From NCBI GenBank assembly GCA_963662285.2, contig CAXXMV010000002.1, positions 1,760,001 through 1,824,000 on the forward strand: 64,000 nucleotides of DNA, in the 5' to 3' direction. The position numbers and the translations under genes were made by a program. The notes below the pieces were generated by a model that was not told the DNA's origin, did no database searches, and saw only the letters and a list, made by a program, of their open reading frames with translations. Positions 1 through 64,000 of the stretch are shown here, one piece after another (the first letter of the stretch is position 1; each line of letters opens with the position of its first letter). The DNA comes from a bacterium (GTDB lineage: Bacteria; Hinthialibacterota; Hinthialibacteria; Hinthialibacterales; Hinthialibacteraceae).

Positions 1-349
1 CGACGCGCCCTGGGTGCAACCTGTTGGTAAAAAGAAAGGCAATTACGTTACAGATGGTCCTTTCATTTATAAAACTAAAAGTGGGAAACTGCTGATGCTG
101 TGGTCAAGTTTTACCGGAGAGGGCGCTTACGCCATTGGCGTTGCTGAATCGGAAAGCGGACTAGTTAAAGGTCCATGGAAACAGCATGATAAACCGTTGT
201 ATGATAAAAACGGTGGTCACTCTATGTTATTTAAAACCTTCGACGGTCAGTTGATGCTGGCTTTTCATCAACCTAACAGTGGAGCGAAAGAACGCGCACG
301 GTTTTATAAAGTGATTGAGGGGGATGATGGGTTGACACTGGTGGATTAG
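1..349 (+). CDS. Glycoside hydrolase family 43 protein, 3' part (gene starts before the window)
   Basis: VTDGPFIYKTKSGKLLMLWSSF...GVAESESGLVKGPW...GGHSMLF..FHQPN is a typical GH43 beta-propeller C-terminus; the frame is open to the window edge. Confidence 0.8.
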   Translation, partial: DAPWVQPVGKKKGNYVTDGPFIYKTKSGKLLMLWSSFTGEGAYAIGVAESESGLVKGPWKQHDKPLYDKNGGHSMLFKTFDGQLMLAFHQPNSGAKERARFYKVIEGDDGLTLVD

Positions 350-371
350 ATTACGTCCTGGTCCTATATTA

Positions 372-420
372 GGTGGCTTGATCAAGGGCTGACCGCAATG
401 CGGTCTTGCCCTTGGCACCC
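372..420 (+). repeat. REP-like palindrome family A (ATCAAGGGC..GCCCTTG[G/C]CACCC)
   Basis: ggtggcttgatcaagggctgaccgcaatgcggtcttgcccttggcaccc; related copies at 10272, 12114, 24636 (half), 28882 (reverse) and 58306. Confidence 0.85.
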
Positions 421-449
421 AGCGTGACCCATCCTACGCGATGGTTTTG

Positions 450-485
450 CCCTCACCATAGCCCTCTCCCGGCGGGAGAGGGGAT
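450..485 (+). repeat. REP-like palindrome family C (CCCTCACC.TAGCCCTCTCCC..GGGAGAGGG)
   Basis: ccctcaccatagccctctcccggcgggagaggggat; copies at 13061, 13544, 26407, 50277 (reverse) and 54575 (reverse); preceded by a family B half site tgacccatcctac at 425-437. Confidence 0.85.
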
Positions 486-500
486 TTTGGCCTTCACGCA

Positions 501-2852
501 TTACTTGTGCTGCATCCACTTATTACATTGGGTTTCGTCGCTTTTATTGACATGGAAATTCATGGTAGATATTTCAACTCCATCGGCTAATGTATAAGGC
601 GCGTCGCTGAAATTAACTGTTATTATGGTTCCATTATCAAATTCCGTCTGCTGTATGCTGCGGTCAGCGGTCAAGAAACGGTGATCGGTCATTTCGCTGT
701 AACCGACGCTGCGAACTATAGGGCATACATTCTTATAACTCTGCACGAAACGGTCTTTATTTTCATTCCATATTGCCTTGTTGAACATGAACATGGGGGG
801 AGTGGCGTAGAGGATATTAAACAGGTCGCGTTTATCCCATAGACTTGGTAGTTTGTTATTGTAATCTCCCCAATACCATTGCGCGACGACGCAATCATGA
901 TAAACCAGTTCCCAGAGCGGCAGTCGGTAATCATGACCGAGTTGGAATTTTGCAACTCTCTCAGGAACCTCATCCCAGATATCCTGAATATGTCTTCCCG
1001 CATCTGGAACGCGGTAAGGCCCCAGGCTGAGCATTCCTTCAAAATAATGCGCGAATGGAACCGCCGCATCGTGTCCCGTCTCTGAACCGCATACCAGCTT
1101 CATCTCTTCCGAAACCAGGCGCAGCAGCTCCATTTTCCAAAAGCGGCTTTCGCTGCGCGTCATGGGGTGGTCGGGATGATAATCCTCGCGCCACGGACTG
1201 GCGGTGGTGGTATCAATAAAACGCGAGCGGTAAGCATGGGTTTGCAACTCATTCGATATGCGAGGGCGGGCGTAATCCAACGCTTTGCAATCGCTCAACA
1301 CTCCGCAGGGATACTTTTTCCCATCTTTGCCCGTCACTTCCCAGCCGCGCCGCCAGTCGCCATTTTTATCCAGCATGATATCATCCGGCCACCCGTCTGT
1401 AGTCCAATCCGGGTGGACGCCATTGAGATACTGGAAATAATCGGGATTCATTAAATCCTGATAAATATCATAGCGGCTGGTTAATACATTACGCTGATTC
1501 ATCTGTTGAATATTATTGGGAGATTCACGGTGGCTCCACAGAATACGTTCGATGCCCAATTGCTGCATCTCATTAACATAACTCAGCGCCCCATCCCAAC
1601 ACCAGACGTTGACCGCTCCGATAAGTAGATCGACATTAGGATTCTCTTCACGCTTTTTGGCAAGTGTTTTGAATATCCCGGTTTCCTGCGCATGAGCGCG
1701 GTAACGCTTGCACATGGCGACATGGCCGCCTTTATCGAAAAAGACGTAGCGAATCCTGCGCGGGTAGCCGAATTTTCCTTTTTGAGAATCCCATTCGGGA
1801 GCGACGCAGAGCAGATCATTGATTCTCGTGATGCGGATAGCGGCGTCATCAGCTGTTTCGAGAATAGCCATGTGTCCAGCTGCGCCATCAGTAGCGCCCC
1901 AGAACCCCATGCAAATGCCATGACCTCCATAGCCAATCAGGCGGCCTGTATTAATGGTCAAGTCATCAACCGGATAAGATATCCCCTCGTTCATGGGAAT
2001 AACCAGATAACTCTCTTTATCGGTAACGAAGGGATTCGGGAATGAAAGCGAACCGGGTAAATCCCCGGCGCCGGTAATGGTTAGAAGCAGTTCAGGGCGT
2101 GATTGCGCGATTGCGAATGTGACATTTACATCAGCCCCGGTCTGGGCGTAAAACCAGGTTGTATCCAAACGGTCTTCATTTACCTCAGCGCTTTTTAAGA
2201 CCATCATGTCGTGGTATGGTTGCTGCTCCCATATCTGACTGGTTCTGGAATCTTTAACCTTCAGGATTCCGGTCTCAACCTCCAGATCAACTGATATCAG
2301 AGCATTTTTGAAATTGATGATGTCGGGCAGGTCGCTCCGGAAATCGCTGATGTTACCCTCTTTGGTCAGTTTGAAATCATCGATCCACACCGTGGCCGGA
2401 CCATGTCCTATGATGCGTGGATATATTTTCTGAACATTATGAGGAACGAAAAAGCGGCTGGTCAAATGATTCCAGTCTTGGTCGCCGCTCAGGTTTTGTC
2501 CGGCGTAACTCCACTCGATAACTTCATCATTTTCATCGCGGGTTATCACGCAAATCTCAGCGTTTCCTGTACCGGTGATTTTGATCCATCCATCAAGTAT
2601 AAAGAAATCGCCGTTTCTAACATCAAAATTGACGCCGGGATTAAAACTCCAATCCTGGGCGCCGCTATGTTCAATGCGGGCGGAGTTATTTCCGGTATGA
2701 ACCACATCATTATCAATGCTTACGCTTCCAACTCCCGCATCGCGCGTCCAGAGTGATCCCCAACCTTGCATGCCTGATTCAAAGTCGCCATTGGGAACCA
2801 GGTTGGTCGCGCTAATTACTGTGATAAATGATAAGGCCGCCAGAAATGTCAT
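501..2852 (-). CDS. Secreted glycoside hydrolase (GH129/GH101-like) with N-terminal CBM4/9-type domain; ends in the shared C-terminal motif
   Basis: Signal peptide, then NLVPNGDFESG...VWIDDFKL (CBM4/9-like), then a catalytic region with RFIDTTTASPWREDY and GSETGHD; ends TQCNKWMQHK. Confidence 0.7.
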   Translation of the reverse strand: MTFLAALSFITVISATNLVPNGDFESGMQGWGSLWTRDAGVGSVSIDNDVVHTGNNSARIEHSGAQDWSFNPGVNFDVRNGDFFILDGWIKITGTGNAEICVITRDENDEVIEWSYAGQNLSGDQDWNHLTSRFFVPHNVQKIYPRIIGHGPATVWIDDFKLTKEGNISDFRSDLPDIINFKNALISVDLEVETGILKVKDSRTSQIWEQQPYHDMMVLKSAEVNEDRLDTTWFYAQTGADVNVTFAIAQSRPELLLTITGAGDLPGSLSFPNPFVTDKESYLVIPMNEGISYPVDDLTINTGRLIGYGGHGICMGFWGATDGAAGHMAILETADDAAIRITRINDLLCVAPEWDSQKGKFGYPRRIRYVFFDKGGHVAMCKRYRAHAQETGIFKTLAKKREENPNVDLLIGAVNVWCWDGALSYVNEMQQLGIERILWSHRESPNNIQQMNQRNVLTSRYDIYQDLMNPDYFQYLNGVHPDWTTDGWPDDIMLDKNGDWRRGWEVTGKDGKKYPCGVLSDCKALDYARPRISNELQTHAYRSRFIDTTTASPWREDYHPDHPMTRSESRFWKMELLRLVSEEMKLVCGSETGHDAAVPFAHYFEGMLSLGPYRVPDAGRHIQDIWDEVPERVAKFQLGHDYRLPLWELVYHDCVVAQWYWGDYNNKLPSLWDKRDLFNILYATPPMFMFNKAIWNENKDRFVQSYKNVCPIVRSVGYSEMTDHRFLTADRSIQQTEFDNGTIITVNFSDAPYTLADGVEISTMNFHVNKSDETQCNKWMQHK

Positions 2853-2889
2853 AGTTATCGCTCCAGAAGAGATAATTCCATGCCGCCTT

Positions 2890-4605
2890 TTAATGCATCA
2901 GCCAGTTTTGGATATTGGTAAAGTCTGAATTGACCGCCGGAACCAGCAGGTGCGATGGATACTCGGGCGATAGATGCAGGGTAGTTATGGCTTCAGCCGG
3001 GTTGCCGTCCTGACCCAATGCTTGATAAAGCGGATTAAGATCAAAACGGGGATAATTGGTATTGGCGATGATGATGCGCATACGGTGTCCTTGATTGAAA
3101 ATAAGGCTGGTGCTCCAGCAATCTACCTCGTATTTATATACTTCGCCTGGAGTGATAGATGACGGATCTGTTTGCGAATCACGGAAACTGGCGCGGGCGA
3201 CGCCGTCGCAAACCAGCATGGAACGGCCATCGGGATATACATCAGTTACCCGGACGGTAAGGTCGTTGTCTGTTAGATTCGTGGCGGCATATAGAATGGC
3301 TTTGATGCGACCGGTTATTTCGAGCGGCTTATCCAACGCCGCAGTGCTGAAGACCAGCACGTCATTGCGATTCTCGAGGGTTGTTTGATCTTGTGGGCCT
3401 GCGGAAATTTCAAGATTGGCGCCGCCCTTGGTTGTAACCGGGGCGGTAGGATTCATTTGCAATTGGCTGGTTTGGGATGCTTCAGGAGCATTGATAGAAA
3501 GGGCGCCATCCTGCTGCAAATAAAAGGCGACCTGCTGGGCTTCAATGGGCCATACATCACTGGTGCGCCATTCATTGCCTGTGGCGTCAGCCGCATCAAC
3601 GTCGCCCATGACATAATATCTGACTGCTGGTTCGCTCATGATGCCATTGGCGGTTCCCTTCATCCAGTAATCGTAAAAATCGATGGTTATATCGAGTTCC
3701 TCTTCAAATTGAGAATTGGCGGGGTAAGTCAATTGTCCCTGCTGCGCTTCGAATTCATTGACGTGAGTCCATGGACCCATAACCAGTTTCTGGTTATTCC
3801 TGGCGCCTTCGGCGCCCAGGGTTTGCCGTCCGGTAAAACCGCTTAATGTTCCTTCTTGGAAGCAATCATACCAGCCGCCGACAAATAAGGCGGGGACGTT
3901 AACCTCCGCATGTTTTGAAGCAATGTCCATTTGCGCCCAGAAATCATCATAGGTTTTATGTTCTTTAAAAAGTGGTAGATGTTTCGTCAAGCCAGTTCCG
4001 GCGAACCATCCTTCGATTAGAGATTTACGGAAAACGCCGTTTTGATATGCGGCTTGACCGTACATGGTTGTCGGTGCGTAACCTATGACCTGACAAACCA
4101 GATGCGGTGGAAGAGTCGGCGCCATCAGATTCTGAGTGATGCCCATGGCAGATGGACCAAAGGTTCCAACTTTGTCATTGCACCATGACTGCGCCGCAAT
4201 CCACTCAACCGTATCGTATCCATCCTGGTTGTCGCCCCAACCATCATTGACGAAAACCATGTCGTCGCCTTCAGAGTCATAGCGCCCCCGTACATCCTGA
4301 ATCACCAGGGCATAGCCCTTCAACAGAATTAATTGCAGCATCTCCAGGCTTTCATCATCTTTTCCATAAGGCGTGCGGATTAATATAGTGGGAAACGGCC
4401 CGCCCAAAGGCGACTTATGCACGGTGGTTGATAGTTTGGTTCCATCACGCATGGGAACCATGTGAGTTTCATCAAATATCCCCTGTTGCCGCATCTTGGC
4501 GTTCCATTCATCATAAGAGAACGGCTTGGTTTGTTTTGAATATGCTTGATTGACAAAAGTTATAACTAGTAAAATTAACAATAGTCCCGGAATTTTCTTC
4601 ATCAC
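2890..4605 (-). CDS. CocE/NonD family serine hydrolase (peptidase S15), secreted; ends in the shared C-terminal motif
   Basis: VPMRDGTKL, RTPYGK, QDVRGRYDSEG, GPSAMG nucleophile elbow, GGWYD, MGPWTH; signal peptide; ends TNIQNWLMH. Confidence 0.9.
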   Translation of the reverse strand: MMKKIPGLLLILLVITFVNQAYSKQTKPFSYDEWNAKMRQQGIFDETHMVPMRDGTKLSTTVHKSPLGGPFPTILIRTPYGKDDESLEMLQLILLKGYALVIQDVRGRYDSEGDDMVFVNDGWGDNQDGYDTVEWIAAQSWCNDKVGTFGPSAMGITQNLMAPTLPPHLVCQVIGYAPTTMYGQAAYQNGVFRKSLIEGWFAGTGLTKHLPLFKEHKTYDDFWAQMDIASKHAEVNVPALFVGGWYDCFQEGTLSGFTGRQTLGAEGARNNQKLVMGPWTHVNEFEAQQGQLTYPANSQFEEELDITIDFYDYWMKGTANGIMSEPAVRYYVMGDVDAADATGNEWRTSDVWPIEAQQVAFYLQQDGALSINAPEASQTSQLQMNPTAPVTTKGGANLEISAGPQDQTTLENRNDVLVFSTAALDKPLEITGRIKAILYAATNLTDNDLTVRVTDVYPDGRSMLVCDGVARASFRDSQTDPSSITPGEVYKYEVDCWSTSLIFNQGHRMRIIIANTNYPRFDLNPLYQALGQDGNPAEAITTLHLSPEYPSHLLVPAVNSDFTNIQNWLMH

Positions 4606-4857
4606 ATAATCTCTTTCTTGAATTTCTCATATTTTATAAATAACTCAAATTATTTACTTCGCTCAAGTTTATCACTGTTTTCGATTAAATCACTGCAAAC
4701 TCGATAAATCAACCACAGATTTTTTTGAAGGGGCATAATTAAATCAAACAAATCTAAAACCTTTGAATATGTTGTCGTTTAAGTTAGAATTAATGTTTGG
4801 GCAGATTTTATAAAACATTGTCTTTATGTGAAACAATGTATATGAGGTAGGTATATT

Positions 4858-5451
4858 ATGAAAAAAGGATTTACGCTAATTGAATTGCTGATAGTCGTTG
4901 CGATTATTGGCATTCTGGCAGCCATCGCAGTACCAAACTTTTTGAACGCGCAGATCAGGGCGAAATGCGCACGGGTTGTTTCGGATATGAAAACTATCGA
5001 AACAGCGTTATCGATGTATCGACTGGATAACAATGCTTTTCCACCAGCGAACCTAGCTCGCGTGCCGGGAAGCGGTGATCATTATCATCCCAATGAAATT
5101 CGCTTCTACCGTTTGACGACTCCAGTTTCTTTTATGAGTTCCGTCCCGAAGGATCCATTCGCCAATACAGCCAACCAAGCAGATTTTGCTCAGTGGGGTT
5201 CAGCCTATGATTACGTCAATAATTATGGCGGCGAGCATAACGGCGGATGGGGTCATGTCTGGCGCTTAAACAGTTGGGGGCCGGACACAGTTAACGGTTG
5301 GGGCGGTCAACGTACTGGTACATGTCCTGGCGGCGTTCCAGATTTTATTTATAACACATCTAATGGTCTGGTCAGTGTTGGAGACATCGTTTGGGTTGGC
5401 GCTAAAGATTCTCAGACAACCAATTTCTGCAATATCATCAATGGCATTTAA
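4858..5451 (+). CDS. Prepilin-type N-terminal cleavage/methylation domain protein (GspG-like pseudopilin)
   Basis: KKG|FTLIELLIVVAIIGILAAIAVPNF, YRLDNNAFP, VPKDPF, SWGPD; GAGG RBS upstream. Confidence 0.9.
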   Translation: MKKGFTLIELLIVVAIIGILAAIAVPNFLNAQIRAKCARVVSDMKTIETALSMYRLDNNAFPPANLARVPGSGDHYHPNEIRFYRLTTPVSFMSSVPKDPFANTANQADFAQWGSAYDYVNNYGGEHNGGWGHVWRLNSWGPDTVNGWGGQRTGTCPGGVPDFIYNTSNGLVSVGDIVWVGAKDSQTTNFCNIINGI

Positions 5452-5478
5452 GTCTTTTTTCGTATTTAATATAATTAT

Positions 5479-5508
5479 AACGGGTCTGTTGTTTCAGACC
5501 CGTTTTTT
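5479..5508 (+). terminator. Intrinsic terminator after the pilin-like gene
   Basis: aacgggtctg-ttgttt-cagacccgtt hairpin followed by a T tract. Confidence 0.8.
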
Positions 5509-5555
5509 ATCTTTAAATTAATATATTTCGAAGCAATTTTCACGAAAAAATATGC

Positions 5556-7397
5556 TTATTGAAAAGCATCAACGATGATTTTGGCGCGGTGATGAGGCAG
5601 GTAACGGTCTAAAATGGTTTGGCGTCCATTAGTAGATAATTGATTTCTGCGGTCTTCGTCATTGAGCAGCAAGGCGGCTTTTTCTGTGAATTCTGCAGTA
5701 GTTGTCGCCGTCTCGCAATCACGCCCGGCAAGAATCGCATCTTCAGACATGCCATCCACTGGATCTGAAAGCAAGCACCCGCCAGCCATCAGCACGTCGC
5801 AGTCGCGTATGTTGATGGCGGTTGGCAGTTGGAGGCTATGGATGCCAATCACCACTTGGGCGGACCGGTATAGATCAGCCAATTGATGGTATGGAATAAA
5901 GCCATGATAGCGATCAGCATATTTATCGCCTAAAAGAGGCTTCCAATCATAATTGCCATATACATGCAAGCCTAGCGGTAAAAGCGCTTGAGTCATGTTC
6001 CATCTTCTATGATATATGTCGAGCATATATACAACGTAAGCCAGGGTTTCCGAGGCTTCCTGATGCCTGCGACCGCATTTCTCATAGAGTTGCGCGGCGC
6101 ATGTCAGTAACGAGGCGGGAATCTCGCGTTGCGACCAAAGCGCTTTTAAGCCGCTGGTTCCCGTCTTCAATTGTAATCCTTCCGCATAAGTCTCTTCCAG
6201 TAAATCGCGATCCTGCGTCTTGAGGGAGCTGAGAAATGGCGCCATGTTCCATGTTATTCCCACGAAAACCAAGGGGTATGCCAATTCTTGTTTGAATGTA
6301 CCTTCCCGTTCAAGCAAGGCGAATACCGGGAAATGCTTCAAGCGTTGAGCGCCCTGCCTGATCAATTCTTCTTTGTAAGTCTGATCGGCGTAGAGCACCA
6401 GCTCTTCTGCATCATATCTTGGAGCAACCTGGTAATTCTTGCGGAAGGATGGATCGTCGGTTACCCAGGTTATACGATGGAAGGCGCCGTCGGGGACGTA
6501 ACATCTGGTAGGATCATTCAGGAAAAGTATGGCATCCGGATTGGTTTGCATCTGGCCATAATACTGGACTAATCGTCGTGAACGTCCACAGGGCAGAAAA
6601 GTGAATGCGCTTTGGATGTCAAATGCTTCCAAGCCGCGATGGATGGCGAGTAGTATGGGGGTTGCAGTATATTCGGTAGGCGATCCTGCTGACCATACAT
6701 GTGATAAATTATCCGGGCGCCGATTCAGGTTTTCGGTTGATTTCGCAGTAATGGCATTTTTGTTTTTACACCATTCAGCGATTTCTTGAATCGACTGTTG
6801 AAACCCTTGGATGTATTGATTTTTGGTTGATTGATCCTGCGCTGTCGAACTGAATAGCATTTCAATATTATTACTGAATACAAGAAACAGTGCGTTATCT
6901 TTTATTGCTTTGGTCAGCGTTTCAACAATAGGTTCTCCAATTGACCAGGTAATAATTCCGCTTAACAATATTTTTCTCAGATCGCATATTGACATGGCCA
7001 GTAGGATGTTGAGTGGATCGTGTTCGACAACGACCACAATGGTTTCAGTCAGGTTTTGAACAAACTCATGCATCAATGTCAGTTCAGCGCCATATCCTGA
7101 TCCGGCTAGTAATAATAATGAAGGTTTTTGTTTCTGAATTGCATCTAATTTAGTATGGAGCGCCTGGATTAAATTCTCCGGCGGCTTTAATGTCCAGTAA
7201 TTATTCTCTGCATCACGGGCCTTCTCCGGGATGTTATCAATCAATAGCAGTTCTATTTTTTCTAATTGATTAATATAGGAAGAGAGATATTGATATAGCG
7301 CAGGTTCAACCAGTTTTAAGGTATCAAGATTATTCCCAAGATAAAAGTTTGAGTATTGATGATATGGTATCCTGGAATATGATTTTTCCGCTGTCAT
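5556..7397 (-). CDS. CgeB-like glycosyltransferase (Glyco_trans_1_2) with Maf-like N-terminal region
   Basis: LLLLAGSGYG..VVVVEHD N-terminal region; LHVYGNYDW..LADLYRSAQVVIGIHS..INIRDCDVLMAGGCLLSD C-terminal CgeB-type motif. Confidence 0.75.
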   Translation of the reverse strand: MTAEKSYSRIPYHQYSNFYLGNNLDTLKLVEPALYQYLSSYINQLEKIELLLIDNIPEKARDAENNYWTLKPPENLIQALHTKLDAIQKQKPSLLLLAGSGYGAELTLMHEFVQNLTETIVVVVEHDPLNILLAMSICDLRKILLSGIITWSIGEPIVETLTKAIKDNALFLVFSNNIEMLFSSTAQDQSTKNQYIQGFQQSIQEIAEWCKNKNAITAKSTENLNRRPDNLSHVWSAGSPTEYTATPILLAIHRGLEAFDIQSAFTFLPCGRSRRLVQYYGQMQTNPDAILFLNDPTRCYVPDGAFHRITWVTDDPSFRKNYQVAPRYDAEELVLYADQTYKEELIRQGAQRLKHFPVFALLEREGTFKQELAYPLVFVGITWNMAPFLSSLKTQDRDLLEETYAEGLQLKTGTSGLKALWSQREIPASLLTCAAQLYEKCGRRHQEASETLAYVVYMLDIYHRRWNMTQALLPLGLHVYGNYDWKPLLGDKYADRYHGFIPYHQLADLYRSAQVVIGIHSLQLPTAINIRDCDVLMAGGCLLSDPVDGMSEDAILAGRDCETATTTAEFTEKAALLLNDEDRRNQLSTNGRQTILDRYLPHHRAKIIVDAFQ

Positions 7398-7414
7398 TAG
7401 GTATGTTCCTTTAA

Positions 7415-9304
7415 TTACTGATGAGTCGTATATCGTTGGGTAATCCGGTTTTTTAGAGTTTCTAGAACTTTTGGCGCACGAGCTGCATAGGTGTGTTCGT
7501 ATAGGACTCTGGCGCGGCCTTTATTTATAATCTCTTGCCGTTCTTCGCTGTGTTCAAGGTAGTACTGTAATTTATTTTGTAAGTCATGGCGGTCATTATA
7601 AAAAACCATCTCCTCATTAGGTATAAAAAAATCATCCGCTCCCTCTACCCAATCGGTCAATAAAAAACCGCCTGAAACCGGGCAGTTGAAATCACGTTGG
7701 TTTAAGCTGGTCAATGCTTGCAGGCTGTGGATGTTTAAGTTGATCTGGCTGGAGGCGAAGATGTTTGGGACATCACGCTCCGGATCGGCGGGTCCGGCGT
7801 AACAATCGCGCAAAGGATTATCTTTCAATAAAACCAGCCAGTCGTCGTTGCCGTATATCTTTAAGCCGAATGGCATAGCCGCTTCCAGCAGCCATATTCT
7901 ACGCAAGGCGTTGGCTGTTATATAAATGCCATATCGCACAAACTGGGGCAGGGGATCAGTTTCAGTTTTGATGATGGAAAGGCCGAATTCAGATTGATGT
8001 TCCAGGATGAGAGTTTGATAGTCGCTCTGTGGTTGATGCGCTTTAATTTCAGCCGCATGTTTTACCAGTTCAGCAGTTTTTTCATCTAATCCCCATTCAT
8101 CGGGAGAGAAGGCTTTGACCTGACCGATATAACTTACCGGAGAGCGAAACCGTTCTTGAAACGTGGCATCGACCTTATCAAGATCGGCCACATAGGGGAA
8201 GAAATCCACGCTACGGGCCTGCATGTCCTGCAAGTTCTTTGTATACCATTTATCCCAGGTAAACACAAAATCATTTGGCCCGAAATTTTCTTTGACGAAG
8301 CAGTTAGGATCATCCAGGCACCAGATCAATCTGGGCAGCCGTAGGCTATCAAGTATTTTTCGATCAGTATATTCATCCGGCGACTTATTGATAAATAGCA
8401 GTAAGTCGGGCTGCTCTTTTTGTATGGTTCGAATAAAACTTACATCACTGCGAAAACCGGGGTGATGATAAATTATATCAATGCCCAGCCGCTTACATTC
8501 ATCCAGAAACCTTTGCTGGATATATGGAATAGCTTTGCCGTCCTGCTCTGAAAGATGTAAGGCCATTATGCTTTTTATGCGCTCAGGCGGTTTTGTAGCA
8601 TAATATTGGCGTATGCTCTGCAAGGCTTCAGCATAAGATTCTCTACCATTGCGCATCCATGATGTGATGTAATTTTTTAGCGGTTGCCAGATAGACAATC
8701 TATTTGTAAACCGCGCTGTGGCTGATAAAAATATATCGGGGCGATCTATGGTGAAGAAGTTTTGGGCGTCGAATATCTCTTCCAGTTGGCTATGCCAGTC
8801 TTCACCAATAATAATGAAGCACCGGTTGCTTTGCAGCATTCTCTCCAATGAAAAGGAGGCCAGCGTCAAGGCGAAAAAGACGGGATCGCTTTCGAGCCAT
8901 ACCAAAGCTTTGTGCGGCGACTGGTTTAAGTGTTGGTGAACAATGTTGTAAGTATTACCCAAATCGCAGCCCAGGTAAAAAATAACCGTTGCATTGGTTG
9001 AAGGTGAAAAAGTGTTGATGGCGGCGGTTATCGACGGCCAATCCTGTTTGAGCCGATCTGACGACAACAGAATCTTAAATTCTTCTTCTGCATGAAAGGC
9101 GCATTCAATTACCTGGCGCTCTCCCAGACGAAGATAGTAGGAAGAATTCTGTAATATGGGTTGAACTATATGGAAAAGTTCGGGGTGGTGTTTTTCTAAT
9201 ACATCCAAATTATTTTGCAGGACTGGTGGATTAAACCGCGTCCACTTCTGCCAGCCGGGAGGAATTGTATTATTCAGTCCAATCGATGAGTTCATAATTC
9301 TCAA
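7415..9304 (-). CDS. CgeB-like glycosyltransferase (Glyco_trans_1_2) with Maf-like N-terminal region; paralog of its neighbour
   Basis: FYLGCDLG..LVWLESDP; WCLDDP; KIYGNDDW..IFASSQINLNIHS..LNQRDFNCPVSGGFLLTD..YYLEHSEER..EHTYAAR. Confidence 0.8.
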   Translation of the reverse strand: MRIMNSSIGLNNTIPPGWQKWTRFNPPVLQNNLDVLEKHHPELFHIVQPILQNSSYYLRLGERQVIECAFHAEEEFKILLSSDRLKQDWPSITAAINTFSPSTNATVIFYLGCDLGNTYNIVHQHLNQSPHKALVWLESDPVFFALTLASFSLERMLQSNRCFIIIGEDWHSQLEEIFDAQNFFTIDRPDIFLSATARFTNRLSIWQPLKNYITSWMRNGRESYAEALQSIRQYYATKPPERIKSIMALHLSEQDGKAIPYIQQRFLDECKRLGIDIIYHHPGFRSDVSFIRTIQKEQPDLLLFINKSPDEYTDRKILDSLRLPRLIWCLDDPNCFVKENFGPNDFVFTWDKWYTKNLQDMQARSVDFFPYVADLDKVDATFQERFRSPVSYIGQVKAFSPDEWGLDEKTAELVKHAAEIKAHQPQSDYQTLILEHQSEFGLSIIKTETDPLPQFVRYGIYITANALRRIWLLEAAMPFGLKIYGNDDWLVLLKDNPLRDCYAGPADPERDVPNIFASSQINLNIHSLQALTSLNQRDFNCPVSGGFLLTDWVEGADDFFIPNEEMVFYNDRHDLQNKLQYYLEHSEERQEIINKGRARVLYEHTYAARAPKVLETLKNRITQRYTTHQ

Positions 9305-9473
9305 CCCGCAATCAAATTAGTGATAATATATTCTGTAATAGGGGATGTTTATGATCATGTCATCATACAACGCCTTGTTTATAAATCAACTATTTTAATG
9401 TGCGGCGTTGATTATGCGGCCTGTCTTCAAAATGGTCTGGCATGGATTAGCCCGGAAAGATAACAATAATTGG

Positions 9474-10235
9474 ATGAAAAACGAGATATACGATCTGACA
9501 TTCGAACTTGAAGAACATTACTGGTGGTATGTTGCGCGGCGTAAAATTATACTATCGCAAATTCAGCAGATGCTTCCGGCAGCCGACCTGAACTCTAAAC
9601 CGCGCATACTGGAGTATGGCTGCGGAACAGGGAAAACGCTATCATGTCTATCCCCATGGGCGGAGGTATATGGTTTGGATATCTCGCAACAAGCCCTGGA
9701 TTATTGCCGACAGCGCCAGTTGGTTAATCTTAAACTGATAGATTTGTCCAAAGAAATGGATTTGGATAATCCCTTTGATGATCCCTACGACCTGATCCTC
9801 ATGCTTGATGTGCTTGAACACATAGAAGACCAAACAGCGCTGCTGGAGAGAATTAAACGCTGGTTGAAGCCCGGCGGTCAGTTGCTGATTACCGTACCGG
9901 CATTCAATTTTCTGTGGAGCGGGGAGGATTACGTCTCTAATCATCTGCGCCGATATACTAAATCAAGCCTGACTGAAATAATGCGGGAATCCGGTTTGCA
10001 TATTGAACGCATATCCTATTTTAATTTTTTCCTGTTTCCTTTGCAGGCCGGAATTATTCTGTTTAATAATATGTTTTGTCCCAGAACCATGCAGCAGTCT
10101 AACCTGCATACATTATCAGGAAGCATCAATTCGATGCTGACGGCTATTATGTCGGCTGAAGTACACTTGCTTAAAATGTTTAATTTTCCCTTTGGCGGAT
10201 CGATCATCTGTGTTGTGAATAATAAACCAAAATGA
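9474..10235 (+). CDS. Class I SAM-dependent methyltransferase (surface-glycan associated type)
   Basis: LEEHYWWYVARR, ILEYGCGTG, LDVLEHI, ITVPAF..LWS..HLRRYT; ATG 9474 is a more likely start than TTG 9408. Confidence 0.85.
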   Translation: MKNEIYDLTFELEEHYWWYVARRKIILSQIQQMLPAADLNSKPRILEYGCGTGKTLSCLSPWAEVYGLDISQQALDYCRQRQLVNLKLIDLSKEMDLDNPFDDPYDLILMLDVLEHIEDQTALLERIKRWLKPGGQLLITVPAFNFLWSGEDYVSNHLRRYTKSSLTEIMRESGLHIERISYFNFFLFPLQAGIILFNNMFCPRTMQQSNLHTLSGSINSMLTAIMSAEVHLLKMFNFPFGGSIICVVNNKPK

Positions 10236-10271
10236 TACCGACTACAAAAAGAAATCAAAGCTAATCTAAAG

Positions 10272-10316
10272 GGAGGCTTAATCAAGGGCAGAAAAAACAC
10301 TGCCCTTGGCACCCGC
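10272..10316 (+). repeat. REP-like family A copy
   Basis: ggaggcttaatcaagggcagaaaaaacactgcccttggcacccgc. Confidence 0.8.
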
Positions 10317-10376
10317 ATATTATATCTTCCCAACTATTATGATTTAACTTTTATTTGAAGAATTGTTATAAAATAA

Positions 10377-10404
10377 TTCGCCCGGCCTGAAGAGGCCGGG
10401 CGAA
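10377..10404 (-). terminator. GC-rich hairpin, probable terminator of gndA
   Basis: ttcgcccggcct-gaag-aggccgggcgaa, a perfect 12-bp stem just downstream of the gndA stop. Confidence 0.7.
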
Positions 10405-10431
10405 GATATAATTCACTCAATTCTATCCAGT

Positions 10432-11841
10432 CTATTCCATCCAATTGGTGTGAAAGACGCCTTCTTTATCGGTGCGCTGATAGGTATGCGCTCCGAAATA
10501 GTCGCGTTGTCCTTGAATCAGGTTGGCGGGCAGGCGGTCGCGTCGATAGGCGTCGAAATAGGATAACGAAGCGCTCATATCTGGAACCGCCAGACCCAGG
10601 CGGATGGCCAATGATACCGTCCAGCGCCATGCTTCGACCCGCTCAACAATCTCTTTATGGAAACTGGGGGCAACCAGAAGGTTAGGTAGATCGGGTTGTT
10701 CTTCAAATGCTTCGCGGATGCGGTCGAGGAATGCGGCGCGGATAATGCAGCCGCCTTTCCAGATGCGGGCGATTTCGCCATAGTTGAGGCCATAGCCGAA
10801 CTCCTGGCAGGCGGCGCGCAGCATAGCGAAGCCCTGGGCGTAGGAACATATCTTTGATGCATATAAAGCCTGGCGGATATTATTCACCGCTTCGGTTTTA
10901 TCCGGCAGATTTTCTATCATTGGCCCCTGGTATAATTTGGATGCGCTGACGCGTTCTTCTTTAAGAGAAGACATGAACCGGGCATCGACCGATGCGGTGA
11001 TGGTCGGTACGGCCACGCCAAGTTCGAGTCCGGTTTTAGAAGTCCATACGCCAGTGCCTTTTTGTCCGGCGCTATCCAGAATGCAGTCGATCAGCGCAGT
11101 ACCCCCGCCCTGGTCGTCGGGGAAATCGACGATCTTGGATGTGATCTCGATGAGGTATGATGAGAGTTCGCCTTTATTCCATTCAGTGAAGGTTTCGGCG
11201 ATTTCCGAGGAAGATAATCCCAAGCCATTACGCATGATATCGTATGACTCAGCGATGAGTTGCATGTCGCCGTACTCGATGCCGTTGTGGCACATTTTGA
11301 CGAAATGTCCGGCGCTTTTTTCGCCCATGTATTCTACGCAGGGTCCGCTGTCGGTCTGGGCGCTGATTTTTTTGAGAATGGGTTCGAGGATATCATAGGC
11401 TTTGCGGTTGCCGCCGGGCATGATGCTCGGTCCCCACAAAGCGCCTTCTTCGCCGCCGCTGATGCCCATGCCCAGGTAGTGGATGCCTGAGCCTTCGAAA
11501 AGTTTGATGCGCCGTTCGGTATCGTAGAAATAGGAGTTGCCGCCGTCTATCAGGATGTCGCCTTCATCGAGCAGCGGTTTGATCTGTTCAATAACCGCAT
11601 CGGTGCCCGCTCCGGCTTGAACCATTACCAGAATGCGCCGGGGACGTTCAAGAGCCTTAACGAATTCCTCAAGGGTATATCCTGCTACGAAATTCTTGCC
11701 CGCCGCCGGACCTTTGATAAACGCTTCCGTCTTGGAGGCGGTGCGGTTATAAACTGCTGTGGGGAAGCCATTACGCTCGATATTCAGGGCAATGTTCTGC
11801 CCCATGACTGCTAAACCAATTACGCCAAACTGCTGGCCCAT
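10432..11841 (-). CDS. gndA: NADP-dependent 6-phosphogluconate dehydrogenase (decarboxylating)
   Basis: GVIGLAVMGQNIALN, YNRT, IDGGNS, SGGEEGA, GHFVKMCHNGIEYGDMQLI, QKGTG, QRDYFGAHTY. Confidence 0.97.
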   Translation of the reverse strand: MGQQFGVIGLAVMGQNIALNIERNGFPTAVYNRTASKTEAFIKGPAAGKNFVAGYTLEEFVKALERPRRILVMVQAGAGTDAVIEQIKPLLDEGDILIDGGNSYFYDTERRIKLFEGSGIHYLGMGISGGEEGALWGPSIMPGGNRKAYDILEPILKKISAQTDSGPCVEYMGEKSAGHFVKMCHNGIEYGDMQLIAESYDIMRNGLGLSSSEIAETFTEWNKGELSSYLIEITSKIVDFPDDQGGGTALIDCILDSAGQKGTGVWTSKTGLELGVAVPTITASVDARFMSSLKEERVSASKLYQGPMIENLPDKTEAVNNIRQALYASKICSYAQGFAMLRAACQEFGYGLNYGEIARIWKGGCIIRAAFLDRIREAFEEQPDLPNLLVAPSFHKEIVERVEAWRWTVSLAIRLGLAVPDMSASLSYFDAYRRDRLPANLIQGQRDYFGAHTYQRTDKEGVFHTNWME

Positions 11842-12010
11842 GTTGATCTCCTTTGATCAATTATTATTTATAATTTCAGATAAATTTGCGATTATATGGT
11901 TATTGAATGATGGATTATATTATATGTGATAGAGATTTTTTGGGTAGCGCGGGGGTAATGATTATAATCGTAAATCGTAACTGATAATATCAAGGGTTGG
12001 TTTAGGGTGT

Positions 12011-12072
12011 GATGGGACACGCTGCAATGGTGGTTTGGAGGCTGGAGTTTTTTTTGCTTTGTCCCATCTTAC
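12011..12072 (-). repeat. REP-like family B (GTA[GA]GATGGGAC..GTCCCATC), long form
   Basis: gatgggacacgctgc...ttttttttgctttgtcccatcttac; reverse complement of the copy at 39598-39660. Confidence 0.8.
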
Positions 12073-12113
12073 GGTTTGGGTTCCGTGTTGAACCATAACT
12101 ATGAGGTAAATCA

Positions 12114-12147
12114 ATCAAGGGCAGAAAATACACTGCCCTTGCCACCC
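12114..12147 (+). repeat. REP-like family A copy
   Basis: atcaagggcagaaaatacactgcccttgccaccc; nearly identical to the copy starting at 10281. Confidence 0.8.
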
Positions 12148-12188
12148 ATGTTGTTGACGTCCACTAGCTTTATACAAAGAATCTATGC

Positions 12189-12773
12189 TCAAATTCCGAT
12201 CAAACTTTTATCGCAGGGATAAGCGGTTGGCGGCCCCAGGCGGTACATGTCGCCCCAGCTGCGCAGGCCGTTGGATGCATTATAGAGCGGCGCCGTGCCA
12301 TAGGTATCCGCGTTGTTATCCGGTCCAGCGCCGGAGATTTGCCATTCAGAGCAGCGCAGGCTGCTGCCAACTATGGCCTGTTTGCCATTATGAATTACAG
12401 ACCATGCATCTACGTAATCATAAGTAACATAGGCTTCATGCTGGTTTGCAACAATGCGCTGGCCGTATCGCGATTTCAAGAAAGGGTCTTGGGGGACGGA
12501 GGCGATATAGGATATTGGCGTAGTTAAGGGGATCAGGCGCCGGTTGACTGGATTGATGTTGACTCCATCGGGGCCGACGAATAGGGGATAGCGGTTGTTA
12601 TCCAGGCGGTACATCTCCAGCGCGGTTCCAATGGATTGCATTTCCGATTCGGCTTTGGCGATTTGCGCCCTCACCTGCGCGTTTAAGAAATTGGGCACGG
12701 CGATAGCGGCCAACACGCCGATTATGGCGACTACGATTAATAATTCGATTAGAGTGAAACCTTGGTTATTCAT
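12189..12773 (-). CDS. Prepilin-type N-terminal cleavage/methylation domain protein (GspG-like pseudopilin), paralog of 4858..5451
   Basis: MNNQG|FTLIELLIVVAIIGVLAAIAVPNFLNAQ, LTTPISYIASVPQDPF, GAGPD, YNASNGL..GD; GGGAG RBS before ATG 12773. Confidence 0.9.
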   Translation of the reverse strand: MNNQGFTLIELLIVVAIIGVLAAIAVPNFLNAQVRAQIAKAESEMQSIGTALEMYRLDNNRYPLFVGPDGVNINPVNRRLIPLTTPISYIASVPQDPFLKSRYGQRIVANQHEAYVTYDYVDAWSVIHNGKQAIVGSSLRCSEWQISGAGPDNNADTYGTAPLYNASNGLRSWGDMYRLGPPTAYPCDKSLIGI

Positions 12774-12808
12774 GAATCGCTCCCTACTAGATTTTTTTTC
12801 TATATTTG

Positions 12809-12852
12809 GAGAAAAAAACCTCAATAAATCGAGAAAAAAACCTCAATAAATC
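12809..12852. repeat. Perfect 22-bp tandem duplication upstream of the pilin-like gene
   Basis: gagaaaaaaacctcaataaatc x2. Confidence 0.9.
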
Positions 12853-12963
12853 ATTGAATAGGAAAAGATATTCATTAATATCTTTTCTATGATAGCCTCA
12901 ATTTCATGAAAAAACTCAAATAAAGATCAACCCTCAAAAATATATTCGTTGAGAATCACATAT

Positions 12964-13002
12964 CGCCTTCAAAAAGCTGATGATACTTGCTTTTTGAAGG
13001 CG
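12964..13002. terminator. Hairpin, probable terminator
   Basis: cgccttcaaaaagc-N11-gctttttgaaggcg, 14-bp stem. Confidence 0.6.
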
Positions 13003-13060
13003 TTTACTTTAGGTGAATCAATTATCTTTGGTTATTCTTTTACGGGGGTGTTTGATTTCA

Positions 13061-13097
13061 ACCCTCTCCTAGCCTCTCCCAATCTTGGGAGAGGAAT
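13061..13097 (+). repeat. REP-like family C copy
   Basis: accctctcctagcctctcccaatcttgggagagg. Confidence 0.8.
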
Positions 13098-13113
13098 ACT
13101 CAATCCAAAGTTT

Positions 13114-13509
13114 CTATTCTAATAAACCGGATAGATGCTCCAGGCTTTTCTCGGCCTGTTCAGGGGTGCCGCATTCTACTGAGAAGACGATGTCGTTGGG
13201 GGTTTTGGCGCTGACTATGTCGATGATCCTGCGCCAGTCCAACACGCCTTCGCCGCAGGCGCATCCCACCGGGGTTCCGGTTACAGCGCCTTTTTCAGCG
13301 TCGGAGTGTTCCACCGAAATATCCTTGGCGTGGAGATGCACCAGACGTCCCGCCACCCGCTCCAGCCACTGATAGACGTCGTGGCCGCATAAGTAGGCGT
13401 TGCCCGTATCGAAATTGATGCCGATGGCCGGTGAATCGACCAGGTCGTAGATGCGGTCCAAGCCATCAGGCGTCTTGGAGTACTGGGCGTGCGGTTCCAG
13501 CCCGATTTT
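13114..13509 (-). pseudogene. 3' half of a sugar phosphate isomerase/epimerase (xylose isomerase-like TIM barrel); 5' half missing
   Basis: Frame reads KIGLEPHAQYSKTPDGLDRIYDLVDSPAIGINFDTGN..LVHLHAKD..GEGVLDW..SVEC; an in-frame TGA lies a few codons upstream of KIGLEPH and there is no N-terminal half. Confidence 0.8.
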
Positions 13510-13543
13510 GGGGGATTTTAAGGATCAAGTGAATTTAAATTTC

Positions 13544-13714
13544 CCCCTTACCCTAGCCCTCTCCCGGCGGGAGAGGGGATAGTGTTGCTCGACATAATAA
13601 ATATGTAAAACTACCAGGAATAATCATCAAATGTAGGGGTAACCCTTGTGGTTACCCGATTATGCATTCCCTTTAGTTTTCCGATGGGACGCGCTGGCGA
13701 TTTGTCCAACCTAC
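13544..13714. repeat. Cluster of three different REP-like elements (families C, E, B)
   Basis: C at 13544-13580; E gtaggggtaacccttgtggttaccc at 13633-13657; B gatgggacgcgctggcgatttgtccaacctac at 13683-13714. Confidence 0.8.
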
Positions 13715-13735
13715 TTAATGACATCGCCTTGAGGT

Positions 13736-15112
13736 TTACTCATCCCACATGGCGTTGATTAACTGCACGGTTTTATTGACCAGTACCTGCCCGCCTTCCG
13801 GGCCGACTACGTATTTATCAGCGCTGTATCCGCCTCCCTGAGTGGCTTTTTCGGTTGGTAGATAACCGTTGTTCTGGCTGGATAATTGAACCAGAAATGT
13901 TAATAGCGCCTTGCTCCGGGCTTTTATACGGACGCCGTAATCCAGATATAGTTCAAAGGGATTAGTGGCGATGGCCATATCTCCCAGACGTAATATATGC
14001 AGTTCGACGGCATCCGTCGGTTCGGTGTTATAGAAAGGCGCAAGCGAAGGGTCGACGGTAGGGAGGCTGATTTCTACTGACGCATGTTTGAAAACCATTT
14101 TGGTGTCAATCTCTTTTTTGGCCAGAGGCATAACGTCATCCACAGCGTTGACGATGCGGCGGGCGATCTCGCGGCGACGTGATAATCCTCTTCGTTCTCT
14201 CATGGCTTCTTCGGCGCGTTTATTGAACATCAGATGCGGCGACAGGTCTCCTGCAGCGGAGCATTGGGGCAAGATGAAAATATCCGGTGAATAGCGTTTT
14301 TTCAATTCCAACCTTACTTCATGCCAGAAATCGGCTGAGATGTCGCTTAGGCCTTCGGTCTCCTGCGAGGTGCAGGCGATGTTGATTATCATGCCGCTTA
14401 GTTGACCGTTCCTGTTCCAGAAGAAGAGCAGGTTTACGCTGTGATCTTCATAGCCTTCCAGGTTGGAAAATTCATCTTGATCGGTTTTGCCATACATGAC
14501 GGTTGTACCATCGAAATAGTGCGCCCGGCGGTTCATGCCCACTACAGCGTGTCCCAAGCCCCAACTCATGCCGCCCGGCTGCCGGTTTTTCCAGGCTTTG
14601 ACGACGGTCGGAGCAACGCGCTCTAAAAAGAAGTCGGCGTATTCCGAAGCCTTCATGACGCCTTCGTCATTGCTGACGTCGTAGAGTCCCTTGTAGGCGC
14701 CGTCAATGAATCCGGGACCGGTATGGGTGTGAGTGGCGTTTAAGAATAACTTTGATATATCAAAATCGGGGATTAGCTCTTTAACCTGCTGGCGTAGGCG
14801 TTGTTGGATCACTTTTTTGATCGAGATGACGTCGCACGAAACCATGATGGCCTGCTCGGATGAGCCATTCTCTCCACGGGTTTCTAAAGCCAGAACTGTG
14901 GCGGTTAGTGGATCAAGCACCGATTTGGAAATTCGCTTGTGTAATTGACCTGTCAGGGCAATCGGCTTCTGCGGCGTTATATCCGCAGCCGCCCACCCGA
15001 CATAAAGCGGCATATTCAATTCTTGCTGTGTTTGCTCTGATGCATTGGTTATTTCATTAACACAAAAACTCAAAGTTAATAATACCACCAACACCTGTAG
15101 ATAATTTTTCAT
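13736..15112 (-). CDS. Secreted neutral/alkaline ceramidase-like hydrolase
   Basis: Signal peptide; VGWAAADITP, DPLTATVLAL, LNATHTHTGP, MNRR, ISADF, AAGDLSP, PFELY, GYLPT..GGY. Confidence 0.7.
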   Translation of the reverse strand: MKNYLQVLVVLLTLSFCVNEITNASEQTQQELNMPLYVGWAAADITPQKPIALTGQLHKRISKSVLDPLTATVLALETRGENGSSEQAIMVSCDVISIKKVIQQRLRQQVKELIPDFDISKLFLNATHTHTGPGFIDGAYKGLYDVSNDEGVMKASEYADFFLERVAPTVVKAWKNRQPGGMSWGLGHAVVGMNRRAHYFDGTTVMYGKTDQDEFSNLEGYEDHSVNLLFFWNRNGQLSGMIINIACTSQETEGLSDISADFWHEVRLELKKRYSPDIFILPQCSAAGDLSPHLMFNKRAEEAMRERRGLSRRREIARRIVNAVDDVMPLAKKEIDTKMVFKHASVEISLPTVDPSLAPFYNTEPTDAVELHILRLGDMAIATNPFELYLDYGVRIKARSKALLTFLVQLSSQNNGYLPTEKATQGGGYSADKYVVGPEGGQVLVNKTVQLINAMWDE

Positions 15113-15149
15113 GATTCCGGCTCCATTTTACAAAACTCTAAAACAACAC

Positions 15150-16469
15150 TTAGCCCTTTAATGTCCAGGGGGCGCGCATAGGCCGCGACAACATCGCGTT
15201 GGCCTGGTAATCGTCAATGAATGTTTCCTGCTCAGGATTCCAGTTCAACTTACGGCCCAGGCGGGTGGCTATATTTGATAGTTGACAAAGGGTATCGGAA
15301 TGAACCGCAGTATCTACCGGGCTTATGGTTTTGGCGCGGCTTTTAACTGCATCCAGGAAGTGGCGGTAATGATCGGCGCTTTTGGTAAGGTTAATTTCAT
15401 CCTGGCCGATTGTGGTTTTGAGCAATGATTTGGGATTGGCGTCAATGCCGCTGCGGTTTACATGCACCCAGCCCCGGCTTCCTTCAAAACGCACGCCTTG
15501 TTTGCTTCGGCCCTTATTGTCGGTGTAGATCATGGTAACGCCATTGGCATATTTGAATTCCAAATCCCATTTCATACAGCAATTAGCCATGCCTTTTTCG
15601 GGGAACTCTCCATTGCCTTCTACGCTGATGGGGGTTGTATCATCGGTTCCATTACCCCATTGGGCGATATCCAGATGATGAACGCCCCAGTTGGCGATGA
15701 AGCCCAGGCAATAATCATTGATATGATACCATGTGCTATAACTCTCTTTATCATTGTGGGGGCGGCAGCGCTGGTAGGAGTATGGCGCCTTGGCCGCTGG
15801 TCCCAACCACATGTCGTAATCCAAACCATCCGGCACGGGAATAACCGGGTCTTGCGGAATCGGCCAGCTGGCCGGGGCGCCGACGTAGATGGTTTTAAGT
15901 TCTCCAATGCGTTGGTTACGGGCTAATTCACAGGCGAAACGGAAATTTTCATCCGAGCGCTGCTGAGTGCCGAATTGGAAGACGTTTTTGTTCTTATGAA
16001 TGGCGGCCCGCAGAGCCTGCCCCTGCTCCATACTAAGCCCGACGGGCTTCTCATAATACATATCCTTACCGGCGCGGGAAGCCGCCAATCCCGCCAGGAC
16101 ATGCCAATGATCCGGTACGGCCAGGCTTACCGCATCGATATCCTTACGGGCCAACAACTCGCGGAAGTCGTTATAGACCTCGCAATCCTGGTTGACGTAA
16201 TAATCATCAACGATCTTTTTGGCTTTATCGCGCTGCCCTTTATCCACGTCGCACACCGCCGCCACGATTGCATCATCATGCCTGAAGAACTGCCGCATGT
16301 TTTTCACGCCGCGAATGCCCAGACCGATGCTGCCGATAACGATCTTGTCACTAGGCGCAGTCGCGCCGTCTTTGCCCAACGCAGATGATGGAATGATGGT
16401 GGGGAAACAAACTCCACTGGCTATCATAGACGTAGTTTTTATAAACTGACGTCGCTTTATAGTATTCAT
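15150..16469 (-). CDS. Gfo/Idh/MocA family oxidoreductase with Tat signal
   Basis: IKRRQFIK twin-arginine motif; IGLGIRG, VCDVD, PDHWH, YEKP, QFGTQQRS, WGVHHLD. Confidence 0.92.
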   Translation of the reverse strand: MNTIKRRQFIKTTSMIASGVCFPTIIPSSALGKDGATAPSDKIVIGSIGLGIRGVKNMRQFFRHDDAIVAAVCDVDKGQRDKAKKIVDDYYVNQDCEVYNDFRELLARKDIDAVSLAVPDHWHVLAGLAASRAGKDMYYEKPVGLSMEQGQALRAAIHKNKNVFQFGTQQRSDENFRFACELARNQRIGELKTIYVGAPASWPIPQDPVIPVPDGLDYDMWLGPAAKAPYSYQRCRPHNDKESYSTWYHINDYCLGFIANWGVHHLDIAQWGNGTDDTTPISVEGNGEFPEKGMANCCMKWDLEFKYANGVTMIYTDNKGRSKQGVRFEGSRGWVHVNRSGIDANPKSLLKTTIGQDEINLTKSADHYRHFLDAVKSRAKTISPVDTAVHSDTLCQLSNIATRLGRKLNWNPEQETFIDDYQANAMLSRPMRAPWTLKG

Positions 16470-16669
16470 GTTGATTCCTTTTTGATAATAAGATAATGCG
16501 CATCTATACAATGCAATCCGAAAATATGGATTCATCTTATCAAAAAAGGGATTGGATTAATATAGGGTATTTGATAAAAGTAGGAGAAAAAATTGGCTTT
16601 TACGAAAACCTAACTTGATAATGCAAGAATATAATCTCTCTATCATTCCTTTTCTTTATAAAACGCAAA

Positions 16670-17215
16670 TCAAATCCCCGCATAGTCATTATCAATCAAC
16701 GGATTGGTCTTATCGCGTTGGGAGAGTTCCGTGATTTCTTCTGGCCATTTTATGCCCAGTTTGGGGTCGTTGTAGCGGATTCCGCCCAGGTGGTCGGGGC
16801 TGTAGTAGTTGGTGGTGAAATAGATTACTTCGGTGTTTTGTTCCAGGGTTTGGAATCCGTGGGCGAAGCCTTCGGGGATGTAGAGCATGGTCATGTTTTC
16901 TTCGGAAAGGATTTCTCCTTGCCATTGCAGGAAAGTTGGTGAATCTTTCCTGATATCCACCGCCACATCAAAAATGGCGCCTCTGACGCATTTAATGACT
17001 TTTACTTCCGCTTCTGGTGGATATTGGAAGTGAAGGCCCCGCAGAGTTCCTTTTCCCGCGTTTCTGGTATGATTGACTTGGATAATAGGTTTAGTTAAAC
17101 CGATCTGATCCAATTCATGTTGGGTGAACACTTCAGAGAAGAATCCCCGGTTATCTTTAATAATTTGCGGTTGGCAAATGAATAGGTCTTTTATTTTAGT
17201 ATCAATAATTTTCAT
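16670..17215 (-). CDS. rmlC: dTDP-4-dehydrorhamnose 3,5-epimerase
   Basis: DNRGFFSE, GTLRGLHFQ, GAIFDVAVDIRKDSPTF, IPEGFAHGF, YNDPKLGIKWP. Confidence 0.93.
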   Translation of the reverse strand: MKIIDTKIKDLFICQPQIIKDNRGFFSEVFTQHELDQIGLTKPIIQVNHTRNAGKGTLRGLHFQYPPEAEVKVIKCVRGAIFDVAVDIRKDSPTFLQWQGEILSEENMTMLYIPEGFAHGFQTLEQNTEVIYFTTNYYSPDHLGGIRYNDPKLGIKWPEEITELSQRDKTNPLIDNDYAGI

Positions 17216-17359
17216 ACGGTCTCTTTAGGTGAATGTTGTGTAGTGTTGAACCTTATCTTAATGGAATTGAAACGTATTTTAAATAGCGGCAATATTGGTT
17301 TTACGCTTAAATGCTATATAGATATGTAATAAATAATCTGGTGATGATAAGAAAATTTA

Positions 17360-17398
17360 TTGACAAGAGCCAGTTATAATCGATAGAATCAACTGGCT
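17360..17398 (+). promoter_or_regulatory. Sigma70-type promoter overlapped by an inverted repeat (possible operator)
   Basis: TTGACA (17360)-N18-TAGAAT (17384); the inverted repeat agccagtt...aactggct spans the spacer and the -10 box. Confidence 0.55.
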
Positions 17399-17617
17399 TT
17401 GCTCAAGTATGCTTAGATACTCTTTGGATTTAGGTAATCCCGATTAACAAACCAAAAGCAAAAATGAATGCCATTGTGTTCAGCATTTTAAATGTTTTAT
17501 ATCGATTGTATTGTTTTCAGTAAAAAACGTTTGTTTTATAAAAGTTCCCTATTATGCATAAGTAGTTTCTATAAAATAGAATTTATAAATTCATACTTAT
17601 TAAAAAGGAGAATGGAA

Positions 17618-19015
17618 ATGGGTAAAAAGTTTTGTCTATCAGTAATGATGTTATGCATCATAGCGGTTCCGGCATCTATGGCTCAGAGTCTTACCTACGA
17701 GATAAGTGAACCTGTTATATTGGGGGATCTTCTAACGGCGCGGGCCAATATGTCGATAAGCACTCATGAACCTATAGCGCTTCTGGTTACAGTGGACACT
17801 TCCAATTATTATGAATTCGCCGATCCCATCACGGGCGAAATCGCACAGGCTGCGGTTTTGGGATTCTTTTACAATACCATCACGCTTGAACCTATTGGCG
17901 AACCGTTCATCATCGTGGGGAATCCCGGCAGTGATTTTGATACTCTGGATGTGGATTACAACCCCGTCTCACAGCAATACATTGTCGCAGCCTCCGCGAA
18001 TAATTATCTTCCCGGGGGAGGCCAGGCCAATTTACTCTCCATCGTCAGTTCATCCACCGCCGAACCAGTTGTCAAAGCCTGGGTATACGAACCGGACAGC
18101 GCAGAAAGCTTTGACGATATCGCCGTCAGTTGCAGTTCTAACAACGGCAACATTCTGATGGTTTCAGAACGTAATTTTGCAGGTGAAGGCGAAGGCGTCA
18201 TCGGAGCGCTTTTTGATCAGGATGGAAACCTCCTGACTCCAAATTTCGGACGGCTCGATCAACTCCAGCCGACTGGTGATGAAGATGATCCTGACGTCGT
18301 GTTCCTGCCCGTTAACGATGTCTTTCTGTTTTTAGTGAACACCGATGATGGCACTTATCAAGACCGGATAACCGGCGCGGTCATTTTGCCTGTGCCTGAT
18401 GCGGACGGTAATATGCAAATCGGTGAGCAGCAGATTTTGGGATCCGAACGTAAACCAGCTACAGCTCAAGGCCATCCGGCAGCCATCGAGAATCCTTTTA
18501 ACAGCGAACTGGTCGGCGTATTCGATTACTCCAATGGCGCTGATGGCGGCGATGTATTCTACTTCACGGTTGGCGGCGCCCCGGATTATGTCCTATCCGA
18601 AGCCCGCGATCAGGTTGCTTACCTTGAAGCCGCTGGCAGTAATCCGGTCAACCAGCGCCACCCCCAACTCGCCGCCGATCCCAGCAGCGGCGTAATAGTA
18701 GTCGCATACAACGTCAACAATGATACCAATGCGCTCGAGGCAGGCGGCATTCTATTCACTGTCTTGGGGCCGGATGGCGGGGTTTTGCCTGACAACGGAA
18801 ATTCGGTCGGGACGGATCAGGTCATCTATAAAATGACGCCGGATGAATTAGGAGTCATCAGCAATGACGCCAATAACTATAACATGCTCTACGATCCTCA
18901 CAGTGATTCGTTTATTTGCGTCTATGCCACCAACGAACAATACACCAAAGCTGTTCGTCTGAAGATCACTTCAAATCATCTACCCGTGAGCGTTGATTCG
19001 TGGATGTTGCATTAG
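17618..19015 (+). CDS. Secreted acidic protein of unknown function; ends in the shared C-terminal motif
   Basis: AAGGAG RBS 7 nt before ATG 17618; signal peptide ending ASMA|QS; D/E/N-rich beta-type body; ends VSVDSWMLH. Confidence 0.8.
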   Translation: MGKKFCLSVMMLCIIAVPASMAQSLTYEISEPVILGDLLTARANMSISTHEPIALLVTVDTSNYYEFADPITGEIAQAAVLGFFYNTITLEPIGEPFIIVGNPGSDFDTLDVDYNPVSQQYIVAASANNYLPGGGQANLLSIVSSSTAEPVVKAWVYEPDSAESFDDIAVSCSSNNGNILMVSERNFAGEGEGVIGALFDQDGNLLTPNFGRLDQLQPTGDEDDPDVVFLPVNDVFLFLVNTDDGTYQDRITGAVILPVPDADGNMQIGEQQILGSERKPATAQGHPAAIENPFNSELVGVFDYSNGADGGDVFYFTVGGAPDYVLSEARDQVAYLEAAGSNPVNQRHPQLAADPSSGVIVVAYNVNNDTNALEAGGILFTVLGPDGGVLPDNGNSVGTDQVIYKMTPDELGVISNDANNYNMLYDPHSDSFICVYATNEQYTKAVRLKITSNHLPVSVDSWMLH

Positions 19016-19040
19016 AAGACTTGTTTTGAAAAGCAACCCC

Positions 19041-19071
19041 AAGGGCTGAGAGTTTTTCTCAGCCCTTTTTT
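19041..19071 (+). terminator. Intrinsic terminator
   Basis: aagggctgaga-gttt-tctcagccctt hairpin followed by a T tract. Confidence 0.85.
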
Positions 19072-19121
19072 ATTATATTTGGAGTTCTACTGATTAGTTA
19101 TCAATGACATAAGCATTAAGT

Positions 19122-21405
19122 TTACGGCGCCTGGATGAATCCGGCGTATCTTCTTTGGATTCCATCCAATAGGGCAGCATCCAGAATACGCCGTTGCTTT
19201 CCAAATGACCTGCGTCGTCGTTGAAATCTCCTGATACGATAGCCCAGGGATTCTTATCCCAGCGCATTACGCCGCGTTCGCTGGGAGGCGGCATGCGGTC
19301 TACCTGCATCGGCTCAAATATGGGGAAACGGACGGTTCCAATATCTTCCCGTTTGGAACTGTCAATCCTCCACTGAACCAGATCGAGCGGTTGGTCGCGC
19401 AGGAACTCTATGCACTGATCAAGATGGAAATTCTCTCCTCCGGTCAGACCGAACATGAAGTTGAAAAAGGGATTTTGTTCATTATCAACCGTTCGATATG
19501 CCCAGGTGTATCCCTCCAGCAGCACGGAGCGGATGGCGGGATCGTCTTCATATAACATCAATCCCGGTGCGGCCATAGTCATCAGATCGTCATCGATATG
19601 AGTGCGGTCAGCCCGGCCATAACTTTTAGGTCTGCCGCGCCATTTCCAGATAACCATGTTGGTTGATCAGTTTCAAGTATTCTTTCTGATATTTTTTGTC
19701 GCCAGTGATATGAAGGGCTGTTTTTAGAAATGACAAAATCTCAAAGGCGTTGATCGGCGCTTCGACCCGCCAGTCGGGATCGTTATGCAATTTCTCTGGA
19801 GACCAGACGCCCCACCGGGTATTCTTGCCATCAATATCCAGCAATTCATAACCGTTATCAATAATGTAGTCCATGATCTTGGCGACCAGCGTTTTTATCC
19901 GTTCTCTACGCCCTTTATCTGCGGCTAAGTCGTAATAGAAAAGATAACTGAACATGTGTCCGGTTATTTCATCTGAACTGGTGTCGCCTTTCCAAAGCCA
20001 TTTGCCATCGCTCGATGGACGCCAGCGATTTTCAATCGGTTTGTATCTTGGGTCGCGCACCCTGTGTTCAACCGCCTGTTGTTCTGTGTAGGTGCGGTTG
20101 GGATCAGCCATCTTTTTCCAGTCGCCGGGGATGATGGTGCGCGCCACGAATCCTTTGGTTTCGGTGATAGTCTGAAGCATTTCCAGGGCATCGAAGGCTT
20201 TATCGGCGTTTATCTTGGCCTGCGGGTCTTTGGTTACAGCGTAACGCAATGATTCCATCACCATGTAGATGCCGGTATAACTGCCGTCGTTATCATCATC
20301 AAGCGCTTCATAAACGCTATGGTCGGCGGGATCGGGGAAGCGGCATTTCTCCACGAACCAAGGCGTCTCTGATATGGCGTTTCTGACAGATTTCCAGATA
20401 ATATTCGGCTTTGTCCTGCAAGGTCATCATACGGGATTTAATGGCGCTGACTCCCGCAGCTGTGGCAATCCAGGCAGCGCCATTTTGGTCGAAGGCGATA
20501 TCGCGCACATCGTCGCTCAGCAGCCAGCGCTTGGAATGTCGAAGAGACCAATTGCGTCCATCATACCTGACAACGCCCAGAGCGGTTCCTATCCAAAGAC
20601 GCCCATCGGGACCGTTAGCTAGCGCATGAACATCGAAATTGGGCAAGCCATCATCCTGGTTTATGGTATTGATTCTCACTCCATTCTCATAAACATCCAT
20701 GCCGCCGAACTCGCCGATCCACAAACGGTTATCCGGCCTGATGAGCAGCGAGGTGAGTTCTGATGAATACAGTGCGTCATCCTGATAGTAGCATTGAACC
20801 TGTCGGCCCTGCTTACGGTAGAGTCCTATGCCGGTTGCGATCCACAGATCATCCTTACCGGCGAAAACCGCGTCGCGAATATTACCCGACCATTGGCGCT
20901 TGATGCTCTTCCATTTTCCGTCATCGCATTGCCAGGCCTTATCCGGTCCTAAAGCTACCATGCGGCCTGGGCGCCCCGCAATAACTGATACTGCGGTATT
21001 TATCTGCGCAATTTTATCGACTTGATCCTGGGCGACGCGGTATAAACCATCCCATGCGCCGACCCATAGAACGCCTGCATCATCCAGGTAAAGATCATAC
21101 AGCGGGCCGTCGGTTACCTGCTCGTTGCGGCGCCATACGCCATCCTGCAAGACGAATAGACCGCCCTTGGTCGCCGCCCAGACTTTACCGGTCGCGTCGA
21201 CCGTTATGGCGCGGACGTCATTGGCCTCAGCCCCGGTTAGGGGATAGGGTTCATGATATTCCTGCGCAAAGGGAACGTCTTTAACCGGAACTACCGCGTT
21301 TGCATTGATCGCGGCGAAGATCGCAAAAACCGTTGATAATACAATCGTGAATGATATTTTTTTCATATTTAAGTTCCTATATTTTCCAGCGGGAGTAGAA
21401 ATCAT
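19122..21405 (-). pseudogene. Secreted beta-propeller (two-component regulator propeller type) plus helical glycoside-hydrolase-like protein, broken by three frameshifts
   Basis: ORFs 20317..21405, 19626..20354 and 19094..19657 join into one coherent protein (RHIR-PWFVEKC; MAR-RPKSYG; PYWM-RYAGFIQAP*) after removing 1, 1 and 8 nt; could also be assembly error. Confidence 0.7.
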
Positions 21406-21553
21406 GTCTGTTTGTAGTCATATCCCCACTGATTTACAGTAATAGTTCAGACACATGAAGGAATAAGATGCTTCATCGGGCTGACCGATTAACTTTTTCT
21501 CAAAGCACCTGATAGTTTTATCATGAATGAGGTTGAGTTTCCAGCAGGGGAGG

Positions 21554-22255
21554 TTAGAAAAGCAGGTCTTGATCCATTTTTTGTTTCTTGACTTCAATTG
21601 GCTCAATGCAATCGGGCGACTCGTTGCGGGCGTTATTGACTAAAGAGCCTACCTGATGCAGCGCCATCTGATCGGGGGCGTATGGCCTCAGCATTTGTTT
21701 CAATATCTCCTGACGTTGCATTTGGGGATCAAGCCAGGCGTCATGCTGATCAATCGGCAGTATTACCGGCATACGGGGGTGGATGGGTTTGACCAGATCA
21801 TTGGCGTCAGTTGTTAGAACAGTACACGACTGAATCTCGGCGCCATCGGGTGATTGCCATTTCTCCCATAATCCCGCCATAGCGAAAGGTTGTTTGTCTT
21901 TGAGATAGATATAATGCGCTTGTTTGGCGCCGCTTTTCCGCCATTCATAAAAACCGTCAGCCGGAATCAGGCAGCGGCGCGAGCGGGCCGCTTTACGGAA
22001 AGAGGGCTTCTCAAACACCGTTTCGCTCTTGGCGTTGATCATGCGTGCTCCGATTGATGCATCCTTAGACCACGGTGGAATCAAACCCCACCGCAATTGA
22101 GCCAACTCCCTCTCAGAGTTATTAACCGCGATGCGCACCACTGCCGCATCCTGGGTGGGGGCGATGTTAAACCGGGGCTGCACCGGAGCGCGGTTCAATC
22201 GGAAAATCCGTTTGATCAATTCCTCCGATGATATCAATGAAAACCTGCCGCACAT
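21554..22255 (-). CDS. yedK: SOS response-associated peptidase (SRAP/YedK), abasic-site crosslinking protein
   Basis: MCGRF N-terminus, FNIAPTQ, RWGLIP, INAKSET, RCLIPADGFYEW, HPRMPVIL. Confidence 0.95.
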   Translation of the reverse strand: MCGRFSLISSEELIKRIFRLNRAPVQPRFNIAPTQDAAVVRIAVNNSERELAQLRWGLIPPWSKDASIGARMINAKSETVFEKPSFRKAARSRRCLIPADGFYEWRKSGAKQAHYIYLKDKQPFAMAGLWEKWQSPDGAEIQSCTVLTTDANDLVKPIHPRMPVILPIDQHDAWLDPQMQRQEILKQMLRPYAPDQMALHQVGSLVNNARNESPDCIEPIEVKKQKMDQDLLF

Positions 22256-22258
22256 GTT

Positions 22259-22909
22259 TTAACATTCTGTTGTTAAGGGATTACTTTTTATTATATCACC
22301 CTGATTATTTATATCAGAATTATCTTCTGCAACCGATTGGCGTTGAAATCTCTTATAAACCACTACTGTACCAGCGATGTAATCATGTATTGCCCGTCTT
22401 CGTCGATTGGATATACAGACAAACGCTTCACTCCAAATCCATATATACCCAAGGATTTGCCATATTATATACCAAGCCGGATAATAACCTTCCAGAAGTA
22501 TAGATCGGTCACTAAAGCCTTGTGAGGCATAGTCCGAATAATCTACTAGAAGAAGCGCCCAAACCTGAGCGATAATCAAGAAAAAACTAAAGACCAAATT
22601 TACTGAACAGCGTTTCCATGCCTCAATCCATCCAATGCGCGAACCATCAGGTTTTGTTATTCGTATACCTACGGCTAATTTACCAAGATTACCGCCAAAT
22701 CGGGCATCTAAATAAACATGGAACAAAGAGAATAATATTTTGTAGGTAATAGTAATAGTTATTGCCATGATTATGTTGAAAGTTACAAAGGAGTTAAATA
22801 AATAACTTATTGGTAATATTAACATTACGTTAACTAAACCAGCGTAAAAACGTCTCCATACGCCGGCATATACTCTTTTTCCCTCAATCCTGATTGGTAA
22901 GAATTCCAT
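22259..22909 (-). CDS. RDD family membrane protein (copy 2)
   Basis: YAGVWRRFYA, GNLGKLAVGIRI, RRRAIHDYIAGTVVV. Confidence 0.9.
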   Translation of the reverse strand: MEFLPIRIEGKRVYAGVWRRFYAGLVNVMLILPISYLFNSFVTFNIIMAITITITYKILFSLFHVYLDARFGGNLGKLAVGIRITKPDGSRIGWIEAWKRCSVNLVFSFFLIIAQVWALLLVDYSDYASQGFSDRSILLEGYYPAWYIIWQILGYIWIWSEAFVCISNRRRRAIHDYIAGTVVVYKRFQRQSVAEDNSDINNQGDIIKSNPLTTEC

Positions 22910-22970
22910 GTTTTTCCTTTGTTGAAAATAAATCTTATAATATCCATTTTGTAATAAACACTTATACTTA

Positions 22971-23030
22971 TTACAACAGAATCCGTTTGATCAATTCTTC
23001 CGATGATATCAACGAAAACCTGCCGCACAT
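22971..23030 (-). pseudogene. Stranded copy of the first 17 codons of yedK (MCGRFSLISSEELIKRI-LL*)
   Basis: 49/51 nt identical to 22205-22255; both differences are synonymous. Confidence 0.9.
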
Positions 23031-23070
23031 GGTTTTTACATTCTGCTCGGTATTTAGTCTTTAATTCGGC

Positions 23071-23727
23071 TTAATCCCACATACCAGCCAAATATTTCTG
23101 GTCATCCTCGGATGCTTCAGTGGAATCCTGTTCAGTATCATATCCTGCAGCAAGTTGATCTAGAACTCTCTTATGAACAACTACTGTTCCACCAATCAAA
23201 TCGTGTATGGCTCGTCTGCGACGATTACATAGACATACAAACGCTTCACCCCAAAACCATAAACCCATAAGAAGACCAAGAAGGATACCCCAGGATGGAT
23301 GATGAGATCCTATAATTTCATTTTTACCCATAAAATCTGCTGAGGAATACTTTACAAAATCAACCTGAATTAGCGCCCAAATCGATAAGACAATCGATAC
23401 TAAAGCAAATACTAAATCTACAGATGAACGTTTCCATGCTTCAATCCACCCGATGCGCGATCCATCAGGTTTTGTTACGCGTATGGCTACGCCAAGTTTA
23501 CCGAGAGTACCGCCAAAACGGGCATGGAAATATACGGTATACAAAGCAAAGAGAAGAGATGAGGGAATTGTAATAGCTATTGCCAGGATTTTATCTAAAC
23601 TACCTATGTAGCTAAATAAAAACGTTATAGGGATGAAAATAATTCCATCAGCAGCACCAGCGCAAAAACGTTTCCAGAAACCAGCATATACTCTTCGGCC
23701 CTCAATCCTGAGTGGTAAGAATTCCAT
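23071..23727 (-). CDS. RDD family membrane protein (copy 1)
   Basis: MEFLPLRIEGRRVYAGFWKRF, GTLGKLGVAIRV, RRRAIHDLIGGTVVV; start aligned with the paralog. Confidence 0.9.
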   Translation of the reverse strand: MEFLPLRIEGRRVYAGFWKRFCAGAADGIIFIPITFLFSYIGSLDKILAIAITIPSSLLFALYTVYFHARFGGTLGKLGVAIRVTKPDGSRIGWIEAWKRSSVDLVFALVSIVLSIWALIQVDFVKYSSADFMGKNEIIGSHHPSWGILLGLLMGLWFWGEAFVCLCNRRRRAIHDLIGGTVVVHKRVLDQLAAGYDTEQDSTEASEDDQKYLAGMWD

Positions 23728-23985
23728 GTGTTTTTCCTTTGTTGAAAATATATCTTGTGATAGACCTGCTATAATAAGCACTTATACTTATTACAACAGA
23801 ATTTGCCTATTCTGTCATAAAGAAGGGGTATTGTCAATAATTACTTTATATAATCATGCTTTTTAATGCTTCACATGTAGAAAAAAACAAAATACGCTTG
23901 ACCAATCCATCTAATCCGTCACAATAAACATATATTCAACCGCGCAGCATCAACGGTGTAACTATTTGATTCGAGGTGATATCTC

Positions 23986-24561
23986 ATGGCTCTTACTGCT
24001 TCAACCATGCTTCCTTTGGGGACGCCAGCGCCAGATTTTGCGCTGCCCGATATTGATGGTAAAACGGTATCGCTGGATGACTGCCGGGACGCCAAAGCCT
24101 TGCTGGTTATGTTTATCTGCAACCATTGTCCATTCGTGGTTCATGTAAGGGATGAGTTGGCCAGGATCGGTCGCGATTATCAGGAAAAAGGCGTGGCCAT
24201 TGTCGCCATTAGTTCAAACAATGTGGAAACCCATGCCGCCGACAGTCCCGCTTTGATGGCTGAAGAGGCCAGGAGCGCCGGATATAGTTTCCCTTATCTC
24301 TATGATGAGTCGCAGGAAATCGCCAAAGCCTATCAGGCCGCCTGTACGCCTGATTTCTTTCTGTTTGATGGCGACCGTAAGTTAGTATACCGTGGGCAGT
24401 TGGATGACAGCCGGCCCAACAATGGCCTTCCCGTAACCGGGGCTGATCTTCGCGCTGCGCTGGACGCTGTAATTGCTGGAAAACCTGTCTCGGCTGAACA
24501 GAAATCCAGCATGGGCTGCAATATTAAATGGAAGCCCGGTAATGAGCCGAAGTATACATGA
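23986..24561 (+). CDS. Thioredoxin-fold AhpC/TSA-like protein
   Basis: APDFALPD, FICNHCPFV, YLYDESQEIAKAYQAACTPDFFLFD, YRGQLDDSRP, GCNIKW. Confidence 0.92.
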   Translation: MALTASTMLPLGTPAPDFALPDIDGKTVSLDDCRDAKALLVMFICNHCPFVVHVRDELARIGRDYQEKGVAIVAISSNNVETHAADSPALMAEEARSAGYSFPYLYDESQEIAKAYQAACTPDFFLFDGDRKLVYRGQLDDSRPNNGLPVTGADLRAALDAVIAGKPVSAEQKSSMGCNIKWKPGNEPKYT

Positions 24562-24602
24562 TGGGATTGGGTGTGGTGGTTTGATTTTTGAGGTGGTTCT
24601 TT

Positions 24603-24655
24603 GATGGGTCGGTGAAGCGCTGACCCATCTCATTAGCGGTCTTGCCCTTGGCGCC
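24603..24655. repeat. Family B-like hairpin followed by a family A right half
   Basis: gatgggtc..gacccatc, then gcggtcttgcccttggcgcc. Confidence 0.65.
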
Positions 24656-24836
24656 TCTCCCGTCCTTGGCGTCCGTTATTACTTCCGTCATTTTTTGGAT
24701 GAGATGCCATGTTAATTCTTATGGGAATCATTCTCAGTAGGAATTACATATTTGATAAAACCGAATATAATCAATATAGAGAGGTCTTTATTAAGATCAT
24801 AATTTCTCAAAAATAACCTTCGACGAAAGGCTTTTA

Positions 24837-26339
24837 ATGCTTCCCGCGATTACTTTACGTAACCTACCTTTAAAACTCAACTTGTTTGTACTAGAAACCA
24901 TCTTTTCCACTAATCGAATTCAATGGAAAGATGCGGTTTTATGCCCTGATTCAGATGATTCACTCATTGCTTTTGTACTATTAAAAAGCGCGAAATCCGT
25001 TAAATACGCCATGCAGAAAATGAATGAATGCGAAATATCTGACAGGATTATTGAAATATTACCTTCAACCGAAGAAGAAATTGCGCGATTAGAAGAAGAA
25101 CTCGAAAAAACGCGCCAAAAAGAAAAAGAGACTTCCCGCAGTTCTAATAACATTAATTCTTCATCTGAAGATAAACAATTACCTAAAGATAATAAATTGC
25201 CTGATGAGGATGAAGATGAAGACAAAGAAGAAGTCGATAATATTGAATGTCTTCCATTTTCTTCAATGGGCTTATCTGATGCGGTAATGCGGAATTTGGA
25301 ACGTTTAAAGTTTGAAACAGCAACCCCGATCCAGACGTTGGCTATACCCCCGGCTTTGGAAGGGTGTGACATTATCGGTCGCGCCCAGACCGGAACAGGG
25401 AAGACGATGGCTTTCGGCATCCCCATAGTGGAACTGTTATTGAAACATCCCGGAAAAGGTCTACGCGCCCTGGTTATTGCGCCTACCCGCGAGTTGGCTG
25501 TTCAAATCAAGGATGTCATTGCAGACATCATTGTTGATACAGGTCTGAAAACACTGGTGGTTTATGGTGGAGACAATATCCTTGATCAAATGCTCACTTT
25601 GCGTGACGGTATAGATATACTGATCGCTACTCCGGGACGTTTGTTGGATATTCAGAGCCGCGGCCGCTTACGGGTTGATGCGGCGGAAATTCTGGTATTG
25701 GACGAAGCGGATCGAATGTTGGATATGGGATTCCTGCCTCAGATGACCAAAATTTTCCATTGTTTCTATGAACATCCCCAAACCATGCTGTTTTCAGCCA
25801 CTATACCTACGGAACTGGGTAAACTGACAGGCATAAACTTAAAGAATCCCGTATTGGTTGATGTGGGAGCCACTGATTTAACTCCACTCGAAGCCGTATC
25901 GCAAAAGGTATTATACCTCTCTCCTGAAGAGAAAGAGCACTATCTTTATGATCTGCTGGATCATGAAAGCGGCCCGGTTCTCGTTTTTGCCAAAACCAAG
26001 CGTTCTACCGAGCGGCTCGCTCAAACGTTAAAATCCAAGGGTTACTCGGCGACGCGGATTCATGGTGATATTGATCAGAGCATACGTACCCGCGCTGTAG
26101 AAGCATTCCGCAATGGAGAGTATAAAATCCTGGTGGCAACCGACGTCGCTTCGCGGGGATTGGATATAGATGGCATCGCCCATGTGGTTAATTTCGATCT
26201 ACCCATGGCGCCGGAAGATCATCTGCACCGCATAGGCCGCACTGCCCGCGCCGGAGCAACCGGCAAAGCCACTACCTTCATAACTCACAAAGAACGCCGC
26301 ACCATCAAACCATTCAACGTTGTGCTTGGACAGGGATAA
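24837..26339 (+). CDS. DEAD-box RNA helicase with N-terminal RRM-like domain and acidic linker
   Basis: Q motif TPIQ, AQTGTGKT, PTRELA, TPGRL, DEAD, SAT, HRIGRTAR; N-terminus ITLRNLP..IAFVLL..AMQKMNECEISDRIIEI resembles an RRM. Confidence 0.92.
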   Translation: MLPAITLRNLPLKLNLFVLETIFSTNRIQWKDAVLCPDSDDSLIAFVLLKSAKSVKYAMQKMNECEISDRIIEILPSTEEEIARLEEELEKTRQKEKETSRSSNNINSSSEDKQLPKDNKLPDEDEDEDKEEVDNIECLPFSSMGLSDAVMRNLERLKFETATPIQTLAIPPALEGCDIIGRAQTGTGKTMAFGIPIVELLLKHPGKGLRALVIAPTRELAVQIKDVIADIIVDTGLKTLVVYGGDNILDQMLTLRDGIDILIATPGRLLDIQSRGRLRVDAAEILVLDEADRMLDMGFLPQMTKIFHCFYEHPQTMLFSATIPTELGKLTGINLKNPVLVDVGATDLTPLEAVSQKVLYLSPEEKEHYLYDLLDHESGPVLVFAKTKRSTERLAQTLKSKGYSATRIHGDIDQSIRTRAVEAFRNGEYKILVATDVASRGLDIDGIAHVVNFDLPMAPEDHLHRIGRTARAGATGKATTFITHKERRTIKPFNVVLGQG

Positions 26340-26406
26340 ACCACGTTTAATCATTAACCATTGGCGCCTGTTCATATTAACCTCGTTTTTTTTACGCAGG
26401 TAATTA

Positions 26407-26450
26407 TTATCAACCCTCACCTAACCTCTCCCAATCTTGGGAGAGGGATA
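26407..26450 (+). repeat. REP-like family C copy
   Basis: ttatcaaccctcacctaacctctcccaatcttgggagagggata. Confidence 0.85.
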
Positions 26451-26577
26451 TTCGCCTTCCGTTTTTACATGACAAAATAAAAATTGTTTCATACATAGAA
26501 ATCCAACTCCATTTCATGTTATGTTAGGTATATTATTAGATCAATTCTGATAGTATTTCACTCACAGGAGACATAAC

Positions 26578-27861
26578 ATGATTAGGCGTGATTTTATCAA
26601 ATATTCTTCAACCGTTGCCGGAACATCACTGATAGGCAACTCAAAAAGCTGGGCTGGCGCCAACGATAGAATCCGCACCGGCATCATCGGCATGGGCGGT
26701 CGCGGCGGTTATCACATGCATAGCGCCTCGAAATTCGACGGCGTTGAAGTGGCCGCTATCGCTGATCCCGATCAACGCCGCATTGATAAATGGGCGGCTG
26801 AACTTAATGAAAAAACCGGCAAAGCGCCAGCCAAATATCAAGACTTGCGAAAAATTATTGAAGATAAGAGCATCGATGCGGTCATGATCGCTTCCAGCAA
26901 CCATTGGCATGCCCTAGCCGGGATATGGGCTTGTCAGTCGGGCAAACACGCATATGTTGAGAAACCTGTTTCACACAATATGTTCGAGGGACGCAAACTG
27001 ATTGAAGCTGCGCGAAAGTATAATCGCTGCGTACAAGGCGGAACCCAGCGCCGTTCTTCGGGTTTGTTCCGCAAAGCGGTTCAACTGTTGCACGACGGGA
27101 TTATAGGCGATATCTACATGGCGCGCGCTATAGTGTATGGCGCCCGTGATTCAATCGGCTTTAAACCGCAAGAACCGATTCCTGAATGGTTCAATTGGGA
27201 CGTCTGGCTTGGACCGGCGCAGGACCAACCCTATCACGGCAATATGACTCATTATAACTGGCACTGGTTCTGGGACTTCGGCAATGGAGAACTGGGCAAT
27301 AACGGAAGCCACATTCTTGATGTAATCCGCTGGGGATTCAACCGGGGATTGCCGGACAAAGTCAGTTCCAGCGGAGGCCGCTTCGGATATAAAGACCAGG
27401 GCGAAACCCCCAATACCCAACTGTGCAACTTTGAATATGATGACGGCAGTTATATCTCCTGCGAAGTACGCGGGCTTCCCACCAATACTGAAGCCGATGG
27501 AAAAGAGTGGGGCGGATTCTTCTATGGTACAAAAGGTTATATGGCGATTGATGACAAGAATTATCAAATCTTCCTGGGAAGGAACAAAGAACCTGAACCG
27601 GATCAGGGACAATTGGAACGCATCCAACATCAGGAGAATTTCTTTAACGCCATCCGGGCGGATGACCCCAAATTGCTGACGGGCGATATAGAAGAGATTC
27701 ATCAATCATGCGCCTTCTGCCTCTTGGGCAATATCGCTTACCGCTTAGGGCGCGAACTTAAGTTCGATCCGGTAAAAGAAAAATTCATCGGCGACAAAGA
27801 AGCGGATCGTCTGCTGACCCGCGATTACCGTAATCCATTCATCGTTCCTGATAGGGTATAA
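26578..27861 (+). CDS. Gfo/Idh/MocA family oxidoreductase with Tat signal
   Basis: MIRRDFIK, IGMGGRG, SNHWH, YVEKP, GTQRRS, HYNWHWFWDFGNGELGN. Confidence 0.92.
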   Translation: MIRRDFIKYSSTVAGTSLIGNSKSWAGANDRIRTGIIGMGGRGGYHMHSASKFDGVEVAAIADPDQRRIDKWAAELNEKTGKAPAKYQDLRKIIEDKSIDAVMIASSNHWHALAGIWACQSGKHAYVEKPVSHNMFEGRKLIEAARKYNRCVQGGTQRRSSGLFRKAVQLLHDGIIGDIYMARAIVYGARDSIGFKPQEPIPEWFNWDVWLGPAQDQPYHGNMTHYNWHWFWDFGNGELGNNGSHILDVIRWGFNRGLPDKVSSSGGRFGYKDQGETPNTQLCNFEYDDGSYISCEVRGLPTNTEADGKEWGGFFYGTKGYMAIDDKNYQIFLGRNKEPEPDQGQLERIQHQENFFNAIRADDPKLLTGDIEEIHQSCAFCLLGNIAYRLGRELKFDPVKEKFIGDKEADRLLTRDYRNPFIVPDRV

Positions 27862-27864
27862 AAA

Positions 27865-28824
27865 ATGAAAAATTTTACTCTGAAACATATCACACTAATC
27901 ATTTCTATGTTTATCATATTGCTTGCGCCGGGAAGCGGCAAACTCCAGGCGCAAGACGTCAAGCCTGCGTTCAAGCCGGTTCCGGAGATGCAGGTTATAC
28001 CACAGCCCTATGATCAGACATCGATACACCGTAATGGCGTTGAAATCGCGCGTTATCATTTCGGGCCGCAACTGAACCGCCCCTTTATCTTTCCCATAAT
28101 CGGTCCATCTGGTTTATCGTTGGTCCGCATGGCGCATCCCCGTGACCCCAATGGACATAGCCATCACAATGGAGTCTGGATATCGCACAATATTATCAAT
28201 GGCATAGACTTTTGGGCTGATACAGGCGAAGGCAGGATCGTCCATAAGGGCATCGTCAAATATATCGATGAAGGCGGCGATGCTGCAATCATCGCTGAGA
28301 ATCATTGGCTGGATGGTGATAAGAAAGCGCTATTGCAGGAGACGCGGGGCATGACCGCGCATCCACTGCCCGACAAGGAATGGCTGCTTATCATTGATCT
28401 GCAATTCAAAGCGTTGAATGGCGACGTGAAATTTGAAGATACGCCGTTCGGTATGATCGGCGTGCGCATGGCCAAAACAATCGGCGTACATGACGGCGGA
28501 GGCATGATCCGCAATGCTGAAGGCGCGGTTAACGAAAAGGCCATTTTCCGTAAAAAAACGCGCTGGGTGGATTATAGCGGACGCATTACCAATGATGCGG
28601 TTGAGGGAATCACTCTATTCGATCACCCCATGAATCCGAACCACCCCGCGCCATTCCATGTGCGCAATGATGGATGGATGGGCGCCTGTCTGAATCACGA
28701 GGCGCCGTTCACTCTCAAAAATGGCGAGTCGCTCAAACTGCGCTACGGATTATATATCCACAGCGATTTGAAACCGCTTGCTGATATTGAAGAGCATTGG
28801 AAACAATTTACGCAGATGGATTGA
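27865..28824 (+). CDS. Secreted PmoA-like (DUF6807-type) protein
   Basis: RPFIFPI.GPSG, HSHHNGVWISH, DFW, FGMIGVRMA, WVDYSG, DHPMNP, FHVRNDG; this family commonly follows Gfo/Idh/MocA genes. Confidence 0.75.
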   Translation: MKNFTLKHITLIISMFIILLAPGSGKLQAQDVKPAFKPVPEMQVIPQPYDQTSIHRNGVEIARYHFGPQLNRPFIFPIIGPSGLSLVRMAHPRDPNGHSHHNGVWISHNIINGIDFWADTGEGRIVHKGIVKYIDEGGDAAIIAENHWLDGDKKALLQETRGMTAHPLPDKEWLLIIDLQFKALNGDVKFEDTPFGMIGVRMAKTIGVHDGGGMIRNAEGAVNEKAIFRKKTRWVDYSGRITNDAVEGITLFDHPMNPNHPAPFHVRNDGWMGACLNHEAPFTLKNGESLKLRYGLYIHSDLKPLADIEEHWKQFTQMD

Positions 28825-28838
28825 TGATTGTTATTGGC

Positions 28839-28884
28839 GATTATAAATCCTCTATCAGATTAGCTTTGGTTATATCGTAATGGC
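28839..28884. repeat. Perfect 46-bp direct repeat of the ytxJ 3' end (other copy 29064-29109)
   Basis: gattataaatcctctatcagattagctttggttatatcgtaatggc occurs twice, 225 bp apart. Confidence 0.95.
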
Positions 28885-29060
28885 GGGTGCCAAGGGCAAG
28901 AGCGCATTGCGCTCAGCCCTTGATCAAACCACCAACGATAGGATGATATTCCTTAACTTAATGACATTGCTTTTGTCGGCGCTCGATATGTCAGGCGACC
29001 TGGGTGCCGGAATCATTGGCGGGTTCTATCCATCGGGCAACCACAAGGGATTGCCCCTAC
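28882..29060 (-). repeat. REP family A (28882-28933) and family E (29035-29060) copies between the 46-bp repeats
   Basis: ggcgggtgccaagggcaagagcgcattgcgctcagcccttgatcaaaccacc; gggcaaccacaagggattgcccctac. Confidence 0.85.
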
Positions 29061-29065
29061 GGTGA

Positions 29066-29419
29066 TTATAAATCCTCTATCAGATTAGCTTTGGTTATAT
29101 CGTAATGGCTGTAGTCGCCAACCGCGCTGCCATCTTTGACGCATATTACTTGCGGGCTTTGATGGGTCACGCCTAACCGATCAGCGATTTCGGCAGAAAG
29201 ATTGCGCTGCTCCTGGACGATAACCAGATATACCGTTGCGCCAGTCTCTTTGATGAATCCATTAACCTGGTTCTTTGCTGAACTGGAAATTGGACAGATA
29301 GTGCTATGTTTCAAAATAAAAACCGTTTCATCCCGGCTTCTCTCCAGACATTGATCCACATTTTCCATTTTGGAATATAGTTCATCCCTATCATCGTTCA
29401 TCAAATTAAAAAGACTCAT
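29066..29419 (-). CDS. ytxJ: YtxJ/DUF2847 bacillithiol-system monothiol redox protein
   Basis: FILKHSTICPISS, QRNLSAEIADRLGVTHQSPQ, SHYDIT; AGGAG RBS before ATG 29419. Confidence 0.85.
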   Translation of the reverse strand: MSLFNLMNDDRDELYSKMENVDQCLERSRDETVFILKHSTICPISSSAKNQVNGFIKETGATVYLVIVQEQRNLSAEIADRLGVTHQSPQVICVKDGSAVGDYSHYDITKANLIEDL

Positions 29420-29563
29420 GCTGCATAATCTCCTATATATTTCGCATAAACATTGATTTTCATTATACCCAATTATATCAGTGTAATCACTCTGTAAGAG
29501 TATATGATTGACTGATTGTTTTCTATAATTTTGGATATTAAACATTAAGGGGCGAATAAGAAA

Positions 29564-31075
29564 TTGGGCGGAATCACTGATCCTATTGTACTTTCCATTG
29601 ATATTGGAACTTCTTCCATACGTAGCCAGCTGTATGACGCAGCAGGCCGGGTGGTGGAGAATGCCGGCGGGCGGATTAAGTACGCTATGTCTAATACTGA
29701 TGACGGCGGCGCATTTATTGATCTAAATGAACTATGTGAAATGGTTTACAAGGTTATCGACGTTGCGGTTGATGATGCGCAACGGCTAGGCGTCTCCATC
29801 GCCGCCGTGGCCTGTTGCACCTTTTGGCATAGTCTGGCTGGCATCGACCATAACAACGATCCCTGTACTCCAATGATAAACTGGAATGATACCAGACCGG
29901 AAATTATCCTGGATGATTTACATAAACGGCTCGATGCTGATGCATACACCAGCCGCACCGGCTGCCCGGTGCACGCCAGTTATCACCCCGCTAAAATTAC
30001 ATGGATGCATCAATCCATGCCCGAAATCGCCTGTAAAGTGCGACACTGGATGTCTGCTGGCGAGTATCTGATGCACCAAATAACCGGACGACGCGCCTGT
30101 TCTTATTCAATGGCTTCAGCCACTGGATTGCTCGATTCCGCCAATCTGGTGTGGGATCAAGCCACCCTGGCGCAGATTCCCGCTGAGGTTGAAAATCTCT
30201 CTCCATTATGCGATGCGGGTGATGGAGTGCAGAACCTTACGCCGCAGTTCGCCCGACGCTGGCCTGCGTTGCAAAACGCCATCTGGCATCCGGCGCTGGG
30301 CGATGGAGCATGCAGCAATATCGGCTGCGGCGGCAGCGTCGCCGAACGGATGGCGGTTATGATCGGCACTTCCGGCGCCATGCGCATCGTATGGCGCGGC
30401 GAGTACCGCAAACCCCCGGCAGGACTTTGGTGCTACCGCGTTGACGGACAACGCCCCATTCAAGGCGGGGCGCTAAGCAATGGCGGCAACCTGTTCGGTT
30501 GGATGAAGGACGCTATCGATTTTTCGACTCAGGGAATTGATAAGAACCAATCCGAAGGCCTGCGGAAACTGGATCGTTTGCTGCATGAAGCAAAACCGGA
30601 TGGACATGGTTTGACCTTTCTGCCATTTCTGGCCGGGCAACGTAGTCCACGCTGGAATCCGCACAGCACCGGATCAATCCACGGTTTGCGGTTATCAACT
30701 AAACCAGCTGATATTGTTCAGGCCGGGCTGGAAGCGGTGGCTTACCGGTTCAAGATGATCCATGATCTGCTGAGCGGCGTAGTCTCAGAGGATCACTCGA
30801 TCATAGCGACCGGCGGGGGACTGCTGCAATCACCGGCCTGGGTGCAGATACTGGCTGATGTCCTGGGGCGAACGGTATATACTTCAACCATTACAGAAGC
30901 ATCATGCCGGGGCGCAGCATTGCTGGCGCTGGAGTCTCTGGGCGCCATTAATGACGTCGCAGAAATCGACGCCGGATTGGGCGATAAGGTTACGCCCGAC
31001 ATGGATGCGCATTTGATATATCAATCCGCATTGCAGCGCCATATTGATTTCGAGAACCGTTTGAGAAATGATTAA
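29564..31075 (+). CDS. gntK: Gluconokinase, FGGY carbohydrate kinase family
   Basis: IDIGTSS, CTFWHSL, RTGCPVH, SMASATGL, GDGACSNIG, GTSGAMR, GGALSNGG, LPFLAGQRSP. Confidence 0.88.
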   Translation: MGGITDPIVLSIDIGTSSIRSQLYDAAGRVVENAGGRIKYAMSNTDDGGAFIDLNELCEMVYKVIDVAVDDAQRLGVSIAAVACCTFWHSLAGIDHNNDPCTPMINWNDTRPEIILDDLHKRLDADAYTSRTGCPVHASYHPAKITWMHQSMPEIACKVRHWMSAGEYLMHQITGRRACSYSMASATGLLDSANLVWDQATLAQIPAEVENLSPLCDAGDGVQNLTPQFARRWPALQNAIWHPALGDGACSNIGCGGSVAERMAVMIGTSGAMRIVWRGEYRKPPAGLWCYRVDGQRPIQGGALSNGGNLFGWMKDAIDFSTQGIDKNQSEGLRKLDRLLHEAKPDGHGLTFLPFLAGQRSPRWNPHSTGSIHGLRLSTKPADIVQAGLEAVAYRFKMIHDLLSGVVSEDHSIIATGGGLLQSPAWVQILADVLGRTVYTSTITEASCRGAALLALESLGAINDVAEIDAGLGDKVTPDMDAHLIYQSALQRHIDFENRLRND

Positions 31076-31113
31076 TTCAAAATATTTCAATATACTTTTA
31101 TGTTTTCTACTCG

Positions 31114-33768
31114 TTAAATCACAATTTTTTTTATTTCGTTTGTATTTGGATTAAACAATGCAAATTCTGTTTCTCCTGGTATTTCTAAAAGGTCGTTATA
31201 GGCGATCAAAATTGAATCATCCCCAGAATCCCAATTTTTGTATTGTCCATTATAGACAAATCCATATTTATGATGATAAAAAAAATTAGAAACAAGAAAT
31301 TCTTTATTTGAGTTTTTTTGGTTTATACCAATTGATCCCGGAGCAATTATTTTAATTTCATCATCACTTACTATAATTTCATCTTGATCAGAAAATATAT
31401 CTTCTTCTCTCCCAACTTTTAAGCAATGATCTATATTAATAATCGCATCCCTCGATTGTGTAGTTAATTCATATTGAATCTCACTGTTTGCCAAATCTTC
31501 CATTTTCCTGACAACTCTTTTGAATATTTCTTCATCTAATAATCTAGAAGATAATCTTAAACTACCATAATTCTGATCTAAGAGACAGATGAATTTTTGA
31601 CCTTGACACAAGATTTCCTTACTTTTTTTTAATTTACCGAAACCGAAATTCAAATCATTACGCTCGAATGGAATTGTTAATAAGAAGGCTTCATACAAAA
31701 TATCTGAAAGCAAATTGTATTGAGCATAAGTCTCATCAAAAGATGGGTGAAACAAGAGAACTCCAGTTGTAAAGAATGTATTTGAAAAATATTTTTCTTT
31801 GTAATATAGGGATTGTTCGCCAGTTAATGGAAATGAGAATTTTTTTTCTTTATTTCCTCTCTTTTCTAAAAAACCTATGATTGTTTCATGAACTTGTAAA
31901 TCACATTCGATGAGAACCAGATCGTTATATCGAATACTTTGTTTTATTCTGGTATTATCTAAATTAGGATATATTTGAGTTGGCAGAATTATTGGTTTAG
32001 TAAAAATATATTTCTCTGGACGTACTTCAACCAAATGTTCTTTACGTCTTACTTTTGTGACACGGTAGGGTTTTGTTGCATAGTAATAAACTGCTCCAGG
32101 ATATGCTTCTCTCATAAGTTGTGAAAGAGATAAGTCTCCTTTGTCATCGTTATTCCCTGGCATATTTACTTTTATACGATATTGTTGACCTATATCTCTA
32201 AGTGGAAAAATAATATTAGGATTATCCGCACATTGAGATTTCATCATTTGGAGATTTGCTGGAATTGAACCCGATTCTTCTTTTTCACAAAGTTCTATAA
32301 ATCCTTTAGGCCATATAATTTGGCTCTTGAAATTTAGTTCTTTATCAAATCCAAGATAATCATTAACTTTTTGATGTTCGCCTTCTTGTCTACATAAACA
32401 CATAGCATGAATATATTGAATGTACTCATTTTCTAAATAAAGAGCACTTTCATTCAAAGGTAGATTTAATAAATTTTCAGGATTTCTGAAAACTGATTTT
32501 GAAGCAATAGTCTTATTATTAATTATTAAAACAGTACCTTTTTGTTTTCGTCCAATTCGCCCAATCCTCTGATAAAAGCTAGTTGATGAATAAGGTACGC
32601 CTACTAGAACCGCGATAGAAAGATTGGGAATATCTAATCCTAATTCTAATGCACTTGTACTAATAACACCAGAAATATCACCACAGGTTAGTTTTTTTTG
32701 GATTTCTTTACGGTCGTTTTCTTCATATCCCGCTCGATAAGGAAGAATTTCTAAATTGTTAATCGTTTGTTCTTTATCATATATTATAAATTCATCATCT
32801 AGTTCATTGGGTTCTCTATTAGTATGTTTTTGTGTACGAGATAAGATTGTCGAAATGTATTCAGTTTGTTTTCGGCTATCAACAAAAGTAATGAATTTTT
32901 TTGAAGTAGATTGGGAAATTTCACGTAGTAAATTTGAAATACTCGTCATTATGTCTGTTTCTTCTAGTGGATTGAGTAAATATATATCAATTGGGTATTG
33001 CGGAGACGCGTCGTACTTTGAATCGATAATAAGGAAAGATATTCCAAAAAGATTTTGAAGGTGGATTTCAGGGTTACTAATAGTAGCGGAAGCTGTGATA
33101 TATTTATACTTTGAATTTAACATATTCAAGAAATGGTTAAGACGACGAAACAAAAAAGAAGAATTACTACCAAAAACACCACTGTAATGGTGAACCTCAT
33201 CAACGACCACAATCTCAAGGTTTTGTAGGAAATTAATAACCGTAGGATCAGAAATATTTCGGAATAACCAAGCGTGAATTATATCAGGTGTCATTATCAA
33301 AACATTGGATGTTTTTAATATATTGAGTCGCTCTTGCATATTTATATTACCATCAATTCTACCTGCTTTCATATTTAAACTGCTTTTATTCAAAAATTCT
33401 TGCCAACGCTCAGTTTGTTCAAATCCCAAAGATTTTAAAGGATAAATAGCGAGGATTCTTGCTTTTGGATTCTGTATTAGTCTCTCAATGGACAGAATGT
33501 AAAAAATTAAACTTTTGCCTGATGCAGTACTAGTTGATATGCAAATGTTATTGCCATCTTTAAATTTCTTAATGGCATATGCTTGATGAAGGAATAATCC
33601 ATCAGGAAAGAGAGATGATAAATTTTGGCAAATGTTTTCTGATATATCGCTTTGATCAAAAGGAAAATACTTAGGCCATTTTTTACCAATAGATAAAGTG
33701 TGGGTTATTTGATAATCATGTTTTAGGATGATTTTTTTAATGTCGTTTATTGAGTTTTCCATTATCAT
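31114..33768 (-). CDS. SF2 DEAD/DEAH-box DNA helicase, YprA/MrfA/Hrq1-like, in a markedly AT-rich gene
   Basis: FLHQ, TSTASGKS, IYPLKSL, TPDIIH, DEVH.YSGVFGS, SATI, FVDSRK, YRAGY, STSALELGLDI, QRIGRIGR. Confidence 0.88.
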   Translation of the reverse strand: MIMENSINDIKKIILKHDYQITHTLSIGKKWPKYFPFDQSDISENICQNLSSLFPDGLFLHQAYAIKKFKDGNNICISTSTASGKSLIFYILSIERLIQNPKARILAIYPLKSLGFEQTERWQEFLNKSSLNMKAGRIDGNINMQERLNILKTSNVLIMTPDIIHAWLFRNISDPTVINFLQNLEIVVVDEVHHYSGVFGSNSSFLFRRLNHFLNMLNSKYKYITASATISNPEIHLQNLFGISFLIIDSKYDASPQYPIDIYLLNPLEETDIMTSISNLLREISQSTSKKFITFVDSRKQTEYISTILSRTQKHTNREPNELDDEFIIYDKEQTINNLEILPYRAGYEENDRKEIQKKLTCGDISGVISTSALELGLDIPNLSIAVLVGVPYSSTSFYQRIGRIGRKQKGTVLIINNKTIASKSVFRNPENLLNLPLNESALYLENEYIQYIHAMCLCRQEGEHQKVNDYLGFDKELNFKSQIIWPKGFIELCEKEESGSIPANLQMMKSQCADNPNIIFPLRDIGQQYRIKVNMPGNNDDKGDLSLSQLMREAYPGAVYYYATKPYRVTKVRRKEHLVEVRPEKYIFTKPIILPTQIYPNLDNTRIKQSIRYNDLVLIECDLQVHETIIGFLEKRGNKEKKFSFPLTGEQSLYYKEKYFSNTFFTTGVLLFHPSFDETYAQYNLLSDILYEAFLLTIPFERNDLNFGFGKLKKSKEILCQGQKFICLLDQNYGSLRLSSRLLDEEIFKRVVRKMEDLANSEIQYELTTQSRDAIINIDHCLKVGREEDIFSDQDEIIVSDDEIKIIAPGSIGINQKNSNKEFLVSNFFYHHKYGFVYNGQYKNWDSGDDSILIAYNDLLEIPGETEFALFNPNTNEIKKIVI

Positions 33769-34059
33769 GGCCCTTATCAGTACAATTTACAATACTGTTT
33801 TGGTTGGGAATACAATTATTACAATCTTCTTTCCTATTGATTAATAAACAGGTGGATTGTTATGTATCAATACATTTTATATAAATATCAAATATATTGA
33901 TATGTGTCAATAGTGTAAATAGATTATTATTGCTGAATTAGCTAAATTATTATGGTATGTTGCATCTTAGAGTATTGGGAGATTTAATGAATAAATATTC
34001 ATGAGGTCAAAGTACTTCCCCTCCACGACAAATGAAGTTGCTGTTGGTATAATGCATCC

Positions 34060-35286
34060 ATGGAAATCATCATTGATACAGTTAATATAGGGAAATGCTA
34101 TCGCATCTATAGCCACCCGCTGCACCGGATCAGGGAATTCTGTGGTCTGGGGAGGAATTTGCATCGTCAGTTCTGGGCGTTGCGCAACGTTAGTTTACAA
34201 ATCCCCAGGGGAACGGCTTTTGGCATTATCGGTTCCAATGGGGCTGGTAAATCCACCCTTTTGAAACTACTGTCGGGCATATCTCATCCTACTGAAGGAA
34301 GCCTGAAAGTGCGGGGATCAGTGGCATCGATCCTTGAACTGGGGGCTGGTTTTCATCCCGATTTTTCCGGTAGGAACAATGTATTCCTCAATTGCGCCTT
34401 GCAGGGATTCACCCGCGAAGAAGCGGCGGCGCTGATTCCTGATATTGTCGAGTTTTCCGAACTGGGGAATTTTATCGATCAATCGGTAAGAACCTATTCG
34501 ACGGGAATGTATTTACGGCTGGCCTTTGCGGTGGCGACGGCGGTTGATCCTGAAGTGCTGATCGTAGATGAAGCGTTATCGGTGGGTGATGAATATTTCC
34601 GCAATAAATGCCTGGATCGGATGAATGAATATAAACAAAGCGGCAAAACCATCCTGATGGTTTCACATGACCTGGCTACAGTACGCCATTTCTGTTCTCA
34701 GGTTGCATTAATGGATGGCGGCGTTCTCAAAGCGGTGGGTATGCCGGATGAGGTTTTGGATCAATATCTGGAGATGTCGCATAAGGATAAACTTGACCGG
34801 GTGCAACAGCCCATATCTTCTGATGGAAGCCCGCGGTGGGGTTCGGGAGAGGTGGCCGCCAGCCGCGTCATCATGATGAATAATGATGGCGTCGAGCAAA
34901 CCCTTTTTGATACGGGCGATGCTGTTAGGATACAAACGGACTATACAGTTAAGTCTCCCGTTAAAGGGGTTGTATTTGGATATCAGATTTTCCGTGCGGA
35001 TGGCGCTTATGTTCACGGTTCAAATCATTACTGGCATGAGCAGAAAACGGCTTTGGATTTTGATCATGCTGGAGAAGAACATAGCGTAATATGCGATATC
35101 CCCCGGCTGCCTTTACTGAAGGGACAGTATTATCTGACGCTTTGTTGCTATAATCGCTTCAATGGATTTCCACAACCAGTGGATCATTGGGAGCGGGCCT
35201 ATGCTTTCACCGTGAGCGAACGGGTAAGCGATCAACACGGAATATGCGCAATAGATACGCATTGGACATTTTCAAAAGGGGATTGA
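34060..35286 (+). CDS. wzt: Polysaccharide ABC exporter ATP-binding subunit with Wzt C-terminal domain
   Basis: FWALRNVS, GSNGAGKSTLL, ELGAGFHP, YSTGMYLRLAFA, DEALSVGD, then RWGSGE...LLKGQY Wzt_C domain. Confidence 0.92.
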   Translation: MEIIIDTVNIGKCYRIYSHPLHRIREFCGLGRNLHRQFWALRNVSLQIPRGTAFGIIGSNGAGKSTLLKLLSGISHPTEGSLKVRGSVASILELGAGFHPDFSGRNNVFLNCALQGFTREEAAALIPDIVEFSELGNFIDQSVRTYSTGMYLRLAFAVATAVDPEVLIVDEALSVGDEYFRNKCLDRMNEYKQSGKTILMVSHDLATVRHFCSQVALMDGGVLKAVGMPDEVLDQYLEMSHKDKLDRVQQPISSDGSPRWGSGEVAASRVIMMNNDGVEQTLFDTGDAVRIQTDYTVKSPVKGVVFGYQIFRADGAYVHGSNHYWHEQKTALDFDHAGEEHSVICDIPRLPLLKGQYYLTLCCYNRFNGFPQPVDHWERAYAFTVSERVSDQHGICAIDTHWTFSKGD

Positions 35287-35296
35287 TGTTCTCAGC

Positions 35297-37792
35297 ATGA
35301 ACGATCAAAGTATAACACTAAAATCAAAAGAACTCGACAGCCGTTATGATGAAGGCTATTTTCACGGCTCTGGCAGTGGGTATGGCGCAGAGGGCTACCA
35401 GAACGAATACGCTGATTGGAGCGGTTTGATCGAATGGATTAAATCGAAAATTAGAGGTTCGGTGCGCTGGTTGGATATTGGCTGCGCTTATGGCTACCTG
35501 GTCGAACAGGCCCGTATTCTCGATGTAGAAGCTTATGGCGTTGATATAAGTTCTTTCGCGCTCAGGCAGGAAAAATCAGTAAGAGATTATCTGATTCAGG
35601 GCTTGGCCGATGCTATTCCTTTTGTTGAAGATTCTTTCGATGTCATTTCGTTGTTTGATCTTATTGAACATGTAGAGAATCCCGGCTTGGTTTTGGATCA
35701 GGTGGAAAAGGTGCTGAAGCATGAGGGATTCTGCTTTTTATCGACTCCGGATCCGCTCAAATTCTCCCGTGAAGAACCAACTCATATTCATGAGAGACCT
35801 CCTTCGTTTTGGGTGCGCCTGTTTCAGCAGAGAGGTTGGTATGTTGCTCTGCGCTTCGGCGGTAGTGAATATGAATTTGAATTAATGGCCACCCGCAATC
35901 CCGGCGCCGACTGGGATGAATTCAAACATGATTATCAAAAACTGAATTGTGAATTAATAGATTGTATAGATGCCAGTGGAGAGCATTTAGAAGTCGCTCC
36001 ACGCATCTCCAGCGCCAAGGCGACTATCAGCGAGGAAGCCAGCCTTTATATTCTGAATTCCTCTGATGAACCGCAATACTTTACATTTTCTGCGGCCACT
36101 AAGGGTGAGCAGCATCCCGACCTGTTTGTCGGCGACCTGAAGCTGCGTTATCGATGCACTGAACCGGAAGATGGCCGCTTTTCCCATAAGTGGGGTGCAA
36201 TTCCCCTGGCGCCCGGCGGACATAATTTAAGCATCCGGGCGGCTGGCGAACCTATCACCTTTGAAAAGATTATTATCGATGCAACGCCCTATGACCGGGA
36301 CCGTTTTCTGGAAGAGCTGCCTTTTGATCACTATCAGCGTTATCAGATCGTCTCATCGCTATTGAATCAATTTAACGGCGAATCCCTATCAGTATTGGAT
36401 ATAGGCGGCGTATTGGGTTATCTACAGCTATTTACGCCGCAGCACCAAGTGACGGTGCTGGATCGCACCTGGGAAGATACCGCTCAATCATTACAATATG
36501 ACGACGACCATGCGCCGTTTGATGACCTCAGTTTTGATGTGGTTATCGCGGTCGATACGCTAGAGCATGTCCCTCAAGATAAGCGTGAAAAATTTGTGGC
36601 CGAATTAGGTCGATTGGCGCGTAGATCGATTATTCTATGCGGTCCATTTGATGAACCGGAGGTGGCTGAAACTGAAGCGGCGCTGCGTGATTATCTGACT
36701 GGTAAATTAAACCGTTCAGACCGCTTTCTGGATGAACACGCTCTGTATGGTCTGCCCAATTGTAATGCAACCTTGAATCAGATAGAGCAGCAGGGATTTC
36801 AGATCGCCGAATTTCCCAATGGGTATCTGCCGCGCTGGCTGGCCATGCAGATGGCTACCTTTGCTTTGAGCGGCAGCCCTGAATTAGCTGAAGGATCGCG
36901 GCAACTTAACTCTTTATACAATCGCTATTATTTCGCGCATGACAATAGAAACCCCTCATACCGGATTCTGGTGGCCGCCTTCCGTGATGAGATTCCTGAA
37001 AGGATTCGCATCGAAGGACGCCATAAAGAATATGAAGATCCTTCGGCTATGTGGCCGGTAGCCAGTTTGATCTCATCATTGTCGATGACTGGCGTCTTGC
37101 AAGAGAAGGATGCATTGTTGGTCAACCAGGGGCAGCGTTTGGAGAGTTTTCTGGCTCATCTCAGTAATCTTGAAAAAGATATTATTGAGCGCGACCGTCA
37201 TGCCGCCAATCTGGATGAACTGTTGAAGAAACAGACTGTCAGATTGGATGACCTGCAAAAACATGGCGACAATCTTGAAACATTGTTGAATGAGCAGAAG
37301 CAGGAACGCAAAAATTTAGAGCAACTTCTGGAAAAGATGCAATCTCAAAATGAAAAACTCATCTTGCATGGTTCCAATTTGGAACAACGCGAAAAAGAAC
37401 TGCACGATATGCTAACATCGCTGCAGCAGCATAGCGATAACTTGGAAAACATGCTGAGTGAAAATCAAAAACATACCCTTAATTTGGATAATCTGCTGAA
37501 CGAAAATCGAAAACATACCCGTAATTTGGAAAATATGCAAAAAGATCAGGAATTAAATTTCTTGAAAGTCATTCCCAAATTGGGATTGAAGCCCGTCAAC
37601 TCGATAGCAGATGGTCTGCCGCATATAGAGTCACGGGTAAAAAGTTTAGTAGATGATAACCAGGCATTGGCGGCGGATAATCAAAAATTGTATGATGATC
37701 TCGAGACTATAGCCAGTACTCGCGTATATCGTTTCATGAGAAAACTGGGGTGGTCGCCGTTTAAGAAGCAAAAGGAGTCAACTGAAGAATGA
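35297..37792 (+). CDS. Double SAM-methyltransferase with C-terminal coiled coil (WbdD-like glycan capping or chain-length protein)
   Basis: WLDIGCAYG..FDLIEHV and VLDIGGVLG..VDTLEHV domains; repeated HxxNL coiled coil; amphipathic tail YRFMRKLGW. Confidence 0.75.
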   Translation: MNDQSITLKSKELDSRYDEGYFHGSGSGYGAEGYQNEYADWSGLIEWIKSKIRGSVRWLDIGCAYGYLVEQARILDVEAYGVDISSFALRQEKSVRDYLIQGLADAIPFVEDSFDVISLFDLIEHVENPGLVLDQVEKVLKHEGFCFLSTPDPLKFSREEPTHIHERPPSFWVRLFQQRGWYVALRFGGSEYEFELMATRNPGADWDEFKHDYQKLNCELIDCIDASGEHLEVAPRISSAKATISEEASLYILNSSDEPQYFTFSAATKGEQHPDLFVGDLKLRYRCTEPEDGRFSHKWGAIPLAPGGHNLSIRAAGEPITFEKIIIDATPYDRDRFLEELPFDHYQRYQIVSSLLNQFNGESLSVLDIGGVLGYLQLFTPQHQVTVLDRTWEDTAQSLQYDDDHAPFDDLSFDVVIAVDTLEHVPQDKREKFVAELGRLARRSIILCGPFDEPEVAETEAALRDYLTGKLNRSDRFLDEHALYGLPNCNATLNQIEQQGFQIAEFPNGYLPRWLAMQMATFALSGSPELAEGSRQLNSLYNRYYFAHDNRNPSYRILVAAFRDEIPERIRIEGRHKEYEDPSAMWPVASLISSLSMTGVLQEKDALLVNQGQRLESFLAHLSNLEKDIIERDRHAANLDELLKKQTVRLDDLQKHGDNLETLLNEQKQERKNLEQLLEKMQSQNEKLILHGSNLEQREKELHDMLTSLQQHSDNLENMLSENQKHTLNLDNLLNENRKHTRNLENMQKDQELNFLKVIPKLGLKPVNSIADGLPHIESRVKSLVDDNQALAADNQKLYDDLETIASTRVYRFMRKLGWSPFKKQKESTEE

Positions 37793-39582
37793 AAGTGCTT
37801 CAGGTGATTCACGATTTCCTGCCCAGGCATCAGGCTGGTTCGGAATTGTACTGTTTTCATTTAAGCCTTGAATTAAAAAAACTTGGTCATGACGTACGCA
37901 TGTTTTATAGTGAAATTGATCATGAGCAGCCTTCCTTTTCCATCCGCCGGGGAGAATATCAGGGGTTGCCATTTTGGGAGATGGTCAATAATCACGGCTA
38001 TAGAAATTTCGAAGAGACCTACCTGAACCCCCAAGTGGATCATGCCTTTGCTCAATGTCTGGATGAGTTTAAGCCGGATGTGGTTCATTATCAGCATCTA
38101 CTGGGATTGTCTTACGGATGCATTGCGCTGTGTAAAGAGCGCGGCATCCCCGTGGTGTTTACTCTGCATGATTATTGGTTGACCTGCCCGCGAGGCGGGG
38201 GGCAGCGTTTTTGCGGAGAGGGTAAGGTATGCAATGAGGTTGATTCAGATTCGTGCGCCTCATGCATATCCGGTTATTCCTTCGGCGCATCAAGAGGAAG
38301 AGGACTAGTTAAAAGAATACTGTCTCTGATCGAAAACCGGAAAGATGACGGGCTTGTCTCTGTTATGCGTAAAGGTCGCATTGAAGCGCCCAAGAGATCA
38401 TTTGTAAAACCGGGTCAATGCATGATTGGAAACGATAAACGCGATGTTATATTCGCGCATCCACCTGCCAGTATATCATTTCAATGCGATGTCGGCGCTA
38501 AAGCCGTCTTGACTTTCGCTGTAGCCATGGACCCTGGAACCTACGAACAATCCGGCGATGGAGTGCGCTTTATCGTTCGTTGCGACGATGTTGTGATATA
38601 TGATCGCTGTTTGAATCCAAAACAGAACCAGGATGACCGGGGATGGCATGATGAAATAGTATCGCTCGATAAATTCGTTGGAGAGCAACGGCGTTTTGTG
38701 TTTGAAACTCAAGCCCACCCATCGGGAGTGATTGATTTCTGCACCGCCTGTTGGGCTGAACCGAAACTGGTCTGCCAGGACAAGCATGTTTACCGGGAGT
38801 CACTGAAATCGAAATTCCAGAAGCAGGCCGAAGGTATATTAAATTATCTGCAACACAGACCCTTAAAGAAGCAAGCTGAAAAGAGGCGCCGCCGTACTCT
38901 GGAACTTTTCGCTGATGTGGATTTATTCATCGCGCCATCGAAATTCCTGCGGGAAAAATTTATGCAGTTTGGCATGAATCCTGATAAGATCATTTTTTCG
39001 GATTATGGCATTGACGCGCAAGGCTACAATTCAACCTATCAAAAACCCGAAACTCCCATCCGCTTTTCTTTTATCGGAACGCTTGTGGTTCATAAAGGAT
39101 TGCATGTGCTGATAGAGGCCTTCAACCGTCTGCCGCATGATTCCGCGATTCTCAATGTCTATGGCGATACGGGTGAATTCACCGATTATGTCAAGCGTAT
39201 CAAATCAATGATCGGCCATCCGGGAATCCGGTTGAAGGGCAGGGCGGAGAATCATGATATACCGGATATTCTGGCGCAAACTGATGCTTTGATCGTGCCC
39301 TCAATCTGGTTCGAAAATTCTCCCATTACCATACACGAAGCCTTCCTGGCTCAAACTCCGGTGATAACATCGCGTTTCGGCGGGATGGCTGATCTGGTGC
39401 AGGATGGTTGCAACGGGATACTGTTCAAGATGGGCGATCCGGATTCGTTGTACCGCGCTTTGCTCAAATGCGTCGAACAACCTGAGTATCTCGAATCAAT
39501 CCGTCCCGATCCACTCAGCGTTAAAACAATTGAGTCGGACTCTGAGTGGATGGAAAAAACTTACCGCGAATTGATAAAGTAA
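37789..39582 (+). CDS. GT4 glycosyltransferase with an inserted beta-sandwich module
   Basis: MKVLQVIHDFLP..GSE, TLHDYWL.CP, IAPSKF, HKGL, PSIWFENSP..EA; extra ~130 aa AHPPASI..DGVRF..GW..VFET..WAEP. Confidence 0.85.
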   Translation: MKVLQVIHDFLPRHQAGSELYCFHLSLELKKLGHDVRMFYSEIDHEQPSFSIRRGEYQGLPFWEMVNNHGYRNFEETYLNPQVDHAFAQCLDEFKPDVVHYQHLLGLSYGCIALCKERGIPVVFTLHDYWLTCPRGGGQRFCGEGKVCNEVDSDSCASCISGYSFGASRGRGLVKRILSLIENRKDDGLVSVMRKGRIEAPKRSFVKPGQCMIGNDKRDVIFAHPPASISFQCDVGAKAVLTFAVAMDPGTYEQSGDGVRFIVRCDDVVIYDRCLNPKQNQDDRGWHDEIVSLDKFVGEQRRFVFETQAHPSGVIDFCTACWAEPKLVCQDKHVYRESLKSKFQKQAEGILNYLQHRPLKKQAEKRRRRTLELFADVDLFIAPSKFLREKFMQFGMNPDKIIFSDYGIDAQGYNSTYQKPETPIRFSFIGTLVVHKGLHVLIEAFNRLPHDSAILNVYGDTGEFTDYVKRIKSMIGHPGIRLKGRAENHDIPDILAQTDALIVPSIWFENSPITIHEAFLAQTPVITSRFGGMADLVQDGCNGILFKMGDPDSLYRALLKCVEQPEYLESIRPDPLSVKTIESDSEWMEKTYRELIK

Positions 39583-39597
39583 ATCCGCAATAAATTC

Positions 39598-39696
39598 GTA
39601 GGATGGGACAAAGCAAAAAAAACTATCGGTGTTTAATCCGCCACAGCAGCGTGTCCCATCGGTATACAATCAACACCATAGCAGCGTGTCCCATCG
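39598..39696 (+). repeat. REP-like family B long copy with duplicated right arm
   Basis: gtaggatgggacaaagc...agcagcgtgtcccatc, then a second agcagcgtgtcccatcg at 39680-39696. Confidence 0.8.
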
Positions 39697-39698
39697 AA

Positions 39699-41138
39699 TT
39701 ACTGTTTTGTCACCACCACCGCGAAATATCCCTCTTTAGCAGGAGCAATAGTCAGTTTCTCTTTAGCCTGAATTATCTTATCAGAAGTCCATTTTGAGGA
39801 GAGTATATCCAGTTGTTGGATGCGGTAGTTTGACTGTTCGGCATTCAGTTTTAAGTCAACTGATCCACCATTAGGGAAAAACAGGGCGTATTGTTTTTCT
39901 TGGTTGTGGGTAAGAAAGGCTTCATTCTCTTGGCGCTCTGCGAGCAGCTGGCTTTTTGCATCAGGCGTACATTTTTCAATATCAATCTGCTCCAGCAGCA
40001 TTCTCATACTCTTGATATGGGCTTGCGCCGTCTCGCTTAATCCCAGGCCGCTGTCAGGGCGGTGAAAACGGGTGGCAGCCATGCCGCCGATAATGTTGCG
40101 CCAGAATCTTTCCTGACCATCACGGCTGTTTCCAAATCGCCCGGTATCGGCGCCATAAATTTTAACCGTGTTCAAAGGGCGGATAGCTTTGGATATATAA
40201 TCGCGCACCCACTGGATGTTATCCCAATGGACGTCTTTTTTATTATGATTATTCTGCGATACGTCGATAAAATCATAGATGCCGGGATTGTTATATACCA
40301 CATGATGGTCTTCTGATTTGATATCCCAGGCGTCAAACATGTCGGTGACCATGACTTCTACATTGGCCGCCTTTGCTTCTTTACGGATGAAATCCATCCA
40401 ATATTGTCCCCATACCGGGGGAGCGTTGGTTTCGTTGTTCATGCAATAGAGGACGTTGTCATATTTCAGAGAATATGACAACATTTTTCGCACTTGGGCT
40501 TCCTGGAATTTCCGGAAAACATCATATTTAGGATCATACTGTTTCATGCCCGGCGCTGAATAGAAGAAATGCTGCTTGTTTTGCCCAGGATGATCCCTGT
40601 ATTCTTTGGCGAATCCGGATTGCTCATAGGTGTAATTGATATTGTTTTTGGGATTATAAGGATGAATTTGCCAACGGTTTGCATTGCCGACGCCGGAATA
40701 ATCGAAACGGTCCCATACCTCGATCTGTACAATGATGCCGCGTTCTTTAGTCAATTGCAGCATGTTTTTGAAACGCGACCAATATTCAGGATTCCACTTG
40801 CTTAGATCGTATTTACCATTCTTTAACTGTTTGAACGCATAAACTTCAAAGCCCTTATCTTTCCGGTCCGACATGGTGTTGCGGATATAATTGCCGCCCA
40901 CAGAGGCCAGCAGATCAAGATGTTCTTTCAGGTTAGGCCATTGAAATGGATTGTCATCATCCGTGCCGCCCAGCAGTATGGTCAATTGATTATTGTATTG
41001 CCAATAGCGTGGATTCTCCGCATAAGGCTTAATTGCATTATCACCGGCTGACGCCTGATTAGTTATAACAAATGATGAAGCGCAAACTAAAGTAAACGCC
41101 ATGAACAGGAAACTAAATAATGAACAATGTTTTTTCAT
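39699..41138 (-). CDS. Secreted TIM-barrel glycoside-hydrolase-like protein (DUF6298-like)
   Basis: Signal peptide MKKHCSLF..QASA; PYAENPRYWQY, GGNYIRNTMS, VQIEVWDRFD, YCMNNE, RPLNTVKIYG. Confidence 0.7.
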   Translation of the reverse strand: MKKHCSLFSFLFMAFTLVCASSFVITNQASAGDNAIKPYAENPRYWQYNNQLTILLGGTDDDNPFQWPNLKEHLDLLASVGGNYIRNTMSDRKDKGFEVYAFKQLKNGKYDLSKWNPEYWSRFKNMLQLTKERGIIVQIEVWDRFDYSGVGNANRWQIHPYNPKNNINYTYEQSGFAKEYRDHPGQNKQHFFYSAPGMKQYDPKYDVFRKFQEAQVRKMLSYSLKYDNVLYCMNNETNAPPVWGQYWMDFIRKEAKAANVEVMVTDMFDAWDIKSEDHHVVYNNPGIYDFIDVSQNNHNKKDVHWDNIQWVRDYISKAIRPLNTVKIYGADTGRFGNSRDGQERFWRNIIGGMAATRFHRPDSGLGLSETAQAHIKSMRMLLEQIDIEKCTPDAKSQLLAERQENEAFLTHNQEKQYALFFPNGGSVDLKLNAEQSNYRIQQLDILSSKWTSDKIIQAKEKLTIAPAKEGYFAVVVTKQ

Positions 41139-41310
41139 GATTATCCCCATTTTTTGTTTTGAAAATCCTTCTATGCTGACTAATGATATATCATAACTTT
41201 TTTGATTATAGTAGTCTTGCAGCGCTGTAATTGGATGCCGATGATTCGTGAAGTTCATAATGATAAGATGATGTTGCCAGGGAGATTGTGGAGTGAATTC
41301 AGTGGTGTTT

Positions 41311-41344
41311 GGTGGGCTACGCTTCACTTTTAGCCCACCCTGCC
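41311..41344 (-). repeat. REP-like family D (GG[TC]AGGGTGGGCTAAAAG.GAAGCGTAGCCCACC)
   Basis: Reverse complement of 45115-45148; supplies the last codons and the stop of ORF 41330..41557. Confidence 0.8.
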
Positions 41345-41557
41345 TTTTTCTTTATGTGCATTAATGATATTTGTCAGCAAGTCATGATCTGATACCCACA
41401 AAGAATATTCCTTCAAAGTCATCCCCAAAAAATCATGAAGCGGTTTTGATGAATCACTCTCATGCCAGGAATCGATGTAGTCATCAATATCCTCAAGTAA
41501 AGTTTTACCTTGTAGGCATAATTCTATAAAATTATTAGAATGGTCATTAAACATCAT
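41330..41557 (-). CDS. Small acidic hypothetical protein
   Basis: Begins right after the rsbW-like stop; IDDYIDSWH..LHDFLGMT..EY.LW looks like a real small-protein family. Confidence 0.7.
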   Translation of the reverse strand: MMFNDHSNNFIELCLQGKTLLEDIDDYIDSWHESDSSKPLHDFLGMTLKEYSLWVSDHDLLTNIINAHKEKGRVG

Positions 41558-41559
41558 TC

Positions 41560-42012
41560 TCAGCTGCTGGTTAAATACTTAGTAAGAATAAGTTTATTGC
41601 CGATCTCTGGTTCGTGGCTGTAATGCACTTCATCCATGAAGGTTTTTATTATTTGCAGACCGTATCCGCCTCTTTGGGTTCGGTCGGTGCGCTCGTGGAA
41701 CGGGTTGGCTTTATGGTAATGTTCTGAGAAATCATTGCCGCAATCGGCGATGACCATCTTTAGATACTTATCGTGGATGGATATTTCCAGGCGCAGTTTG
41801 GCGCTGGCTGCTTCGCCCTCTTTTGCTTGCACAGCCAAAATAGAATTAGAGCAGGCTTCGTCAACCGACATCTCTAACTGAAGTATATCTTTTTCAGTAA
41901 AACCCATAGTGGTGGATATAGAGTTGATGATCTTACGGATAATAACCAGTTGAGACAGGCGAGGAGTGATTTCAATAGTTATATCAGGATGAAAATCAGT
42001 TGGATGATTCAT
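41560..42012 (-). CDS. Anti-sigma factor / Ser kinase (RsbW-like, HATPase_c_2)
   Basis: LEMSVDEACSN, IADCG, RGGYGLQIIKTFMDEV, GNKLILTK. Confidence 0.88.
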   Translation of the reverse strand: MNHPTDFHPDITIEITPRLSQLVIIRKIINSISTTMGFTEKDILQLEMSVDEACSNSILAVQAKEGEAASAKLRLEISIHDKYLKMVIADCGNDFSEHYHKANPFHERTDRTQRGGYGLQIIKTFMDEVHYSHEPEIGNKLILTKYLTSS

Positions 42013-42029
42013 GTCGTTGTCCTTCCTGA

Positions 42030-43289
42030 TCAGGCGCTTGGTTTTTCTCTCTCCAAAGCCAGTAGGGTTACATCGTCATCAAATCGATTACTGCCAGTCC
42101 ATTGGGCCGTGTTAAGTAATGCGGTTTGAAGCGAATCGTGCAATGAGTAAGGATATGTCTCCCGCATTGCGGATGCCAATCGTTCATAACCGAATTCTTC
42201 ATGATTTTTCATTGCTTCAGTGATTCCATCTGAATAAAGGATAAACCGGTCGCCCGGTTCAAGCGTCAAGCGGCCGATCTCCAGATGTTTTCCGTTTGAT
42301 AGCAGTTTACAGATGCAAGCGCCGCCCGGCTCATGTAAATAGGTGGAATGATTTTCAGATTTAACCACCAGAGGAGGTTCGTGCCCGGCTCTTACCCAGC
42401 TGACGCTGAAATCTTCTGTATTGAGTATTGCATAAAGCATAGTGCAGAACTTGCTGGGGTCTTCGGGAAACCGGTGGTTCAACATACGCACTACTTTACG
42501 GGGATCGAAGAATTCACCTGAGACCGCTCCCCTCCCGGCTTCATCGTCCAATGCTTCCTGGGTAATGGGAGATGGATCGAGTATACGACTAAGCGAGACG
42601 GATAGCAGGGCGGCGGGAACTCCATGACCCGATATATCCAGGATGTAGAAGGCCCACTTTTTTTCATCAAGCCGAAATACGTTGAGCAGGTCGCCTCCAA
42701 CATATTCAGAAGGTTCAAAAAGCCAGGCAAAATTGAAATCGGGAATCTCAGGAGACTTTTTCGGGATGAAGCCTCTTTGAACTTTGGAGGCGGCGATCAG
42801 ATCATGCTTCATGCGGTTATTGGCGTTCTTGAGCTCTTCTTCGGCTTTTTTGCGCTTTGTAATATCCCAAAAAATGCCCTGCATACCGATGATTGTTCCT
42901 TCGGCGTCGTGAATGGGTGTTTTGACGACGTGGACGTACTTGGTTTCATGATTAGAGACTTTATTGGCTTCTATATCTTCGAGGGTTTCATTTTTAGAAA
43001 TTACCCGGTGATCATCATCAACGTATTTCTGCGCAAGATCCCTGGGGAAAAAATCAAAATCAGTTTTACCGATTATTTCTTCAAAAGGTTTCTCCAGCAG
43101 ATTGCAAAAACGTTGATTAACGAAGGTGAAGCGTCCTTCAATATCTTTACAGAAAATAAACTGGGGAATATTTTCAACCAGCGAATAATAAAACGCTTCG
43201 GAATGTTTAAGCGATTCCATCTGTGCGCTGGGAATGATTCTATCCGCCGTATGAGCATTTTTTATATTAAGATCGTCCATGATAACCAT
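42030..43289 (-). CDS. PAS-domain SpoIIE/PP2C phosphatase (RsbU/RsbP-like)
   Basis: PAS (IFCKDIEGRFTFVN..IIGKTDFDFF..DITKRK); VGGD, DISGHG, AGHEP, YSDGITE, DDVT. Confidence 0.92.
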   Translation of the reverse strand: MVIMDDLNIKNAHTADRIIPSAQMESLKHSEAFYYSLVENIPQFIFCKDIEGRFTFVNQRFCNLLEKPFEEIIGKTDFDFFPRDLAQKYVDDDHRVISKNETLEDIEANKVSNHETKYVHVVKTPIHDAEGTIIGMQGIFWDITKRKKAEEELKNANNRMKHDLIAASKVQRGFIPKKSPEIPDFNFAWLFEPSEYVGGDLLNVFRLDEKKWAFYILDISGHGVPAALLSVSLSRILDPSPITQEALDDEAGRGAVSGEFFDPRKVVRMLNHRFPEDPSKFCTMLYAILNTEDFSVSWVRAGHEPPLVVKSENHSTYLHEPGGACICKLLSNGKHLEIGRLTLEPGDRFILYSDGITEAMKNHEEFGYERLASAMRETYPYSLHDSLQTALLNTAQWTGSNRFDDDVTLLALEREKPSA

Positions 43290-43406
43290 CCTCGGAACGT
43301 ATTATGATTTATCGATATTGTTATTTTTCTATTTATAGATAGATTCTACCATAATATAGGATTTTAAGTAAGAAAAAAAATAAGGATTCAAAATGGGGCG
43401 CGATAA

Positions 43407-43670
43407 TTATTTATAAAAATAAATAATTATCGTAGAAAGACAGCCAAGGAAAATAAATACCGATGAGAATATTGCTATAGCAGTAATATTTCCAGATGGT
43501 AGGACAATCAATCCATGCAGTATGGCGCTTATGAACCAGACTAGAAAATTGCTGGCGCACATACTGAATCGCATTCTCTTTCTAAGAAAAATATAAAGAG
43601 GAAAGAAAAGATACTTCCTGGGGGGATAATTATGCATTATTCGTTTGATGTTCATATTATCAAGAGTCAA
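43407..43670 (-). CDS. Small hydrophobic hypothetical membrane protein
   Basis: Starts just after the folC stop; two hydrophobic segments; no recognisable family. Confidence 0.35.
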   Translation of the reverse strand: MTLDNMNIKRIMHNYPPRKYLFFPLYIFLRKRMRFSMCASNFLVWFISAILHGLIVLPSGNITAIAIFSSVFIFLGCLSTIIIYFYK

Positions 43671-43675
43671 TCAAC

Positions 43676-45043
43676 TTAATTCAATCTCATTATTGTTCGG
43701 ATTTCTCCTGCCAGATAGAGTGAACCTGCGATGCAGATCACGTCTCTTGGTGATGCCAGTGATTCAGCTTTATCGAGTGCATCGGATGGTTGCTCGATCA
43801 AGTGGAGTTCAATTATGGTTGAACCATGCATGTTATTATGAATATTCAACTTACGGAATTCTTCTTCCAGATTATTAAGGGGAACGCCTCTGGGGCTGGG
43901 CGCTCTAGTAAGGATCACTCTATCATCCGGTCGGATCAGATTATTTAGCATCTCCTTGATTTTCTTGCCCTTAAGAAATCCTAGAACCAAAATACGCCGC
44001 TGATTGGGGAACAACTCATCCAATGATGTCCGCAAAGATAGGGCGCCTTTGGCGGTATGGGCTACATCGATTATAGTCAGCGCTCTATCCTGCCGCTTGA
44101 TAATTTCAAAACGCCCCGGCCAATGTACTTTTTTTAGGCCTTTATCCAAAGCAGTCGCCGATAAAGGCGCTATTATTTCATCTCGCGTAAGAGCATCAAT
44201 GGCCGCAACTGTCGTGATGGTGTTCTCCAGCTGGTAATGACCGAATAGTGGAATGCATACGCTGCGCAATGTTGAAGGACTCTGTTGAGTTGTTATATCA
44301 AGAGTTCGATATTTTCTGCCGTTTTTATGCGACTTGATTTGATATTGACTGTTGGTATAAACCACTGGCGCCAAGTGATTTTTTAAGCGCTTTTGGAAAT
44401 GGGGAAGCAGCGCCTTGTCCTGGTTTCCAATGATTACCGGAACCGTGGGACGGGTGATGCCCAATTTTTCATCGGCGATGGCTTCCAGCGAATCGCCTAA
44501 TTGTTCAGTATGTTCCAACGATATATGGGTAATGACGTTCAGAATGGGATTCATTACATTGGTGGTATCCAGCCTCCCGCCCAGTCCGGTCTCGATTACG
44601 CCGAAATCGATTTTCTCATGCTGGAAATAAAGAAAAGCCATAGCGGTTATCATTTCAAAGAAGGTGACGAACCCGGTCGGCAGAAGTGGTCGTTGGCCAT
44701 TGATTTTACGTAGATGTTTAACCCAATGAGCGAAGTCTTTTTCTGGTATCCATTGATTATTGATGGTGATGCGCTCGCGGATGTTTTGCAGGTGAGGTGA
44801 AGAAAACACCCCTACGCGGTATCCCCGGCTTTGTAAAACCGAAGAGATCATGGCGCAGACTGAGCCTTTTCCATCACTTCCCGCAACATGAATAGGTTTG
44901 AATCCAAATTGAGGATCGCCCAGTTCTTTCAACAAGTCTTTGAAACGGTCAAGGTTCAGTGTTTTGTTGGAGTATGTCCAATTGGTCTTCCGTTCATAAG
45001 ATATGAACGAATCGAGATATTTGATCGCGTCTTGATAGGTCAT
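43676..45043 (-). CDS. folC: Folylpolyglutamate synthase / dihydrofolate synthase
   Basis: IHVAGSDGKGS, FSSPHL..RERI, TFFE, ETGLGGRLDTTN, WPGRFE, IDVAHT, AGSLYLAGE. Confidence 0.93.
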   Translation of the reverse strand: MTYQDAIKYLDSFISYERKTNWTYSNKTLNLDRFKDLLKELGDPQFGFKPIHVAGSDGKGSVCAMISSVLQSRGYRVGVFSSPHLQNIRERITINNQWIPEKDFAHWVKHLRKINGQRPLLPTGFVTFFEMITAMAFLYFQHEKIDFGVIETGLGGRLDTTNVMNPILNVITHISLEHTEQLGDSLEAIADEKLGITRPTVPVIIGNQDKALLPHFQKRLKNHLAPVVYTNSQYQIKSHKNGRKYRTLDITTQQSPSTLRSVCIPLFGHYQLENTITTVAAIDALTRDEIIAPLSATALDKGLKKVHWPGRFEIIKRQDRALTIIDVAHTAKGALSLRTSLDELFPNQRRILVLGFLKGKKIKEMLNNLIRPDDRVILTRAPSPRGVPLNNLEEEFRKLNIHNNMHGSTIIELHLIEQPSDALDKAESLASPRDVICIAGSLYLAGEIRTIMRLN

Positions 45044-45074
45044 TATGATATATAGAGGTTAGATAATCATTCCC

Positions 45075-45148
45075 GTATGGTGGGCTACCACCAGGTATGG
45101 TGGGCTATCCACCAGGTAGGGTGGGCTAAAAGCGAAGCGTAGCCCACC
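45075..45148 (+). repeat. Family D REP preceded by two tandem partial copies
   Basis: gtatggtgggctaccaccag / gtatggtgggctatccaccag / gtagggtgggctaaaagcgaagcgtagcccacc. Confidence 0.85.
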
Positions 45149-45175
45149 ACAAGCCACCTATGATGATACCCCCGC

Positions 45176-46210
45176 CTAAATAATCTTTTCCTGTTTCAAA
45201 TATGCACGTAATTCTTCTTTGGATAGCGTGTTGGAACTGGTTACGTATCCATCGAAACTATCCAGTTTTTGCAGTTTATATTCTTCATGGCGGTGCGCGG
45301 GTGCGATAACGGCCAGTTCATCATCTACGGTGTATGTTCTGGGCAGTTCGTTGGGGGCGACCAAGTCTTCGTCCAGTTTTTCACCCGGTTCGGCGCCGGT
45401 GATTTTGATCTTGATTTCAGCGGGGTTCCGGCCGTATGTAGGCGCCAGTTCTTCAATAAGGATTTCGGCTAGATCGCGGATATGGGCTGATTTCATGCGT
45501 AAAATATAAATCTCTCCGCCGGTTGCATGGGCGGCGGATTTTAATACTAAACTTACGGCGTTGGGTATGGACATAAAGAAGCGCCGCATATTTGGATCAG
45601 TCAGGGTAACAGGGCCGCCGTCTTTGATCTGCTCGCGCCACAGCGGGATAACTGAACCGCGTGAATCGAGCACATTGCCGAACCTTACCGAGGATAATGT
45701 TTTATGGGGAATTCGCCGATAAAAAGAAGCCCAGGTGACCAGGCGCTCAGCCAGCAATTTGGTTGCGCCCATGGTCGAAGTTACGTTGACCGCCTTGTCG
45801 GTGCTGATAGAGACCACCCGCTCGACGGTATTGCTTTCCAGCGTGGCGGTTATGATGTTCTGGGTGCCCAGCACATTGGTTTTAACTGCTTCGAGGGGAT
45901 CGTATTCGGTGGCTTCCACCCGTTTGAGAGCTGCTGTATGAAACACAATATGCACGCCTTCAAAGGCCCGTGACAAGCGTTCGTAATCGCGTACGTCTCC
46001 CAGCAGATAGCGGATGAAATCGTATTCTCTGAATTTATAACGCAGAAGGGATTGTTTATATTCATCCCGGCTCAGGATTCTGATAATCTTGGGTTTGAGC
46101 GGAATCAGCTGATTGACGATCTCGCTGCCAATCGTCCCGGTTCCGCCGGTGACTAGAACGGTTTTACCTTCGACCAGACTCCGCAGTTTATCCTGAGTAG
46201 GCTTCTCCAC
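45176..46210 (-). CDS. Polysaccharide biosynthesis NDP-sugar 4,6-dehydratase (CapD/PseB-like SDR)
   Basis: VLVTGGTGTIG, SRDE, GDVRD, FHTAALK.V, STDKAV..MGATK, VRFGNVLDSRGSV, GEKLDE; probable GTG start at 46210, inside tatC. Confidence 0.9.
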   Translation of the reverse strand: MEKPTQDKLRSLVEGKTVLVTGGTGTIGSEIVNQLIPLKPKIIRILSRDEYKQSLLRYKFREYDFIRYLLGDVRDYERLSRAFEGVHIVFHTAALKRVEATEYDPLEAVKTNVLGTQNIITATLESNTVERVVSISTDKAVNVTSTMGATKLLAERLVTWASFYRRIPHKTLSSVRFGNVLDSRGSVIPLWREQIKDGGPVTLTDPNMRRFFMSIPNAVSLVLKSAAHATGGEIYILRMKSAHIRDLAEILIEELAPTYGRNPAEIKIKITGAEPGEKLDEDLVAPNELPRTYTVDDELAVIAPAHRHEEYKLQKLDSFDGYVTSSNTLSKEELRAYLKQEKII

Positions 46211-47318
46211 TTTCTGTTTTCCTTCCACGTTCGATGACTCTAACAATCAGAATAGATATTTCGTACAGCATATACATGGGCAGGGCGCATGTAATCTGTG
46301 AAATTGGGTCAGGCGGCGTAATCAGCGCCGATAGAGAAAACATTATGACGATAGCATAGGGACGGAACTTTGATAGTCCACTTGCTGTAACGATGCCTAT
46401 TTTGGCCAGCAGGGTAAAGACTACCGGCTCTTCAAAGATCAAGCCGAAGGCCAGCATGAAACGGGTGGTGGTGGAGATGTAACTGCTTAGAGACCATATA
46501 GTTTGCACTGATTCCGGCGTAAACAGAACCAGGAACTGGAGGATAAAACTATAAATAATGAAGTAACAGAAACATCCTCCCAGTATAAAGCAGAACCATG
46601 CTGAAATTATCAAAGGAAAGACAATCTTCTTCTCTCTTTTATATAAACCGGGGGCGATAAACATCCACGCTTCATAGAATAAAAATGGAAATGCCAGAAA
46701 GATGCCTGCGATCAGTGATATCTTCACATAAGCTAATACGCCTTCAAATGGAGAAAGAGCTGAAAGTTGAACGTTCATTCTTCTTTTTGGTTCAATTTCA
46801 GTGGAAGCGGCTAACTTTTCATTATCTTGGTCAACAGGTGTTGCTGCGGCAATAATATTGCCGGTGGCCGAGTGTATTGTATCCGTGGCGCTGCCTGGAC
46901 TTGCTGTGCTGGATGGATTCCAGAAACTTAGATTCCAGAAATGGGCAATCTCTTCTGCTTGAGCTTTTTTGTCGGTGGGAAGAGGTTTCACCAGAATATT
47001 TAGGATAGTATCTGAAAAGGTGAAGCAGATGACGACGCAAACGGCGAAAGAGACCAGTGCGCGGATCAATCTCTCGCGCAGCTCGCCTAAATGTTCCAAA
47101 AATGTCATCGAACCGCCCAAGCCTTCTTCGCCGCTCAGGCCATTTTCAAAGAGCGAGTCTCTTCTAGATTTTTCTTTAGATTTGCCTGTCGATTCGTCTA
47201 CCGTTTCATCAGTGGATTCGTCAGTTGATTCATCTACTGTTTTATCAGTTGATTCGTCAGTTGATTCATCAATGTCATTTATATCTTCGTTTTTGTTGGC
47301 GTCTTTATCTTGAGTCAT
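46188..47318 (-). CDS. tatC: Twin-arginine translocase subunit TatC with acidic repetitive N-terminal extension
   Basis: MTFLEHLGELRERL, WMFIAPGLY..EK, AFGLIFEEP, ITPPDPISQ, LYEISI; DEST repeats at the N-terminus. Confidence 0.95.
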   Translation of the reverse strand: MTQDKDANKNEDINDIDESTDESTDKTVDESTDESTDETVDESTGKSKEKSRRDSLFENGLSGEEGLGGSMTFLEHLGELRERLIRALVSFAVCVVICFTFSDTILNILVKPLPTDKKAQAEEIAHFWNLSFWNPSSTASPGSATDTIHSATGNIIAAATPVDQDNEKLAASTEIEPKRRMNVQLSALSPFEGVLAYVKISLIAGIFLAFPFLFYEAWMFIAPGLYKREKKIVFPLIISAWFCFILGGCFCYFIIYSFILQFLVLFTPESVQTIWSLSSYISTTTRFMLAFGLIFEEPVVFTLLAKIGIVTASGLSKFRPYAIVIMFSLSALITPPDPISQITCALPMYMLYEISILIVRVIERGRKTESGEAYSG

Positions 47319-47383
47319 TTTATTATTAGTCCAAATTTATCAATATGTTATTATCATGTATAAAATGTAAGATGCGAGAGAGG

Positions 47384-47851
47384 TCAGTCGGTCATTTCAC
47401 GCACGAAACGTTGTGCGTCTTCTACTTTATCGGGATCATCTATCGGCTTTTGGTTAGCATTGGTTGATGACGCAGCCTCATTTGATGAATGGGCCTCTTC
47501 TTCGCTGGAATAACCATACTCATCCTGGTTTTCGCCATATTCCGAATAATCGCTGGAGTTACTGCCGCCCTCTGCCGCATCCGTATCTTCATTACCAGTA
47601 TTATAGGGATCATGCTGGTATTCAGGATCACCATAAGTATCATCGCTGGTATAGGAACTGGTCTTGGAACTGGGTTTATCCCATTCGCTCATATCCAGCT
47701 GTCGTTGCAACTCGTTGCTGGCTTCCCGGAACATCTTCATCGCTTTGGCTATATACCGCGCTAATTCGGGCAGCCGGTTGGGTCCGAAAACGATCAAAGC
47801 CACTCCAAGAACAACTACTAATTCAGCGGGTCCAATACCTAAAAAATTCAT
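47384..47851 (-). CDS. tatB: TatA/TatB family translocase subunit with long acidic tail
   Basis: IGPAELVVVLGVALIVFGPNRLPELAR..FR; directly upstream of tatC. Confidence 0.85.
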   Translation of the reverse strand: MNFLGIGPAELVVVLGVALIVFGPNRLPELARYIAKAMKMFREASNELQRQLDMSEWDKPSSKTSSYTSDDTYGDPEYQHDPYNTGNEDTDAAEGGSNSSDYSEYGENQDEYGYSSEEEAHSSNEAASSTNANQKPIDDPDKVEDAQRFVREMTD

Positions 47852-48152
47852 AAGCGGTTTTCTCTTAATTAAGACATTAAGTCAAGTATTATGTGGGTAG
47901 TCAATAATATGTTCTTTATACATAACGAAGCCGGTTTCACAATAGTTTAGTCGCGAAACGGGCAGGAAAAAGATAATATTCAGACTAACGCTCACAAGCA
48001 GTTTATTATCTAAACGCTGATTGGGCAATGCTTGGCGAATAGAACAAACCTGATCTATGCTCACATTCTGGTTTTTTGGTTCATTTCAGAGTATAACCTA
48101 TATTCTTAATGGTGTTATTATCCTGATAAGTTGTTTAATAAGGAAGATATCA

Positions 48153-49235
48153 ATGACTACTGATTGTTCAGAAAAATCAAATGAGATTTCCGATAGTTAT
48201 CAGAGACTAGCGCTGAAATTAGATCAGTTGCCTAATGGTTTCCCCCGGACTTCTTCAAATATTGAAATCGATATCCTCCAGAAAATCTTCTCTCCTGAAG
48301 ATGCTGAATTGGCCAGCCATCTGACGGGAACCCTGGAAGCGCCTGAATTGATAGCCCAACGGGCGGAATTGCCGGTTAAAAAAGCCACCATTAAATTACT
48401 GAGATTAGCCAAACGGCGCCTGGCCTGGATGGGTGATGATAAAACTAAACCAACTTTCAGATTGGCGCCATTCGTGGTGGGGATATACGAAGCGCAAGTG
48501 GAAAGCCTGGATCACGAACTGGCACACATGATTGAAGACTATATGAACCAGGGCGGCGCTGAAGGCATGATGCGCTATGAACCTGCTTTGCACCGGGTGG
48601 TTCCGGCTCATGGAACCGTCAATCCCGAATGGATTCTGCCCTACGACGACGTGCGCAGCATGTTGCTTAATGCCAAATCATTCAACGTCTGTGACTGCAT
48701 CTGTCGTAAGAAGATGAAATTGCTCGATAAGGGCTGTGATTTCCCCATGAAGAATTGCTTATCATTTTTCGCGCAAGACAATCCACCCCGACCTTCATCA
48801 ATTACCAAAGAAGAGGCGCTCGCCATCCTCGATCAAGCCAAAGAGGCGGGCTTGGTGCATACCGTAAGCAACATCGCCCAAGGCGTCTTTTATCTATGTA
48901 ATTGCTGTGGTTGCTGCTGTGATCTTCTGCTGGGCATTAATCAAAGAGGCATTGCAAAATCAGTAGCCCGCGCCAACTATTCAGCCGCAATAGATCAAGA
49001 GCAATGCGACCAGTGCGGGCTTTGCCGGGAACGCTGCCAGGTAAACGCCATTATAGAGGATGATGTAATGCTGATTGACTCCCTAAAGTGCATCGGCTGT
49101 GGAGTTTGTGTCAGCGCATGTCCCAACCAGGCGATGACTCTTAAACCGATAGCCCAGGCTGACATGGTGCATCCACCAGAAGATTTCGCCGCCTGGGAAC
49201 GGTTGCGTTTGCAAAACCGGGGATTGGTTTCATAA
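48153..49235 (+). CDS. 4Fe-4S dicluster (ferredoxin-domain) protein
   Basis: CICR..GC..NC, GLVH, CNCCGCCC, CDQCGLCRERC and CIGCGVCVSACP. Confidence 0.9.
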   Translation: MTTDCSEKSNEISDSYQRLALKLDQLPNGFPRTSSNIEIDILQKIFSPEDAELASHLTGTLEAPELIAQRAELPVKKATIKLLRLAKRRLAWMGDDKTKPTFRLAPFVVGIYEAQVESLDHELAHMIEDYMNQGGAEGMMRYEPALHRVVPAHGTVNPEWILPYDDVRSMLLNAKSFNVCDCICRKKMKLLDKGCDFPMKNCLSFFAQDNPPRPSSITKEEALAILDQAKEAGLVHTVSNIAQGVFYLCNCCGCCCDLLLGINQRGIAKSVARANYSAAIDQEQCDQCGLCRERCQVNAIIEDDVMLIDSLKCIGCGVCVSACPNQAMTLKPIAQADMVHPPEDFAAWERLRLQNRGLVS

Positions 49236-49237
49236 CG

Positions 49238-50194
49238 ATGAATTTTGAAAAGAAGATGGGATTGGGGGGGGGTAATGTGATTGAAGATAATTTTATATCG
49301 CAACAGAATAATCTAAACAGTGGACGCTTGCCGAAGAGCGCTGGACTTCTTTTAGTACTGCTCTGCTTCCTGTGGGGTGCTCAATCGGTGAGCATTAAAT
49401 TCAGTAACCAGGGTATGCCGCCGCTTATGGCCGCCGCTTTGCGATCTTTGGTAGCAGGCGTCTTGGTTTTTGTTTATGCTGCTTTTAATCACCGAAAGGC
49501 GTCCTTTCCTCTTGGGCAGACTCGACATGCTGTTATGATCGGTATTTTATTTGGTCTTGAGTTTCTTTTTTTATATTGGAGTTTGGTTTATACTCCGGTT
49601 TCTCGTTCGCTTATCATCCTTTACACTCATCCGTTTTGGGTAGCTTTGGGAGCGCATTTTCTATTAAGAAATGATCGTCTGACCTTTGTCAAACTGATTG
49701 GATTGATCCTGGCTTTCGGTGGAGTCGTAGTGGTGTTTCAGACCCGTTCGCCAAAACTGCCATCCCTATATTGGATAGGTGATATGATGGCATTGACAGC
49801 CGCAATATCCTGGGCCGCCACAACACTATATATTAAGTATATTACAGTAAATGTTAAACTGGATCATATACAGACCTTGTTTGCTCAGCTCATCTACTCA
49901 TTTCCTCTGTTAGCCTTGGGTTCGGTGTTATTTGAATTGCCCGCGAGCCTGGACCTCAATGGAGTAGTATTAGCATCGCTGTTTTTTCAAAGCGTCGTAG
50001 TGGCTTTTGCCTCTTATTTGGTTTGGTTCCGGCTAATTCAACGGCACACGGTAAGTCGCTTGGCGGCTTTTACCTTTTTAACTCCGTTTTTTGGAGTGAT
50101 CCTAGGTGGCATAATCCTGGATGAGCCGTTGACGTTATTGGTTTGGATTGGGCTGGTTTGTGTAGCTGGAGGGCTATATGCAGTAAACCATTGA
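49238..50194 (+). CDS. EamA/DMT family transporter
   Basis: About 10 TM segments; LWG..IK..PPLMAAALRS, LYTHPFWVAL, FLTPFFGV.LG..L.E. Confidence 0.92.
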   Translation: MNFEKKMGLGGGNVIEDNFISQQNNLNSGRLPKSAGLLLVLLCFLWGAQSVSIKFSNQGMPPLMAAALRSLVAGVLVFVYAAFNHRKASFPLGQTRHAVMIGILFGLEFLFLYWSLVYTPVSRSLIILYTHPFWVALGAHFLLRNDRLTFVKLIGLILAFGGVVVVFQTRSPKLPSLYWIGDMMALTAAISWAATTLYIKYITVNVKLDHIQTLFAQLIYSFPLLALGSVLFELPASLDLNGVVLASLFFQSVVVAFASYLVWFRLIQRHTVSRLAAFTFLTPFFGVILGGIILDEPLTLLVWIGLVCVAGGLYAVNH

Positions 50195-50246
50195 TTTATC
50201 AACACCTATCAATGCAGAAATTTAGAAGGTGCAAATCGGCAGCGCA

Positions 50247-50329
50247 TCCCATCAGGTCCATGTCACCACCCAAAAATTCCTCTCTCAAGACTGGGAGAGG
50301 TTAGGTAAGGGTTGATAACCACCACCCTA
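50247..50329 (+). repeat. 83-bp direct repeat, left copy (contains a family C REP)
   Basis: tcccatcaggtccatgtcaccacccaaaaattcctctctcaagactgggagaggttaggtaagggttgataaccaccacccta; matches 54546-54628. Confidence 0.9.
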
Positions 50330-50538
50330 TTTATCCATTAATCGTTTCACTATCTCTTCATTATTATTCTCTTTAGCAAGATCAAGCGCGGTCTTGCCAT
50401 CATTGTTTTACATCTGTTTATTGAAAAATACAACATTTTACATAATAATTAGTTTGTAAAATCTTAATTGTGATATCAATATAAGAGTCAGGAAATTTAT
50501 TTATTCTACTGTTGATAATATTTAAGGAGAAATGTCTA

Positions 50539-52314
50539 ATGAGGATTATTTTTGTTATTTCAGCGCTATTGGTATCTTTCAATTTGACGGTAATTGCCCA
50601 GAATATAAATACTACTGATAATTTTCCCGACCCGAATTTCAAGGCTTTTGTGGAAGATATTATGAAGGTTCAGAAAGGTGGAGAATTCACCGCAGCTGAT
50701 GCGGCAGAACATTCGGCCCTGATTTTTAATTGTAATAATAAAAGAATAGAGGATTTAACAGGAATCGAATATTTCAAAAAAATCGAGGAACTGGATTTTT
50801 CATATAATCAGATAACTAATGTTGATTTATCATCAAATAAATCTCTAACATCATTGACTTGTTATAATAATCAATTGGAGGGATTGGATGTAACCTCAAA
50901 TACGATTTTGAAGTCTATAACCTGTTACAAAAATAAATTGAAGGAACTGGATTTATCTCACAACAAGGATTTGACATCATTATCATGTGGTCTAAACATG
51001 TTGGCCACTATGGATGTATCAAACAACCCGGAACTTAGTTATTTGTCTTGCTTCAATAATAAGATATCCAAGTTGGATTTATCATCTAATACGGCTTTGA
51101 CATCCTTGCTTTGTTACAATAATCAATTAACCGAACTGGATACGTCATCTAACCCGTCTTTAGAAATCTTGCATTGTAGTAATAACCTGCTGCAGAATTT
51201 GGATTTATCATCTAACGGGGATTTAACTGAATTATGGTGTCACCGTAACCAGTTGAAGACCCTGAATCTTCCCCCTAATACGGATTTAGTATATCTGCTA
51301 TGTGATGATAATCAATTAACGGAACTGGATGTATCGGGCAACACGGCATTGGAAAAATTTGATTGTTCATATAACCAGTTAACGCAGCTGGATGTATCGT
51401 CCAATACAGCGCTGACAAAATTATCCTGCGGCGCCAACCAATTGACATCATTGGATATTACCAATAACAAGGCTTTGCGCTATGCGTCGTGCGGCAATAA
51501 TCAACTGACGGAGTTGGATGTATCGGCCAACAAGGAATTAGTGGATTTGAATTGTTACAACAACCAATTAACCAATCTTGATTTATCCTCAAATGAGTAT
51601 TTATCCTGGCTGCATTGTCAACATAACCAGTTAACCGGATTGGATGTTTCGTTCAATCCCATATTAAAAGGTCTGATGTGCAATCATAATAAGTTATCGC
51701 AAATAGATTTCTCCATGAACGGTCTAATGTTTTGGCTGAATTGCGCTAATAACCTTTTAAGGGAATTGCCTTTGTCATCAATCATTAACTTGCACTGGCT
51801 GTATTGCGAAAATAATTTATTGACAGAATTGGATTTGTCGTTATCCCTTAATTTACAAAGAGTGATATGCCATAACAACCAATTAACCGAGCTGGATTCA
51901 TCTAATATCAGACACCTGATTTGGCTGGATTGCCATGACAATCTGTTATCCGAACTGGATGTTTCATCGCAGGTGAATCTGAGCAGATTGATTTGCCATA
52001 ACAACCAATTGGCAGAATTGAATTTGAAGAATAATACTTTTCTTCGGTTTTTGGATTGTAAAAATAACCAAATCAATGATATTACAAGTTTTCATTCTAT
52101 ACGTGATTTGAGGGCTGCAAATCTTTCATACAACAACCTCGATTATGGAGATCGAAACGATATTCAATTGCTCAAAAATCATTTGGGCGATCCCGCCTTT
52201 TCTGACACTGTAACTGATTGGTTGATATACGGCCTGGAGTATTCTCCACAGAATAATATCGATCCTTATGAACTGGATACAAACGTTTATGATTGGATGC
52301 TGCATGAGGAGTAG
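50539..52314 (+). CDS. Secreted leucine-rich repeat protein (21-aa Cys-containing InlJ-type LRRs); ends in the shared C-terminal motif
   Basis: Signal peptide; FPDPNF N-cap; about 20 LxxLxCxxNQLxxLDxSxNxx repeats; YSPQ C-cap; ends TNVYDWMLHEE. Confidence 0.92.
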   Translation: MRIIFVISALLVSFNLTVIAQNINTTDNFPDPNFKAFVEDIMKVQKGGEFTAADAAEHSALIFNCNNKRIEDLTGIEYFKKIEELDFSYNQITNVDLSSNKSLTSLTCYNNQLEGLDVTSNTILKSITCYKNKLKELDLSHNKDLTSLSCGLNMLATMDVSNNPELSYLSCFNNKISKLDLSSNTALTSLLCYNNQLTELDTSSNPSLEILHCSNNLLQNLDLSSNGDLTELWCHRNQLKTLNLPPNTDLVYLLCDDNQLTELDVSGNTALEKFDCSYNQLTQLDVSSNTALTKLSCGANQLTSLDITNNKALRYASCGNNQLTELDVSANKELVDLNCYNNQLTNLDLSSNEYLSWLHCQHNQLTGLDVSFNPILKGLMCNHNKLSQIDFSMNGLMFWLNCANNLLRELPLSSIINLHWLYCENNLLTELDLSLSLNLQRVICHNNQLTELDSSNIRHLIWLDCHDNLLSELDVSSQVNLSRLICHNNQLAELNLKNNTFLRFLDCKNNQINDITSFHSIRDLRAANLSYNNLDYGDRNDIQLLKNHLGDPAFSDTVTDWLIYGLEYSPQNNIDPYELDTNVYDWMLHEE

Positions 52315-52360
52315 TGATTCTCCAATATATATTAATACAAAATTTTAGGAGTATTACTTA

Positions 52361-54469
52361 ATGAAACCTGTTATAGGAATTATTGTGGTGTTTCTTACTT
52401 TAAACGTGAATGGCTTTGCTCAGAATATCAATACGACTGAAAATTTTCCAGATGCCAATTTTAAGTCTTATGTTGAACAATATATGGGAATTAATTCAGG
52501 TGGAGTATTTACAGCAGCAGAAGCGTATGTCATGACCGACTATTTTAATTGTGAAGGAAAAGAGATAAGTGATTTAAGTGGAATAGGTTATTTTAAGAAT
52601 ATAACTAACCTGAATTGCTACAATAACAAATTATCGTTACTGGATGTGTCGACCAACACAGCTTTGACTACTTTATCATGTGGAAATAACCAGTTAACGG
52701 AGCTGGATATATCGTCCAATACGGCTTTGACTCATTTATTGTGTGGCAATAACCAGTTATCAGAGCTGGATGTATTTAATAACAAAAGATTGACTTTTTT
52801 AAATTGTAGATATAACCAATTAAGCGAAATAGATGTGTCATCCAATACGGCTTTGACTTCTTTATCGTGTGGAGATAATCAGTTAACAAATTTGGAATTG
52901 TCATCCAACTCTGCATTGGCTGCATTATCATGTGAAGAAAATGTGTTGAAGGAATTGGATATATCGTTTAATACTGTTTTGAATAAGGTGAATTGTAATA
53001 ATAACCAGTTAGCGGAATTGGATGTGTCGTCAAACACGGTATTGTCTTCCTTGTCGTGTGAAGATAACCAGATAACTGGACTGGATATATCGTCAGCGAC
53101 AGGATTAATATACTTGAATTGCGGTTGTAACCAATTGAAGGAATTGAATGTATCGACTAACACCGATTTGGAAAAATTGTATTGCTTTAAAAATCAGATA
53201 GCAGTACTGGATACTTCGTTCAATGAATATTTGTATTTGCTGGATTGCTATGATAATGAATTAAGTGAACTGACTTTATCGTGCAACAGAGCTTTAACAT
53301 ATTTAAATTGCTCTCAAAACATGTTAAAGGATTTGGACTTAAGGTTTAACATAGAATTGCGTAGGTTGTATTGTCATAATAACCAAATATCTGATATATC
53401 AAGTTGGGCATCCCATCCTAATATTAAAATCGTAGACGTAAGGAATAACAGCCTGGATAATGGTGATTGGGCGGATATAAGATTGATGCTAAATCTATTG
53501 GGAGATCCTGCGTTTAATAATGAGAGGCTTGTATCTGGATTTGCTTATTCTCCTCAAGATTATTTTGATCCCAATGATTTAGTAAATATCAATACAATGG
53601 AAAACTTTCCTGATGCAAATTTCAAGGATTATGTTGAAATATATATGGGAGTTGCTCCAGGTGGACAATTTACCACTGCAGAAGCTGCATCAAAAACAAT
53701 TGAATTTTTTAATTGTAGTAAAAAAGAAATAAAGGATTTATCTGGAATTGAGTATTTTGTGAATTTACAACCTCTATATTGTAATGATAATCCGTTAACC
53801 ATGATGGATTTGTCGTCTAACACGGCTTTGACTTTTTTATCATGCGAAAATTGTCAGTTAACGGTTTTGGATGTATCGTCAAATACGGCTTTGGAATCAT
53901 TGTATTGCCACTATAACCAATTATCAGTTTTAGATATATCGCAGAATAAGGCTTTGGATTCATTGGTTTGCTCAAATAACCGGTTAATTGAGCTGGATGT
54001 GACTTCTAATCGGGATTTGACTTTTTTATCGTGTGAAGATAATCAGTTAAAAGTTCTGGATGTATCGTATAACACATTTTTGGAAATATTGGTTTGCTCA
54101 AATAACCGGTTAGTTGAACTGGATGTGACGGCTTGCAAGAATTTACATTCTTTAAGATGCGACAGTAACAAGATATCGCAAATCGATTTGTCAAATAATA
54201 ATAATTTAAAAATATTTGATTGTAATAATAACCAAATACAAGATATATCAAGTTTGCTTTCTCTAAGTAATCTAATATCTGTAAATGTAATTAATAATAA
54301 CCTGGATTATAGTGATTGGGATAATATACAATCACTGCTTGAAAAATTGGGATATCCAGATTTTTTAGATAATGGTAATCTTCGAGTTGGTTTGGCTTAT
54401 TCTCCACAAAACAATTTCGATCCCTATGTACTTGATACCAGCGTTAAAAATTGGATGTACCATGAATAA
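52361..54469 (+). CDS. Secreted LRR protein made of two complete capped LRR modules; ends in the shared C-terminal motif
   Basis: NINTTENFPDANF cap repeated at aa 409 (nt 53585); ends TSVKNWMYHE. Confidence 0.92.
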   Translation: MKPVIGIIVVFLTLNVNGFAQNINTTENFPDANFKSYVEQYMGINSGGVFTAAEAYVMTDYFNCEGKEISDLSGIGYFKNITNLNCYNNKLSLLDVSTNTALTTLSCGNNQLTELDISSNTALTHLLCGNNQLSELDVFNNKRLTFLNCRYNQLSEIDVSSNTALTSLSCGDNQLTNLELSSNSALAALSCEENVLKELDISFNTVLNKVNCNNNQLAELDVSSNTVLSSLSCEDNQITGLDISSATGLIYLNCGCNQLKELNVSTNTDLEKLYCFKNQIAVLDTSFNEYLYLLDCYDNELSELTLSCNRALTYLNCSQNMLKDLDLRFNIELRRLYCHNNQISDISSWASHPNIKIVDVRNNSLDNGDWADIRLMLNLLGDPAFNNERLVSGFAYSPQDYFDPNDLVNINTMENFPDANFKDYVEIYMGVAPGGQFTTAEAASKTIEFFNCSKKEIKDLSGIEYFVNLQPLYCNDNPLTMMDLSSNTALTFLSCENCQLTVLDVSSNTALESLYCHYNQLSVLDISQNKALDSLVCSNNRLIELDVTSNRDLTFLSCEDNQLKVLDVSYNTFLEILVCSNNRLVELDVTACKNLHSLRCDSNKISQIDLSNNNNLKIFDCNNNQIQDISSLLSLSNLISVNVINNNLDYSDWDNIQSLLEKLGYPDFLDNGNLRVGLAYSPQNNFDPYVLDTSVKNWMYHE

Positions 54470-54545
54470 ATCGGTAATCCAGCGAAGTAGATGTTACAAA
54501 GCGCCAGCATGTACCATCAAAGCCACTGATGAATCAGCGGAATAG

Positions 54546-54628
54546 TCCCATCAGGTCCATGCCGCCACCCAAAATCCCTCTCTCAAGACTGGGAGAGGCC
54601 AGGTGATAGTTGGATAACCGCCACCCTA
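54546..54628 (+). repeat. 83-bp direct repeat, right copy
   Basis: tcccatcaggtccatgccgccacccaaaatccctctctcaagactgggagaggccaggtgatagttggataaccgccacccta. Confidence 0.9.
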
Positions 54629-54857
54629 ATTCACAGTATCATTTGATATAACATCTATAACTTCAACCATTTGGCAGTGGTCTGATTAACGCTTCTGCAT
54701 CTAAAATAAGACTTGCCACCCATGCGTAAGTGGGTTAGAGTAGTCAAACAGAGGCAAATATCATGGAAACCTTCTGTGCATATTTTGGCAAACTTGAATA
54801 TCTTGGTGAAAAATGCAATACTTTGTTGATTCAATATATAAAAGGAGAAGGTGTACA

Positions 54858-57701
54858 ATGATTGCTACAACTCCAGTTCGTTATTTGGCATCTATTCGGG
54901 CGTTACAGATCAGGATTCTATTCCTGGCGGGGTTCTTAATTTCACTCTCTGCTGTTACGGCTTCGGCCGGGGATGTGATGATCGACTTCAATTCCTTGGG
55001 GTCATACCTGGGTAAGAATACATTCAACTATCAGGGATTCCAATGGGTTAATTTCGCGAGCGGTCCCGGGTATTACGGGAATCCCGGACGGGACGTATAT
55101 ACTGGAAACACCTATCATGATTCCTATACGATTAGATGGCTCGGAAGCAATAATTATTTTTTAAAGAGTATGCAAATATGTTGGTTCCTGCCGAATACGT
55201 CGCAACCAGTTGCCGTATTCACGGGATATCGCGACGGAGCGCAGGTATACACAAAATCGGTTGCCCTAAGCGGTTATAGATCATTTAAGACGCTCAGTTT
55301 TAATTGGCTGGTTGACACAATAGTAATCACGGGCAACCGGGGCAACAACTCCGGCGACATGAACGGCGTTGCGATTGATATCGATAATTTTTCCTATCGC
55401 GATCTAAGCGATAATAAGGCCCCGGTGATCAGCCAAGGCGATTCGACTACAGTCGACATGTCTGAGGATGGATCCCCAACACTCTTCAGCCTTACACTGA
55501 ACGCCGCAGATCCCGAAGGGGACGCGATCAACTGGAGTCTCGCTTCGCCCGCCGCCCATGGCGCAGCCGAAGTCAATGGCTCAGGCGCCAATATATCTGT
55601 CAAATACACGCCGAACGCCAACTACAACGGCGACGACAGTTTTCAAGTTCGCGCGGATGACGGCTTTGAAGCCTGGGACACGATTACCGTTCAGGTAAAT
55701 ATCGCTGCCGAGCAGGATGCGCCTGACGCTGTGGATGACCAGATTTCAATCCCCGCAAACGCATCCGCAACGATTCCTGTGCTCGATAACGATTCCGATA
55801 TCGATGGGGATACGCTTACGATTCAGACATTTACTCAGGGCGTATACGGACGAGTTTCCATAGATGGGACAAATCTGATTTACACAGCTAATCCCTTTCA
55901 CCGGGGAGCCGATGAATTCACCTATACAATACAGGATGGTAATGAAGGCGTCGACACGGCTACTGTGTTTGTGGATGTCACCGCGCCTGTTTTCAATATC
56001 ATGGCGTCTCTGCCGAAAACCGGTATTGTGGAGAATTATGGCCGGGAAGTGAATAACGGAGTGCTGTTGGCCCTGGAAGACATCAACAATCAGGGCGCAA
56101 TGCATTTGGATCTGCAAATTGAGGACAATGAAAGTTCCTTAACGAATGAGGAGGACTCGTTCAATGCGGCAACCGGCAACCAGGAAATACTGGCGGTTGT
56201 GGGAGGAGTTATTTCGGCTCATGCGCTTGAGATGGGCAAGATCGCCAGCAACATGGAATTGCCCCTCTTTTCGCCTACGGCGACTTCCCAGATCCTCAAT
56301 TCCAGCCAATACAATCAATATGTGATCAAAATTTCGCCGCTGGATAATTATCAAATCGAGGCGGTTCTATCTCAATTGGAAAGTTTGAACATACAGAAAA
56401 TCGTCCTGCTCAACGAAGACTCCCCCTATGGAGAAGGATTCTATGATGGGCTTTCCGCCGCGGAGGAAACGATCCAAGTACTCGAGCATTATGCCTTTCC
56501 TTATGGTGAATTGGACTTGGAGACGGCGATTCCTATTATTCGGGATGCCAGCGTTGCGGGCGCCCAAATCGGCGTAATCGCCGCCTATGATCAGGATGCC
56601 AATCGCTTATTGAAACGGCTGTCCGAAATCCCGGAATTGATGAATTTCGGCTGGATTATGACCGATGGGGCGGCCATAGAAGCGACGCTCGAGGAGTTGC
56701 CGTTCGATAATGAACTCTATGTTCCCCGGTTATATGGCCTGACTCCCAGCATTGCGGATAATTTGGATAAATCGCAAGATTTCAAATCGAAATTCGTAGC
56801 TCAGTTTTCCGAAAAACCCGAATGGCTTTCGTATTATGGATACGATTCCCTGATGGCTTGCGCGGCCGCGCTGAATCGGGCGACGGAACAAACCCGGGCG
56901 GGTATTTGGGATGCCATCAGCAATCTACAATATGATGGAGCAACTGGACAAAAATGGTTCGATGAGAAGGGATTGCTTCAAAGCGCCGTTTATGATGTTA
57001 AAAAAGTGATCAACGGCGAATTTGTAATTTTGAGCGAATTACGGGTAAAACAGCCGGGCGTACAAAACTCTTCCGCCGGGAAGGTGCAAACCAGATCGAT
57101 GGAGCCATTGAACGGTGAATCCGATCTCCTTTTCGAGGGATTCAGATACACGCTGCCGGGCGCCGATCAACATATCGGCCATATAGCGGGCGGCGCAGGG
57201 CCGGATGGCTCGTGGATCGCCCAGTCGCGGGATTATAACGAGGGCCAGGTTCTGATGGCGTTTTATGAAGACGCCGTGCGGGGACTGACAGACAATGGCG
57301 AGCCTTTCGGTTTTCAAGATGGGATTACTTATAATCTAGCCTTCGATATGAACCGTACAACTGTGGTAAGACAAGTACCGTCGGGCGATTCCATTTTGGA
57401 GGTGAAAGTCACCTTGGTGTGCCGGTATCGTGATGGAAACGGTGTTCAGCGTTTCGCCAACAAAGACCTGGTTGAAAAGGCTGTAACCTTTGCAGAATGG
57501 CCGCAGGAAGGCCCGTTTCTGCTGGATATACCGGTTCCCTACAGTTCAGTGGCCCCCGTCGGCGCCGATTACGCCGCTGAGGATCAACTGTTGAATTGGG
57601 AAATCAGCCTATTAAATGCCGCACATCAGGCAATCACCCTGAAATCCGTATCCATCATCCAGGGGGATACAACGGATATCAAAAATTACATGCTGTATTA
57701 A
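54858..57701 (+). CDS. Large secreted protein: unknown N-domain, two Ig/cadherin-like (Big_9-type) repeats, type 1 periplasmic-binding-protein domain, unknown C-domain; ends in a variant of the shared motif
   Basis: YTPNANYNGDDSF and PDAVDD..VLDNDSDIDGDTL..FTYTIQDG; GVLLALEDINNQG..AVVGG..SPTAT..YGEG..YGYD..YDGATG..FDEKG; ends TDIKNYMLY; AAGGAG RBS. Confidence 0.85.
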   Translation: MIATTPVRYLASIRALQIRILFLAGFLISLSAVTASAGDVMIDFNSLGSYLGKNTFNYQGFQWVNFASGPGYYGNPGRDVYTGNTYHDSYTIRWLGSNNYFLKSMQICWFLPNTSQPVAVFTGYRDGAQVYTKSVALSGYRSFKTLSFNWLVDTIVITGNRGNNSGDMNGVAIDIDNFSYRDLSDNKAPVISQGDSTTVDMSEDGSPTLFSLTLNAADPEGDAINWSLASPAAHGAAEVNGSGANISVKYTPNANYNGDDSFQVRADDGFEAWDTITVQVNIAAEQDAPDAVDDQISIPANASATIPVLDNDSDIDGDTLTIQTFTQGVYGRVSIDGTNLIYTANPFHRGADEFTYTIQDGNEGVDTATVFVDVTAPVFNIMASLPKTGIVENYGREVNNGVLLALEDINNQGAMHLDLQIEDNESSLTNEEDSFNAATGNQEILAVVGGVISAHALEMGKIASNMELPLFSPTATSQILNSSQYNQYVIKISPLDNYQIEAVLSQLESLNIQKIVLLNEDSPYGEGFYDGLSAAEETIQVLEHYAFPYGELDLETAIPIIRDASVAGAQIGVIAAYDQDANRLLKRLSEIPELMNFGWIMTDGAAIEATLEELPFDNELYVPRLYGLTPSIADNLDKSQDFKSKFVAQFSEKPEWLSYYGYDSLMACAAALNRATEQTRAGIWDAISNLQYDGATGQKWFDEKGLLQSAVYDVKKVINGEFVILSELRVKQPGVQNSSAGKVQTRSMEPLNGESDLLFEGFRYTLPGADQHIGHIAGGAGPDGSWIAQSRDYNEGQVLMAFYEDAVRGLTDNGEPFGFQDGITYNLAFDMNRTTVVRQVPSGDSILEVKVTLVCRYRDGNGVQRFANKDLVEKAVTFAEWPQEGPFLLDIPVPYSSVAPVGADYAAEDQLLNWEISLLNAAHQAITLKSVSIIQGDTTDIKNYMLY

Positions 57702-57705
57702 AAAC

Positions 57706-57786
57706 CTGAAATAGTTCATCCTCCGCAAGATTTCGCTGCATGGGAACAATTATGATTGCAAAACCGGGGGATGGTTTGAATAACGA
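57706..57786 (+). pseudogene. Degenerate copy of the last ~26 codons of the 4Fe-4S gene (49159-49238)
   Basis: EIVHPPQDFAAWEQL*LQNRGMV* vs DMVHPPEDFAAWERLRLQNRGLVS*; both are followed by taacga. Confidence 0.9.
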
Positions 57787-57787
57787 A

Positions 57788-57821
57788 GTAAGATGGGACA
57801 AATCGAAAGATTTGTCCCATC
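57788..57821 (+). repeat. REP-like family B copy
   Basis: gtaagatgggacaaatc-gaaa-gatttgtcccatc, perfect hairpin. Confidence 0.85.
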
Positions 57822-57896
57822 GGCTATCTATTCGCCTATTCAATTATCAATAATTACTTAGGTATCAGCCAAACAAAAAACTAAAACGTTTATCAA

Positions 57897-58226
57897 TTAT
57901 TGTTCACAATCTTTTTTCAAATACAGTTTGTAATACCAAAAAGAAAAAAGTGTGAATAATACGAATGAAACATCTAATAAGGATATACCCTCAAATCGAA
58001 AAACACATAGGCACCAAATAAACAAAGCGTTATAAGCGCTCCAGACTACAAGGGTATTATCATATTGCTTTAAAGTCATATATTTACGATTTTTCCATAT
58101 ATAAACCGCCATAAAGACTACATACGCAACATTCAATCCGATGTAAGCGGAATAGGCTGATTTGAAAATCAGCAAAAATAATCCCACAAAACAAATGATA
58201 ACATTATTCCAATTTATCATATCCAT
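57897..58226 (-). CDS. Small AT-rich 4-TM membrane protein
   Basis: AAAGGA RBS before ATG 58226; four hydrophobic segments; the longer ORF-track start runs through a REP and an IS remnant. Confidence 0.55.
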   Translation of the reverse strand: MDMINWNNVIICFVGLFLLIFKSAYSAYIGLNVAYVVFMAVYIWKNRKYMTLKQYDNTLVVWSAYNALFIWCLCVFRFEGISLLDVSFVLFTLFSFWYYKLYLKKDCEQ

Positions 58227-58305
58227 TATTCCTTTTGAGTTATTCTTTATGTTATGTATGTCCATGCGGGTAACTTGAGTTTTTTTTAAATACTTAGGTG
58301 ATCGC

Positions 58306-58348
58306 ATCAAGGGTTGATCGCTTTGCGGTCTTGCCCTTGCCACCCGCC
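58306..58348 (+). repeat. REP-like family A copy
   Basis: atcaagggttgatcgctttgcggtcttgcccttgccacccgcc. Confidence 0.8.
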
Positions 58349-58349
58349 C

Positions 58350-58765
58350 GCTTTTCGGGATATCAAGTCCTTTGTGGAAGTGGCGACGGTTTACGTCTGG
58401 ACAGAGGCTCATGTCAAAGCGCACTACACCGTTTGTGTTCTATCTCATCTGATTAATCGTACACTCACTTTTGCGTCTTCACGACCATGAGGGGATAACG
58501 CGAGATGTGGTTTCTCATGAAAAACTTTTTGCTAAACTGGAAGATTGTAAAATCGATCGTATCGAAATTGTAAATGTGCAGCAGTCAACATTGAACAGAA
58601 CGCTGCCAACAAGTGAACAAAAAGAGTTATTGAAAAGGATTTACTTAGAACATCTGCTTTCCTGTGATATCATCCAACGGATTAAATCTGTTGTTTTACG
58701 TCTAATGAAATTTCTGTAACATCAATATTATCTATATGTTTACCTATTCAAGTAGTAATCTTGGG
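58350..58765 (+). mobile_element. 3' remnant of an IS1634-like DDE transposase (frameshifted); right end approximate
   Basis: AFRDIKSFVEVATVYVWTEAHVKAHYTVCVLSHLINRTL, then a +1 frameshift into LRLH..TSEQKELLKRI*. Confidence 0.75.
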
Positions 58766-58774
58766 ATTGAACTA

Positions 58775-61700
58775 TTAATGAATTGGCGTTGGCAGCGAAT
58801 CGCGATCGAAAAAGATCATGGATTGATCGCAGGGTTTGTTCCATTCATCCAACGGATTGGTGAATTGGGCCCGGTCGAGAGCGCCGCGGTTCTGATATTC
58901 GGCGAAGACTTCATCAGTCAAGATATCTATGAATGAAACTTTCTTTACGCCGCGCGGAGTTGTGATGTATGTGTAGATATCGCAATGATACAAGAACGGG
59001 AGGTCGGCGGATGCGCCGATCAACGTTCCTTCCTTGATGGTATCGCCTTCTCGTATGCTTGGAACGACATCGATATGTTCAATGGCGACGATGACCGAAG
59101 GGACGTCCAAAGAACGTAAATACAGTCCACCGTTCTGATATCCGCTTTCCATCGCTGTCCGGTAATAGATCAATTCGCAATCGAAAGGCGCGTAGATTTC
59201 TGGTTTATGACTCAACGCGTCTTCAATTCGTGAAAAATAGTAATGTTTTTGCTTTCCTGCGTAATTGAAATCGTCAGGAACTGGCGGATGTCCGCAGATC
59301 GAAGCGATTTTGGATATCCCCTCTATACGATCCAAGTTGGCGATATTGTGGTTGGCGAAATGGGGAATCCCTTGATTGAAATAATCGAAGATATAATCAC
59401 CTCCCCGGTCTTCGGCGAATTCATCGGGGAGATATGTAATACGTTTAATATACAGAGGAGACTGATTTTCTACGTGAATCAATTGAACGCCTTTGTCGCT
59501 TCTCATCCTCATCGTCTCAAGGAAGTTGGATGAGACGATAGGTTGAATTGAACCATCCGAACCGCAGAATCTACCTTCACCTTCTGCGCGATATTCGACA
59601 TCAAAAACGTGACTGGGGCGTTGTTTGTATGCGATAGTGACGGCGGGGCCATATAGGATAAAATTATCCACTTGCCTTGATTGCGACCAAGGTATTTTCA
59701 CTTCCATTTCGCCATCGCCATCAAGATCGACGATATCCAGCAAGACTTTTTCATCTTGGTCGTTCAGGCCACAACTGATCGTAAACGGCCCGCATTCAAT
59801 CCGTTCCAAGCCGGTTTGTGGTTCGGTGAAATAATCGGAGAAGGAAATGGTGACAAGATCACTGGGTGAATATTGATATTCCTGATTTGGAGGAAAATCG
59901 GCTTCAGTCACCCAGTCACCGATGGTATCCAATTGCGAATACCAGCCGCCATTGCAGGTCAATGGATTTTGATCTCTCTCTTCTTTCGAAATTACGAACC
60001 GATCCTTATGAACGTTTCCGAATTGACGAAAATACCCATAATCGTCTTTTATTCTTGGATCGCACTTAAGGAGAGAGACGTATCTTACACCCGTCAGTGT
60101 ATTAACATGTACGGCGATGTCCATGTCTTTGGGGATGATTCCTGGTTCGGTATCAGAAATATGAATGTAACCGAGAGGATCTCCGGCTTCAAAATAATCG
60201 CCGACTTTAATACCGGCATCCAAATCGATATGAGAGATGATTACTCGATAGCCTTGATTGTATACCGAAGAGAAGGATATCTGTACATCCTCCAAAGCGT
60301 TGGGATTAGCCGGGTCGAATGGAGTGATATCCGTGACGATGCCTCCGCCGAAAAGAGGCGATAAGACTCTCACTTCGCCGGGAGAGCGATATTCCGGCTT
60401 GACGGAGAAATAATGTTTCATGGTCCGGCAGGATTCGAAATCGTCGGAGTAGTCGTTGACGACTCCGGCGCGGAACTTGGAAATTCCCCAGATTTTGTCG
60501 TATTCAACCAACCAACGGGCCTCGATAAATGGAAACTCGCCAATTTCATCATAGGGATCCGTTTCGTAGTCTTGGGGATATTGCATAACGTATTCCTGAT
60601 TGCTCCAGGCGATTTTTTTAACCAATAAATCTTTGCAATAGAATCGTATGGTAGAAATGCCGTATTGATTCGATAGTGTGATGATTTGATAATCCACGGA
60701 GCCTCGTTTCGTCGATAACGACGTGAATATGTCCCCCGTAGGCAAGTTCGGGAAATCTAATCCATTGGTCCAGGTTTCAATCCGTATGTCGTAAGATGAT
60801 TGAACTAAAAATTGCGCAACAGTCGGCGCTTCATTAGTGAAACGCCATTCCACGAGATGATTCAGACCGTCCGACACTCGAAATGAAAATGGAATTGACA
60901 GTTCTTTTTTCCCATCATTATCGCCGTCGACGATCGACAGAGGAACATCCCTGCGTTGTGACGAGATGTAAAAATGGTTGCATTCAAACTGGGTATAGGA
61001 GTCCATTGGTCCGGCAACATCCTCGTCAAAGTCAAATACAGTAAAATTGGGATTGTCGAATCGGGGATAGTCGGGTAAATCTTGCGCTGTTACCTCACGT
61101 TTAGGTGTCAATGTGGGCTGAATCGGAGTTGGTTGCACAGTTGGAGTAGATGTCGGTGTGAGTGTATTTTGAGAAACGGGAGTATGACCTTGATTTGGAG
61201 TATTCCCTGGTACCGGTGTGACTTCATGAATGTCATTCATATAAAAGCCGATTTGTTTAATGTAAAAATCCTCACCGAAGATATGTATCCAGCGTACGCC
61301 GAATTCTGGTTCGAAGACAATCCATTCTTCAATAAAGTCCGATGAACTCTGTGTGGTATAATCAGATTTGGAGATGTTTCCGAGCGGCGAGTATAAATTA
61401 AACTGAATGGAATCGCGGTGTGCGACCAGAAAGCGCAATTTGTTGAACGTCATATTCAGTTCGAGACCCTGATAGCCGTTGAGATTAGGAGCCGCTTTTT
61501 TGACATGGATTTCCACCTCGCCATCCTGATCGAAATCGACGATATCCATATCCGCACCGGACGCGTCGGAGGAGGTGTACCAAAACGAACCGTCTTTAAT
61601 GTTGGAAAGTCTAAAATCAAACCGGGTGCGTCCTTGAGCCGATGTGTCGTAGAAATCACCGGGTTTGATGTAGATAACGTCATTTAACCATACTGGTGGT

Positions 61701-62923
61701 TGGGTGGGTGAGGGTAATGGAGTGTGAGTCGGGGGCGGTGGCGAAGGTTGCGCCGTCCTGGTTGGAGTTAAGGTTGGTGTATGTGTCGGTGTCGACGCCG
61801 GTCGTGGCGTATTGGTTGTCGTCGGCATGATAGTCGATGTAGGCGTTGGTGTTGGTTTACCTTTCCATTCCAATATATTCGTTGACTGAAAGGTTCCGAT
61901 CATCGTTTCGGTATCCTCATTGACTGGAGCCAGATAAACTTGGTACGCCCCTGCGTCATATAAATCATCGAATATATAGAAACGCGTATTGCCTTCTGTA
62001 TCAATGTTTTCCTCATTGATTGCAAATCTTTTTAAAAAAGTTTTGTCTAAATAAATATGCAATTCCCACCGGTCTGGCGTATCATAATTCCAATACCATT
62101 GAAGTTGTAGATCATCGTTGGTATTGGGTTCCAGTTTGAGCCATTCCGGTTTCCGTTCCTTATATGGAACCGGTGTTTTCGTATTGGTCGGTGTTGCGTT
62201 AGGATCAGTCATCGTGGGTGTCGGTGTTTTTGTAGATAAAGGCGTCGACGTTGGCCGAATTGTTGATGTAGGTTGCGGTGTGTTGGTCGCGATAGGTTGT
62301 GGTGAAACATGCATTTCGATCTGGTCCGGATCGGTTTTGGCGCCACTTAAAAACATCCCGCTATAATACTGGTTTGGATCAAACGGCATGATTTGCAGAT
62401 TGTCGATATAAACCGTTAGTGGTTCAGATGCGCTCGTATTGATAACCTGAATGATTGCTTTAAATTGGATGGAAGACGGGACGCAGAAGGTCATAAGTCT
62501 CTTAAATTGCCGATCGAAATATCCACCGTTGTTTGGCGCGTTGGTGGAAACAAAAATGTTGGGGCCGTTATCGAGTGTGGCCAGAGTGATCGCCGCATTG
62601 GGACCGGACGACCGGATCGAACAACGGACAAGCGCGGCTTGTTGTTTTTCGACAACCGGGCTTAGGATCATTGAGCCTTCGCCCGGTTGCGCGTTTATCA
62701 CGATTCCCCAGCCATCCGTCGCTTCGGGAAAAGCGTCGTCGGTTGGAATGTTACCTAACGATACAGACGCAGACGGGAACGTTCCAAAACCCGCTCCCAA
62801 CACGGTAAATCCCTGCTCGGTCAACGATGAACCTGTAAAGTCAAATGGAATAAGATCGCTCGTAGCAATAATCGGATGTATCAATAAAACAATGGATACG
62901 ATCGAAGAGAAGGGAATTTTCAC
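58775..62923 (-). CDS. Very large secreted multidomain protein with Pro/Thr linkers, three DxDxDG-containing repeats and two M23-peptidase-like barrel domains
   Basis: Signal peptide; PT linkers; DIVDFDQDGEVEI / SIVDGDNDGKKEL / DIVDLDGDGEMEV; KHYF..SP..SHID..IKVGD..AGDPLG and KHYY..AP..EHID..IREGD..EGTLIG. Confidence 0.8.
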   Translation of the reverse strand: MKIPFSSIVSIVLLIHPIIATSDLIPFDFTGSSLTEQGFTVLGAGFGTFPSASVSLGNIPTDDAFPEATDGWGIVINAQPGEGSMILSPVVEKQQAALVRCSIRSSGPNAAITLATLDNGPNIFVSTNAPNNGGYFDRQFKRLMTFCVPSSIQFKAIIQVINTSASEPLTVYIDNLQIMPFDPNQYYSGMFLSGAKTDPDQIEMHVSPQPIATNTPQPTSTIRPTSTPLSTKTPTPTMTDPNATPTNTKTPVPYKERKPEWLKLEPNTNDDLQLQWYWNYDTPDRWELHIYLDKTFLKRFAINEENIDTEGNTRFYIFDDLYDAGAYQVYLAPVNEDTETMIGTFQSTNILEWKGKPTPTPTSTIMPTTTNTPRPASTPTHTPTLTPTRTAQPSPPPPTHTPLPSPTQPPVWLNDVIYIKPGDFYDTSAQGRTRFDFRLSNIKDGSFWYTSSDASGADMDIVDFDQDGEVEIHVKKAAPNLNGYQGLELNMTFNKLRFLVAHRDSIQFNLYSPLGNISKSDYTTQSSSDFIEEWIVFEPEFGVRWIHIFGEDFYIKQIGFYMNDIHEVTPVPGNTPNQGHTPVSQNTLTPTSTPTVQPTPIQPTLTPKREVTAQDLPDYPRFDNPNFTVFDFDEDVAGPMDSYTQFECNHFYISSQRRDVPLSIVDGDNDGKKELSIPFSFRVSDGLNHLVEWRFTNEAPTVAQFLVQSSYDIRIETWTNGLDFPNLPTGDIFTSLSTKRGSVDYQIITLSNQYGISTIRFYCKDLLVKKIAWSNQEYVMQYPQDYETDPYDEIGEFPFIEARWLVEYDKIWGISKFRAGVVNDYSDDFESCRTMKHYFSVKPEYRSPGEVRVLSPLFGGGIVTDITPFDPANPNALEDVQISFSSVYNQGYRVIISHIDLDAGIKVGDYFEAGDPLGYIHISDTEPGIIPKDMDIAVHVNTLTGVRYVSLLKCDPRIKDDYGYFRQFGNVHKDRFVISKEERDQNPLTCNGGWYSQLDTIGDWVTEADFPPNQEYQYSPSDLVTISFSDYFTEPQTGLERIECGPFTISCGLNDQDEKVLLDIVDLDGDGEMEVKIPWSQSRQVDNFILYGPAVTIAYKQRPSHVFDVEYRAEGEGRFCGSDGSIQPIVSSNFLETMRMRSDKGVQLIHVENQSPLYIKRITYLPDEFAEDRGGDYIFDYFNQGIPHFANHNIANLDRIEGISKIASICGHPPVPDDFNYAGKQKHYYFSRIEDALSHKPEIYAPFDCELIYYRTAMESGYQNGGLYLRSLDVPSVIVAIEHIDVVPSIREGDTIKEGTLIGASADLPFLYHCDIYTYITTPRGVKKVSFIDILTDEVFAEYQNRGALDRAQFTNPLDEWNKPCDQSMIFFDRDSLPTPIH

Positions 62924-63094
62924 GTAGAGTTCTCCCGAATAAAAAATTTGGAAATTTTATCAAATGAGCCTTTTGTAAAATAGAGAGAATCAAAAGATTT
63001 ACAAGAAAGTAAATCCGTTTAAATATAAGAAAAGCCAATTCTGATCTAAACAAAGTTTGCGAAAAAAAACTAGAAAAGAAGGAACTTTTCATTA

Positions 63095-63445
63095 AAGTAG
63101 TATCGCAGATTTGGGGAACAATTCAAGTGTATCTGTTTCCATTTTTGGAATGGATATCTAGGGTCTTTAACAGACAAAGTCAAGCAGGTCGTGCGAATTT
63201 TAGAATTAGTGCTGATAGAGGAGTCCATCGGTGAAAGCCACAATCTACGAGGTAGAAAACGGAAGAATCGCAAAGCCTTAGCGAGAGCCTTTGTGACGAA
63301 AGCGGTTTACAATTTGAATTCAACTTGTTTGTTAATCGATCAATTGAAGAATGCGCCGAGTTTGCGTCGGATTTGCGGTTTTGAAACGATACGCGAAATT
63401 CCAAATGAATCGACGTTTTCACGGGCCTTTGACGAATTCAGCGAA
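63095..63445 (+). mobile_element. 5' remnant of an IS5/IS1182-like (DUF772-type) transposase, frameshifted and truncated
   Basis: SQIWGTIQVYLFPFLE / LGSLTDK..RILEL..GRKRKNRKALARAFVTKAVYN..LRRICGF..PNESTFSRAFDEFSE; homology stops at the REP. Confidence 0.8.
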
Positions 63446-63482
63446 GTAGGATGGGACGCGCTTTCGCTTTGTCCCATTCTAC
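63446..63482 (+). repeat. REP-like family B copy
   Basis: gtaggatgggacgcgctttcgctttgtcccattctac. Confidence 0.8.
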
Positions 63483-63483
63483 T

Positions 63484-64000
63484 TCACTGATTCAAGGATG
63501 CTGCAATCCGAAATCCAAAGGTGGACATCGCCATGTCAGGGCGCCAGAATTGACGAGAGGCAGACCGGCATGATTTGTCATTGTCGTCATAACTACCTCC
63601 CCGTAAAACACGGTGAGCGCCAGATTGTTTTCCAATTGGGTCAATTTCTGGTTCCGATGAATAAAAATCATACCAATCTTGACACCATTCCCATAAATTT
63701 CCGCTCATATCAAACAATCCAAAATCATTTGGCAATTTCGTTCCTACTTCATGAATATGGCGTTCTGAATTGCCTAAACCCCAGGTATAATCAGAATTAC
63801 CTGAATACCAGGCATAATCACCAACATTTCCATATCCCCAATAATAATCTGTAGTTGTTCCTGCCCGGCAAGCATATTCCCATTCGGCTTCAGTTGGTAA
63901 TCTAAATGTCCCCTGGCCCATCTTATTCAGATTGGAGATGAACTTCTTACAGTCGTTCCATGATACTTTTTGTATGGGTAAATTATCCCCTATCCAATCC
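63484..64000 (-). CDS. Formylglycine-generating enzyme (FGE-sulfatase) domain protein, 3' part (gene starts beyond the window)
   Basis: LPIQKVSWNDC..RLPTEAEWEYACRAG..PNDFGLFDMSGNLWEWC..RVLRGGS..GFRI; the frame is open to the window edge. Confidence 0.92.
   Translation of the reverse strand, partial: DWIGDNLPIQKVSWNDCKKFISNLNKMGQGTFRLPTEAEWEYACRAGTTTDYYWGYGNVGDYAWYSGNSDYTWGLGNSERHIHEVGTKLPNDFGLFDMSGNLWEWCQDWYDFYSSEPEIDPIGKQSGAHRVLRGGSYDDNDKSCRSASRQFWRPDMAMSTFGFRIAASLNQ

What the first reader, a model, noticed from the sequence alone, without database searches (positions are those of the whole stretch)
501..57701. Shared 9-aa C-terminal tag on six secreted proteins: candidate undescribed sorting or surface-anchoring signal
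Seen in sequence: the C-termini align as TQCNKWMQHK* (GH129-like, 501-), TNIQNWLMH* (CocE, 2890-), VSVDSWMLH* (17618+), TNVYDWMLHEE* (LRR1), TSVKNWMYHE* (LRR2) and TDIKNYMLY* (Ig-PBP protein). The consensus is [TV]-x-[VIC]-x-x-[WY]-[ML]-x-[HY], at or within 2 aa of the stop. The carriers belong to five unrelated families scattered over 57 kb. All have Sec-type signal peptides, and no cytoplasmic or Tat-signal protein in the window carries the motif. Established knowledge: LPXTG, PEP-CTERM, GlyGly-CTERM and MYXO-CTERM include a TM helix plus a basic tail, the T9SS CTD is a roughly 80-aa domain, and the BAM beta-signal marks barrels, so none of these fits. Inference: a lineage-specific recognition peptide for a second export step, covalent attachment, or docking to a surface scaffold. 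I know of no description of it but cannot search. The cognate machinery is not identifiable in this window.
Basis: partly seen in the sequence, partly recalled or inferred. Interest (0 to 1): 0.88.

Follow-up and report, generated by a model that had tools for sequence, protein, structure and literature searches.

The report
Nine-residue tryptophan tail on exported proteins
About 175 unrelated exported proteins of this uncultured bacterium, six of them in this window, end in the same nine-residue tryptophan-containing tail, which looks like an undescribed address label whose reader is still unknown.

Summary
All six C-termini are as written. Five score 16-26 bits on a genome-derived tail matrix. 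The GH129-like one is a conserved Cys variant scoring -7.8.

"WM" is only a subset. The genome-wide consensus is T-x-V-x-[D/N]-W-x-[L/I]-[Y/F/H]-COOH. It closes 150 of 5590 called genes exactly and 25 more with 1-2 extra residues. Only 14 matches lie among 2.07 million internal positions.

- Carriers: 152 of 175 have signal-peptide-like N-termini, against 1902 of 5415 other genes. They fall into 82 similarity groups.
- Only the last nine residues are conserved. They model as low-confidence coil.
- Distribution: abundant through the genome's own phylum, probably OLB16/Hinthialibacterota. No excess was found in 151 genomes of the phylum of a Pirellulaceae MAG (presumably Planctomycetota).
- In one peptidase family the tail sits where homologues elsewhere carry other C-terminal anchors.
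- No T9SS or exosortase parts were found. Several type II secretion-like clusters were.

Best reading: an undescribed second-step sorting tag. Reader unidentified. This scan already reported the same tail from three other windows of this genome.

The parts
504..533 (-). Tail of the GH129-like protein (gene 501-2852): TQCNKWMQH plus K. Divergent Cys variant of the tag.
   Evidence: Translation. Matrix score -7.8. The C-x-x-[W/Y] variant recurs in 7 of 120 listed homologues, while the other 113 end right after the catalytic domain.
2893..2919 (-). Tail of the CocE/NonD S15 peptidase (gene 2890-4605): TNIQNWLMH-COOH.
   Evidence: (16.2 bits). PepX_C ends at residue 553 of 571.
18986..19012 (+). 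Tail of the beta-propeller-like protein of no known family (ORF 17492-19015; likely start 17618, the first codon of the 465-aa P0001): VSVDSWMLH-COOH.
   Evidence: 22.1 bits. 35 of 59 homologues keep the tail. W is at least 90% conserved. In the AF2 model, numbered on the 465-aa P0001, the last strand is residues 443-450 and the tail is coil with pLDDT 84 then 58.
52279..52311 (+). Tail of LRR protein 1 (gene 50512-52314): TNVYDWMLH plus EE.
   Evidence: (25.8 bits at offset 2).
54437..54466 (+). Tail of LRR protein 2 (gene 52361-54469): TSVKNWMYH plus E.
   Evidence: (16.3 bits at offset 1).
57672..57698 (+). Tail of the Big_9 / periplasmic-binding-domain protein (gene 54813-57701): TDIKNYMLY-COOH.
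   Evidence: (19.5 bits).
4858..5451 (+). GspG-like pseudopilin paralogue, divergently adjacent to the tagged CocE gene. Context only, not shown to be part of the system.
   Evidence: N_methyl. TIGR01710 GspG 68 bits, below cut-off. Tagged genes sit next to such a gene in 25 of 175 cases, against 64 of 1029 for untagged signal-peptide genes.
12189..12824 (-). Second GspG-like pseudopilin paralogue in the window. Context only.
   Evidence: N_methyl plus T2SSG. TIGR01710 71.6 bits.

Best explanation
The six window tails belong to a phylum-restricted, nine-residue, extreme-C-terminal tag with consensus T-x-V-x-[D/N]-W-x-[L/I]-[Y/F/H]-COOH. It is appended directly to the last folded domain of about 175 otherwise unrelated proteins. 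These are Sec-exported (rarely Tat-exported), mostly not lipoproteins, and soluble.

I read it as an address label for a step after inner-membrane export. A periplasmic or outer-membrane receptor would recognise the exposed, flexible tail at or next to the free C-terminus. It would then pass the folded cargo on to outer-membrane translocation or surface display. Of the machines present I favour one of the type II secretion-like secretin systems.

Shown: the motif, its positional restriction, its link to signal peptides, the diversity of its cargo, its lineage restriction, its disorder in one model, and its occupancy of a choice-of-anchor slot.

Inferred: that it is read at all, that the reading happens in the periplasm, and that a T2SS-like route is the destination.
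For: - Terminal restriction: 150 exact and 25 near-terminal matches, against 14 internal in 2.07 million positions.
- When a residue follows the tail it is D or E in 16 of 25 cases. That fits a requirement for a carboxylate just after the aromatic residue.
- Signal-peptide-like N-termini: 152 of 175 against 1902 of 5415, Fisher p = 4e-44. Allowing alternative starts: 168 of 175 against 2429 of 5415.
- Lipobox-like motifs are depleted: 5 of 175 against 119 of 1316.
- Cargo is unrelated: 82 BLAST components over full length, and 120 for the last 100 residues with 91 singletons.
- A random 60 of the 175 gave LamG 6, CotH+LTD 6, CBM9 3, binding-protein-plus-Ig 3 and S8 2. C1 and S15 peptidases and others occurred once, and 27 had no Pfam hit.
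- A random 60 untagged signal-peptide-like proteins gave periplasmic or envelope types instead: GFO/IDH/MocA 4, solute-binding 2, OmpA, BamB-like, a secretin, and exo-glycosidases GH20/97/106/120 totalling 5. Several were cytoplasmic false positives of my heuristic.
- Information sits only in the last nine residues, about 20.6 bits in all (my sum of the nine column values); every upstream column is 0.53 bits or less.
- The tail is coil with pLDDT 84 then 58 on an otherwise 91.8 model.
- Added-on nature: GH129 homologues from other phyla stop at the domain end, and 7 of 120 listed carry about 12 extra residues holding the variant tail.
- Choice-of-anchor: among C1 peptidase homologues the 9 closest of 120 listed carry the tail. 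Others end in a hydrophobic helix plus basic residues, in Gly-rich Cys-containing tails, or in dockerin-like repeats (classes judged by eye).
- Conservation is at the protein level. The DNA matches use varied synonymous codons.
- Lineage: 13-66 pattern matches per genome in all 20 genomes of the family including this one (controls 0-3). Two other families of the order have 4-31, and three deeper families 1-18.
- Outgroups: 6 outgroup genomes had 0-3. Two named MAGs labelled Candidatus Omnitrophota, SURF_12 and Zod_Metabat.949, had 35 and 41. Pirellulaceae, Tepidisphaeraceae and Latescibacterota MAGs had 0. None of 151 genomes of the Pirellulaceae MAG's phylum exceeded 3, level with the controls.
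- Machines: at least 3 T2SS-like clusters, a T4P cluster and a Tad cluster, 8 secretin matches, about 113-119 GspG-like paralogues, and 1 Omp85.
- One Tat-type carrier fits a system that takes folded periplasmic proteins.
Against: - No reader was found, and no gene cluster is dedicated to tagged genes.
- The T2SS link is circumstantial. T2SS are ubiquitous while the tail is not, and no linear T2SS signal is known (my knowledge).
- The enrichment next to GspG-like genes is only about 2.3-fold over other signal-peptide genes.
- Tail and pilin counts correlate (rho 0.57 over 35 genomes), but both track genome size (rho 0.80 and 0.72 within the family).
- The family with the most pilin-like genes (166-206) has few tails (4-11).
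- The one lineage-specific T2SS-cluster protein I followed (642 aa, G000:C6:875343-877271) was not found in 9 of 9 genomes of the deeper families. Some of those still have tails: G031 18, G032 14.
- In orthologues of window protein 3 the last residue drifts (Y/H/F/Q/R/K/N), and up to 5 extra residues occur. That weakens a strict free-carboxylate model.
- My signal-peptide test is a loose heuristic: it flags 35% of all other genes.
- There is no experimental evidence of localisation, cleavage or binding.
Confidence: 0.55

Rival explanations
1. Surface-retention or docking tag. The tail does not drive export. After secretion it holds the protein non-covalently on the cell surface, by inserting as a strand or aromatic plug into an abundant outer-membrane, S-layer or scaffold protein. 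It would work like a minimal dockerin or a donor strand.
For: - Both faces of the nine residues are conserved: T, V, D/N on one side and W, L/I on the other. That suits a strand buried in a groove.
- Cargo is rich in lectin-like, CBM, LRR and Ig-like modules typical of surface proteins.
- In the C1 peptidase family the same slot holds anchoring signals and dockerin-like repeats in other lineages.
- Cohesin-domain proteins exist in the genome, next to a TPR-STN-secretin.
Against: - No scaffold with repeated acceptor modules was identified.
- Strand insertion alone does not explain why the tail must lie within 2 residues of the C-terminus.
- Two giant tagged proteins carry a dockerin-like loop at the N-terminus as well as the tail, so the tail may not be their attachment device. 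This rests on a weak regex and n = 2 of 10 hits.
Confidence: 0.2
2. Protease-recognition tail. The nine residues are a C-terminal ligand for a PDZ-bearing periplasmic protease (CtpA-type S41, Tricorn-like S41, or HtrA). It would serve either as a pro-sequence trimmed during maturation, as in the D1 precursor, or as a degron that clears cargo failing to leave the periplasm.
For: - Extreme-C-terminal position, aromatic last residue, hydrophobic penultimate residue and a strand-like pattern are what PDZ domains of DegS, DegP, Tsp and CtpA bind (my knowledge).
- The position after W (p-2 of the peptide, p0 being the last residue) varies S/M/E, the PDZ class-defining position.
- The genome encodes 4 HtrA-like proteins, 1 CtpA, a 1197-aa exported Tricorn-like S41 protease with a PDZ, and RseP with 3 PDZ domains.
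- The Tricorn-like gene lies beside a tagged gene and a pilin-like gene.
Against: - These protease families occur in most bacteria, which lack the tail, so they do not explain the lineage restriction (controls).
- His as last residue (22 of 150) and the conserved T and V 7-9 residues upstream are unusual for PDZ ligands (my knowledge).
- No conserved cleavage site precedes the tail.
- A degron on 3% of all genes, including non-enzymes, has no obvious rationale.
Confidence: 0.12
3. No dedicated function. The tail is a structural cap or a sequence spread by recombination among secreted-protein genes, kept by inertia.
For: No function has been demonstrated. Short motifs can spread by gene conversion among paralogues.
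Against: - It is carried by 82 unrelated sequence groups.
- It is kept in orthologues down to 43-45% identity.
- It is encoded by varied codons.
- It is unstructured in the model.
- It is confined to the terminus with about 4000-fold enrichment.
Confidence: 0.03

Closest known systems
Tripartite C-terminal sorting signals and their sortases (LPXTG/sortase, PEP-CTERM/exosortase, GlyGly-CTERM/rhombosortase, MYXO-CTERM/myxosortase)
   Same: A many-to-one C-terminal label on dozens to hundreds of unrelated exported proteins, restricted to a lineage. It occupies the same 'choice-of-anchor' slot.
   Different: No hydrophobic helix and no basic cluster. The whole signal is nine residues ending at the carboxylate. 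PEP-CTERM and exosortase models found nothing in this genome (the PEP-CTERM control was silent everywhere).
T9SS C-terminal domain (TIGR04183 / PF18962) with SprA, PorV, PorU
   Same: Marks Sec-exported hydrolases and adhesins for a second step across or onto the outer membrane. Cargo classes are similar.
   Different: The CTD is a folded domain of about 70-100 residues. Here nothing upstream of the last nine residues is conserved. TIGR04183, SprA and PorV found nothing in the genome (two of the three controls were silent everywhere).
PDZ ligands: C-terminal peptides read by DegS, DegP, Tsp/Prc and CtpA
   Same: Extreme C-terminus, aromatic or hydrophobic last residues, and a likely requirement for a nearby carboxylate. 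This is 'works like' at the level of recognition.
   Different: Those peptides signal stress or processing, not sorting. Binding was not tested here.
PTS1, the peroxisomal C-terminal tripeptide read by the TPR domain of PEX5 (eukaryotes; from my knowledge)
   Same: A very short, uncleaved, extreme-C-terminal signal on many unrelated, already folded proteins.
   Different: Eukaryotic, three residues, unrelated sequence. No TPR reader is shown here, though a TPR-STN-secretin and TPR proteins sit in secretin clusters.
BAM beta-signal of outer-membrane barrels
   Same: C-terminal, aromatic last residue.
   Different: Carriers are soluble enzymes and a beta-propeller-like fold, not barrels. The hydrophobic spacing differs. 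Barrel-like proteins of this genome end differently, for example ...LMYKF and ...LRLRF. There is only one Omp85.

Membership tests
Tripartite sortase-type signals (LPXTG, PEP-CTERM, GlyGly-CTERM, MYXO-CTERM) | Signature motif followed by a transmembrane helix and a basic cluster at the C-terminus | tested here: not met
   Conservation covers only the last 9 residues, which end at the carboxylate. No hydrophobic stretch and no basic tail.
Tripartite sortase-type signals (PEP-CTERM) | Cognate processing enzyme in the genome (exosortase) | tested here: not met
   PF09721 gave no match in G000 while its control rang in 1 genome. TIGR02595 gave no match, but its control was silent everywhere. Sortase, rhombosortase and myxosortase were not searched.
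T9SS C-terminal domain | Folded C-terminal domain of about 70-100 residues matching TIGR04183/PF18962 | tested here: not met
   No TIGR04183 match in G000 (control silent). No Pfam CTD among the 66 tagged proteins scanned. Every column upstream of the last 9 residues carries 0.53 bits or less.
T9SS C-terminal domain | T9SS machinery (SprA/Sov, PorV) | tested here: not met
   TIGR04189 and NF033710 gave no match in G000, which is 92.5% complete. The SprA control was silent everywhere, so this result is weaker.
BAM beta-signal | The carrier is an outer-membrane beta-barrel whose last strand is the signal | tested here: not met
   Carriers are hydrolases, lectin-like, LRR and beta-propeller-like proteins. 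The tail is coil in the model.
Type I secretion C-terminal signal | No N-terminal signal peptide; uncleaved C-terminal signal of about 50 residues | tested here: not met
   152-168 of 175 carriers have signal-peptide-like N-termini.
PDZ-ligand C-terminal peptide | Extreme C-terminus with a hydrophobic or aromatic last residue and a free carboxylate | tested here: met
   150 of 175 end exactly with the motif. The last residue is Y 93, F 27, H 22 of 150. The extra residue is D or E in 16 of 25 cases.
PDZ-ligand C-terminal peptide | Binding to a PDZ domain | not testable with these tools
PDZ proteins of the genome are listed.
WxL domain of Gram-positive surface proteins (recalled) | C-terminal domain of about 150-200 residues with two WxL motifs (PF13731) | tested here: not met
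   No such Pfam hit among the 66 tagged proteins scanned. Only 9 residues are conserved.

The most novel reading that the evidence does not exclude
The tail is the first linear, PTS1-like secretion signal for a type II secretion-like pathway. A nine-residue C-terminal peptide would be read at its free end by a component of one of the phylum's secretin systems. That would make an otherwise conformational, never-defined T2SS targeting code explicit and transplantable.
Probability: 0.22. Interest if true: 0.92.

Novelty: new variant of a known kind. Interest (0 to 1): 0.74.

Why it matters
C-terminal sorting signals are the main handle for predicting which bacterial proteins reach the surface or the medium. 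Every described class is either a tripartite signal cut by a membrane enzyme or a folded domain. A nine-residue tail ending at the carboxylate, carried by about 3% of the genes of a whole candidate phylum, would be a different architecture with an unknown reader.

It immediately gives a one-line predictor of the exoproteome of these uncultured degraders of complex organic matter. It also gives a bait peptide for fishing out the receptor. If the route is a T2SS-like machine, it would make the long-open question of how such systems choose their substrates directly testable.

Tried and rejected
1. Shared upstream C-terminal domain: rejected. BLAST of the last 100 residues gives 120 components, and every column upstream of the tail carries 0.53 bits or less.
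2. T9SS, PEP-CTERM/exosortase: models found nothing. Three of the five controls were silent everywhere, so absence is not proven.
3. Dedicated neighbouring machinery. Families enriched within 3 genes of tagged genes were GspG-like pilins (30 of 79), Hsp20-like proteins (5 of 5, but only two loci), FGE-sulfatase-domain proteins (11 of 24) and hybrid sensor kinases (8 of 16). None is a plausible reader.
4. Sub-types of the tail (S, M or E after W) marking genomic neighbourhoods: rejected. 42 same-class pairs of 159 within 30 kb, against 40.8 expected.
5. GspC-like proteins with a hidden PDZ. The three small proteins between GspM and the secretins have only a PilP/GspC-HR-like segment by eye, and no PDZ by Pfam.
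6. The 642-aa T2SS-cluster protein (G000:C6:875343-877271) as reader.
   - It lies next to the secretin in 21 of 23 relatives' loci.
   - It has no Pfam or NCBIfam family.
   - Its model (pLDDT 75.9) resembles lipoprotein TP0453 (Foldseek E = 4e-5).
   - It was found only in the order: 20 of 20, 4 of 4 and 1 of 2 genomes in its three families. It was found in 0 of 9 genomes of the deeper families, which still have some tails. It remains a lead only.
9. Dockerin-bearing proteins as a test of export against attachment: too few regex hits, 10 proteins of which 2 are tagged.
10. The 1382-aa exported protein at 58775-62923 as a repeat scaffold: no internal repeats.
11. Literature. Searches for the phylum name, sorting-signal terms with Omnitrophota, sortase-type terms with tryptophan, DUF1559/prepilin terms, and the tetrapeptides themselves returned nothing describing the tail.
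Full report
**What is in the window.** The family labels hold:
- 501-2852 (-): GH129/DUF5696.
- 2890-4605 (-): a CocE/NonD S15 peptidase whose PepX_C domain ends 18 residues before the stop.
- 17492-19015 (+): a protein of no Pfam or NCBIfam family. Its true start is probably 17618, the start of the 465-aa database protein P0001 (my query began at 17612, two codons upstream).
- 50512-52314 and 52361-54469 (+): two paralogous LRR proteins.
- 54813-57701 (+): a Big_9/cadherin-like plus Peripla_BP_6 protein.

Five have classical signal peptides by my heuristic. The GH129-like one has a short hydrophobic N-terminus without a basic residue, and its homologues from several phyla share this. No other gene of the 51 I called in the window carries the tail.

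**The motif is genome-wide and broader than reported.** The window is G000:C2:1760001-1824000 of a 7.29-Mb, 8-contig genome.
- Among stop-to-stop ORFs of 200 residues or more, the commonest C-terminal tetrapeptides are WSLY (24), WSIY (11), WSLF (8) and WQLY (7).
- 149 of 5643 ORFs of 150 residues or more end in [W/F/Y]-x-[L/I/M/V]-[H/Y/F]. Nearly all of them have T-x-V-x-x in front.
- I called 5590 genes with a dicodon model, covering 88% of the genome, and built a 12-column matrix from the tails.
- That matrix scores at least 12 bits at 150 exact C-termini. It also does so at 25 positions with 1-2 residues following, and at only 14 of about 2.07 million internal positions.
- On a set thinned to 111 sequences with unrelated C-terminal regions, information is confined to the last nine residues. 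Values are T 2.7, small residue 1.1, V/I 3.0, x 0.5, D/N/E/G 1.4, W 5.4, S/M/E 1.5, L/I 1.9 and Y/F/H 3.0 bits. No upstream column exceeds 0.53 bits.

So the 'WM' tails of this window are the M subset (32 of 150) of one tag. Five of them score 16.2 to 25.8 bits. The GH129 tail scores -7.8 because Cys replaces Val and Gln replaces Leu. That Cys form recurs in 7 of 120 listed GH129 homologues, so it is a conserved family variant and not noise. The residue after W is not clustered along the genome: 42 same-class pairs of 159 within 30 kb, against 40.8 expected.

**Who carries it.**
- 152 of 175 tagged proteins have a signal-peptide-like N-terminus, against 1902 of 5415 other genes. With alternative starts allowed the figures are 168 of 175 against 2429 of 5415. 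The heuristic is loose, so the contrast matters more than the absolute rates.
- Lipobox-like motifs are rarer than in other signal-peptide proteins: 5 of 175 against 119 of 1316. One carrier has a convincing twin-arginine signal.
- The carriers form 82 BLAST components over full length. Their last 100 residues form 120 components, 91 of them singletons.
- A random 60 of the 175 gave Laminin_G_3 (6), CotH with LTD (6), CBM9 (3), binding-protein domains fused to Ig-like modules (3), subtilases (2) and beta-helix proteins (2). Single C1 and S15 peptidases and other families also appeared. 27 had no Pfam hit.
- A random 60 of 997 untagged proteins passing a stricter signal-peptide filter gave a different picture. 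They included GFO/IDH/MocA oxidoreductases (4), solute-binding proteins (2), OmpA, a BamB-like protein, a secretin, and exo-glycosidases of GH20, GH97, GH106 and GH120 (5 in all). There were also esterases and several cytoplasmic false positives.

The tag therefore goes with proteins of extracellular or surface type and is missing from periplasmic and envelope housekeeping proteins. Overlaps exist: one LamG, two beta-helix and one FGE-sulfatase protein among the untagged.

**Nature of the tail.**
- Of 59 homologues found for window protein 3, 35 keep the tail. All 35 are 454-494 residues long and 43-100% identical to the query.
- In these 35 the tail follows a conserved ...TSDH-x-P, and W is at least 90% conserved. 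The last residue drifts (Y, H, F, Q, R, K, N), and up to five extra residues occur.
- Of the other 24, most (17) are 600-800 residues long, and 19 end in ...[F/Y]-[F/Y]-R-x(1-5).
- An AlphaFold2 model built on the 35 sequences has mean pLDDT 91.8 and is all-beta. Its last strand is residues 443-450. Residues 451-465 are coil, with block pLDDT 84 and then 58. The tail is thus an exposed appendage, not an element of the fold.
- In the GH129 family, homologues labelled Planctomycetota, Verrucomicrobiota, Poribacteria, Armatimonadota and Sumerlaeota stop a few residues after the conserved ...PMGFHV. The seven variant-tail members add about 12 residues.
- When something follows the tail in G000 it is one residue in 24 of 25 cases, and D or E in 16 of 25, against a 12% background.

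**Choice of anchor.** For the tagged C1 peptidase (751 aa), the nine closest of 120 listed homologues (41-100% identity) carry the tail. The next two carry weak versions. The remainder end in other C-terminal modules. These are a hydrophobic helix plus basic residues, Gly-rich Cys-containing tails of the ...CFIATAAY kind, dockerin-like D-x-N-x-D-G repeats, FG-GAP-type ...GDIPVTR endings, or ...[F/Y]YR[V/L] endings. One of them is named by NCBI a 'choice-of-anchor J domain-containing protein'.

I assigned these classes by eye. The equation of the first two with exosortase-type and Cys-type sorting signals rests on my knowledge and on the abstract of a preprint seen in a search listing (10.1101/2023.06.07.544157). 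This is the pattern that has flagged sorting signals before, and the tail sits in that slot. An earlier report of this scan said the slot is held by the T9SS CTD in other phyla. I did not see a CTD in the three families I examined.

**Lineage.** I used a DNA pattern for T-x-V-x-x-W-x-[L/I/M/V]-[Y/F/H/L] followed by TRR (the three stop codons, plus TGG). All 20 genomes of the family, including this one, have 13-66 matches against reversed-pattern controls of 0-3.
- Two further families of the order: 4-31.
- Three deeper families of the class: 1-18. G031 has 18 and G032 has 14. G028 has 1 against a control of 1.
- Six outgroup genomes: 0-3.
- A looser pattern could not lift the deep families above background, though individual bona fide tails are visible there.

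The matches use many synonymous codons, so the constraint is on the peptide. The closest named relatives are MAGs labelled Candidatus Omnitrophota, and one homologue is labelled Candidatus Hinthialibacter sp.. A paper I searched for passages (PMC9324843) states that SURF_12 belongs to OLB16, renamed Ca. Hinthialibacterota, formerly counted in Omnitrophota. It never mentions secretion or C-terminal motifs: those terms have 0 occurrences.

The genomes holding SURF_12 and Zod_Metabat.949 have 35 and 41 matches (controls 1 and 1). Pirellulaceae, Tepidisphaeraceae and Latescibacterota MAGs have 0. None of 151 genomes drawn from the Pirellulaceae MAG's phylum has more than 3, level with the controls. 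The phylum assignment of G000 is my inference from these names.

**Machinery.**
- Models for SprA, the T9SS CTD, PorV, PEP-CTERM and exosortase found nothing in G000, which is 92.5% complete. For SprA, the CTD and PEP-CTERM the control genomes were silent too, so those three negatives are weak.
- The genome has eight secretin matches.
- By Pfam it has at least three T2SS-like clusters with GspG/H/J/K, L/M-like and GspD components. It also has a T4P cluster, a Tad cluster, and a cluster with a TPR-STN-secretin, a PilM-PilN fusion and two cohesin-domain proteins.
- It has a single Omp85.
- It has 113-119 GspG-like pseudopilin paralogues of about 200 residues. Two are in the window, at 4858-5451 and 12189-12824.
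- Tagged genes lie directly next to such a gene in 25 of 175 cases, often co-directional with gaps under 100 bases. The rate is 64 of 1029 for untagged signal-peptide genes and 191 of 5296 for all other genes.
- Pilin-like genes are expanded across the whole phylum: 28-206 pattern matches, against 0-2 in outgroups. Their number tracks genome size as the tail count does, and the family richest in them is poor in tails.
- PDZ proteins are of the ordinary kinds: four HtrA-like, CtpA, RseP, a Tricorn-like S41 protease, an M61 peptidase pair, and one beta-helix protein with a C-terminal PDZ.

**One lead followed.** A 642-aa protein of no family lies downstream of the large secretin, at G000:C6:875343-877271. 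It is next to the secretin in 21 of 23 relatives' loci. It evolves fast, at 17-46% identity. Its model (pLDDT 75.9) shows two alpha/beta-wrap modules that resemble the Treponema lipoprotein TP0453 (Foldseek E = 4e-5, TM 0.46 on the target).

A profile of 22 sequences finds it in 20 of 20, 4 of 4 and 1 of 2 genomes of the three families of the order. It finds it in 0 of 9 genomes of the deeper families and 0 of 6 outgroups. Some deep-family genomes still have tails. So either it is not required, or it has diverged beyond detection there.

**Verdict.** The best-supported reading is an undescribed, very short, extreme-C-terminal sorting tag for a step after inner-membrane export. Its recognition probably involves the free end of the chain, and its destination is probably a T2SS-like route or the cell surface.

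My five literature searches and the NCBIfam and Pfam scans returned no description of it. Three earlier follow-ups of this scan reached the same core conclusion from other windows of this genome, each counting about 170 proteins. I had derived the broad motif independently, before reading them.

Noticed in passing
window 4858-5451 (+) and 12189-12824 (-); genome-wide in G000: About 113-119 GspG-like pseudopilin paralogues of about 200 residues share a conserved GspG-type core, ending in a YD-x-SNG-x-x-S-x-GDI motif. The expansion is phylum-wide: 28-206 pattern matches per genome, against 0-2 in six outgroups. They are about 2.3-fold enriched next to tagged genes.
   Followed up: partly
proteins P0005-P0016, P0046-P0052, P0055-P0059; P0194, P0227: Homologues from other lineages, some labelled Lentisphaerota or Kiritimatiellae, end in a recurrent ...[F/Y]-[F/Y]-R-[L/V/T] followed by 1-5 residues. 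This may be the last strand of a domain, or another short C-terminal motif of PVC-type bacteria.
   Followed up: no
G000:C6:875343-877271 (locus L083:8346-10271, -): A fast-evolving 642-aa protein of no family is conserved next to the large T2SS-like secretin. Its predicted fold has two TP0453-like modules, and it is detectable only within the order.
   Followed up: partly
G000:C8:417001-433000 (locus L085): A cluster encodes a 1057-aa TPR-STN-secretin, a PilM-PilN fusion, a TPR protein and two paralogous exported proteins with a cohesin domain.
   Followed up: no
G000:C1:564048-566764 (L082) and G000:C3:300296-302609 (L086): One T2SS-like cluster has a split secretin, with the N0/N domains and the secretin domain in separate adjacent ORFs. 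Another locus has two short tandem secretin-domain genes behind a TPR protein.
   Followed up: no
window 15150-16535 (-), 26578-27861 (+), 46188-47851 (-): Two GFO/IDH/MocA oxidoreductases with twin-arginine-type N-termini lack the tail. TatC and TatA genes lie in the same window.
   Followed up: no
window 58775-62923 (-): A 1382-aa exported protein has no Pfam family. It has Pro/Thr-rich linkers and an N-terminal module shared with at least a dozen other G000 proteins. It carries no tail.
   Followed up: partly
G000:C1:1156453-1158240 and G000:C8:72781-74106: Two tagged proteins also contain an internal tail-like match, 141 and 309 residues from the end. It looks as if a domain with its own tail had been added behind an older tail.
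   Followed up: no
window 5556-9304 (-), 34060-39582 (+), 45176-46246 (-): Polysaccharide-synthesis genes lie between the tagged genes. They include two Glyco_trans_1_2 proteins, a Wzt-type ABC ATPase, methyltransferase and GT4 proteins, Polysacc_synt_2 and a dTDP-sugar epimerase.
   Followed up: no
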